Shown in pieces: positions 1 through 64,000 of a stretch of 64,000 nucleotides of DNA (its first letter is position 1; each line of letters starts with the position of its first letter). The DNA comes from Octopus sinensis (Eukaryota). A program made the translations under genes and the position numbers. The notes under the pieces were generated by a model. That model worked only from the letters and a program-made list of their open reading frames with translations, was not told where the DNA came from and did no database searches. Where the stretch lies: contig NW_021833026.1 of the NCBI RefSeq assembly GCF_006345805.1, positions 828,099 through 892,098 of the forward strand, written 5' to 3'.

Positions 1-1409
1 CTCCCGCATTCCTCCAGAGACTGACTTTCGCTAGGAGAATCAGTCAATTGGAGGATTCCGTCCAATGTCCTCAGACATCAAAACGTGAAAGCCAGGATGG
101 AATAGCCGCGGAATACTCCGTGAAGGCATCCCAGACAAACGAGACCAGTTTTGTCCCTTGTGAGGGGTGTCATCAAGTGGACTTGTGCGTCAAATCAGTT
201 TGCATGTCTCTTCTCATAAAATAGCTGGCAAATGAAATCGTCGAATTCTACGACAAAACAGAACGTGAGTCTCTGCTAAAACAAGTCCTTGATTCTCCCC
301 AAAAAGACCCCTCGGAAACAATTTCAATTCTGAGTGGAATGAGTGACGACATTTCAACTTTATTTTCACTTTTTCTGGACACCAAGTCGAAGGAAATGAG
401 TCTGGCCAGACTGGTGAAAGGGAAGGAGGCCAATCACAGTTCTCAGAAAATCTCATTTGAGCACAAAATTGTCGAGTTGGAGGCACAGATCAAAGCAAAG
501 GAGAGTCTAGAAGTGCAATTTGAGGCGGAACAGGCCAGATTGAGCTTGAAAATCGAACAACTGGAAGGAAAAGTAGTCGCTCTGCAGTCGGAAATTAATG
601 AAAAAAATAAAAAACTAGAAAATATTTCAAATGAAATGAGCAAACTCAAAGTGGCCGACGAGGAGTGCAGTTTGGCCTAGTTTGGTGACATTTAGAGGCA
701 CAAAACTCTGATTTGAGGCAAAGATTGGAAGCCAGTGAGGAATATTCAAGCAAAAGAGACAACGAGTTTTTACAAGTCGAACAAAAATGCAAAGATTTGG
801 CTTGTTCGGTGGAAAAGGAGAGAACTTTAAAATGCTCTTTTGAGTCCTGCCTGAAGGTGGAATTGTCTTGATATGCCTGTAGACAGTCCAGGACAAGCAA
901 ATGGGGTTGTTGGACAGAATTGAGGCTTTGAGTGAGAAATGCCATGCCCTCGAGCAGGAGAACCTCGAACTGGCAGAAAAATGTCAACTGGCAGAGAATC
1001 AGGGACTAGCTAAGGACAAGTTGTTGTTCAACATGACACAGGAGAAGATCAATGTTGGATTACAGTTTAACCTCAGGCGGAAATGTCGGCACGTGCTTTG
1101 AAGTGTGAGAATGAACACAGTTCGGCACTCATCAAAGAGAATGAGGAATTGAAAAAAATAGCGTACGATAATTCAGAACAATTGAAGCGTGCAACGAAAC
1201 AATGCGGAGAATTGAATGAAAGGGTGAATCTGCTGTTACACTATCCTGATTTGAATGGGCCAACTGAGGTGTCGGGGATGGGGAATGTGCAGGAGGATAT
1301 GGAGAATCAGATTCGGTCAAACGAGTTGAGAGTCCAGCTTTTAGAACAACAGAACAAAAAAATGAGGAATTCTGTGGCAAAAATGATTCAAAGCAAAAAT
1401 CTTATTTAA
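1..1409 (+). CDS. CCDC157: CCDC157-like coiled-coil protein (5' partial, spliced)
   Basis: Motifs SQTNETSFVPCEGC and LLHYPDLNGP...QEDMENQIRSNELRVQLLEQQN resemble CCDC157. The frame is restored by GT-AG introns at 198-224, 670-695, 857-882 and 1054-1076. Confidence 0.7.
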
Positions 1410-1508
1410 TGGATATATTTAATACTTGTAAAAATATATTCATTTTTAAAGATTAAGAATTAATTAAAATTAGAATTTAAATGTGCAATAAATGTTACAC
1501 GTTTACTT

Positions 1509-2362
1509 ATGGTATCGAAGTTGGTCAAACAAAAAACAAAGAAAAATACTGAAAAAGTTGAAATTACGGAAACAGAGGATATAAATTCAAATTGGAAAAA
1601 ACTAAAAAAGGTCAAATTGAGACAAAACATTTACAGGAATTAAGTTCCAACACCACAAAAACTAAAAAGAAGAATAAAACCAAATCCACCCACAAAATCA
1701 CACAAATCAAACCTCAAAGCCCAACAACTGCTGCACTCCCTCAAGAAGTTCCCCGGAAAGTCTCAAACCTGACAAAACTAGTCGGCCTCGACTGTGAAAT
1801 GGTGGGAGTCGGCCTGGAAGGGAGAGAGGATGCCCTCGCCCGCGTTTCTCTGGTCAATTCTCACGGAATCTGCATCTTTGACCGATATCTACAAATCCCC
1901 GAAGAAGTGGCCAACTACCGAACCCACGTGTCCGGCATCCGCCCCTCCGACATTGCCTGCGGTGGTCTCTCTTATATATTCGTAGGATGGGACTTTAATG
2001 ACGTGATGGCCGATGTGCACTGTTTGGTGAAGGATCGGATAATTGTGGGCCACGATTTGCGGAAGGACTTTAAGGTAGGTTATATTGGGGAGGATAGTTG
2101 CTGTACATTTCACATTCCAAGAGATATGTGCGTGATACGTCCACGTTTTATGTGTTTAAGCAAATGTTTGGGGGACGGAGGCCGTCGTTGAAGAAGTTGA
2201 GTAAACAACTGCTTGATTTGGACGTTCAGATGGGGGAACATGACTCGGTAGTGTTTGTGGGTGATTGAGGTGGCGGATGCGGCGGCGGCCATGAGGTTGT
2301 ACAAACTGTACAGGACTCAGTGGGAGGAACATGTCCGCAAGGCTTTCGGGCCGGCAAAGTGA
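1509..2362 (+). CDS. REXO4: RNA exonuclease 4 (DEDDh)
   Basis: NSNWKKL, LDCEMVG, LARVSLVN, IVGHDL, RPSLKKL and HDS-VADA motifs; introns at 1611-1636, 1962-1985, 2075-2097 and 2248-2269. Confidence 0.9.
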
Positions 2363-2899
2363 TTTATTCTGTGTGAATATATTTTCTTTTTATATATGCT
2401 CACTGTATTATATATGCTACAGGGGATTGGGTCAAACATTGTTTCACTAAAAATTGTTTTTAGTTTATTAGCCGGTTTGAGAACAAGTTTATAAATTACT
2501 GGAGATAACTTGAAATTAAGTTTTCTGTGGCAATCCAAAGCAATTCCATTCGCGATCGAATTTTCAATAACCAACAAAAAGTACTTTTTTCCGGATTGTA
2601 TATTCAACAAACGATTTTTAGCATATAAACAAATTTTGTTGAAATTAAAAATATTTTCGAGAGTAACAATTCATTAGCCATTCATTCGATGCTCTTAAGT
2701 TTGTAAAGTTCATATTAATGAGAGACATATTTGCAATATTGTCCCATTGTAAATTTATAAGAAAAAGCATTTTTATTTTTCTTCACTGTAAGTACCATAC
2801 AACAATTCAGTAAAAAGTACTAATTTTTATAACAAGAAAAGCAGGAACTATAATATTGAGATCAGAATTGTTGAAAAGCGTCATTAACTTTACATTATT

Positions 2900-3420
2900 A
2901 TTATTAATAAGCACACCGCAAAATAACGTTAGTAAAGATATCTCGCTTGTGCCACCCTCTCCTGGATGCGTTTTGTTAATCGCTTCCCTCTGTTCCTCGA
3001 TAGTTCTCTCAAGTGCTCAAGATTGTCTGCTGATTTCAGCCTTTTTCCAATCAAACTTAGGTTTTGGTGCAGGAGGGTTGGTAGAGTGATTCGTGGTCTT
3101 CCTCGGAAGTTTGTTCCCGGGTGGGGGGCGTAGTGGTGTTCCATTGCGAGATTTGCAGTTTTCCTGTCCATTCTTAGGATGTGACCGAATAAGCCCAATC
3201 TATTACTTCTTATTTCTTCGTCCAACGGGTGTGCATTGTACCTGGAGTAGAGATGTTTGTTTGAAATTCGTTTTGGCCAAAAGATTCCTAGGATGTATTT
3301 TAGCTGCATTAACTTTACATGGTTTTCAAAATATCGTCAGTTTTTGTTAGACAATTCGAAATAATGTTCCCACGCGTTATGTACGGCCTAATTGTTTTTT
3401 ATTCGAGCTACAATGGAACC
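2900..3420 (-). mobile_element. Non-LTR retrotransposon 3' fragment (C-terminal to the RT)
   Basis: RLGLFGHILRMD...RGRPRITL motif typical of LINE ORF2 C-termini. Confidence 0.7.
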
Positions 3421-4313
3421 CACGTTTCATATTGTACTCTGTGTGAATGATTTTGCAAGAGCAGTCAAACAGGTTATACGTTTTTATAGTGTCAAAATGT
3501 GCGGAGTTTTTTTGATTGCTTGGGATAACATTTTTTTCAAATTTGTTTTCTAATGACTGGCATATTGGCAATGTTTGAGCGAACAAAATATTCGAACAAG
3601 TCACAATTTTTGTCAACTTCGTCGGATGGGATTTGCTTAAAAATAATTTCTCGAAAATCGCAAACGTAACCATTTAGCTATGGGATTTAAATGTAATTTA
3701 TTATACTTAATTATTAATTAATTTTGAAAACAATAAACAATCAATTATATTATCGTGTCCACAATTATTTTTTTTCTTGTGTTGCATTTTCCAATGTTGT
3801 ATCAATAAAAATTGAATATGTACATATCATGAACTATTTAACATATTTTCATTGATCTATATATTTACTGTTTATTTGTCACTATTCATTATTAATATGT
3901 TTATTGGTTCTTTAAATCATTGTTTATTCGAAAGCAATCGATTTGAAGGCATCTATAAATGCTGATACTCATTATTAACACTGATTAGTGCATTTTATGT
4001 TTGTTTATTATATAAAGACACTATTGATGGACACATTTTGTTGTTTTGTATTTTTCTGACATTAATTTCGATCAATTTAATTTTTACAATACACTCAACC
4101 CTCTTAAATTTGCCCCTCTCAAATTGGCCCCTTTCAAATTGGCCATTTTTAACAATTTACCTCTGGAAAATTCAAAAAACTCTGCAAAATGGCCAATTCT
4201 TAAATTGGCCACAATTTTAATTTTCTTGTACTGTAATTTTGATTCTTCAGAATTTTTTTGTAATAAATTTGAATTTTATTAATAAAATTTGTCCATCCTG
4301 TCTTCTCGTAATA

Positions 4314-5919
4314 TGTCGCGAGCCGAGCGCGCGACCGAGCACTAGACGCGACCAATCAAATTTACTCAATGTCAATCAATGTCAAAATAACTTATTTTAT
4401 TGATTAGATCAAGGACAATTATTATTTCTGACTGTTATAACTTCTTAAGTCGTTTGGCATGAACTTTCATTACTGATCCATCACTATTTTCCACATTGAC
4501 AAAATTGTTAGACAATTTCGCAACAATAGTGAATGGATCCCCGTATGGATGTTCAAACCTGGTTAATCTCAAGGAAGGATTTGTCCCATAATCTTTTTGA
4601 ATGCGAACCTTTTAAGTAATTATAAAATAAATACAATGTCTCCAATGTTTAATTCATATTTAGACACATGCACTCCCATCTTCCTGTTCATTCTCTTATA
4701 ATATGGAGAATCCAAGTTAACTTTTGGGAAGTTGAATTCGAATTCATCTTTAGTTGAATTTAAAACATTTACTGTTAATTTCGGGAGTGTATTGAAGTTC
4801 AGCTGCCTCAACATCAGTATTTCCTAAAACAGTATTGAATCCAGGAATTCCACGATATCTCTCAAAGGGGCTAACGCCTGCAAAAAATTTAAGACAAATA
4901 ATTCACCTGTAGATGAATGAGGTGTTTGATTGTACAAAAACACAGTCTTTCTTATGTGTTTTACCCACTCTTTGGTGTCATCCAAACTCATAATTTTTGA
5001 AAGGCTCCTTGTGACCGTCTGATTAAATCGTTCAACAATTCCCTGACTCTGGGGATTGTTTGGTCTTCCATGTATTTGTCGAACACAAAACTCTTCACAT
5101 ACTTTTGTCACATGAGAATTTTTGAATTCTGTTCCGTTGTCTGATTGGAGAAACTTGCAGGGACCAAAATCCATAAAAATATCATTCAGATTATTCGCCA
5201 CCTCTACTCCACTTTTATTTTTAAGATTCCTTGTAAACGCATATTTCGAATATACGTCTATTACAGACATTAACCAAGAAAAATCATTGTTTTCATTTTT
5301 AAATCTACAAAATAAGTTAATTTTATACCGTTTAAGATCAATTAAATCTACTTGAAATCTTTCATTAGGTAAATCAGCAACAATATGAGTTGAATCATCA
5401 TATTGTTTTAGTGGAACTGAAAATTTGCAAATATTGCATTCTTTAACAACTTGGCGAATGATCTCTCTTCTCAATATAAAAAATCTTCGCCTACATAAGG
5501 CTTCCAAAGCATTATGTCCGCAATGATTAGCTTCATGAATCTCACGTGCAATTAATTTCATCTCTTCTAAGCTCGTGGAAGCAATTACGAGCTTGTGTAG
5601 GCCGTTTACATCTTTAAGATATAGTTTCCCCTCTTTAATTAGGAAATTTTCTGCTTTCTTTTTGAGTCGATACTTCTTATGTTTGGAAAGATCGACCTCC
5701 TCATTATTGAGTATAGATCTTAGGAAATTATATTCATCTTGATCTTTTACAAACAAACGCTGGCCCGACATAACAAAGTGTAGACAAAATTATGCTAGCG
5801 TGGATAATATTTTATCTGGGTGAGTATGGTACGCCGGCAATTAGACTGACAGGTGGATGACAGGTATGACAGGTGTCAAAGTCGCGTCTAGCGCTCGGTC
5901 GCGCGCTCGGCTCGCGACA
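4314..5919 (-). mobile_element. Complete Ginger-type DNA transposon (Gypsy-like integrase with TIRs)
   Basis: 39-bp TIRs starting TGTCGCG (1 mismatch); TAATA directly repeated on both flanks (4309-4313 and 5920-5924). Confidence 0.9.
4435..5771 (-). CDS. Ginger integrase/transposase (HHCC, DDE core, GPY/F-like C-terminus) with 4 introns
   Basis: HEANH..CNIC, VDLID, IDVYSK, SDNGTEF, QSQGIVERFN, TPHSSTG|VSPF and IGDI|VRI..YGDPFTIV..VHAKRLK after removing introns 5305-5328, 4878-4906, 4748-4772 and 4609-4634. Confidence 0.88.
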
Positions 5920-6129
5920 TAATATTTATACTCGTCTGAATTTTAATCAGAAAAAAGAAATTTTATGTTATAAAGAGGAGAATCCCAATTTTTCGTGTCA
6001 GCATTTGGGCGAAAGATTTTCTTTTGTGTTTAATAAAAAATTTTCTCGAAAAACAATCAACACCATTCTTTTGAAAGAAGATCCTCTTCTCAAAGATAGC
6101 AAGATACACAATCTAGCCTCAAAAAAGTG

Positions 6130-8130
6130 TCGATTTTTGGGATGGTGCGTTCAGGAATGCGCAAATCCAAGCTCCACTGCCCGGGGATGCTGCCGAAAGA
6201 AGGCAAGCTCGGCGGTGTTGGTTGGACGACCCGAGCAGCTGATTGAAAGTTTGATGCATCCTATTCGATCCCAGGCTCGTTGATCATTCGATCTTTCGGA
6301 AAGTCAAGACATTGTTCCCTCCAGACTTTGCTGAAATGAGCCCAGGAAAATTCAGAAACATAGAAAAACGGGGAATGATAAGTCGGAATATAAGCAGATG
6401 CCAAAGGCAATCGCGAGAGTTTCCTGTCTCCAACCCCTATCGTTGAAGGGGGAATTGCACATGTTTTGAGTACATGTACGGATAAGGTGGTTAATGGCGG
6501 AAAGTCTCTCTCGAAAAGCAAAACACAGAGAAGAGCGTAGCAAATAAGAGAGCTTTTGGATTGAAAAGCAATTTTGTAGAAGGAATAATGCTGTGTGAGT
6601 CCAACTGACTGATACGTTCAAAAACTTCCTCGAGAAAGAGTTCTTTTTTGCGTAGGGCCACATCGATAGAGTTGCCAGCTACCGGGGCTCCGAGGATAAA
6701 AGTTCGTCAATGGGAGTAGATTGAACTCCCGGGATAAGATCGCAGAAAGAGGAAACAGCTTCTTCGAAAATAGATTGCGAGCATCCGAAGTTGGAAATTT
6801 CACATTTGGAGAAATTTAAAATGAGGCCGATTTTCTCCAGAGCCGGAATAATTTTAATTATGTCCCAGAGGGCCCCCCTGTTGAACTCCAGAAGCAGACG
6901 GGATAGTGTCGGAATCAAAGATAAGGGAGATGGTTGGCCGTATGATTGGAAAGTTACCCAAATAAAAAAGGACAATACTCAGAGCAGGCCTCCAAAACTC
7001 GGTCCCGTCGAATACTGTTGAATGCATTTCTGATGTCAAGCTTGATCAAAATGTTAGGACATTGTGATTTCCTGCACGCATCTGAGAAAGTGCGGATAGC
7101 AGGAACAGCAGATTCACATCCTCCAGTTGGACTGGACTGAGCTTTGCGGCAATGGTGGGGATAATTTTCTTGCATGCGATCTTGGCTGCAAGGCGACGGA
7201 AGACAAAGCCGACCGCAATTGGGCGGATCCCTCCGCATTTTTTGCCAAAAGCGGTGAGATTGGCTGAAAAGAGAATGTGACGGATAGTATCTGGCAGATT
7301 TCCTTGGAGCAGTTCATCTAACAGGCAAGTGATAGATTTGAGCAGACGAGTGGCAGGCTCACCCACGATATGAGCGGTAAGGTCCTTCAAATGTCCCGGG
7401 CTCCTCCGCTGCTGCACGGAGAATTTCCAGCCACCGGGGCTCCGAGGATAGAAAGTTCGTCAATGGGAGTAGATTCCACTCCCGGAATAAGATCACGGAT
7501 CGAGCAAACAGCGTCTTCGAAAGTAGATTGCGAACACCTTTATATTTTTCTCCTGTGTAACTGCAACACAAAAGAAGTGTCATACGTTCTTTTCTTATTT
7601 TATGTCCGCTGTGTGACTCATTTCTTTCAACAAAACTCTTTTTGGAAACAGTTTTATACAATAATGCAGTTGTATCACAGTTGAAAATGTTTTGAAGTTT
7701 TGAAGCAAATCATTGAAGGTTGATCGGAAGTTTTCCGCACCTGCTTTATCAGTTGGTCGTGATTTGCCATGTTATTTTCCTATTTCTTGAGTCTGTAAAG
7801 CCATCCATTAGAAGCAGTGAAATCATGATTCGAATTTCTATACGCAATTTGTTTGGACGTGGGGATTTCTTCCACGCATCTGAGAATGTACGGATAGCAT
7901 GAACTGCAGATTCACATCCTCCAGGCACGCCAACCACGAGTTGGACTGGGCTGAGCTTTGCAGAGATGGTGGAGATAATTTTCTTGCATGCGATCTTGGC
8001 TGCAAGGCGACGGAAGACAAAGTCGACCGCAGTTGGGCGGATCCCTCCACATTTTTCACAAAAGCGATGAGATTGGCTGAGAAGAGTATGTGACGGATAG
8101 TATCCGGCAGATTTCCTTGGAGCATCTCCA
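6130..8130 (-). mobile_element. Degenerate, internally duplicated CRE-like (early-branching) non-LTR reverse transcriptase, interleaved with pogo pieces
   Basis: GGIRPIAVGFVFRRLAAK, KLDIRNAFNS, GVQQGGPLG, GLILNFSKCE and ALFLLQNC..KLSYLLR. About 6672-6790 repeats at about 7425-7535, and about 7070-7310 at about 7870-8125. Confidence 0.75.
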
Positions 8131-8230
8131 AAAATTATTTCCGACTATTTCTAACGACTTTTGTTGTCCAAGCTAATTTTGGTCTTTCTTCTTATATTTT
8201 TTAAATATACTCAATTTTTCCATAATCGTG
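7535..8230 (-). mobile_element. pogo-family transposase fragments
   Basis: GHKIRKERMTLLLCCSYTGEK DDE-region motif and CENP-B-like pieces. Confidence 0.65.
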
Positions 8231-8299
8231 GGATGGTGTTGTTGTTGAAAGATTCATTTAGTATCGATGTGAGATATTGTAATCCATGATCACTCAGCC

Positions 8300-8450
8300 C
8301 CTTGATGTGGAAACTACTAAAATGTCTAAATATTTTACACTGTCCATTTTTCCATTTATAATAACAAGATTACATATCTCTTCATATGAGAAACTTTATC
8401 GGAGTATTATTCTCTCTGCTCATTGCAAAATTAGTTCTTTTATCTTAATA
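8300..8450 (-). mobile_element. Tc1 transposase fragment
   Basis: SFSYEEICNLVIINGKMDSVKYLDIL resembles the Tc1 DDE region. Confidence 0.5.
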
Positions 8451-9093
8451 TTAACAGAGAGGATAATTGCTATGAACTGTACTAAAGCAGTCCATTGTAC
8501 CAATCCAGTTGGCTAAATTGTATTCTACGCTTAACAGGTGCTCGATAACATCGTGACCCAAACAGACAACGCATTAATAAAGATTCCTCTTCTATATCAT
8601 TGTAAATAATGAAAATTTGCATAATAGTCAGTAACATTTAACCATCTGGCACATCTAGTTACAATGGGATCGGGTAGATATCCAATTTCTGTAAATAATT
8701 AACTTCGTGAATTATTTTATTTGCAATTAATTCCAAAACAATCAGTTAAAAGTGTTTTAACAATCGTTTTTCTGTAAAACCTTATGATTTAACTTTAAAT
8801 ATCCAAGAACCAAAAATAAAAAGATTAGTCATTGATAAACACTATCAATTTAATTAAGTGAATAAATTTTTAAAAATCGATGAGAAATACGGTTAAAAAT
8901 AATTTAGATGGGAAATATTTCGAAAATACAATTCAACAATTTTTTAAAATTAGTTAGTTTACATTACTTGGTAACTATAAGCGACAATTTAATCAAGAAA
9001 TAATAAAATGATAATTTGTGAAAATAGAATAAGTTTTATTAAAACATTATCGAATAAGAAAATGAATAAATAAACGTGCACGTTTGTTGTGTG

Positions 9094-9881
9094 ATGCCAA
9101 AATCTAAAAGAAAAAATAAGAGTAGTGGTTGTAATTAATTATAGTTTGTCTGACAAACACAAAGAAGAAGGGCGCAGAACATAAGCAGCAGCTCATAGAA
9201 AACGTGATTTGCGTAAACACAGCCTTCTTTAGATTCGAGAAGCAATTTTGAAATACGAGCGCCTGTTTGTGTTCTCAGCCCACAACTTTCTAAATTCTGC
9301 AATGCACAATATTCGAGTGGGGCTGGCAGACTCGCGGTTGGTCTGCCTTCTTCACCTTCCAGCATTTTCTTTGGCAAAAGAAGGTGATGGCCATTGCCTT
9401 GTCCTCATTTCCCGACCTCCAAAAAATGGGCGATCTTTTATGCAGAGACAGGGGTCTCCTGTTTACCATCGATCCCAGGCTGACATTCTGAAGTAGTCCC
9501 TCATCCATCTTCTAGTTATTTCACTGAAATGAGAGTCCCCAATTTCCCGCGTTCCGGATTTACCGCGGAAAGTCAAGTCACGTTAAAGGAGGGAATTTAT
9601 GATCAATTCCCCTCCTCAGTGGAAGCCTATTTGAGATCGCTCGGACTCCCCACGTCGCTGGAGAAGGGTTGCTTTGTCTGTAGAATGGCAGGGAAGGTGA
9701 GACTGATGCCGACTATGAGTTGTGTTCCCCCGAGATGTCCTCACCCCCGAAAAGGCCAATCTTCTGGTATTTTAGTTCTCCCTCACTGCAGAAACAATTT
9801 GGCTACAAAATGGCCGAATTTTATATTTCCATGGATGCGGTGTGGTCAAAATCTGAGGGCAAGATTACCACGTTTGTCTAA
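9094..9881 (+). pseudogene. MRTO4: mRNA turnover 4 (ribosome assembly factor), copy A, with several 1-bp indels
   Basis: MPKSKR start and LRSLGLPTSLEKG; near-identical to the intact inverted copy at 39178-39970 but frameshifted. Confidence 0.75.
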
Positions 9882-10535
9882 CGTGTTTTTATATTATTTT
9901 TTTAATTTGCAACTTGGATGTTTTTGTCATATTAGTCGTTGAATTAACTATTTGTCTTCTGTAAATGTGCTTTATAAAATCTGGGGAATAAATCTATTGG
10001 GATATATAGTCCCAATAATGTAACACATCTTCATTACCCTTACTATCTGTACTTGAAAAGTTATAAAACTGTCATGATAATGAAGAAAACAGGCAGCGGT
10101 ATTTTAGAATCTGAACACATGTTTACATTGTACATTTAAAGTTCAATAACGCAAGAACTTGAATAATTAAAACAATTATTTGACATGATTATATGCTGTT
10201 TGATGTATTCATTACGCACTGAATTTAGATTTATTACTGTGTAAAACATGACCAGAGCTAATAATAAATTACAAATACAAAACATATAAAGGCATTTTTA
10301 ATGAAAATAAGGCTAGTTTGTTTCAAAAACCAAACCCTCATTTTTAAATTTTTCAAGGGCATCAAGGTTCTGTTTTTAATAAAAGAGGACATTGAAAATA
10401 AAAAACTGTGTAATTATTTTTTTATGTATTTGAAAAAACTTGAAAACAAGCTTGTTGGAGATGATAGTGGTATGATAATATTTTCTGGTACTTCAATCAT
10501 ATGGTTTTTAGTCTTTGGCAATTCAATCAGTGTTA

Positions 10536-11384
10536 CACTCCATGTAATAAAAACCGGTTTTCAAGTTTGCATGTTTTTACTAGTTTTTTTTAAATGTATA
10601 TCAATTTTTAATTACTTTTCAGCATCGTTTGTTGTATCTTTTTACTATTTTTAAAATTATAATGTATATTTAATATTGATCTTGATAAAATCTTAGCGTG
10701 TATTAAAAAAAACCGGATTTTTTTTGATTAGTCTGTTGCTAAGGCCATTTTTAGGTATTTGAAAAAAATGCTTGATAAATTCACTAAAGGAAAGATCTAG
10801 CTCTCATTCAATTAAATTAAACACAAAAGAAGATTGTTGAGGAGCTGAATATTCCAACTCGATTCTCAATGATTTTCTGAATAAGTTAAATAAAAAGGGA
10901 CTGTTGATCGTATAACCTGGTTCTGGAAGACCCAAAAACTCTCTAACTCAGATATTTGTAACTTGTCAACATTGTGAAAGAAAATCCAAAAAAACACTTG
11001 AACATGTGTGGACTACATAAAGGAAGAATTGAGTAAAAAAATGCTGCATAGTAAAAAGGATTTATGCGAAATATCATATAAATTTGGGACGAAATACCAA
11101 TGGAATTTGTGAGAAATTAACTGAAAGTATGCCAAGAAGAAGCATTGAGGCACATGGAAAACACATTAAGGCACCCATTATTAATCATTTGACTTTTTTT
11201 CTAATCCGTTTTTTTTACACAGAAAAAAATTTAATATAATCAGTTTAGCAGTACAAAAAGATTATTGAAAAATTATAAAAAGAAAGTTACGAGATTATCA
11301 TTATAAATTAAAAAAAAGTCTAAATTAAAAACAGAATATCAAAAAAATTAAGCATTCGAAATCCGGTTTTTTACTACATGGGTG
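10536..11384 (+). mobile_element. Tc1 element, internally deleted copy
   Basis: TA-flanked CACTCCATGTAATAAA TIR; same family as 50785-52323 with most of the DDE domain deleted. Confidence 0.85.
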
Positions 11385-12601
11385 TATATTGCCGAAAATG
11401 ACAGTCATGAAATAATATAAAATCAGAAAATAAAAACCAGACAAAATTGCTCAAAATATTTTTAAACGTGTTAAATTTCAAATAATGTTAAAAAATGTTG
11501 AAAAAATAGAAGAAAAATCAACTGCAAAAGAATGAATAATAAAATCACTAATAAAAGTTTGTCGCGTTTTATTTCTATAAAACAAATTCAATGGAATTAA
11601 AATTTATCTACAAAATAAATACAACTCTAAGCCGCCAGAAAAACTGTATTTAGTCAATCCACTTTTGTTAATTCAGTTGTGTGTTTGTGTACCTCCTTAG
11701 CTGACAGTGAGATTGTGTTTCTTTTTCATGGTATAAAGTGAAAATATGAATTAGCCAATTTACTTTTTGCTGGTTCGAAAATACTTTTAAACAGCTCAGT
11801 TTTTGTAACGTATCAAAAGGTGATTGACACTCACATGACTATTAAGTCGGACAAAGCTAGAAAGTCCATCCCGATTACACAAATGTTCAAATAGAAATTA
11901 GTATTGATAAATGGAAAATTCATTTCCCATATTGTTTTCCTCCAGTAGTCCCTTATACTACTAAAGTGATATATGAAACGCAGCCCCGCTAACTTGTTGA
12001 AAGTCCTAAGCATCCTGCAGGCTGAAAATTTCATGAACTAATCTGGAAATTAACATTTTGACGACCTGTCTGCCTGGGAGTAACTCAGTGCTGAATTTAT
12101 TGAAAGGTCCACCCATTGCTGCAGAATATCTAAAGACTGTCCGTCATTCTAATGACACCCTAAACACATCTGTTAGTGTGAGAATAAAAACATTTTTAGA
12201 ACAAAGAATGTGATAACAGAAGTGTTAATTGATTAATTGTTCAAATAACAATTTGTATAGTAAATTGAATTGTTACAATTAGGCTACTGTCACGCCAATC
12301 TTTTTAGGCAGGATTGTTATAGGTTATTCTTTATGTTCAATTTGTCATCCTGTCAGAGAGATTTTAACTGTCGTAAATCGATTTTTTATCACAAACAGAT
12401 TATGTCGAGTGATATATTCGTTTATATATTTCTTTCACCAGTTTTGACCATCCTGATATTAAATAAAAAACCGAGAGTAAAGGTAGTCACTTTATAGCCA
12501 GAAATCACTTATTGAACACACGAAGCAGCTATTTCACAAATCAGCTGTAATCAAATAACTCGAACAATTATTGATAACATGGATAAGGAATAAACCATCA
12601 A

Positions 12602-14059
12602 TTAATTTTTCCTAGAATATGACCTCCTCCCTCTCTCATCGACGGAAACCAGGTACCACGAATTGTCCCAGACCATGTCCAGTGAATGGATAGGCTCATA
12701 AGGAACTATTTTAATACCAATCCAATTACTCTTATCATAAGCCTCCTCACGATCCTTCATAATCCGAGTGTACTCCTCCGCCGACACCCTCATTCGGCCT
12801 GCCAACGTCGACTCCAAGTCCCGAGACCCAGTCCTCAGTGTAGCCAGCACGGTCTCATCCTCAGAAAACCTCATTTTAAAGAGGGAGGATGTATATCCCG
12901 AACCATACGAGAACATGAGCACATTTTTCCCCACAAGAGCACTGTCCTCACACCTTACAACAATGACCCCACAAAACTCACAGCGAAAAGGCAGAAATCA
13001 AACTAAAGTACAAGGAAGCCGTATATGCGTTGCCAATTATTTTGTTGAGTCTTAATCCCTCACTAACTTTATCCGCCATAACTTGAGCTGATTTTTTAAC
13101 ATAGTATGACTCGACGGCCTTATCCCCAAAGACAGAACTGTCGACGACGAGTTCCCTGAGACTGACAAGGGAAAGGCGACTTGAATTGGTCAGGGAGGTC
13201 ATCGCGCTCGTCGAACATGCTCAGCAAGGCCACCGACTTGACTACCAGCTTGGTGAAGGGACAGTGCATGAGGACCACATCGACCGACCCCAGTGACCCT
13301 CCTTACATGAGTTATCACACACACCCTCAAGATTGCGGTAGCAGTCGAGGAGAGCCTCGTAATAACACTTTATAGAGAGTCCCCCGTCCACCGTCGGGTA
13401 CTCGGAGGTCATGTTTGGTTTGTAAAAGTCGTAGGCATGGGCCATGCAGCTTGTCTTGGAATCTACGGTGAGAGAAGGAAGTACTATTCTCGAGGACAAT
13501 GGCAGCATTGGGGCCCAAAAGCACAGCCACGGCCCCCGCCCCGCCCGTACAACGAGCATTCCCCGAGGAGTACACAGCAATGTCGACCATCACGACCAAG
13601 GCATATCTCCGACCTACCCACGTGACATAACACGTGACCATCCCAGGCAGATGACTCGAGCCAATTAATAGAATTGAAAAGAGCAGCAGTCCCGCCATAG
13701 CAGGCATTTATGCAGTCCACTCCTTCCACGTTTCGGTTGCCACTTTCGGCAAAGAGAGCCATCAGGTAACTCTTCACGGACTTGCACTTGTCCACGATTG
13801 ATTCGGTCCCCACTTCCAGTCTTCCAATGTCTTTGTAGTCTATTTTGCACGTCCTCATTAGTTTGTCCACAGCGTTCATGGCCAGAGAGACCACGTCTTC
13901 CCGGTCGCTGCAGAATGCCATTTGTGATTGGCCTATTCCGATTGTGTATCTCCCGGTGGAGACTCCGTCCAGTCGCTCGAGGTCATCCTGGCCTACGTAC
14001 AACTTGGGAACATAGGCGCTCATTGACACTATTCCGAGATTTGTGCGATTGACAGGCAT
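12602..14059 (-). CDS. HMGCS1: Hydroxymethylglutaryl-CoA synthase
   Basis: [48 protein letters not shown] and FSYGSG; six tiny introns (25, 22, 23, 19 or 25, 28 and 24 nt). Confidence 0.95.
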
Positions 14060-14859
14060 TGTGAGATGTGTTCGTTTATTTATTCCAATTTATTCCAATC
14101 GAGTCAAAAATGCTTCACGATTATTTTTAATTAATTTAACAAAAAATAAAACTCCAAGTTTTGTCTTTGATTCAGTAATTTTCCTAGGTATATAAGTTAT
14201 TTAATTGCATCTTTGGTTAACCTCATTAAACCACAACAAATATGCCAAAAATTAGTGATAAATTTTTAAGATTATATCCCTCTAACTAAAAAATCAACTC
14301 GGTAAGTCTGGGACTTGTTCAGACAGGTCTGCTCTAGTCCGGGCAAAATGAAAGTGACTTTGGAAGTGAGGCAATAAGTGTGCTTAGGCATATTTGCCAT
14401 TCCAATAGTGTCAGATAACAAAACAGTGACAGCTATATTTAGTATGGCTGTCAATCCTGGCCAATCTATTCGGATTTTCTCTCTAGGATAAGTCAGGAGT
14501 GCTCTTAGCATTTTCTTTGTTTGGGCGCAATTATTGACTGACAGATTGATTAATGCAGCGATGTGTCGAACTACATATAACCGCTTCTCTCAGGTCGTAC
14601 AGAGTGCATGACTAGTCGGCAAGAGGAGGATAGGCCAAGTTGGACGTCCAGCAATGAGTTAGTACTCGACTTGATTGGAATAGTGATACAACTCAGTGTG
14701 TGATTAAACTATCCCAAAACATACATTTGGCCAGAAAATATATAAACAAACTCTCACGTTGTCTTGCAATCAAGTTTTCTCTCTCCTAACTAATCCAAGT
14801 TTATTTTAGGACGGAAAACGAGAACAGTCGACCCATTTCCGCACGAGAAACCCCCCAAT

Positions 14860-16187
14860 CAAGTTTCCCCTCCCTTTCAGGGGCAGACGAATACGTGGAT
14901 GCCAACATCCAGTCCATCATCCAACACCTCGACATTTCCAACAACCAGCTGACCAACCTTACTCGCTATTTGTCCACGAATATAAAGTGGTTGGTTGAGA
15001 TCTTTCATTCCCAGCACAAAGATCTTCCACGAGGAGAGAGAGACCGTCAGACTGTCGGGAATACAACGACTTGTAAGGTGGGACATCACGTGTAGGACTC
15101 CCCCACCCTGGCCAGCTGGGACTTTGACGTCTACTCGAAGAAGGACACGCTGCCCGACTCGATTTTGACGACAATCTTCTACTCAATCTTTAAAGTGAGT
15201 TGTCTGACTGAGACAAAGCATCGAGAATTTGAGAGAAAACTAAATATTGGGCTGTCGAAGTTTGTCCGACTGATCCAGCGAGTGGAAAACAAATACCACA
15301 AGCAGAATCCATACCACAACAACTTCCACGCGGCCTTGGTGGTGCACTCACTCAACGCTATGCTCGACATGGCCTTCTTCGAGGTGTTGACGGGGTCATT
15401 TCCAGGGGTTCTTTTCTGACTTGCAAGTCTTTTCCGCGCTGTTGGCCGCAGCCATACACGACGTGGATCATCCGGGACTGAGCAACACATATCTGGTCAA
15501 CACAAGTAGGTCCCCTGGGCTATTCAGACTCCCAGCTGGCTCTGATCTACAACGACATTTCTGTGCTGGAGAATCACCACTTAGCCACCGCCTTCCAACT
15601 CATGAGGAACCCGACAGCGAAATTCTCGTCGATTTCAGCACTCAGGACAAAATGCTGGTGAGGAAGCTCATGATTGAAATGGTCCCGTCTCGACTGACTT
15701 TCCAGGTCATGGGGACCGATATGAAAGCCCACCACAAACAACTGGCCGACATGGACCGACTCCTTCAGACCAGGGGAAACCAGTTCAAGGAGAATTGCAC
15801 ATTCGAGGACCGAATCCAGGTCAGGGCCGTCTTTGATGCCAGATTCTGAAATATGCCCTTCATTGTGCAGACATTAGCAACACAGTGAGGTCTTTCGACC
15901 AGTACTGGGAGTGGTCGAGCAGACTGATGGACGAAAACTTTATTCAGGGGGACTTGGAAAGGACTAATTTGTCGCCAATTAGTCCACATTGTGACAGAAA
16001 CGACTTTGACTTTGCAAAATGGCAGGTTGACTACATTCCTTCATTTCCTAAGGTCAGTTTCATGGAGAACATTGCTGCTCCCCTGTGGAGTGGGTGGGAC
16101 AGGCTGGTCTCCCCCGGTGATGACAAATTTTGTCAAATTATCAAAAGGAACTTGAGGCAAATGATTTCCAAACTGAAAAACGATTAA
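14860..16187 (+). CDS. cAMP phosphodiesterase, PDE4-like (5' end unresolved, possibly from about 14242)
   Basis: NPYHNNFHA, AIHDVDHPGLSN, SVLENHHL, TDM, HCADISN, F.QGDLE and ISPHCDR; eight tiny introns; apparent 1-bp deletion near 15604. Confidence 0.88.
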
Positions 16188-16613
16188 TTTAATAATTGAG
16201 ATAAATTGATTTTAATTAACAACGTTCTCAAAACAGTTCTGAACAACCCGTTTGGATGGCCATTAAAGCCGCTGTTTGCTTCCAATTAATGAATGGCAGT
16301 CAATTGTAAAGATCTGGGGCTTTTTTGTTGTTTATCTTCTCACTAACACTACCCTTTGAGGCCAGTCGAGCAACGGGAATGATTAGATCATTCATAAAGT
16401 AGACCAGACTGTTTTTTCAAAGAAACGTGGATTCTTTGTTGTGCTTTAAATCAAACAGTCTTAATAGTACCATAAAATTATCACAAGAGGATATCTTCAA
16501 TGAGTAGACAATTTCTTATTAAATTGAAAAATATTAAATTAATCTGTAAAATACAAATTATAAAAACATGCAATTCCTAGTGTAGTTTAGTGTGGCCTTA
16601 CAACTCAAAGTAA

Positions 16614-18490
16614 ATGACAGACACAAAACCCACCAAATCCCACGTGAGATTCCTAACCGAGTCAGACGAAAAAAAGAGAGACAACAAAAAAACAACCAAA
16701 ACGAATATCGACCACGTACCACCAGAAAAACTAGAAAAGTACAGTCGAGGGCAGGAAATGCAACCAGTAAATCCAATCCATAACCCCAGCTTAAATTTAA
16801 ATCCAAACGCTTCACCTCCAAACTGCTCGAGCGTGAAAGACAGGCCAAATTCGCCCAAACTCAGTCAGCCAAGGCGGAGTCCCTGCTGACAGAAGGACAC
16901 GGGTAGTCCCCCTCTCTACGACCAGATTCATCGAGCTGGAGGAAGGCGAGGAGTACTTCCGAATATCCCAACAAGACATCCTCAAGTCCTCCGCCATCTC
17001 CACTGCCCAAAAGGTGTGTCTGACACTCCTACTGACAGAGCTTCGACCTTTCCCTCCCCCAATTCGGGCCCTATCGAGTTGCCTACACTCGGAATGGGCA
17101 GACCATGGCCCTGGCGGGACAGAAGGGACACGTAGCCATGTTCAGGTGGCTATCCAAACAGCTATCGGCTGAATTCAACGTGATGGAGGGAATTAATTCA
17201 ATTTGGTAAGTTTGGGTTAACCATTCAGTTATCTCCACAACGAGACAATGCTGGCTGTGGCACAGAGGCAGTGGACCTTTATATACGACAATCAGGGACT
17301 GGAGTTGCACTGTCTCAAGGCTCTGGACTGTGTTCGGTGTCTCGAGTTTCTGCCATACCACTTTCTGTTGGCTGCGAGTGTTGGCTGTGGGTGGAGGAGT
17401 TTGTAGAGCTCGAAGGGGTTTCTGTCGTATTTGGACGTGTCTGTGGGGCAGATTGTGTCGACTATTCCCACCAGACAAGGAGTGTTGGATGTGATGACTC
17501 AGAACCCTGATAATGCTGTGATATTGCTGGGGCATCAGAAGGGTTGTGTTGTGTCTTATTTGGTAGGGTCTGTCACTATGTGGTCCCCTTCTCAAAAGGA
17601 ACCGTTGGTGAAGATGTTGTGTCACAAGTCGCTCGTCCACGCCCTTTCAGTTACCAGAGACGGCGGGTAATTTTATATTATTTTATTATTAATTACTAAA
17701 TGGGGTTTCCCAGAGTGAAAAGTGTTAAAAGATTAATTACTAAATTAAAAATATTTATAAGGTTTTTTGCATCGTCTGGAGGAGACGGGATGGTGAGGAT
17801 TTGGGATTTGCGAATGAACTACAAGCCACTCCACAACATCAGACAAGCGAATGGAGGACGGCAAAACCTCGACTTTTCCCAGCTGGGTCTGTTGGGAGTG
17901 TCGGGAGGGAATGTAGTGCAAGTAAGTGAGGTGACTGACCCAGATATACAAAGGACTGAGTTCTCGACTGTGTGAGGACTCGAAGCCTTATCTCCGCCAT
18001 CGATTCTCCTCGTTTGTGGAGAACATCAAATTCTGTCCATTCGAGGACGTGCTGGGCGTGGGGTTCAAAGGAGGGGTGTCCAGTCTCATCATTCCTGGTT
18101 TGCTTACTAAAGGGAGAGGCAGGGGCTGGGGAACCCAACATTGATGCCCTCGAGTGCAATCCCTACCGCACCAAAAAGCAGCGACAGAACACGGAAGTCC
18201 GCATGCTGCTCGACAAGATTCAGCCCGACCTGATTGGGATTGACAACTGTCTGTTGGGGACTGTCCACACGGGGGAGGGGACGGTTATGACTGAGAAGGA
18301 GGCATTTGTGCCCAGACGGAAGACGAGGAACCAGTCTGGGGCAGTCGGGGTGCACAAAAGGAAGCAGTTGGTCGCGGAGTCACGGAAGATTGCGGCTGTG
18401 AGGTCTGCAAGGGCAGCCAAGGGTGGGACACTTCCAGAAAGGAAATTTGAACCAGTCGTCTATAGTGATCCATTGGACAGATTTAAATAA
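16614..18490 (+). CDS. WDR46: WD-repeat protein 46 / Utp7 (BING4)
   Basis: [42 protein letters not shown] and [25 protein letters not shown]; tiny introns plus one 95-nt intron. Confidence 0.93.
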
Positions 18491-18534
18491 ATTTTACTTT
18501 TTTTAATTGTGTTTAAATTTATTAAAATAATAAT

Positions 18535-18563
18535 TAAATTGTTAGTACACAACGTGTGTTATG
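18535..18563 (+). promoter_or_regulatory. Candidate ATG-proximal element shared with AlaRS
   Basis: 26 of 29 nt identical to 43737-43765. Confidence 0.5.
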
Positions 18564-19396
18564 GTGCGACTGTCAATAGATATCTACAACCAGAGTCCCC
18601 AGTTCACCAACGCAGTGCGACAGCGTGAGATTACATTGAGAGGTGAAATTACAAACTAATTTCAGACCTGAACATATCCATAATAGAGAACACAGGAATA
18701 ACGTTAGACCAGTTTGACTATTTTGATTTGTGCAACAACGACATTGCCAAACTGGACGGATTCGCCCTCCTCAGACGCCTCAAGACAATTTTGGCAGCCA
18801 ATAACCGAATAAGGTGTGTCTTCCACTCACTCTAGTCGTTTCGGGGACGACCTAGAACAGACTATTCCCAATCTGCGTTGTCTCATCCTCAACAACAACT
18901 CAGTCCACGATTTCTCCGACATCAACAAGCTCTCAAAGTTGAAAAGACTGTCTTATTTGTGGTATCGAGTGAGTAGTAGTGTCTAGTCTGGTGGGGAATC
19001 CCATTTTCAGTCGCAAACATTACAGGAGTTACGTAATATATCGACTTCCTCAACTGAGGGTCCTCGACTTCCAGAGAATATCGCGGACGGAAAGACTGGA
19101 GGCAGCCAAACTGTTCAAGTCCAAAAAGGCCGTCCGGGAGGCTGAGACAGAGGACAGTGCCCCGCCCGTGGTGTGTGACAGACCCACTCTCGGATACCTC
19201 ACCACCAACGAACGGGAGGCTCTCAAAGTTGACTGAAATGTGTCATTCTCAGAGGGCTATTATTTTCTCGACTAGTCTTGAAGAGATTGCGAAATTCCAG
19301 GAGATACTCGACACAGGGAGACCCCCCGATGGCATATCTCTGGGAGAACTGTTGCGTCATTCCGCTGGACCAGAGAAAACTGAGGATGTTCAGTGA
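18561..19396 (+). CDS. SNRPA1: U2 snRNP A' (LRR)
   Basis: MVRL..QFTNAVRQRE, TLDQFD, LDGF.LLRRLKT and YRSYVIYRLPQLRVLDFQ; four tiny introns. Confidence 0.93.
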
Positions 19397-19466
19397 AAGT
19401 CCCTGATTTCCCCATTTTGATTAATAAACATTTTTGGGATATCATTTATTAAGATGTTTATAGTCA

Positions 19467-20350
19467 ACTCGACTGAGAGCCGTAGCCACTGCTGTTGGAG
19501 AAGGCCGAATGATTAAAAAAGTCTTTGAGTTCTAACTTGAGTTGCCTGCATTCCAGAATGTCGTCAATCTGCCAATATGCACAAGAATACGACCAGTGAC
19601 GCATCATCAGGCTTGCACGGATTGCTCACATTCGTGGAATCGAAGGAAGGCAGATCGGGGAGTTTGGACAGTAATTTTTGGTCGGAGTTTTTGTATTTTT
19701 TATATTTGGAAAATGCGTTCTTTATCGCCCAAGCACGTTGGTTTGTCTCTTTTTTGTCGACCTTTAAATATCAGGAACAGGAGACTTTAATCAAGAAGAG
19801 ATCAAATGTGTTTATTTTGAGAGCACACCTGTACACATTCGAGTTATCCGGACAGATATTCTCATAAGGGAAATCTCCGGACACAATCGTCACTTGAGTA
19901 ATGCTAATCAACTCATACACTTCAGCGGGGTGGGAGACACAACTCTTATTTCCACCAACAGATTCCCTGCGCTGAGTGTCCAATATTCAAAGATGAGGTC
20001 AGGAAGGCAGGCCGGTTTGGCTTTCTCCGTGACTGAAGATGTCTCCAGTACTTGCCCACTGTTGTCCCCGATAGCTGGAATATAAGCCTGATCTGTTACG
20101 GAGTAGTTTAATCGACGACACTCTTGTTTGACCACACAGACATTTTGTAATCACATGTTTAAAGATGTCTTTTCTATTCGAAGGCACTATGAGACATGTG
20201 TTTATTCCATTTTGGATAATGTGAGACAGAGTTGTGGAGACTGGATAAGACGTCTGAATGAGACTGGATTCTGATTCTTTCAATAAATTAGCAGGCATCT
20301 GGAAACAAGTCATTTGAACGCAAATTTGGTTATATTTGTCGGAGAGCGCC
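19467..20350 (-). CDS. Hypothetical spliced gene (unassigned)
   Basis: The frame can be walked through tiny GT-AG introns (e.g. GTCGTATTCTTGTGCATATTGGCAG) to a stop near 19467; no confident family; boundaries approximate. Confidence 0.4.
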
Positions 20351-22119
20351 AAAATAAATCGAATTTACACTTTCAAAAACGATTAGCGGATATTGTTTAT
20401 TTACGGTTTGATGTTAATTACTGTCAAAACAAGTGTTTAGATAAGAGATTTTGCTTTGATTTGACATTTACATATATTTTGGCTGGTAATTTAAATTATA
20501 AGTTATTCAAAATTGGATTTGTGAAGCAAATTTTTAATCCCAAGCATTGATTGATAGACAAAGGCATAAATAATTTGAAATTAAATATTAATCATTCCTG
20601 TCAATATAATACAAATTTACTTATCCAGACATGTTACGATTTCTGACTCACTTCGTTTTATAAAAAATCAATAGGTTCTTTCACTGATGTTTATTTTACG
20701 GTTTTCTTTGTTTTCTGGGGTCTGCAAAAAAATCCTGAGGTACGAGAAATTTTTAAATGTCTACCATCCAACTCGTTATATTCATCTACTGTCTAGATTT
20801 CTGGTAAGACTTTATAGGAGAATTCATCGTGGAGAATGGATGTTCATAGCCGAATGTTTTGTTTCCATACAATAAAGAGTGTCTGTCTGTGATAGAGTGA
20901 AAAAATTTCTGAATATAAGCCCTAAGCTGTGCTAGTCAAAAAAGACTTCAAAAAGCTTGATAAAAAGGCACAACTTTCTATTTGTGGTAAAATTTACAAA
21001 TTGTAGAACAGGTCAATCCCACTGTAAAGGATACACTAGTTTGGATGTCAAAGATACAAATGTCTGAATAGCTGTGCTGGGTTTTGATAGAGTAAGCAAT
21101 CAAAATGAAGAATGGAAAACAATTGCTCAAACTGTTACAGAAAAAATTGTTAATAACATCAGTAAATCTGTTTAAAGCAGTAAATAAATACGCGCTATAG
21201 TATTTTACTTGACCTTCACTGCACACTTGTAAAATACAGAAAAATTGATTAATTCTCAATCTTCATAATTCCGTACAAGTTATTACAAGATTATCCTGAA
21301 GGACAAAAATAATTCGTCTCTCTAAAAACAGTTCAAAAAATAGTTGAATTTAATAATGTTTCTAAAATAGTATTTGACATTAAAAAGCTCAAAGCAACTC
21401 CACTAAGAGATTATAAGTTTAACGACGACGAGTTTAGATCGAACTGAAACCCCTTTCCTAATCAAAATTAACAGTTATTATATTAATGACTGCTAGAACG
21501 CTGTTCAATTTCAAATTTATCTTCAAATGCTTATTTTTTTGCTCTCTTGTGTCTAATTCTTGTTTAAGCATCCGAGTTTCACTTTATTAGAAAGCACCAA
21601 GTTGTGTCAACGGACCATGTGAAAAGATCGGCCAATTCTTGGCGATAATTTGATTTATTGGGATATCTCACGAGTCACCATTTTGACGACGTTCCAGAAT
21701 CAAATTTTGGAAAAGTATATAAGGCACGTAGAGAGATATTGAGTTATTAAATTTTAATTTGTTTCATAACCTTTTCAAAATTAAAATTCAACGTCTGTTT
21801 TGGCTTGTTTTATTTAATGGGTTGATTAAACGGTAGGAAGCTCGACAGACCATTTTGAGACCCGTTTTTTCCGGAGTCCGTATATGATGAGATATCCATG
21901 ACGTCGTTACGCGTAAAACTCGAACGGAGTTTAAAGCAGAGGCAGCCGGTTGGATTTGAACCCAAAACCATGTACCCACCCGAACATCGTCAAATGACCC
22001 GGTTTCCAAAGGCAACGAAGGAAGAAACTTCCCTGAGTGAAACCATAGAATCGGACTCGAGAACAACCATAAAAGTGCCCTGCACAGTAAAATGGATAAA
22101 TGTGCCCGGATGTTGTTAA

Positions 22120-23050
22120 TGAGGACGACAAATGTATCGGAATCATGTCCGATGATCTTCTCATTGTATACATTGTCATCTTGAAAATATAAAAATTATG
22201 TTCTTTCCTAAAATGCAGCAGGAATAATTCAACCATTGGACTTGGGAATTATCAAAACATTTAAAGTGCACTTTAATAAACACAAATTATTTTATCTCAC
22301 TAAAATTTTGCAAACAGACAAAGTTTCGGTTTATGAATCCTATAAACATTTAAATCTTAAGGACACTGTTTTTTATAAAAATGGCTTGGAAAGACGTATG
22401 CTCGAAAACTATTGAAAATTGCTTTAAAAAAACTGAAAAATAGATTTTTATGAACAATCTACAGATAAAATTTTAATTGATGAAGTGATCATTAAAAAAA
22501 AGATATTTATAATCCTATTCAAATTGAAGAATTCATTTCTATAAATTTTTAGAAGAAAATGCAATTAGCGAAGAAAATAATTTCGATAATGAAGATCAAG
22601 AACAACCTCAGATCAAAATTTTCCTTCAAATGAACAAACATAGTCATCTCACTAGAATGAAATTGGTGTAAAATAAGAGAATTGAGACGTCACAATCAAA
22701 ATTGTCGAAAACGAAGAATATGTGCGTCTAATTACTTCAATGATTATTTAAAATTTAAAAAACTGAAAAGACATTACTTCAATTTGAAGATTTGGAGAAA
22801 AAATCAAAATATAAAGAGACACAAATGGGACTGGAATATACTTTGATAAAAAAGCATAATTCTTTGTTAAAATAAAATTAATTTTTTCAATTACGTCAAT
22901 TTTGGCTATTTTGAATTATTAAACAGTTTTTTTAAAAAATAAACAGTTTACTCACATTCAAAAATTATTGATTATATTCTGAAATTCGCTATTTCTCAAA
23001 TTCGCCGCAAAAATGACGGAACCAAAAATAGCGAATTTGGGAGTATTCGG
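22120..23050 (+). mobile_element. pogo/Tigger transposon 3' fragment
   Basis: IQPLDLGIIKTFKVHF motif and a TIR-like end near 23050. Confidence 0.7.
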
Positions 23051-23219
23051 TAAATTTCATAAGATTTTCCGTGGACAAATGTTATGCAATTAACCGATTT
23101 CTACTGTACATGTTAATTTTAATAAGGTTTCAGATTTATTAATATTTCTTCTATAGTGTTTATCCTTAAATTTTATATTCAAAATAGCACGCCTTTTTTT
23201 ACATTCTTGTTTGATATCT

Positions 23220-23632
23220 AAGATGTCTTCTCGCTCAAATAAGAATAGTCATCATTACCAAAACGAATATTTAAAATATGGGTTTATTCAAAGTACTGAA
23301 GAAACAAAACAGTCTTAATGTCTTATTTGTTAATGTTCTTTCTCAAATGAGGCGATGAAGCCATCAGGATTACAGGATTATTTAAAACGCAAGCACCCGG
23401 ATAAAATGTCAAAGCCGATTGAATATTTTCAAACTTTAAAATAAATTTTGAAAATAAGAAAACGATCTAATCGTTATTTACATTTGATTTATTGTTTTAT
23501 ATTTTGATTTTTAAGTTATATACAAAAAAACAACAAATTAAGGGACAATGCACAAAAATTTTGTAATTGTACGTGGACAGGTGGCGATAAAATATCTAAG
23601 GGGGCGATGAACAAAAAAAGGTTGAGAATGCC
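23220..23632 (+). mobile_element. hAT (Charlie/Buster-like) deletion derivative
   Basis: YQNEYLKYGF..SNEAMKPS.L..YLKRKHP BED-region motif; AAAAAGGTTGAGAATGCCT-type end. Confidence 0.7.
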
Positions 23633-23779
23633 TAAATTATATAATGAAGACAACGCTCATATGCAAATACTAGTTTTGTTCTGTTTTTTTTTAAATATTA
23701 TAGGAATCAGTACATATGAAAGCATACGACCTGATAGATGCTTTAACACGCTTTTTGAAATCACGCGGATACTTTATTT

Positions 23780-25210
23780 GGCAACGCTACTTTAATTATA
23801 TCGATAATTTCTCGATAATCCGGAGCTTACTATAATCTGTTGATAAAGTTTTTGGTGAAAAGGAACTCAAGAAAGCGTGGACCTGACTGTTCATAGTCAT
23901 CTTGATGCCTCGGGCAATTGCAATTACAATAATGGACCCCCACAGACCCCTTCAACTTTGATTCCCATGAAAGCTATCTGCGAGTCGATTGACTCTTAAT
24001 TCAAGTTGATGCAAATAATTGTAAACCAATCGATGCGAGACAACAGACAAGAAAGATATCTTCTCAATATGTAGAATTTGAAAGAATCTCAACAACAATC
24101 ACAGACCAGATTCGAATTCTAAACAAAAAGATGTCTATTGCAAATTCAAGACGACAATATGGAATTGATCATCGGAAGTTTGAGTTGAATTGAAGGTCGT
24201 TCTACAGAATTAAAACCTACATTCTAACTCTGATAATGCTCAGATTGATTGTTTCGACACATCTGATTGTCTCAAATTTTGGATGGACGTTTGGAAGAAA
24301 AAGGATAAAAATGATTTAAGTTTTGGAGTGAATAAAAGAGTTACTGGAGCTGAACACCACGATTCCAACATCAATGACGAGTTTTAATTTAATTGAATCC
24401 CTTTCTAACTGGAGAACTCCGAGATGTGATTGTGTATACAACTTTTTCATCAAAAAATTGGATTCTCTTCACAAATTCCTATTTCAAGAAATCATAAATA
24501 TTATTAACGGAACTATACCATTTACAACTCTATTTTGCAAGTACGAAATTTAATTTGCGGCTAGGAAAATCAATTTTGCAAGTAGGAATATTACTTTAGC
24601 AAATTAGTCACAAATATATAATTTTAAGTGCAGAAGAAGCTCATATACAGGGGAGTCCTGTAAAACATGGTTTAAGCAACTTATTAATGAAGTGATGCAT
24701 CAGGAGTTACAATCCTCATTCGTAATTGATAATGCTCTTATTCACAGTTAACTTGAATTTTCCCAGTCGCAAAATTCATTACTATTTACAAAAATGATTT
24801 TCTAACGCAAAACCAGATTCTTACATGCAAAATTGACATCTTGACTGCAAATTTAATTTCCAGATTGCAAAAATGATATTCTCAGCTGCAAAATTGACTT
24901 GTAAATGGTATAGTCACCCGCAAAATTGATTGACCCAATGAACTCAGACCGATTACATGTATGCCATGTTTGTACAAACTGGTTACAAATGTGTGATGAA
25001 AAATTTGCCATATATACTTACAACTTGATAACAGAGTACCAGCTTGGAACTAAACGACATTGTCAAGGAGCAAAAGAACTCGCACTTTTGGAGAGATGCA
25101 TCAACAGAGCACACAATAATAAATTATTTTGCGCATGGATCGACGTCAAGAAAGCATTTAACTCAGTTAGTCATGACTTTTTTGTCGAAATCCTGGAAAA
25201 CTCTGAACTG
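23780..25210 (+). mobile_element. R4/Dong-like non-LTR RT fragment
   Basis: QLGTKRHCQGAKE..LFCAWIDVKKAFNSVSH. Confidence 0.7.
24514..24912. mobile_element. Tc1/IS630-type short element inserted in the R4-like LINE
   Basis: Inverted termini TATACCATTTACAA / TTGTAAATGGTATA; internal FVIDNALIH motif. Confidence 0.6.
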
Positions 25211-25334
25211 CCTAATTGGATAATTTTTTTTTGATGATAAATATTTTTATTACGAAAAAAGAATTCGGTCAAGTGTTGAATTGAAAAAATTGCGCAAATG
25301 CAAACGGACTGGGATGTATTGGTTGATTTTGAGT

Positions 25335-26135
25335 GATGGCTCGCCAGTCTGAATGACACAACACCACCACCTTCCTTTATCAACTGCTTGAGTAGGGAGG
25401 ACTACTTGATTTTTGAACGTCATTAATGGGTCGAATGTAACTCCAAGGATTGAAGGGTTCCCTTTAACTGGGATTAGTTCCCAGAAAATTTTGATGCTAA
25501 AGTTTTCCTCGGTATTGAATCGAATGCTTTTTCGATATCCAGAGCGACTAACAGTGTTCTTTGATGTGGTTTTGAATAGTTCAGTCAATCTGAGATGAAC
25601 ATCGTAAGATATGTACAAGTTGAACGATCTCTTCTGAATCCATGTTGAAAACTGGGTAATTCTAACAAAAGAGTAATTTTGTTGAGAATTAGTTTTTCCA
25701 ATGTTCTTGAGAATCCACAAAGAATTGATACAGGACAATAACACCGTGGAATGTTCAGAGATTTGTCCTTTTTGGTATCGGGTGTATGAGTGATTTTTTC
25801 CATAATGACGGAGTAATTGAAAACTTGGGTAAAGGCTTCGATTCCCACCGGCCCCAAGTGTTTTAATTCATTAATTGAAATATCGTCAGCTCCTATTGAC
25901 CTTGTATTCTCATGTATTCAATTACATGAAAAGTATCTAAGAGTTTAAAGTATTCATTTTATTGATATTTTGTCTTCTTGTGTTTCGGTTCATGTTCCAT
26001 TTCAAATACGGTTTGTGACTGATGCTAGCATAAAATTTCATTAGTGTGTCAGGGGTGACACTTGGTGTATGGTGGCTGGGTATCTTTTTGAGTTTCCGTA
26101 AGGTTTTCCATAACGACGATGTTCGGTCATAAAAT
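25335..26135 (-). mobile_element. Jockey/I-like LINE RT fragment
   Basis: PVSIL..LEKLIL, SFQHGFRRDRST and ILGVTFDPLMTF. Confidence 0.75.
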
Positions 26136-26195
26136 AGAATTACGCTGAGAATCGAATATTTGAAAGAAAAATTGCGCAATTGCAAACTGACTGGG

Positions 26196-27562
26196 ATGTA
26201 TTGGCTGCTTTTGAGTATTGCCTGTTCAAGTTAATTATAAATACGCAATTTAGTCGGTGCCGATGTGACCATAATCAGTTATTCGAACGACATTAAGATA
26301 AATGAAAGCTTTTCAGCCACCTGCAAGTCGAGCACTGACAAAATGACTTACTGGCAGTTCAAAGGACAAAACATAAGCAACTACAAGGACATTTACTCGT
26401 TCCCAGTTGAGGACAATGAAATCATTTTCATTCCCAAAATGAGAGAAGACTTGTTTGGAAATTACACGTGCAAGGACGGACAATCACAGAAAACAATAGA
26501 ATTATACAACTATGGTTGTACTTTTTATAATCAATATTATTAATTAATAATTGGTAGACGAGACATTCGGAATATTCGGATGTGTTGACACAGTGGTGAC
26601 TGCCCGACTCCGGGACCATTTGATTCCCTGCAGAATAGAAGTCCGTCATAATCTCGAAGGTCGAATTTTTTGGATTAAGGACATCCAATTATTGAGTGAA
26701 TTATATCCTTGCAATACTCACAGACAACACGGCCAAAATAAGCATAAACGACGACGGAATTGTCATCAAAGACTTTACTTGGGAAGATCAAGGGCTATAC
26801 CAAGTCTCAGTGTACACTAATCGGAACGTCAATCTCCACCTGAAAGTACGAGTCACTCTCGCTAGTAAGCCCTCGTGAGCTCAAATATGCAGTTGTACCC
26901 GAAGTCTCAATAACTGGGATTGAACTGCTGGTTGGAAGGACGCAGTTGCTGAACTGTATTATCAGATCGCCACGGGAAGTGCAGTTCGATTTTGTTAGCC
27001 CTTTTTGGATTACAGTAAGTCAGTGGCTTGACGGGTAGAGAAATAAAGTTTCAAAATGTGAGAAATATTTTGGATTAGTCGAATGCCGAACGACACTCAC
27101 ATTGTTTGCTAAAAAACTGGATGCTTATGAAATCAGGTGTAATGCCTCGAACATGTACGGAAGTGAGTCAGAGTCTCATGTGCTTCACCATGTGTGTATG
27201 TTCTCCATTGTTATTGTAGCAATTCCTTCCATGCCGCGTCTGAAGACAAAAAACGGGAGATTGTTCTGGGGCTCCCCCGGGCAGTACTCGTCGAACTTCA
27301 GTTCACCGAACTACACTTCCTCGACATTGGTCCACGTCGAAGTTTTCTAACATTGTGATTGTGCTAGTCACTCTGCTACTCCATGGACTTAATATTCCCG
27401 TCGGGTGTGAGCAGTGCCCTATTCTGTGATTTGGTAAAGTATACGGACGTGTACCTTGTATCAGTGAAAGTATATAACTGGGAGCTTTCGTCTGGCGTGG
27501 TGCATGGGGCATTTGAACTGATATGCAAAGATCTTGACCCCTGCAACAACACTATTTTTTAG
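26196..27562 (+). CDS. Secreted Ig-Ig-Ig-FN3-like protein, copy 1
   Basis: Signal-like MYWLLLSIACSIGA; Ig motifs ATCK..YWQF..GNYTC, PCRI..FWIKD..DQGLYQV and NCII..RCNASNMYG; FN3-like YLVSVKVYN; no transmembrane segment seen. Confidence 0.75.
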
Positions 27563-28209
27563 GACGTCGAAACTATGTTGTTTGATTAAGAAAGATGCTA
27601 ATTTCTTTTTACGTTAGACTAAAATATGATTACTTTAAACGATATTTAAGTACTTTGCGAGTTTTAGACGAATTTTAATTTCCACGGGGTTTTAAGACAT
27701 GAATGTCCTTCAAGATAAGTAGTGAATCTGAATGGCCTTCACAGCCAGAAGATGACTTTCCAGAACAATTTATGGCCTTTCCATTCTCTGTAAAACATAA
27801 AACTAAATAAAATGGTTAAATGCCACATATTTCGCTCGGAAAAGTCAATCAATGTTTTAGTTTCGAGAACTATCAAAGAAATGATTTTTTAAAGTACATG
27901 TGGTTGGACTCCGCAAGTCATGTTGCACCAGAACCAACGGTCTTGGAGAGATTGTTAAGATTAAACATGCATTTAATCATATCGGGTGTATGAGTGATTT
28001 TTTCCATAATGACGGAATTTCATTTTTGTTAACTGAGTAATTGAAAACTTGGGTAAGGGCTTCGATTCCCACCGGCCCCAAGTGTTTTAATTCATCAATT
28101 GAAATATCGTCAGCTCCTCTTGACCTTATATTTTTCATGTATTTAGTTATGAATTACGCTGAGAATCGAATATTTGAAAGAAAAATGGCGCAAATGCAAA
28201 CTGACTGGG

Positions 28210-29581
28210 ATGTATTGGCTGCTTTTGAGTATTGCCTGTTCAAGTTAATTATAAATACGCAATTTAGTCGGTGCCGATGTGAACATAATCAGTTATTCGA
28301 ACTACATTAAGGTAGATGAGAGCTTTTCAGCCACCTGCAAGTCGAGCACTGACAAAATGACTTACTGGCAGTTCAAAGGACAAAACATAAGCAACTTCAA
28401 GAACATTTACTCGTTCGTTGTGAAGGGCCAAGAAATCTTTTTCATTTCCAGACTAAGAGAAGACTTGTTTGGAAATTACACGTGCAATGACGGACATTCA
28501 CAAAAAACAATAGAATTATACAACTATGGTTGTACTAATTTTATAATCAATATTATTAATTAATAATTGGGAGACGAGACATTCGGAATATTCGGATGTG
28601 TTGACACAGTGGCGACTGCCCGACTCCGGGACCATTTGATTCCCTGCAGAATAGAAGTCCGTAGTAATCTTGAAGGTCTGGTTTTTTGGAAGAAGGACAA
28701 CCAATTATTGGGTGAATTATATCGTTGCAATACTCACAGAAAATACGTCCAAAATAAGCATAAACGACGACGGAATTGTCATCAAAAACTTTACTTGGCA
28801 AGATCAAGGCTTATACCAAGTCTCAGTGTACACGAATCATAACGTCAATCTCGACCTGCAACTACGAGTCACCCTCGCTAGTAAGCCCACGTGACCTCGA
28901 ATATGCAGTTGTACCCGAAGTCTCAATAATTGGTCACAATATGGGGATTGGAAGGGGACAGGCGTTTATCTGTAAGATCAGTTCGCCACTGGAAGTGCAG
29001 TTCGATTTTGTATCCCCTATATGGATTACAGTAAGTCAGTGACTTGACGGGTAGAGAAATAAAGTTTCAAAATGTGAGAAATATTTTGGAGTAGTCGAAT
29101 GCCGAGCGACACTCACCTTGATATCTTCAGAAGAGGATACTTATAATATGACGTGTAATGCCTCGAACGTGTACGGAAATGATTCAACGTCTTTTTTGGT
29201 TTCCACTCTGCGTATGTCCTCCACTCTTGTTTTAGCAATTCCCTCCATGCCGACACTGTGGTTAGAAAACGAGAGACTCTTCTGGGGCTCTTCCAGTCAG
29301 TATTCTTCGAACCTGAGTTCACCGAACTACACTTCCTCGACATTGATCCACGTCGAAGTTTGCTGACATTGTGATTGTGCTAGTCATTCTGCCCTTACTC
29401 CAAGGACTTTATATTCCCATCGGGTGTGATCAGTGCCAGATTCTGTGATCTGGTTTACTATACGGACTGGTACACTGTAGCAGTGACTGCATACAAGTGG
29501 GGGGTTGCGTCTGAGGTGGCGTATGGGTATTATATGCTGTCATGTGTTGATCGTTCTTATCCCTGCCGCTACCCACTCTAA
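28210..29581 (+). CDS. Secreted Ig-Ig-Ig-FN3-like protein, copy 2 (tandem paralog)
   Basis: Same exon/intron layout and upstream sequence as copy 1. Confidence 0.75.
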
Positions 29582-29729
29582 GAGGACCTTGGTTATTGAT
29601 TCCGTGGTTAAGATTCTTTTTTACTTTGGGCTAAAATATGTTTACTTTAAACGATATTTAATCAAACAAAACTCAATGAAAAAACTCGATGTTAAGTTAT
29701 TATTTTACCATAAATCTATAATAAATAAC

Positions 29730-31250
29730 AATTAAATACCAATGGGACCTCTGTGACTGATGTTTTTTGACCAAAGATTTGATATCTAGCTCTATTTGTG
29801 TTATTTTTAAACGAATATCTCCTCTAATGGACACATCCAATCTGTTTCGTTCTTTATTTACAATTCGATATAGAATGCTAAATCCACGTTCAACACCGTA
29901 TGGTGTCGGAAAATAGAGTAGCAATTGTGCTATTTCGTTCCACAATTTTGGATAAGTCTCTTTCACTTTGATATTTTGACAAAAAATAACTGACGTTTTT
30001 GAATCTTCATAGTATAGTTTTAATTCTGGATTGAATTATAAAGTAATTAATTCCTCTTGAATATTTTCTTTTTCTTCTGGCTTCGACAAAAATAGATTAA
30101 TCATCTAAGATGGAATTTCTAATTCAAGAATATTTTGGAATCGGCGAATAAATCTTTTTCTATAGTGAATAAACGTTGCAAAAAGTTGTTAATATCTTTA
30201 TCATCAAATGTTTGATAAATTGATTGGAATTCGGAAATGTTATAATAATTTATTTTTTTCAAGTTGTATTTATATAACTCATTTTTTCGATAAATATTTG
30301 AATAATTCTTTTGCAATCTATTAACGTGAAATACTTTCCCTGAAGTCCTAATGAAATTTCATTAGATTTTCAAAAAATCCACGACAAATAAACAATTTCT
30401 TTCTTTTTCGATACAATTAAATCTGCTAAATTTTTGTCACCCTCAGAAGTTAGAAAATTCACGATTGTGTCAAATAATATTAAAAATCGTTCTAATGCAT
30501 TTTCCTTTGATAACCATCCCACCTATAAAATTGGAAACTATTGTGAAGCACAAGATTTTTTAGCCTCATAGCAAATTTTCTAAGACGATCATAGCTATTT
30601 GCTTAGGTTGATGAAATCATTCAACATTGTTTTTTTGTCAAAAATAAATTAATATGAAAAAATCGTTCATACATAATTGTGATTAATTAATCATTGACTT
30701 TACATATACATAGCCAATGAAATATTTGACTATATAAATAGAAATGCAAAGTTTCATAATATTATTTTAATGTGAATGCACAGAATGCGTATTATTAATT
30801 TCGAATTATGTTTTACGAATTGACAAGGAAAAGAAATAAGCTAGACAACTAATTTCTATGTATAAACAATGCATATTATCATTTGCATTTGATTGAGTTT
30901 TTTTTATATATATGAACTTTTATCGATTTCCCAATCCTGGTAATAGACATGTAGAACACTTTTGAAACCTAATGTTGTCTATGTAGAGCGCAATGTATAT
31001 CAATCACATTAGGCAAATTTTTTTCAAATATGCTGCAAATCCTTTATACTTCCCAACCATAGACATTACGCAAGAAACTAAATTTTCATATTGAATCTTT
31101 TTCTCATCCAAAAATAATTTGACTACAGAAAAAATAGAAAATCCAGTAGTATCAGTTTCTAAATATTTGACGAATAATAAATCTTCTGTAAGAAGAGCAT
31201 GATCGTCAAAATATCTTTTAGCACGAAATAGTTTTTGCTAAATAGTTTAA
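29730..31250 (-). mobile_element. Degenerate hAT (Charlie/Buster) transposase
   Basis: SMVGKYKGF..IHCALHRQ, GWLSKENALERF and LLLYFPTPYGVERGFS..RNRLD..DIRL. Confidence 0.75.
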
Positions 31251-31339
31251 CTAGAAAATATTAATTCGTTGAACAACGCATAAAATTCAAACCACAGTAA
31301 TAACAACACCCAATGGTTTAACGAGTAATTTAAAAGGGA

Positions 31340-32272
31340 TTATAATTCATTGTATAAAATCCGATGACGAGGGTTTCGTAATATGTTCTTATTTTTACTG
31401 AGAATGTTAAGCAAATTGGCCTTGACTATGAGTATGAACATTACATAATAATTCCTGGTAAGCTGCAGAATCAAGAACTGATTAACCGTGTACATGCTGT
31501 CGACATGAGTCAAATCTTTGTTGGCGTCTTCCTGCAATGAGGCAGACGAATACAATATATAAATCCGAGCACAGTCTCCTTAGGACGTGTCCCCGATACG
31601 TGTGGTAGTTAATGAGTGATTGGTAGCATATGGTAGACAGTCGCTGAATCAAGGACAGTTTATCAATCACCTTCGTCTAAACTAAACAACCATTTCTGAT
31701 ACTTGCGTCCAGTAGCCAAAATTATCGCCTGTCTGGAAGGCTGGGTAGCAGAGTTGGACCCACATCATGACCTGCCAAAGTCACTCTACAAGATACATTC
31801 ATCACCTGCCTGTTTAATTTAAGCAGAATGTCGTAAAGAAGATTGTTGATTTGACTAATGCGGGTGTTCATCGGGACCATCCGTCGGTAAGGGGCAGCTT
31901 GTATTTCCCATCCCCTCTTGTTGGATTTCCAGTCTGATCAGTCCGTCGGGGTCTTTGGAATGGAGACAGTCCATGACTCGCTGAGTCACTTAATGATTAT
32001 CGTGTCAAATCAAACAATCGTCGTCAATCTCTTCATTCGTCTGAATTATGTTAAATTGACAAAACCGCCAAGTTGTCTTGAATGATGCGACTGATTTCCA
32101 AATTGGAGGAAAAATCCGAGAAGTAGGTCTAGTCTCATTTTGTCCCTAAACCTCAATTTTGTTGGAAATGTCGTCGATTCGATCCCTTATTTTGTATTCC
32201 AAGTATATTTCCATCTCGAGAGTGACTGACCAATCATACTTTTTTGTCAAGTTTTTGCAATGTAGTTGTCAT
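31340..32272 (-). CDS. Divergent proteasome activator PA28/REG family (PSME3-like)
   Basis: After splicing, MVPMN..N|VMMWVQLCYPAFQTGDNFGYWTQ|TKVI..NYHTYRG..I|ED..VD..KNKNILRNPR aligns with PA28 VKMWVQLLIPRIEDGNNFGVSIQ...KNIEKIKRPR. Confidence 0.7.
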
Positions 32273-32425
32273 GTAATATAAACACAATACTACTTAATTA
32301 GTATTTTATTCATATTATGTCACCTAAAACAAGTTTATACAAAATTATTATAAAAAATGTTCCGATTATGAGATTCACTAAATAGACTCGTACAATGAAA
32401 GAACACATTAAAAAAGACAGAATAA

Positions 32426-34935
<2,510 letters not shown>

Positions 34936-35253
34936 TCTATGTGTCCACGAGGATGTAAATTGGTTTTAGTTTTTTTATTTATTAATTTATTTAATAAATA
35001 TAACATACCCGAACAATAAGAATTATTTTTCTACTAATTTTTACTACTTCTCTTTGTCTCCCTTTCCTTGGTGGACACATTTGAAGGGTTTTGTCTTCAC
35101 CAGTGATGTTATCCCTACTTGTTAAACCGGGACAGATCTCTGTTTTTTATTTGATTAACATTATTTTATTTGAATATTTAATTGGTTTAATAAAACATAT
35201 AAACATTAAAAGTAAGCGCGATTATTAATTAATTTAGTTGTGTGCACTTAAGA

Positions 35254-36833
35254 ATGCCGAAAGAAAGCACTTTGAACAGTTTCACATCAATATCCACCAA
35301 ATCCCAGTCCTCAATAAAAGAAAGATCCACAACAAAACTAAGACCTCAAGACAGGGCCTTCCTTTCCTCCCTCTACCGACGAATGAACTCCAGATTAACC
35401 CCCACAGCAGACTCTGTGGCACTCTCCAACATCTTCAAAAACTTTTCTGACTCGGATTTGAAGGACCTGGCCCAAAAGGACGCGATGGGCAGACGCCTGG
35501 ACACTGCTGAGGGCGATTTCCTCATCCCCGACCGACAACGCACAAACACGGCCATTCTGGAGACCAAAATGTCGATGGGCCACACCTCAATGCGGGAAAT
35601 GCTGCCCAAGAATGCCTACGAGGAAAGACTCAACCACATCCTCTTCAATGGACAGCTCGGGGACAACAATGTGTTCAGATATGGCCATCCCTCCAAAGAC
35701 AGAGGTCCCCTCCCTCCACCAACATAGATCCCTATATCAGAATGACACAGGCATTGGACAGCATTGTGGATGAGAAGTGTCCGAAGAGTAAGTTGGAGAC
35801 AATCGAGAGGGAACCCAGCTGTGTGTTCAATTGTCCGGGACTGGCGGATGACTACTGTTGGGTGGCCTAATCGATGGTAGATTTGAACGTGCTGGACTGT
35901 TCGATCAGCACAAAAGTGGCGGTGGGGTTGCAGGACTATGTGTATATATGGGACAACTCCACCCGAAGGACGACTCGTCTGTCCACGTCCTCCCAGAATG
36001 ACAAGACGCTGTGTTCTGTCCGGTGGAGTGTGAGTGGGAGTAGTCTGGCAGTCGGACTGTCGACGGGGAGTGTGGAGATATGGGACATTGCCACATCCCG
36101 AGTGGTCCGCTCGATGTGCATGCGGATGGGCAGGATTGCTTCCCTGGCCTGGAATGGCATTGGCCTCACCAGTGGGTCCCGTTCTGGCATGATGTTCAAC
36201 CACGACCTGAGAGTACGGGACCACAAAGTCCACACCTATTCAAGACATTCCCTCGAGGTGTGTGGACTCAAGTGGGCGGGTGATGGCAGGAGGCTCGTCT
36301 CCGGGGGGAACGACGACATTGCCTGTGTGTGGGATGCCCGCAATCTCAATGTCCCCGCCAACGTCTTTGTCCACCAAGCCGCGGTCAAGGCTGTCGATTG
36401 GAGTCCTCAAAACACTTCTTTGCTGGCCACGGGAGCAGGGTCAGACGATAAGAAGATTCGTTTGTTCAATGTGTCCCTGGGAAGTGAGATTGCTCAGCAC
36501 GACACAGGGGAACAGGTGGGATAGGATGGATTGTGTGTTAGGTCTCCGCCGTTGTGTTTTCCAAGGTCAGCAACGAGTTGTTTAGTTCGCATGGATCCCC
36601 CGGGAATGAAATAAATGTGTGGAGTCTGCCCAAATTGAAGAATTCCTACAGTATTCCTGGTTGTCTTTCCTTGGTTATTCGTAGCTCACTCTGCCAGGAT
36701 TCTGGGGATGGTGATGTCCCCCGATGGAAAGATTGTGGCCACTTTATCCTCCGACTGTACTCTAAAGATGTGGGACTGTGTTAGTAGAACTAAGCCCAAA
36801 ATATCTGCCTTTACAAATCCATTCATTTATTGA
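35254..36833 (+). CDS. CDC20: APC/C coactivator CDC20/Fizzy family WD40 protein
   Basis: C-box-like GDFLIPDR, PGLADDY|YLNVLD, HSLEVCGLKW, SGGNDD and HQAAVKAVDWSP; four tiny introns. Confidence 0.85.
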
Positions 36834-37089
36834 CGTTTTTATTCATTTTGTGTGTCATTCTAATTGCTACTTTAATTTATTGTTACGTGTGTCTGATTCT
36901 TTGTGTCAATAGATTTGCAGGCTAGATTTAATTTTCAATTCCTAAGTTTATTGTTGACGTGAGTTCACTTTTTTAACTTACATTGAGCTGCTCCCTTTTA
37001 TATTCGATAAAAATTTTGTCTAATGGAGTCTATATCCCAAGAGGGAAAATATCTAGTCGGTCGTGCGCTGGAAGACCCATGCGGGTGGA

Positions 37090-38175
37090 TAATAAGTATG
37101 GATCATCCATTCCACTTTACGAAGAAAAGAAGCCTGTTTATTGTTGTTTTCATGAAACGTAACTGTTCACGATTAAAAAACAAGCAAAAATTGCCATTTT
37201 GAAGTTCATTGAATCGAATATTGAAGTGCCTTCATAAAAATTTCAGAAATTTTTTTCCGAAAAATATAATGTATCTATTTCTCTTAGATTTATTTATGAT
37301 TTGAAAATCAGAAAGGAAATGTGTTGAATAACTTAGGATCTGACATTTCTCTTAAAGAATATTTAAAGTTTAGTGAAATCAATAATGATACGATTTCTTT
37401 GATTAATTTAATGGATGCTAAAAGAGCCATTTTGAACGATGAAATTATTACTGGGAAGGCCAAAATATTTGATTCGAAACGGTTGCAAAAACACGAAAAC
37501 AACGTCGTTTTGCACCCACTGGATCAGGGTATAATTAATTGGTGCAAATGCAATTTCATTTCTCTTAACTTTCCAATATTATTCAGAAAATGAAATCTGG
37601 GATAAATCTCCATATTGCATACAAAAAATTAAACTTAAAAGATGCAATATTATTCACACATGATGCATGGAACAAGATTGATAATTCCTGAAAATTCAAA
37701 TTCTTCACACGCGCAAAATGGATTCAAAACATTGAAAGTATAAATCATGAAAATCCTATGATTGAAAATTACAAATATATTCTATAAAAAATAAACATAA
37801 GTGATCCTTTAGAAGCGAGACTTTATGTCGAAATGAACTACACTGAAAACAAAGAATTTGATTTGAGTGATTTAAAGACAATAGAACAAGAAATTGATAG
37901 TGAAGAACCCCTAGAGAAGAATCAGAAAGGTGTAACTTTTAACAAGGCTTCAGTCTTAAAGAAGAATTCTTCGATGCTGAAAATCTAGAATTTATTGAAA
38001 AGCTTGGATATTCAATGATCCGAACTCTAAAAAAATAAATTCAAAAATTAGTGATTTTTTTGTTATAAATAATTTTTGCTTTACATTATTAGTGGATGAA
38101 AAATCCAATAAGTTTCTCGAATCCCCCAGATTTTGCCGATTCCCGAAATTGGTGGATTCGAAAGACTATACTGTA
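37090..38175 (+). mobile_element. pogo/Tigger degenerate element
   Basis: HPLDQGII motif; terminus ending ...GACTATACTG-TA. Confidence 0.6.
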
Positions 38176-38324
38176 TTCATTTTTTAATTTTGGACCTTCT
38201 TAAAAAGTATAATCCGACAATGATAAAGAATTCAAAAATGAAATAGTTATTTTATTATGCCAAGAATTCAACATTTCACAGAAGTTTAGTCGCCAAAAGC
38301 ACCATCAAAAATAGGGTCAAATTT

Positions 38325-38750
38325 ATTTATTTATTTAAAGACCAAACACGGGTAAGCCAGTTAATTATTATAATCCCCGTGGTCCCCGATTCAAGCGAGG
38401 GAGATCCTACTGATAGGTTCGAACCTGCCCACATGAACGGCCTGAGACGACGATGTCCCAGGGTCAGAGATCTAGAAGTCCTTTTTCAATTAGGCCTTGA
38501 AGTGCCTCCTGAGCGTTGCCATATCAGATTGGAAGTTCCAACTGACATGGTGGACCCCATAACGCCACGCTAAGACCGGAAGGAAGGTAAGAGATCCCCA
38601 TTTCCAACTGTGTCGTGCCAGAAGTACTCGTTGCCTCACGGGCAGGGGAACGATAACGAGAATTGACCCCCGGATGAAAACTAGCCTCCTTCGGAATCGA
38701 ACTCACGACTGTCCAGATCCATTATCCATAGCTTAGTCTTCAGCCAAGGG
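38325..38750 (-). mobile_element. Possible LINE 3' end
   Basis: GC-richer insert ending in a (TAAA)n tail on the minus strand; no diagnostic protein motif. Confidence 0.3.
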
Positions 38751-39177
38751 TCAAATTGAAAGGTGGAACCAAAACCTAACGTGTTGATTAAAAAACGATT
38801 TAAAAAGAAAATCACAAATGGTCTACAGGGCTTAATTCAGTTCTCAAATAACTAAAAAAAGTCACGGTTCAACCTATTCCAAGTTACTAATAAGAACTAA
38901 TGAAACTAATACCATTCAAATTATTAAGAAATCTTGAAAAAAATTGAATCAAAAACGCAAACAAGTGATAAGGAATATAAAAAGAGTACATCATAAATTA
39001 AATTTAAAAGAATTCCTAAATAGAGTACTCATAAAAGGGATTACTGTTGTATATACCAATAAAAATTTATTCCCCCAGATTTTATAAAGCACATTTACAG
39101 AAGACAAATAGTTAATTCAACGACTAATATGACAAAAACATCCAAGTTGCAAATTAAAAAAATAATATAAAAACACG

Positions 39178-39970
39178 TTAGACAAACGTGGTAATCTTGC
39201 CCTCAGATTTTGACCACACCGCCTCCATGGAAATATAAAATTCGGCCATTTTGTAGCCAAATTGTTTCTGCAGTGAGGGAGAACTAAAATACCAGAAGAT
39301 TGGCCTTTTCGGGGGTGAGGACATCTCCGGGGGAACACAACTCATAGTCGGCCATCAGTCTCACCTTCCCTGCCATTCTACAGACAAAGCAACCCTTCTC
39401 CAGCGACGTGGGGAGTCCGAGCGATCTCAAATAGGCTTCCACTGAGGAGGGGAATTGGTCATAAATTCCCTCCTTTAACGTGACTTGACTTTCCGCGGTA
39501 AATCCGGAACGCGGGAAATTGGGGACTCTCATTTCAGTGAAATAACTAGAATGATGGATGAGGGACTACTTCAGAATGTCAGCCTGGGATCGATTGGTAA
39601 ACAGGAGACCCCTGTCTCTGCATAAAAGATCGCCCATTTTTTGGAGGTCGGGAAATGAGGACAAGGCAATGGCCATCACCTTCTTTTTGCCAAAGAAAAT
39701 GCTGGAAGGTGAAGAAGGCAGACCAACCGCGAGTCTGCCAGCCCCACTCGAATATTGTGCATTGCAGAATTTAGAAAGTTGTGGGCTGAGAACACAAACA
39801 GGCGCTCGTATTTCAAAATTGCTTCTCGAATCTAAAGAAGGCTGTGTTTACGCAAATCACGTTTTCTATGAGCTGTTGCTTATGTTCTGCGCCCTTCTTC
39901 TTTGTGTTTGTCAGACAAACTATAATTAATTACAAACACTACTCTTATTTTTTCTTTTGGATTTTGGCAT
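39178..39970 (-). CDS. MRTO4: mRNA turnover 4, copy B (intact)
   Basis: MPKSKR..FFGKKKVMAIAL..GLLFTNRS..LRSLGLPTSLEKG|KVRLMADYELCSPGDVLTPEKANLL|KQFGYKMAEF. Confidence 0.9.
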
Positions 39971-40687
39971 CACACAACAAACGTGCACGTTTATTTATTC
40001 ATTTTCTTATTCGATAATGTTTTAATAAAACTTATTCTCATTTCACAAATTATCATTTTATTATTTCTTGATTAAATTGTCGCTTACATTACCAAGTAAT
40101 GTAGACTAAATAATTTTAAAAATTTGTTGAATTGCATTTTTAAAATATTTCCCATCTCATCTATGTACAATTTTTAAAAATGTTTTAATCTTCTATTTTT
40201 ATCATTAAAACTCTAAAATACAAACCGGTCTACGAATATTTTCCCCTATGCGGCCTTTGCCCGCGGATCATTTGTAACAATGGTACAATTATTTCATAAT
40301 TAAGTAAATATGGAACAATAAAAAACTCAGTACCAACTCAATAAATATTAGCAGTTAAAATTTTTTTACTCTGCTACCCGGGTTTGCATCCTCATCATGG
40401 CGTATTAATACTCATTGGCACTTTCTATTTCGTTTCCCCAATCAATGCCGAACAAGAGGTCAAAAGGCCTTTGTTTTGTAGTTTCGTGGACGGATTTATA
40501 TGAGTCGTCTAATTAGTGTTTATACTTGATGTTCTTTTCATTGTTTTGTTATAAATTTTACAATTTTAAATGCTAGATTTGATCATTTTAAGTGCTAATT
40601 TTGTAATTATAAATGCTAGATTTTGTGATTTTATGGCTAAAAAATTTTTTTAATTGCTAGAAAAAACTTGCCCTTATTAGTAATAAC

Positions 40688-42404
40688 TAGGGCAACCAAA
40701 AGTCAATAAAGTCAACTCAACAATAAATAATTATTCTTTCATAAAAATACTAGAAATACAATTTTTATTTTAAAAAAACTTTTATTTTGAAAGTTTTTTT
40801 AGGTCAACTTTGTCAATTTTTTCATTTTTAGGTCAACTTTGTCAATTTTTGTGTCATTTTCAGCCACGCTGACTATTATTTCATTGTTGTTGTGATGACA
40901 AAGTCGAAAAAATCTATCTACTCGAAAGCCTTGAGAATTATCCAAGAATTTCCCAATGAATTTTCAATTACCCCGGGTGGAGCATTATATTGTAATTTAT
41001 GCGATATTTGTGTAACATGCCATAAAAAATGGTTTGTTGATAAACACAGATTTACACAGAAACATATTTCACATATAAACGAATCTAAAAAGACGATTCA
41101 AACGTTTCTTCCCACCACTGTTAATACGAATGATTTTTCACTAAATCTGACTGAAGCATTTGTTTCAGCAAATATTCCTTTATATAAACTAAGGAACCCT
41201 GCATTAATCAATTTTTTCAATACTATCGGATTCGAGTTACCCTCAGAATCCAAATGCCGAAATAATGTCAAAATTTTGGCCGAAAGACGTGTCGATGAGA
41301 TAATCAGCTTGTTAATTAATGAAAAAATTTTTTTAATCGTGGATGAGACTGACGCTGGTAATGAAAAATATGTAAATATTCTTATTGGGAAAATAACGGA
41401 TCCCCAAATCAGCTATCTTATTGGTTGTGTACCATTAAATTCTTCGCTTAATGCATCAATTCTATGTCAGATTGTGGATGATACGATTCGATGTGCAAAT
41501 GTTGAGAGGAAAAATTTTTATTTTTTATTAACCGACGCGGCAAAGTATATGATTTCAGTCGGAAAACACTAAAAAATTTGTATCCTAATTTATTCCACGT
41601 AACATGTATTGCACATTTAATTCACAATTGTGCATTAAGGATAAAACTAAATTATCCTGTAGTGGATAACTTAATTGCCTCTATAAAAGGACTTGTTTTG
41701 AAAAATAATAGTCGAAGGCAACTATTTGCTGAAATAGGACTACCTCCAGAACCTATTGTTACTAGATGGGGAAGCTGGCTCCGAGCAATCAAGTACTACG
41801 CGGAAAATTTTCCCAGAGTGTTGGAAATATGCAATTCGCTAAAAGGAGAATCCATATTGATTCGGAGAGCAATGGAATCAATAAAAAATGAAGGACTTCT
41901 TAATGATTTAAAGGAGATATGGAATCAATATTCTCCACTCGTTGATGTTCTTAGTGAAATTGAGTCAAGGAACTTTTCTATCCAAAAAGCATACAATTTT
42001 CTGAGAAAACTCGATGTCCAAGAAGATACATGTAAAATAAATGAATATATAAAAAAGAGATTGAACACGAATGAAATTTTAAAAATTGTTAACGGAGATG
42101 GAATTTTTTTGCCTTTGGAAAAGTTTCAACTACTCCAGTGTCAGGCCACTACGTGTTCAGTAGAGCGCTTGTTTTCAGTTCTTCATAAAATTTTGGCCAA
42201 AGACCGAAATTTTAAAACTGAAAACGTCAAATATTATATGATTCTATATAATTCATGTTTCTAGAAAAAATTATTGCATAAAAATTATCTGAAAAACTTT
42301 TTTAGGTCTACATTCTGGTCAACTTTCATCTTTTTTGAATCAATTTTGTTGACTTTATGGAGGTCAATTTTTGCTTTTTTTAGGTCAACTTTGTGGTTGC
42401 CCCA
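40688..42404 (+). mobile_element. Near-intact hAT transposon (CGGBP1/DUF659-like transposase)
   Basis: TIRs TAGGGCAACCA / TGGTTGCCCCA; 8-bp TSD GTAATAAC; GTCAAC subterminal repeats. ORFs 40892-41572 and 41578-42264 carry a BED finger, DETD, TDAA, CxxH, TRWGSW and SVERLFS, with one frameshift. Confidence 0.9.
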
Positions 42405-42949
42405 GTAATAACAGATTAATGGTTAGTTTTTTTCCTAACATTTAAATCGAATTATGAAATGAAACCAAGGTAGTTACTTTGAATAGAGTTAAAAAATGTT
42501 AAGTTTTTTGAATTTTTAGTAATTATCCTCAAGTGTATTGGACGTCTCAAGACCTTGAGAACACACAATCCTCTGGAGACGAGATGGCTCCTCCAGAACG
42601 TGTCCCAAGCAATAGTGAGGGGAAACAGGATCGCCATCAATTGAAGTAGTCTATGGTCGACACAACCATAAATAAATAAGACAATTCACAATAAGATTAT
42701 CTGCAATTATTTTTAATTGTCAGTCAGTAATTAGTGTCAAACTATGTTGGTCATCCTGTTAACCCTGTCAATAAAGGTCGCTCTGGTCGCCAGTGTGGGC
42801 TGCCACATAATAGTTGTACAGTGAGAGAGCGTGTTTATTAATTGCTTTTAACAGGTTCACTCCATTCAGTTTTGTAAAATCACAATTTCGATCATTAGTG
42901 CTAAATTATTTACGATTCATTAACTTATTAACTTCATTAACTCTCTGTC

Positions 42950-43500
42950 GATGGTGCCCATCACTCACTATCCAGTTGAGTCAGACAGCGGTCTTCGTCA
43001 ACGTAGAGGACAGACGAGATTCCTCCCTGGAGTTTACCTCCCAACAGAACAAGAACATGTTAGGCCTATTTAATAACATTGACCAAGACATAGTAAATGC
43101 AGACACCTTTCTAATTAGGCTAATAAAGAATAATGTATTGAGCACATGTACAGACCAATGATGGAGAAAAAGTTCGAGAATTACTGACCACTTCCAGAAA
43201 CAATCTATATTAGACACTCACGGAGCCTGTCAAACGAAATAACACATTCTGAGGTCAAAAGCATTTCACTGTATGAACAACAACAGAGCTTCAGTATGCG
43301 ACGGAGTTCCGTGGGAATTACTCAAATATGCCCCCAATAGCTTAGCCAATCGGGACAGAAATATTAATACCTATTCAGAAACCAGAAATACGAAGAGGAC
43401 CGTCTGGAAACATAAGACCGATAATACTGGTCACCACTCTAAGGAAAACTATCAACTATTATTCGAGGCCGTATATCAAAGTCCGTCGATCGATATCTTT
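42950..43500 (+). mobile_element. Degenerate LINE fragment
   Basis: EVKSISLYEQ/NNRASVCDGVPWELLK resembles the RT domain 0 motif (K.PG.DG..E.LK). Confidence 0.5.
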
Positions 43501-43736
43501 CTTGCAGTCGGAGTGGTTATTTTCAAGAAAATATTTGTAAATCTTATTTTTAATTTGTGACCTAATGAATGTACATTTATTTTTGATAATCATCGATTTT
43601 GAGTGTTAAAACTTCAGCTAAAACAAATTTTTCAAAAATTGTGAATTTAAAGAATTCAAAATTTTAATTAGTTGAATTTTTGGGATACTTGTAAACCTCG
43701 CAATTTATAAATTATTTCAAAACCGACACATTATAA

Positions 43737-43762
43737 TAAATTGTTTGTAAACAACGTGTTTT

Positions 43763-43765
<3 letters not shown>
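43737..43765 (+). promoter_or_regulatory. Candidate ATG-proximal element shared with SNRPA1
   Basis: 26 of 29 nt identical to 18535-18563. Confidence 0.5.
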
Positions 43766-47038
<3,273 letters not shown>

Positions 47039-47169
47039 TCTTGGGGTCTCATTAGTTCTTTGGTCATTTGTCTTATTGTTGTGTTCATTTTTCCTCAAAT
47101 CACATTTCAGACTGTTTATAAAAATTCCAAGGCGAATTTGCTACAAGATGTGGCAGAATGTTAAACAGC

Positions 47170-47630
47170 GATTATTTGCGTCGCCACAATGACGTGGTGA
47201 GGTGCATTCACTTGCACATCTATGGAATAGTCTAGAAAGTTCAAGACCCACTCCGTTCAGTCGGCTGTCTTTAGTGAGGTGGTCGAAATACGGGTGGACA
47301 CAACGATCAAGACGGATAGTAAAGTCAATAATAATAAACCGGACATTTTTGTCTACGGCAAAGTTCGTGACATCATTGCGCTTATCGAAGTATGGATTTC
47401 TTCTCAACAATCTTTGAAGCGTGTGGAAGTAGAGAAATTACATAAATACGATCTTTTGGCAAACGAATTGAGGTTAATCCACAATGTGAATGTCGTACCA
47501 TTGGTTCTCACATGGGATGGAATAACATTGAATTTTACAAGCACTAATAAAACTCCCTACAAGTCCAAGATTTAACACGTGCATATGTTCAGACTATCGT
47601 GATTAAAAAACGCTGGAGAGCATTCGTCCG
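47170..47630 (+). mobile_element. R4-like LINE C-terminus (restriction-like endonuclease)
   Basis: NNKPDIFV..IIALIEV..EVEKLHKYDLL. Confidence 0.7.
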
Positions 47631-47689
47631 GAGTACAAACTCTTACCTACAACAGGGAATCATGCAATCAATGAACGACTAAGTGGAGA

Positions 47690-48133
47690 AAGCAGTCACC
47701 ACGAGACATCAATTCCGAAAGTTGCAAAACATTTTGAGATTAACATACGACGCCCAGCAAGTGAATTATGTGATCGCGAAATGTATGAAGAAACTCAACA
47801 TACTCAGAGTTTTCCTTCGAAAATGCAGACAGTGAACGAGCCTCGCCACTCGCCAAACCGTTTATAAACAGTACATGGAACCACAATCAGCTATGCCTGC
47901 GGAGCGTGGGGAAATACGATCAGCTACACCAACCGGGAAAAAATTTTAAACAAAACTCTAGAATAACCAAACGAAAAACTAAATGTTGCCACTTTTGAGG
48001 ACATCTTGCGAAGAAATGGGGGGACGACATACCCAATGACACACCCGCGCGCCCCTACAGGAAATGTGTGGGAACAAGGGAAAAACGTCAGGGAAAAATG
48101 AGGACCCTCCTTAGAGAAACTAGAATCACCTGA
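47690..48133 (+). mobile_element. LINE 3' fragment (same family as 59440-60126)
   Basis: VYKQYMEP.ISYACGAWG motif. Confidence 0.55.
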
Positions 48134-50784
48134 TTAGTTATTTCGTATTTTCAAAGGGTGATCTTGGTTGAATAATTAAAATAATAACCTAATTATTCTA
48201 TTAACATGGTTGAGTATTAAATTTAATCCTTAGCTATTCAACTTCATCAACTCGAATTACTTCAATCTTTTATGCACATCAAAATATTGTTCAAGGGGAC
48301 AGTGCATATTAATCATGGTATACCTTTTTTGACATTTTTCAAGGCACTCACCGGAATTTCAGTCATTTTAATAATGTCGATCTCTTCCCACTTTTCCATT
48401 GTTTTTGAATGTCAAGGAATTTGTAAAATAATAACATTCCCGTGTGAATATCCCTTTAAGTTTTATTTCACATTCACTGCTATTTTAGCTTACAGTTCTT
48501 TGTTTTTGTAAATAAATGTCAGTACCCCTTCATATTGGAACCACTTTTTCCATTTCCTTTACACTTTTATTGCTTGGCTTGTTTGTTGAACATGATTTAC
48601 TGTCTAATGAAAATTGTGGTCTATCCATTTTTCACAGAAGTTTGTAGAGATATGCTGCCCAGAAAATATGTACTATTCAATTTTTTAAATTTAGGACATA
48701 CTAGCCTGCTTTGTGCTGATCATTTGCTGGATTCTCGTAAGTATTCGTTGGACACGGTTCATGAATGTTTTGTACAATTTGCCTAGTTCAGTCTATGCGT
48801 GTAACAACTACGGAAATAATTGTCGGGTTTTGCAACCTCCCAGTATTACGAGGATGCAAGCGTCTTTGGTATGTTCAGTCGGAAAATATTCTAGTTGTGC
48901 GTCTTTATGATTTCATTTCTGCTGATCACCAATTTTTGTCATTTACTCATTAAATTGTTCCGGGAAGATTATTTTAACAAGCAAATTATCCTTAATCAAG
49001 ACACTCCCTAAACAATATTTTTAATTTAATTTTCCATTTTTTGAGAACAACTTACCTGTACATTTACTTGTTACCTAATACAAACACAACACAAGTTGTC
49101 TTGGACCCACAAGAGGAGAATCGAGGAAGCTCAATTAAGAGCGTACAGATTAACTGAACGTTGTCTAACACCAAGCGAGGATGAGGCCGGTTGTGTAGTG
49201 CATCGGCATCATGTGACTATTTTGTTCGGTTTTCACCATGGTTTTAATGAATATAGCGATTTATATGGAATAGTGTATACAAGTCAATAATTCCATTAAA
49301 AATTGAATTATCCTTTTTAAATTGTGTGGCTGATCTATTAGCAAGTCAAATTGAGTTCCTAGAAGAATTTGAATTTGTCGATAATTTCAAAAAAACCTTA
49401 TCGGTAAAAACAAAGTTAGTTTCTGTCATAGGAAAGATAAAAAAAGATCAAATTCTTGACTAAAAAAGAATATGAGGACTTAAATACCAATCAGACACTA
49501 AAAGAGGAAATTTATTATTATAAAACATTTATAGTAAAAAAAGTTTTTGCTGTGATTGGTTATGCTTGACCCATCTGATACTGAATATCTGATTTGTAGT
49601 GCCGAAACTAGCACAAAACCTATAAAAATTACGGCCAAGTAAGATTTGCAGACTCGTGTTTTGTGCTAGTCATCTCTATCTAGAAACAAACTCAAAAATA
49701 AATGGGGTTAACGCAATTATCTCCTCTGTTAATGTTGAGATTAATTTTGTCTTTTTTTTCGGACTTTTGCTCTTTTAAAAATAAACATTTTGAGATAAAA
49801 GAAATAACTTCACAAATCGACTCCTATGAGAATGGAAGACCTCTTGATGTTATATGGACGATCAGATGAAGAAATGAAGGCAAGGCCCACACGTCCACTA
49901 CGCGCTTGCGCGAGTACTCGTGAGGAAAATCGGGCCAAAATGAGGAGTTTCCTCGTGCGTGTCGGGATCACGGAATGTTACCTTTTCTGTGTTTTGTGTT
50001 CCTAATGTGAACTGTTCTTCACTCAAAAATAAAGTGTGATTGCTTATGTGGTATTATAAAGTACTATAGCTCTCGTGAAAAGACTGTATTATGGCTTCAA
50101 TCCAATTGACCATGTATGGAAAAAATGATACTAAATTATCACAAAATCCGACAAAAATTAAAATATTTAAAGATTATTAAAACATGGGAGGGAATACCGA
50201 GTAGATATGTAGAAATTTCAGTCGTATCAATTAAAAAAAGTGTAGAAGTTTGTGAAAAACTTGAAAAATTAAATTATTTTTTTAAATGGAGAAAGTAGTC
50301 ATCACGAGACATCAATGAAACTTGTCGAGGACATGGACGCTGTATCCCGACCCATGAGTGTGGCAGAAGATGGTGAATTGGAGGCAAAGAGGAGATAGCC
50401 GGAACCAATAGTATCTCCACTTTAGTTAATTTACTAATTTAAACATTTAATAAAATTAATTTTAAGAATTTTATGGAACACGTTTTATAATTCCATATGT
50501 GTTTGGTCACGTTTGCAAATCATTTTTAAACAAATTCCATTTGATAAACTTGAAAAAAATTGAGACATCTTTTCAAATATTTTTTTCCGGTTGAGCCTTG
50601 TAAATATGTCAGTTTATTTAGCAACCTTCTATCATAAATAAAACTGGTATGACAAATTAACTGTCGGCAAACTTGAATGTTCCCAATTTTGAACTTCTCA
50701 TAAAATTCGTAAATTAATCTGAAGAATTTTATAACTTGTTGAATTTTTTCCGAGGCCAATTTATAAACTTCTACTCTAAAAATA

Positions 50785-52323
50785 CACTCCATGTAATAAA
50801 AAACCGGATTTTCAAGTTTGCATGTTTTTACTAGTATTTTTTTAAATGTATATCAATTTTTAAATTACTTTTCAGCAATCGTTTGTTGTATCTTTTTACT
50901 ATTTTTAAATTTTTTTTTTTTTTTAAATACATTTTTTTTTTTTAAATACTTTTCAGCAATCGTTTGTTGTATCTTTTTACTATTTAAAAAAATTTTTTTT
51001 TTTATTTTTAAAATTATAATGTATATTTGAGTAATTGATCTTGATAAAATCTTAGCGTGTATTAAAAAACCGGATTTTTTTGATTAGTCGTTGCTAAGCC
51101 AATTTTTAGGTATTTAAAAATGCTTGATAAAATCACAAGGAAAGACTCTAGCTCTCATTCAATTAAATGGACACAAAAGAAGATTGTTGAGGAGCTGAAT
51201 ATTCCAACTTCGACTCTCAATGATTTTCTGAATAAGTTAAATAAAAAAGGGACTGTTGATCGTATACCTGGTTCTGGAAGACCCAAAAAGCTCTCTAACT
51301 CAGATATTTGTAAACTTGTCAACATTGTGAAAGAAAATCCAAAAAAACACTGGCCAACCTGAAAGAAGAAGTCTTCGATTTTACAGGAAAAGTTGTCTGC
51401 AAAAAAACAATAAGCAATTATCTACATGAAAATCATTACAAAGCATGTGTGTGTAAAAGAAAACCTTTTTTAGCAAAAAAAATAGTGAAAAACAATACGA
51501 GCTTTCAATAATCTTTTCTGCTATAAGCAATGAAACGTGGAGAACTGTTATATAGCCTGACGAGGCTTCCTTTGAAATTTTTTCATCTAAAAAAATAAAA
51601 TTTTGCTTTAGAAAAAAATAAAGCCTTAAATTATGCCCATTTAACTCCAACTTTGAAGTTTGGTGGTGGAAGAATTATGGTATGGGGTTGTATCTCCTAT
51701 CATGGAAAGGGGAATTTGGTTATAGTAAATGAAAAAATAAATTCTGCTGTATATATCAACATTTTAATAAATAATTTGTGAAAATCAGTAGATAAAATGG
51801 GGCTAAATCGTTTTATTTTCCAATAAGATTTGGCCCCCTGTCATAATTCACGAAGAACAAAACAATTTTTGAATGAGAAAAAATTGAATTATTAAATTGG
51901 GCAATACAATCACCAGATTTGAACCCAATTGAACATGTGTGGAGCTACATAAAGGAAGAATTGAGTAAAAAAATGCTGCATAGTAAAAAAGATTTATGCG
52001 AAAATATCATAAAAATTTGGGACGAAATACCAATGGAATTTGTGAGAAAATTAACTGAAAGCATGCCAAAAAGAAGCATTGAGCTTTATAAGGCAAATAG
52101 AGGACACATTAATTATTAATCATTTGACTTTTTTTCTAATCCGGTTTTTTTTACACAGAAAAAAATTAATATAATCAGTTTAGCTGTACAAAAAGATTAT
52201 TGAAAAATTATAAAAAGAAAAGTTACGAAGATTATCATTATAAATTAAAAAAAAGTCTAAAATTAAAAACAGAATATCAAAAAATTAAGCATTTGAAAAT
52301 CCGGTTTTTTATTACATGGAGTG
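50785..52323 (+). mobile_element. Full-length degenerate Tc1 element with IR/DR-type ends
   Basis: TA TSD; TIR CACTCCATGTAATAAAAAACCGG with inner AAAAACCGGATT repeats; GSGRPKKL, GGGRIMVWGC and SPDLNPIEHVW; multiple stops and frameshifts. Confidence 0.9.
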
Positions 52324-53766
52324 TATCCTTAATGATTATTGTAATATTGATTGAAATAAAATAAACACCAGTTGTCTATTCTTTGTAATATTTTTAATAT
52401 TTCAAGGGCTCATAAGCACTCCAAAACATCAAATCACGAAGTCTTCATTACACAGAATCGCACAAGTTCCCGACGTGGAACGTTAAAGGATTAATTAAGG
52501 GGATACTTAGTCTTAAAACGGGAAATAAGTCGACTTAATTGGATAACCTAGTCTAACTTCCCGAGTAGTGACAAAATACATGAGAGATAAAAAATTTTTG
52601 ATCGGTATTAAAAAATTCGCCGAAAAAGTTGAAATATTTGAAAATTAAATAATTCGCAATATTGGAGTCAATACCGAATGGATAGCCAGAAAATGTATTT
52701 ATGTCAACGAAATAAATAAATAAATAAAATGTCAACGAAAAGAAAAATTGCGGAAGTTTGTAAAAAAACTTAAAAAATTAAATTATAAGCTTTTCTAATC
52801 TTAATGTTAATGCCAAAGAGGCATGTTTTTCAATCTAAAAACACTGATTCTGCATCAATTTTTTTAGATTCCGTTTTATTTCACCAGTTTAATAAAGCAC
52901 CAACTTAACTCATCATTCTAATCATCTGTTTATTTTTTTCAGAAAACACTTTCAGATCATCTATTCACTGTAGGAGATTTATCACTCGGACTGCCTAGCA
53001 TTTTGAGCAGCGCCCAGATAGATAACAAATAATACAGACGATAAGGTGTCGCCTTTTGGAATATAAATTTCTATTCCAGTGGATTTACAGATACACAAGT
53101 CTGGGAACTTTTAACTATTTCTTGCATGGTTTCTCTACATTCTACGTTTTTCTTTGTAGTTTTAATACAATTGGTCCTTGTTTTATAGGAATATCTCGAC
53201 GAAATCAGACTGCATTGTTATTTACCTAAATGCCAGGTCTCTTATAAAGTATGAGTATTAGGCACAATCGATTGAATAGTATGTTTTTACTTTTTTAATT
53301 GTTTTATTCAGAACTTGCGACAAATGTGTAAATGAAAATCATGTAGCAAAGATCCACAGTCTTGAAACCAGCAATGATTAAAAAAGTTGCACAACATATG
53401 AGACGTAAATAAATAAATTTAATGACATCAAAGCAATTGTTAGCTACTACAATGCCTCCAAACAATTTTTCAGCAATTATTTAAACCAGAATAGGCTTGA
53501 CTTGCAAAAATGCTTATTTTGATATCTGTTAAAAAGAATAGAAAACAAATTATTCCACAAATCGTTCAAAAGTTAAATATTGCCATCTGCATTTTAATAT
53601 CGTTTGATTCATCAATTCATTCACATTTTATTCATAGTCAAATGTTGTTTCAAATTATCTTAAGAATAATATTGGCTATTTATTGATAAATATTCCAAAA
53701 CAAAACAGGTTAAAAAGGATCCTTAAAGAAAAGAGACAATAAATATATGTAAAAAGTAATATAAAA

Positions 53767-56403
53767 TCAAGAAAGACTGTCAATCAAATCACGAAAGGAG
53801 CAAACCAAGCGATGAACAAGTGAGTGATTGCCAATAGCCGACTATTATGAGGAGAAGACAATACCTCATCAAACTCATTTCTCAACATTCTACTAAGCCT
53901 CTCAATTATTGACTGAGTGGAAGAGAGAAAATTCCTCAGAGAATAATTAGCAGTAACCCTTTCAGCATAATACTTGCAGCCTGGCAGTTATAAGAGAACT
54001 CATACACTCCAACAAGTCACAGCATCTCTCCTCGACGGACTGGACAGTGCTGACACAGGCAGTCCACCCTTGGATGTGGAGTTGATGGTTCAAACACTTG
54101 CTCATATATTCCAACAACTATAATCAGCCACCACCCCACCACCAATAAATACTCCTCTGCACAAAAACAAGAGCCATCCACCACTTTCCTCTGCAGAGTG
54201 GACAGTGTGGCATAGAGGAGGAGACCGTCCTTTCCGTCCTCCACACACGTCTTTTCGTGACGAACACACAACTCCATCAATTTGGCTGTGTGGTCTCCAC
54301 TCGGGAGGGAGGCCAAGGACAACAAGATTTCGAGATCTCTGAATTTGTGGTTTATATCAAGGAGTCGTTGATATGCTTGAATGGCCAGACTGACCTGAGT
54401 GGTGTCGACAGTGAGCTGGAATACTGAGACGAGGGGAGTACATATAACACATTCTCCCACACTTTGGGGTTGTCGTAGTCCAGACGGGCTGCCTCCTGGG
54501 CCATTCGAATGCACCTCTTCTTACTACGAGTAGACAGACACAAATACTCGGTGTCGTACTGCATTACACACACTGACAAATTGGTCCACGCTTTGGAACT
54601 CTACAATATTGACAGACAGACCTCGTTCTCTATTCGAATGCAGGCCAGGAAGCATTTGGCGGCCTCTTTGAAGAGGACTCGGCCATGCAGGCACAGCCAT
54701 AGGAAAACCAGACATAGTACTGCATTACTAACACCACCAACCATCAACGAATTAATTTCCACTGCTCGACGGAAGTAGGGAATGGACTCCTTGGTTTGTG
54801 TCCGGTGGAAGTGCAGAAATGCCAGTCCTCGCTGAGCCGCCCCGGACTTGTGCCCCGACAGTTCCCAGGCTCGGTGGTAGTGCTCAGCCTCCTTGGTCAC
54901 ACACCCCAAGTAGCACAACAGAGCAGGCGTCTCCTTTTCTGCAATCCGCCGTCTTATCAACTCCTCTGCCTACAATAAAGGACTGCCCGACCTTCGCTCT
55001 CTGCTCGAGGTGTCCATAACACTCGATGAGGTCATCCCACTTCTCCAGACTCTCCAACAACTCGAGGGCGGAGGAGTACAGTCCTCCACTCATATAAACA
55101 CGACATAATTTGCACTACAGTCAGACCCCCGCGTACTCTAATGCAGTAGAGGGAGGGTGGACGAATCGAAAAGAAGTGTGCCAGGGTGAATGCTGTACTT
55201 CGAGGTTTGACCAACTCCTGCCAATGTGAGCACAGGCCACCTCCAGTTGCATCAATGCTCTCTGAATTCTGTTGGGGGAGGACAGTTCGACCAGACACCG
55301 AGTGAAGAGGACTGCCGCGTGGGCAAACACGTTCAAATCGAGACTCAGGAGGGTCTGTGGGTGAGAGGACACAATACTTGGCAATATGCAGACACAATCA
55401 TGTCCTGAGTGGCATCCCGAGCTCGCCGACTCAGTTCATGTCGACTGGATGTTAATCAGGCACATACGCTTCGAAGAGGACGAGGGCCACTTCGGAGGGG
55501 GACAGAAAGGGGACTGGGGGCATCTCCACTGAAGGCTTCATTTTCTCCAGGAGAACGTCGTCATTGAGGGGAATATCCTGAATGGGGGAGGGGGAATGTG
55601 GGGGGAATGGAGGGACTGTGTCGGCAGATCGACGAATGAGCACCACCAGCTGGGTCACGTCGAATGTTTGGTGGAGAGTAGTCCGCCCAGGCACACCTGA
55701 GGGTCACCACAACACCCGACCAGTCGACTCGACCGTGATCTCCTTCTTTTGGTGGATGGTTTGGAGAACTTTGTTCAGTTTGTCCCATTCGAAGTATTCC
55801 TCGTAGATATATCCCATCTCCAACAAAAAGTCCAACTCGGTGGTGCCCTCCTGGGACATGAAACAGGGATATTCGGGGGAGTGGGTGACTGGGCATTACA
55901 CAGACACTCACTTGAGTCGACCAAGTGGAGGCATTTGTCCTTCAAGAGGGGGGACAGTTCAGAGAGAGTGCTTTGGAGAAGAACGAGCACTCGCAGTCTC
56001 CACAACATCATTCTCTACTCTTAGGCATGTGCATTACAGTCGACTGGGATGGCTGGTTCACCAACAGATAGGCCACTGAGAGGGCGGGAAAATTATATCC
56101 TGGAGTGAGGTTCTCTCCGTTTGAACATAGGAGGGCTTCCATTGAATGTGAGTCAATCTGGGCTATAAATGTGGTCTTTTACTTTGATGGGGAATGGGGG
56201 TGCCTCTTTAGGCCTGGTGGAATAGTTATGTGTGATGAACTCACAGACACATTCCTTTACTGCCTCGACGAGGTCTCTACGAATACCACAAGAGAGTACG
56301 TGCTCTGGTTGAGTGCAATAAATGATTTGATGTGTTCCTCTATTTCCTCCACTGTGCTCTCTGTGGGAGGCAATCCCGCAAAAAGTTGATTAAGGTGAAT
56401 CAT
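53767..56403 (-). CDS. TTC27: Tetratricopeptide repeat protein 27 (Emw1-like)
   Basis: G.PGRTTLHQTFDVTQL, IPLNDDVLLE, RALMQLE, SALELLESLEKWDD, LLCYLG..HYHRAWELS..SGAAQRGL and YDNPKVWEN. Confidence 0.85.
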
Positions 56404-56465
56404 CTGGTTGTGCACGTGATAAAGAAATATTATTTGAATAAATATAATTAAAATATTAATTATTT

Positions 56466-56973
56466 TTAATTTTCTTCCAGTTCTATGAGAACACCGTGGC
56501 AATCCTTTGGGTGGAGGAAAATAACTCTACTTCCGTGAGCCCCAATGAAGGGCTTCCGTGATATCGTCCTCACGCCATTATTTCTCAGTCTGGTGACAAA
56601 CTCGTCCAGACTGGGAACCTTCGAGTCACCAAGAGAGAAATACGCCCAGGCAAATGTGATGGAGTCCCTTTTTCTGCTGGACAAACCGAGATATTGGACT
56701 GTCGTCGCCCAGTGGACAAATGAACTGGAATCAGTGGGCAAACCAACCTCGACTTGTGTGTTTAACGAGTTGTTAAAGCAGACTTTTACTCTCTGCGAAG
56801 TGACTGGCTGGGGTGAGGGAGTGGAATATTACAGTGAAGAGGGGGGTGGTCAGTGAGAGGAGGTGGTGGAGAATACTCCCGATTTGTTGGGGGGAGGGCA
56901 CTGCAATGGCCACGTGTTTAAGTTGAGTGATTCCTGTGGAGGACAGAGTGCGGGAAATGACACAGGTAAACAT
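56466..56973 (-). CDS. MCEE: Methylmalonyl-CoA epimerase
   Basis: LKHVAIAVP, GLHHICL and IGAHGSRVIFLHPKDCHGVLIELEE; three tiny introns. Confidence 0.92.
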
Positions 56974-57099
56974 GTTCGAGCAAAATAATCAGTCTTTGTT
57001 TATTAAACTAATTAATTTAAGATAAATCAAAATTAATATTTTTAATAGTACAAGTTATTCAAACTGACTTGTATTGTTGTTAATATATTCGTATAAATC

Positions 57100-57602
57100 A
57101 TGTCGCCGACAGACACTTTTGAGGTGGAAAGCATTAAGGATAAGAAGGTGGTCAACGGCATCACCCACTATTTGGTCAAGTGGAAGGGGCTCCCCAGGTA
57201 TTCCGCAATGTCATTTCAGCGACAAAAACACGTGGGAGGCGGAATGTGGCATGTTCTCCCCTAACCTCATCAAAAAATATGAAAATAAATGCAAACAGAT
57301 TAAGCGGGCCAAAAAAGCAAAGTCGGCCAGTTCAAGTGTGAGGAGACTTGTGGAAGTGAGTCCCACTGGACTGGAGGGGGAGACGGGTTTTAATCGAGGC
57401 CTTCTCCCCGAGAGGATTGTCGAACTGCAGAAAATAGAGGGAAGGCCAATGTTCCTGATGAAGTGGTATCCAACCCTGTCGATTGTGCAGGAAGTCGAGT
57501 ACTCCCCTCTACGACCTGATTCCTGTGTCGGTGGCGAATGCTCGGTGTCCGCAGACGGTCATCTCCTTCTACGAGTCCCGACTGGGTTACTATTGCCAAT
57601 AA
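57100..57602 (+). CDS. HP1/CBX chromo- plus chromoshadow-domain protein
   Basis: FEVESI..YLVKWKG..NTWE and GFNRGLLPERI..MFLMKW|K..ANARCPQTVISFYESRL. Confidence 0.9.
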
Positions 57603-57760
57603 AGTGTGTTTGTTGGGTGTGTCATGTGGCGTGTGTGATCGATAATTGCATAACTCTGTCATATATATAGCCGTAGTGTCGTCCACTCCACCACAGAGTA
57701 GTTTTATTATTATTAATGTTCATTTAGTAGTGATGACTGTTATTCGAATATGTTTAGGTC

Positions 57761-58381
57761 ATGGAAGATGACGGAATCAATTCCCGTTATTCCTTTGACG
57801 ACTCCTTCTACTTCCCCATCACACAGGAGACCGAGGACTACCCCCTTTGGCCACACGACAGTCACTTTCTGCAGTACCCACAACTCCCCGAATGGCCCTA
57901 TTTCCTCGACTCGAGTGACACCTTCTGCAAACAGGAGGACGTGCCCGAACACACAGACAGGGACTACCGGGAGAAGAGGATGAAGAACAACGAAGTACTC
58001 CCCCCTGCCCAACCAGGCTGCCAGGAAGTCCCGGGAGAAGAGGCGGTATAAGGACAACCTCATGTCCTTCAACCACTCTGTGTTGAGTGAGCAGTTGGGG
58101 CAGTTGACGTCTTTGTGGGACACCATGCAGAACCACCACTACTTGCTGGCCAACCAGACCGTCGTCTCGGATGTGCTGTTCAAGAACCAGGACATGGGGC
58201 CGCACGAGTGCAGAGTGCTCCTCGACAGAGAGAAGGACAAGGTGTGTGCTCATTCACATTCCAGTTGGACTACTCCATCCAAACCAATAAAATGCGCATG
58301 GCCGACGACACTTTCTACAGCCAACCAGACATGCCAAAGCCTGATTTGACTGACCTTTATTTTGATAATATATTTTTCTAA
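57761..58381 (+). CDS. NFIL3/vrille-like bZIP transcription factor
   Basis: YREKRMKNNE|AARKSREKRRYKD basic region after removing a 22-nt intron. Confidence 0.8.
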
Positions 58382-58384
58382 GAC

Positions 58385-59405
58385 ATTTTCATAGTTCTCT
58401 GTGGACTGAAATGGTTTGCAATGACTGAAACGGCTGTTTTTGTATGGGTGAGGAAATGACATGGTCTGATTCCATGACCGCACTGAGGAATTGCAGGTTC
58501 CGGATGCGAAGGTGATCTTCCACAGGGAGAATGGTGGTTTCCAGTGGAGATGGTCGGAAGGAGTGAATAACATGCATCCGGCAATTGATCGGAAAGCACC
58601 ATTTTGGATCCTTTGGAGTTTTTGAATGTTGCTGGATGAAAGAGAGGAGCCCCAAGTGAGGCTAGCGTAGTTAAGGGAGGTCCTGACATATTGTTTGTAG
58701 ATTATTCTTAGCGTTTCTTTGTCTTGACCGAAGGAGGATCCGGCCACTGCACGGAAGGCATTCCTCTTTTTGTTTACTTTTTTGATTATGTGGTCAACAT
58801 GAGGGGAGAAGGTAAGAGGTTGGTCGTAGATCAGTTTTTGAGATGGGGAGGCGTTCTCCAAAGATTTTCAACTCTGGATGCTGGTCTAGCTGGCGACGGT
58901 CACTGGTGAAGAACGTAACACTGGACTTGGAAGGAGAGGGTGGTTGGTTACAAGCCAAGACTTCAATAAATCCAGATGAGTTTGTAGGCCTGTGGAAGCA
59001 GTTGAAATGTTCTTGTTTCTAGCCGCCAAGATCAAATCAGCAGCATAAGACAGGATCAAAGTGTCTTCCAGCTTAGGCAAACTGCTCAGGTGGAGGTTAA
59101 ACGAGACCGGGGAGAGAGCCGATCCTTGCGGGACTCCATTCGGTAAGTATCGACATGAACAAAGTGCGACCCAGTCTGCCGGATATGAACGACTTGAGCC
59201 ATTTTTGAATCATTGGGGGAATGTTCGTCGCTGTAATATTGTTTGAAAGAACATGACGGGAAGTCTTGTCGAAGGCTTCTGCAATGTCGATCGTGGCCAG
59301 AATTGTGCGAAGTGGAGGTTTGTTGTCATTAAAACCATCCGCAATAAAGTCCGTTAGTTTTGTTAGGTGCGTAGAGGTGGAGTGAGATGGGCGAAACCAG
59401 GTTGG
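58385..59405 (-). mobile_element. Jockey/I-like LINE RT fragment
   Basis: FRPSHST, IDIAEAFD, GVPQGSALSP, YAAD and IIYKQYVR..YAS.TW. Confidence 0.8.
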
Positions 59406-59439
59406 TGTGCGGATATATGTGATCCAAAATGAATCTCCC

Positions 59440-60126
59440 AAACTTTCGAAGCGACACAAAGCAGAGAGATGGGTCGGAAAGAACCTGGATCCCGAGGATT
59501 CTTGTTCGAGGGATATATGTGTCAGCGAAGCTACAAGAAGATTACAGAAAAATATAAATAACCTGTGTATATGGCTCAATGCCAATCTGTTGAAAGCAAG
59601 CCCGGAAAAGTCTGAGCTAACCTTTTTCACAACTAACAAAAGACTGAGGAATTAGTCGATAAATGTGACCATGGAAGGGAAATCAATTCCTCCAAATAAA
59701 ACTCTAAAGATACTGGGATCACCTTTGACACCTTTCTAACCTTTACTCCCCATACCGAAAACGTGTTGACGAAATTAAACCTTTTAAAGCATTTCTTGGA
59801 AACTTGGAAGACGCCAAAGGAACTTACGGATTAGAGTCTCTATACACCCAATACATTAAACCGACAATTGGTTACGGATGTACAGTATGGGGAAGCAATC
59901 TAGCATATTCAAATGTCGAAAAAATCGACAATATTCAAATGGAGATTGTAAACCTCCTAGCGAATGTCACAGGGAACAAAATTCAACCAAATGGACTAGA
60001 AGAAATCGTGAAAGAAAACGGTGGAGACCTCAGGAAAAAAGTTCGGGATCCCCGCCCTCTTAGACAATGCGCTGTAGAACACACAGAAAAGATGCGAAGG
60101 TTTTTAAAAGAGGCTGGGATCACCTG
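59440..60126 (+). mobile_element. LINE RT 3' fragment
   Basis: WLNANLLKASPEKS, KILG.TFD and LYTQYIKPTIGYGCTVWG. Confidence 0.7.
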
Positions 60127-60220
60127 AAATAGTTAATTATGGTTATGACGTTGTTTTTGTTCCTAATAAATAAATTACGTGTTATAAATTGTTGTTTTTG
60201 GTTGCGTCTTGTTGTCCAAC

Positions 60221-61236
60221 ATGCGAACAGTCGTTAAAAAGATTAAGATAAATAAAGTATCAATCAACTACCAGGAGAACGGGACTGTTACTCTCTCCAA
60301 TGTGTACTCGACTCGTCCTCTAAAATCAATTTATATAAATGGTTCCCCAATTGTGCACAAATGGTAGATAAACCACTCGAAATCACACAAATGAAATCAG
60401 TATGACCACCCAATATCCCCCTAGTCCACTCCACTCAAGACATCAGTTGTCGTCCAAGTGGGAGATGCGTCCATCAGAGAACAACCAACGTCGACCAAGG
60501 AGACTGGTCCTCCCACAAAGAAGACCCACGCGAAATCCTCAGAGAAGCGAAAAAGACCAGGAAAAGAAGGACTGCAATCAACAGTGCTGGATCGGACTGT
60601 CCCCTCAAAGAAAGCGAAACCGACGACGAACACGACGGTGGTAATCCGTCCAGCGAGTATTGTGTGTGGTGAACGGACAGACCCTCCGAATGTAATCCCA
60701 ACTCATACGTGGGTGGGCGTGCACAAGGGAGCCCCCTTCCGATGTGTCCTCGCAGTACTCATTCCTGGTTGTATTGCAGTCCGGTCGGGAGGTTGCCCGG
60801 GATGTCTGGTTCAGTCGAGTTCGGTCAGCGGGGGACAGTCCCGTCGAATTGGCCTCGAATGACACTTTCAGTTGTGGGGAGGGGGAGGTTGTGCATGTCG
60901 TGGGGTTCTGGCTGGACGAGTATGGCCGGTGGATGGTGACCGTCCTCAAGTATAAGGACTGTCGAGAAGGGTGGCTGCTGGCCACAGGAGAGGACATGGA
61001 CATTAGTCTGGACAAATTCGGGAAGAAATGTGTGGTGCTCAATCAGAGGGAGTATGCCCGGTTGTGCCAGTCTGTTTATTGGCAGGCTGAGGGGCGGAGT
61101 GGTGAGGAAGGAAGTGGGGATTGACAGACAGGACTATGTCAGGTCCAGTTCTATTCTGAGTGGGCCAGTCAGGTCGAAGGAGAGTTATATATCGGAGGAC
61201 TGTAATACTTTTTATTGTGCAGGTTTTGAGTTGTAA
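60221..61236 (+). CDS. Hypothetical protein with weak GATAD1/BAH-like C-terminus (3' end uncertain)
   Basis: Spliced ORF through 25-26-nt introns; VVGFWLDEYGRW..GEDMD recalls GATAD1 RGFIQDQYCEK..GPEED. Confidence 0.45.
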
Positions 61237-61275
61237 TCAGTTGTTTAAATAAATTGAATTAATTATATAATTGAC

Positions 61276-62285
61276 ATGAGTTTTGTTGGTTGTTGTTATC
61301 CAGCCCTACAATGTAGAAACAAATGCGAGAAACGGGTACATGAATCCCCCTCTCCCCCCTCAGCAGTCCATTGGGCATTTCCCCCACACACTCGTAGTGG
61401 ACAAGTGCGAACTGATTGTCAGCAACCTGGCCCCCTCAATCACCCCCGAATCGTTATTCTCCCTTTTCACGACAGTCCCCAATGTACGGCCTCCCCCTCA
61501 CTCAGGTCACCAACTGTCGACTGATGATGGACCAGTCGTGTGGCACCTCCCTCTGCTACGGATTCATTTCCTACGGCACACAGGAACAGTCCCAGAAGGC
61601 CATCGACACACTCGACGGGCATGTCGTCGACCAAAAGGCCATCCACGTCAGCTTCTCTCGCTGTCAGACGGGCAAGACTGAACTGCGGAATTTGTACGTG
61701 CAGAACCTGCCGCCCTCGTTCATGGAAAACAATTTGAAGATGCTTTTCGAGACATTCGGGCCTGTGCAGTCCCTCAAACTGTTGGTGGACGCCCACGGCA
61801 TGTCCAAGTGCAGTGGAATGGTCATGTTCTACCACCCTGTGTGTGCAGAGTCGGCCATTGCCGTGCTCAACTGCAAACAAGTACTCCCAGGCACTGACAA
61901 ACACATAATTGTGCGATATGCCCGACAGTCCTCCGTCAAAGTGACCACTGGCTTCCTCCCCTACTCCCACTATGACTACTTTCGGTATAGTCCTGTTGCC
62001 CGGAATGTGCCCCCTGTGCAACACCACTGTGTCTATGTGTCCAACCTAATCCCAGGATCTACTAATCTCCACTTGTACCAACTCTTTTCTCGGTTCGGGG
62101 CCATTGCCTCGGTCAATTCCCTCCCAGGCAACACCACCTGGGCGAGTAGTATTGGTTTTGTCAACTTTGTGAAATACGAGGAGGCCTGTGCTGCCGTGGC
62201 CGCCCTGAACATGTCCAAGATGGGTGCCTCAGAGGGTAAGACATTGAATGTGTCCTTCAAAAGTGATTTCCGTCGTAATAAATAG
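61276..62285 (+). CDS. ELAV/Hu family three-RRM protein (start codon uncertain)
   Basis: LIVSNL, TSLCYGFISY..AIDTLDG..IHVSFSR, NLYVQNLP, LYQLFSRFGAI, GFVNF and KTLNVSFK. Confidence 0.9.
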
Positions 62286-62525
62286 CACATATATTACCTT
62301 TTACATTGATCGTTATGCTTATTACTATTGCCATATTTATTATTATTCACATAGGACTGCCGAGGACACGGAGGATGTACTTACCTTCCATTTGATGGGT
62401 GCCTCAGAGGGTAAGACATTGAATGTGTCCTGCAAAAGTGATTTCCGTCGTAATAAATAGCACATACTTTATGCTCATTACTATATTTAATATTATTCAC
62501 ACCACTATAGGACTGTCGGAGGATG
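62220..62525 (+). repeat. Tandem duplication (offset 175 bp) of the ELAV 3' end
   Basis: ATGGGTGCCTCAGAGGG...AAATAGCACAT occurs at 62220 and 62395. Confidence 0.9.
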
Positions 62526-62657
62526 GTGACTTATTGGACAGTCCTCTCAGTTTAGTGTGAGGGCAAACATAGCATATTGATTATCGACTAACAGCTCGGT
62601 CAAACAAGAAGAGAGAGACATAATTATTAATTGGGTTAGTGTCCGGTTATTTGTTAT

Positions 62658-62930
62658 CTACAGAGCCAGTCCGTCCTCCGAGGGACCGTCCCTCCGCTAA
62701 AATAACATCAGTTACGATACAGATGAGGATTTGCCGGATGTCCGAGAGATTGTTCGGAACAGTGCGAAAATGCAGAATATGATAATTAGTACTGTGATTC
62801 CTGTTGTCAGTACATTTTTGTCAACTACACATATCAAATGTCGACAAATAATTACCATCCTGAGCTCCCTCTTGAGACCTCAACTAAAGAATTTAAGGAA
62901 TTCAAGGATTCACAGTTCGGACGAGTCGAG
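62658..62930 (-). CDS. Possible 3' end of a single-pass membrane protein gene
   Basis: VLTTGITVLIIIFCIFALFRTISR followed by a 24-nt GT-AG intron and a stop; upstream exons unresolved. Confidence 0.3.
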
Positions 62931-63549
62931 ACATGAGTGATTCGTAACAGCACACATTATCCATATTTAGACGCAACGTATTACTTTATTCAAGTCTATT
63001 TCATACATTTATTAGGGTTTACCTCGATAAAATTACAAAATGTTTATTGAACTAAAATAAGATACAACTAATTGTAATTTTTAAACTCATTATACCTGCA
63101 ACAGTAGACACTTAACTATGGACACGACCAAAGCTCCTTGGCGTTTATTTGGGCACATGTGCTAACTGGGCATTGGAATTAAATCACAAAGACGACAAAG
63201 GACATCCACGAACAATTTACTGTTATCTCAAAATATTTTCAACGCAGTAAAAGACAGCAGGGGTATAGCACACAGCTGCGGATAAATGTGATCCATGTGT
63301 TGCCTATGTGGGAACTTTATGATAGTTCAATAATGAACTCCTAATTTCGACTGATTAGAACACCGGCTATACTGATTGTTATTTGTGGAGAACATATATT
63401 CCCTGCGGACTATTCGTATCTGCATTGATTATTGGATTGACAGAGTCATCGCCGTCGAGTGTATAAAGTAATATTTATAAATATAATTTATTAGTTGTTA
63501 TACTTGAAATAATCGAAAGCGGTATTGATTCTTCGCAATAGTAATTTCC

Positions 63550-64000
63550 ATGACTGCTTGGGACTACACTTTTTGGGTAATTCCTCTGCCTCCTCCCTCA
63601 GAACAACTTTGGGGACTTGACTGACTTTGACGCGAAGGGCATCGACTTTTACGCGCAAGTGAACGAGTTCTGCAAGGACTTTGCGGCAGCCACCAGGAAC
63701 TACGGGTCCACGCTGAAGTATGGGAGTATTCCAACGGTAGGAAACTGTCGGACAAGTACTACCAAATAAAGCTGCGGGAGTACTGCAAGTTGGTGGGATG
63801 TGTTACCCAGTGACGACAGACTGGTCTTCTCTTCCGTGCTCGACTGGACGAGGGAGGTGGGGCAGTTGTTTGAGAAGGTGTTCGAGAATTACAGCCAGAA
63901 CGACGAAATATTCAAAATGAACATAAACTCCTTCAGAACGAACAACAAGAAGGCAATGTGCTTGTGTCACTCTCAGGCAGAGAAAGCCTACGACTCGACA
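63550..64000 (+). CDS. F-BAR protein, CIP4/FNBP1-like (3' partial)
   Basis: MTAWDYTFW|NNFGDL...GIDFY..NYGSTLK|KLSDKY parallels MSWGTELW|DQFDNL..GIDIL..SYAKQLRNLSKKY. Confidence 0.7.

What the first reader, a model, noticed from the sequence alone, without database searches (positions are those of the whole stretch)
198..63976. Window-wide tiny-intron system that looks length-defined rather than signal-defined
Seen: conserved proteins read through only after removing about 100 introns, nearly all 22-28 nt. Beyond GT and AG there is almost no consensus. There is no polypyrimidine tract (e.g. GTGGAGGGGGGTTGTCTATTGGTAG in CDC5L, GTAGTGTTTGTGGGTGATTGAG in REXO4), acceptors are often AAG or GAG, a CTAA/CTGA branch-like word is only occasional, and nearer AGs giving under about 20 nt are skipped (GTTGCTTTGTCTGTAG-AATGGCAG in MRTO4). 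Known: tiny introns occur in ciliates, chlorarachniophyte nucleomorphs, microsporidia and dicyemids, while most animal introns are longer and need U2AF-read signals. Inference: the 3' site is chosen by a ruler in a remodelled animal spliceosome. Two of its components (U2A', CDC5L) are encoded in this window.
Basis: partly seen in the sequence, partly recalled or inferred. Interest (0 to 1): 0.78.

Follow-up and report, generated by a model that had tools for sequence, protein, structure and literature searches.

The report
Dicyemid tiny introns, hidden branch point
This DNA likely comes from a dicyemid, a tiny parasitic worm already known for very short introns, sequenced along with its host; its genes are split by introns of 22-28 bases that nearly all carry an adenosine about 17 bases in, which likely serves as the branch point of an ordinary splicing machine.

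Summary
The tiny introns are real. A public run lacks exactly seven of them (22-25 nt, GT-AG), and a self-trained model predicts about 120 of 22-28 nt in the window. The window sits on a cobiont contig in a 2.7-Gb host assembly. A contig sharing its transposons encodes an aldolase 95% identical to Dicyema acuticephalum. Such introns, with reduced GT/AG motifs and no pyrimidine tract, are published for dicyemids (PMC13644364), so the phenomenon is known.

The 'ruler, not signal' reading is half right. Length alone picks 47 of 48 verified acceptors, signals alone 40, both 48. But 46 of 48 introns have an A at nt 16-19, at least 6 nt from the end (shuffles 23.6). An AG ending at nt 22 is used when an A sits at 16-17 (15 of 17) and skipped when none does (1 of 10). 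U2, U6, SF1, U2AF1, Slu7 and SF3B1 are present; the U2 and U6 recognition sequences are canonical. One lead: SF3B1 Y623L and G742A. The scan noted a similar branch-to-AG rule in a fungal contig (e1-7126939), none in a dicyemid.

The parts
12706..12729 (-). 24-nt intron, HMG-CoA synthase
   Evidence: absent from X1 contig, GT..AG
13156..13180 (-). 25-nt intron, HMG-CoA synthase; skips an AG ending at nt 19
13302..13324 (-). 23-nt intron, HMG-CoA synthase, AAG acceptor
13463..13484 (-). 22-nt intron, HMG-CoA synthase; shortest verified; A at nt 16
13614..13638 (-). 25-nt intron, HMG-CoA synthase
18098..18122 (+). 25-nt intron, WDR46/BING4; skips AGs ending at nt 15, 19 and 21
19228..19252 (+). 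25-nt intron, U2A'
33309..33333 (-).
   Evidence: homology margin 5.9 bits
44627..44651 (+). 25-nt AlaRS intron that skips a CAG ending at nt 22, 4 nt after the A at nt 18
   Evidence: homology margin 13.4 bits
45847..45897 (+). long AlaRS intron (48 or 51 nt) with no AG before nt 48: longer introns exist
9668..9691 (+).
   Evidence: gene-model posterior 0.99; sequence; not covered by RNA
2248..2269 (+).
   Evidence: posterior 0.94; RNase_T domain
198..1409 (+). coiled-coil gene, 4 predicted introns of 23-27 nt
12612..14059 (-). HMG-CoA synthase gene
   Evidence: PF01154; X1 contigs
14608..16187 (+). cyclic-nucleotide phosphodiesterase gene with tiny introns
   Evidence: PF00233
16617..18486 (+). 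WDR46/BING4 gene
   Evidence: PF08149
18561..19396 (+). U2A' (SNRPA1) gene, 4 introns of 22-25 nt
   Evidence: PDB U2A' hits; LRR_9 in consecutive exons
32426..34927 (-). CDC5L gene, 13 predicted introns of 23-26 nt plus a first intron of 27 nt by homology
35383..36684 (+). CDC20/Fizzy-family gene with tiny introns
   Evidence: PF24807
43763..47055 (+). alanyl-tRNA synthetase gene
53767..56403 (-). TPR-repeat gene, 16 predicted introns of 21-26 nt
57100..57586 (+). HP1-like chromo and chromo-shadow gene, introns of 22 and 28 nt
51060..52250 (+). transposon fragment (Tc1-like label recalled) found only on small contigs; used to bin the cobiont's contigs

Best explanation
The window is likely DNA of a Dicyema-like dicyemid co-assembled with its host; its genes carry GT-AG introns of 22-28 nt with an adenosine at nt 16-19, and these are likely removed by a conventional U2-type spliceosome that uses this A as branch point and then takes the first good AG 6-9 nt further on. 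Shown: the introns, their removal in seven cases, the positional A in a TnAY context, YAG preference, no pyrimidine tract, and genes for U2, U6, SF1, U2AF1, Slu7, SF3B1, SF3A2, U2A' and CDC5L. Inferred: that the A is the branch nucleotide; that about 16 nt (5' end to A) plus about 6 nt (A to end) are the two shortest distances this spliceosome accepts, which would give the observed floor of 22 nt; and that introns shrank to that floor, so that length predicts the acceptor as a by-product of two minimum distances, not through a dedicated ruler. Longer introns (48-52 nt) without an early AG persist, so the distances would be minima, not fixed lengths.
For: Taxon: aldolase on C8901 is 93% identical to D. 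acuticephalum over exon 1, next hits 47-55%, and 343 of 361 residues overall. C8901 shares the window's transposon at 93% over 1191 nt, and stretches near the aldolase match C9497 repeats at 96-99% over 500-820 nt. RPS13 has the three intron positions of D. japonicum RPS13 (by eye). Geometry: A at nt 16-19 and at least 6 nt from the end in 46 of 48 verified introns (shuffles 23.6+-3.0, maximum 34 of 2000) and 200 of 227 introns from a model that used no sequence signal (123.6+-6.5); held-out DNA 16 of 20 (9.1+-2.1). 65 of 65 23-nt introns have an A at 16-18 and 50 of 51 24-nt introns at 16-19; AG at nt 22 used 15 of 17 with A at 16-17, skipped 1 of 10, Fisher p=1e-4. Both-distance model picks 48 of 48 acceptors and 47 of 48 donors with the donor motif. 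Machinery: a second U2 family with canonical GTGTAGTATC, a 100-nt U6 with ACAGAGA, SF1 (42, 44, 108), U2AF1 (65, 68, 71, 105), Slu7 (59, 61), SF3B1 and SF3A2 on the window's own contig (49, 52).
Against: No lariat or branch mapping. The gain over a pure length rule among verified introns is one intron (48 against 47 of 48), and that intron (RPS13) was resolved by eye. The 16-19 window was chosen after viewing; the held-out test is small and one or more of 2000 shuffles reached the observed 16. Two verified introns lack such an A. Only 7 introns have transcript support, from one run of unrecorded kind. No window gene itself matches a named Dicyema record; the link is through shared repeats. U2AF2, U1, U4 and U5 were not tested.
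Confidence: 0.72

Rival explanations
1. Single ruler: the spliceosome measures total intron length and takes the AG nearest 23-25 nt; the A enrichment is secondary.
For: 'AG nearest 24' and 'most probable length' each pick 47 of 48 acceptors; length carries 2.4 bits; no verified intron is under 22 nt; length alone picks 44 of 48 donors.
Against: It does not explain why use of an AG at nt 22 follows the A, why a two-anchor branch model fits better than either anchor, or the 48-52 nt introns. D. japonicum has Q90 = 32 nt and a maximum of 2855 nt (supplement of PMC13644364).
Confidence: 0.13
2. Same geometry, but on a specifically altered 3' recognition machinery: U2AF2 lost or bypassed (for example by SPF45/RBM17), or SF3B1 changed so that weak branch sites without a pyrimidine tract are accepted.
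For: No pyrimidine tract. SF3B1 has L at human Y623 (Y in 115 of 115 homologs with the motif) and A at G742 (G in 114 of 114). Y623C alters 3' splice-site use in a human reporter (10.1101/2024.02.01.577593, passages). U2AF1 ends after a short Arg run.
Against: SF3B1 differs at 56 of 489 invariant columns (about 13 beside two apparent assembly frameshifts) and its end branch is 0.62 against a median of 0.04, so two changes at such sites are within background. E622, R625, H662, K666, K700, G740, K741 and D781 are kept. SF1 keeps a ULM-like stretch and SF3B1 two RWD motifs (ULM label recalled), which hints that a UHM partner exists. Myxozoans with similar introns keep U2AF1 and U2AF2.
Confidence: 0.12
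3. Signals alone define the 3' site (branch motif, distance to AG, YAG) and short length is incidental.
For: Near-universal A and YAG in 41 of 48.
Against: With the 5'-to-A distance left flat, only 40 of 48 acceptors are picked; the motif is too weak (TnAY) to stand alone.
Confidence: 0.02
4. The segments are not spliceosomal introns but assembly errors, coding insertions or retained sequence.
For: The assembly has single-base indels, and some predicted introns under 21 or over 40 nt are probably such artefacts. Retention could not be measured.
Confidence: 0.01

Closest known systems
Dicyemid ultra-short introns (D. acuticephalum PMC2222250; Dicyema sp. PMC6543705; D. japonicum PMC6736024, PMC13644364; Ogino 2010 seen only as cited)
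   Same: GT-AG introns of 22-28 nt (D. japonicum quartiles 23/24/25), several per gene, 5' signal near GTa, 3' signal near AG, no pyrimidine tract, weak As that lie further from the AG in longer introns; repeat-rich genome near 37-40% GC.
   Different: Probably another species than D. japonicum (RPS13 exons differ widely, by eye; aldolase 95% to D. acuticephalum). Here the A is shown to be near-universal but spread over 3-4 positions, both distances are measured, and dicyemid U2, U6, SF1, U2AF1, Slu7 and SF3B1 are identified; the 2026 paper surveyed U2 and U2AF in myxozoans only, as far as the text and supplement passages seen show.
Myxobolid myxozoan introns (PMC13644364)
   Same: Median 22-27 nt, reduced motifs, canonical U2 branch-recognition region, U2AF1 kept.
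   Different: Cnidarian lineage, independent origin; U2AF2 shown there, untested here.
Stentor coeruleus 15-16 nt introns (PMC9505925)
   Same: Branch-type A at a fixed short distance from the 3' end; conserved U2 and U6 recognition sequences.
   Different: A at nt 10-11 and almost one length; here nt 16-19 and a spread of 22-28 with a long tail. Stentor branching factors Cwc25 and Isy1 are altered; not tested here.
Paramecium 23-26 nt introns (PMC12862383) and Bigelowiella nucleomorph 18-21 nt introns (PMC6009652)
   Same: Similar size, weak signals, efficient splicing reported in a narrow length range.
   Different: Those introns are strongly AT-rich and the nucleomorph has no discernible branch A; these are about 42-43% GC with a clear positional A.

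Membership tests
Dicyemid (Dicyema) genome | Proteins closest to named Dicyema records | tested here: met
   Aldolase on linked contig C8901: 343 of 361 identical to D. acuticephalum. No window gene has a Dicyema record in the hits; AlaRS best hits about 70% to other animals.
Dicyemid (Dicyema) genome | Window belongs to the same organism as that contig and not to the host | tested here: met
   Shared transposon on small contigs only, none on C1-C30 among 40 of 86 candidates scored; repeats 96-99%; separate host copies of aldolase, RPS13, SF1, Slu7, U2AF1, U2, U6 on large contigs.
Dicyemid (Dicyema) genome | Placement by phylogeny of a gene on the window's contig | tested here: inconclusive
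   SF3B1 tree of 25 rows without a dicyemid or outgroup: long branch, no supported placement.
Dicyemid (Dicyema) genome | Median intron 24-27 nt | tested here: met
   Verified introns 22-28 nt in 48 of 49; model peak 23-25.
U2-type spliceosomal introns | GT..AG ends removed from transcripts | tested here: met
   7 of 7 deletions of 22-25 nt in X1 contigs; run kind not on record.
U2-type spliceosomal introns | Branch adenosine near the 3' end | tested here: inconclusive
   Statistically strong positional A in TnAY; use as branch nucleotide not shown.
U2-type spliceosomal introns | Polypyrimidine tract | tested here: not met
   Y 0.57-0.61 against 0.55 background; also absent in other short-intron U2 systems (PMC13644364).
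U2-type spliceosomal introns | U2 with GUAGUA and U6 with ACAGAGA | tested here: met
   loci share repeats with the window's contig.
U2-type spliceosomal introns | SF1, U2AF1, SF3B1, Slu7 genes | tested here: met
   65, 68, 71, 105; 49, 52, 80; 59, 61. SF1 and Slu7 contigs share repeats at 92-99.8%.
U2-type spliceosomal introns | U2AF2, U1, U4, U5 | not tested
   The U2AF2 family search gave no answer; U1, U4 and U5 were not searched genome-wide.
U2-type spliceosomal introns | Lariat intermediate | not testable with these tools
   Only assembled contigs of one run were available.
   AG at nt 22: 15 of 17 used against 1 of 10 skipped have an A at 16-17.

The most novel reading that the evidence does not exclude
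Dicyemids run a spliceosome tuned to a 17-nt lariat with no pyrimidine tract, and the tuning includes fixed SF3B1 changes at sites whose mutation shifts 3' splice-site choice in human cancers (Y623L, and G742A, whose hotspot status is recalled). The lineage would then be a natural genome-wide experiment on how SF3B1 hotspot residues set branch-site stringency and on the smallest lariat an animal spliceosome can form.
Probability: 0.12. Interest if true: 0.72.

Novelty: new member of a known kind. Interest (0 to 1): 0.33.

Why it matters
The introns themselves are known for dicyemids, so the finding as titled is not a surprise. What this adds is modest but useful. The 2026 survey ends by saying it is open how such introns are recognised; the two measured distances (about 17 nt to the A, 6-8 nt to the AG) would explain the 22-nt floor and give a direct minigene test. 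It gives a first look at dicyemid U2, U6, SF1, U2AF1, Slu7 and SF3B1 among the papers searched. It also shows that a host assembly hides a sizeable genome of a Dicyema species that is probably not D. japonicum, with contigs up to at least 0.9 Mb, which standard gene finders would mis-annotate.

Tried and rejected
Model-free excess of GT..AG pairs by distance in 264 kb: too noisy, controls reached similar z-scores. First self-training run let the coding model swallow intergenic DNA and produced about 3100 mostly false introns; discarded and redone with a frozen coding model and repeat mask. The flat model recovered only 12 of 37 verified introns at posterior over 0.5, the trained ones 32 of 37; the coding model was seeded with the same genes, so this is not fully independent. 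No RNA holder was listed by the run search. The second lay (window 43700-63650) covered no predicted gene intron. Rfam search for U2 in G000 listed only host-type copies; the first U2 pattern found nothing, not even the host, because both U2 families carry an extra A. No RNA family in the window, and host U2 found nothing in the loci then held. U2AF2 remains unsearched. My first guess, a myxozoan in a fish assembly, was dropped. The SF3B1 tree could not place the organism. Comparing the two Ig-domain gene copies did not separate introns from exons in the expected direction (15 of 205 intron against 131 of 992 exon positions differ). Paper searches for SF3B1 + SUGP1 + Y623/G742 and for Y623C found none. 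One U2AF1 segment after the first zinc finger could not be parsed into introns and was left out of the verified set. No complex or structure prediction was run.
Full report
Where the window comes from. The window is the last 64 kb of G000:C9497, a contig of 892,098 nt in a 2.72-Gb assembly of 13,516 contigs. It is gene-dense, unlike the large contigs, whose aldolase, SF1 and Slu7 exons lie kilobases apart. A transposon fragment at 51060-52250 matched only small contigs among the 40 of 86 candidates scored. One of them, C8901 (93% over 1191 nt), carries two aldolase genes with five introns of 25-28 nt each. Their first exon is 93% identical to Dicyema acuticephalum aldolase, the next hits 47-55%; the whole protein is 343 of 361 identical. 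Stretches near these genes share repeats with C9497 at 96-99% over 500-820 nt. An RPS13 on other small contigs has the three intron positions of D. japonicum RPS13 but widely different exons (by eye). So the window is very likely from a Dicyema species other than D. japonicum. Dicyemids live in cephalopod kidneys (PMC2222250, passages), so the host is probably a cephalopod. No window gene matched a named Dicyema record, and an SF3B1 tree was uninformative.

The observation. The quoted strings are present. One public run, X1, of unrecorded kind, held 26% of the sampled words. Its contigs lack seven segments of 22-25 nt in HMG-CoA synthase (5), WDR46 (1) and U2A' (1), each GT..AG on the coding strand. 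The second lay covered no gene intron. I wrote a spliced protein-to-DNA aligner with one flat penalty for any intron of 10-90 nt and ran it with homolog profiles for AlaRS, CDC5L, SF3B1 and aldolase. Of 48 introns, 35 had both ends resolved by at least 4 bits: 34 of 23-28 nt and one of 51. With the 7 RNA introns and 7 set by eye in RPS13 and U2AF1, the verified set is 49, of which 48 are 22-28 nt. A gene model self-trained on 804 kb of C9497 from a flat length prior peaks at 22-28 nt and predicts 123 such introns among 146 in the window. 'About 100, nearly all 22-28 nt' is confirmed.

Signals. There is no pyrimidine tract, and no intron position carries more than 0.26 bits, against 2.4 bits for length. 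But acceptors are YAG in 41 of 48, the exon ends in G in 69% and has A before it in 56%, and an adenosine sits at a nearly fixed place. In the set predicted without any sequence signal, A peaks at nt 16 in 22-nt introns (59%), nt 17 in 23- and 24-nt (64%, 57%), nt 18 in 25-nt (49%) and nt 17 in 26-nt (54%). An A at nt 16-19, at least 6 nt from the end, is present in 46 of 48 verified introns (shuffles 23.6+-3.0, maximum 34 of 2000) and 200 of 227 predicted ones (123.6+-6.5). That window was picked; on DNA not used before, 16 of 20 fit (9.1+-2.1, maximum 16). A latent-position fit gives TnAY(T) with A at 0.97, position mostly 16-19 (mode 17) and 6-8 nt to the end; cross-validated log-likelihood is 18 with no anchor, 91 with the 5' anchor, 83 with the 3' anchor and 109 with both. 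Because the A is spread over 3-4 positions, logos and the eye see only a weak signal. TnAY resembles the loose human branch consensus (recalled).

Ruler or signal. Given the true donor and all AGs giving 10-45 nt, rules scored on the 48 verified introns: first AG from nt 20, 44; from 22, 45; from 23, 46; nearest 24 or most probable length, 47; signals only with free 5' distance, 40; best A in 16-20 then first AG at least 6 nt on, 47; both distances plus motif, 48 (parameters from introns outside the verified set). The sharper test is an AG ending at nt 22, which is a permitted length. In the pooled 271 introns it is used 17 times, 15 with an A at 16-17, and skipped 10 times, 1 with such an A (p = 1e-4). 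All 65 introns of 23 nt have an A at 16-18 and 50 of 51 of 24 nt at 16-19. Some 22-versus-25 choices in the predicted set are in frame and lean on the length prior, which should blur this link, not create it. Introns of 48-52 nt with no early AG occur in AlaRS and SF3B1. The reading I favour is two minimum distances, about 16 + 6 = 22 nt, with introns shrunk to that floor. The branch role of the A is inferred, not mapped.

The machinery. On the window's contig: U2A', CDC5L, SF3B1 and SF3A2. On small contigs with tiny introns and shared repeats: SF1 with KH domain, U2AF1 at four loci, two of which share repeats with C9497, and Slu7. A second U2 family, about 190 nt and distinct from the host's, occurs in 13 of the 15 small-contig loci fetched (one truncated, one divergent); 12 of these share repeats with C9497, and it keeps the canonical GTGTAGTATC. 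A 100-nt U6 with a short 5' stem and an intact ACAGAGA box occurs on three such contigs. U2AF2, U1, U4 and U5 are untested. SF3B1 keeps E622, R625, H662, K666, K700, G740, K741 and D781 but has Leu at human Y623 and Ala at G742, invariant in 115 and 114 homologs (numbering beyond residue 691 by offset). Y623 is a disease-mutated residue (PMC5238730, passages), and Y623C shifted 3' splice-site use in a reporter (10.1101/2024.02.01.577593, passages). Against over-reading: 56 of 489 invariant columns differ and the protein evolves fast.

What is known. Dicyemid introns of 26.2+-1.9 nt (PMC2222250, passages), median 27 (PMC6543705, passages), mean 38 (PMC6736024, passages) and median 24 with GTa/AG motifs, no pyrimidine tract and weak As further from the AG in longer introns (PMC13644364: parts 1-2 of 3 of the text, supplement passages and part 62; logo pictures not visible) are published. 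That paper surveys U2 and U2AF in myxozoans and leaves recognition open. Stentor has a fixed A at nt 10-11 with canonical U2/U6 (PMC9505925, passages); Paramecium and nucleomorph cases were read as passages; the SPF45 paper only as a listing. Searches dicyemid+intron+Dicyema (12 papers), dicyemid+spliceosome (6) and tiny introns+branch point+spliceosome+minimum (5) showed no dicyemid spliceosome inventory or branch geometry, but most were seen as listings, Ogino 2010 was not read, and subscription journals are largely missing. An earlier scan note (e1-7126939) describes a like rule in a fungus; I did not test it.

Verdict. Real, in a lineage where it is already known; mechanism refined from a single ruler to a likely branch-anchored pair of minimum distances on a conventional spliceosome. 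New member of a known kind, interest 0.33.

Noticed in passing
G000:C9497 and 30 or more small contigs listed: A dicyemid genome is co-assembled in the host assembly, with contigs of 0.3-0.9 Mb; several genes occur in near-identical copies on different contigs (RPS13 x4, U2AF1 x4), perhaps haplotypes.
   Followed up: partly
L038:3040-3540 (-) (G000:C9497, about 791,100-791,600): SF3B1 has Y623L, G742A, N619S, D621E and Q698E in the region where human cancer mutations cluster; two apparent assembly frameshifts lie further downstream.
   Followed up: partly
window:4314-5919: Integrase-type DNA transposon with 44-nt inverted ends (TGT..ACA) and a TAATA direct repeat; a 99.9% copy lies elsewhere on the contig. 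By eye it carries its own short GT-AG introns. 'Ginger-like' is a recalled label.
   Followed up: partly
window:8991-10000 (+) and about 39065-40073 (-): MRTO4 gene duplicated as an inverted copy, 98.7% identical, with different small indels in each copy (assembly errors or decay).
   Followed up: partly
window:26196-27500 and 28220-29600: Tandem Ig-domain genes, 84% identical; exon positions differ more (131 of 992) than predicted intron positions (15 of 205), which may mean diversifying selection or conversion.
   Followed up: partly
window:59956-59987 (-): An X1 contig about 95% alike skips 31 nt with GT..AG ends inside a reverse-transcriptase element; splicing of a retroelement transcript or a deletion in another copy.
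   Followed up: no
L044-L046 and L142-L155: Dicyemid U6 is 100 nt with a shortened 5' stem-loop; dicyemid and host U2 both have an extra A before the branch-recognition sequence relative to the myxozoan U2s.
   Followed up: partly
L084:1627-1680: U2AF1 segment after the first zinc finger that may be two tiny introns around a micro-exon or hold an indel; not resolved.
   Followed up: no
window:40680-42412: Transposase-like pair of ORFs (246 and 252 aa, no Pfam hit) between 22-nt imperfect inverted ends.
   Followed up: no
window:61340-62285: Three-RRM ELAV-like gene with a long intron-free exon, unusual in this intron-dense region (ELAV label recalled).
   Followed up: no
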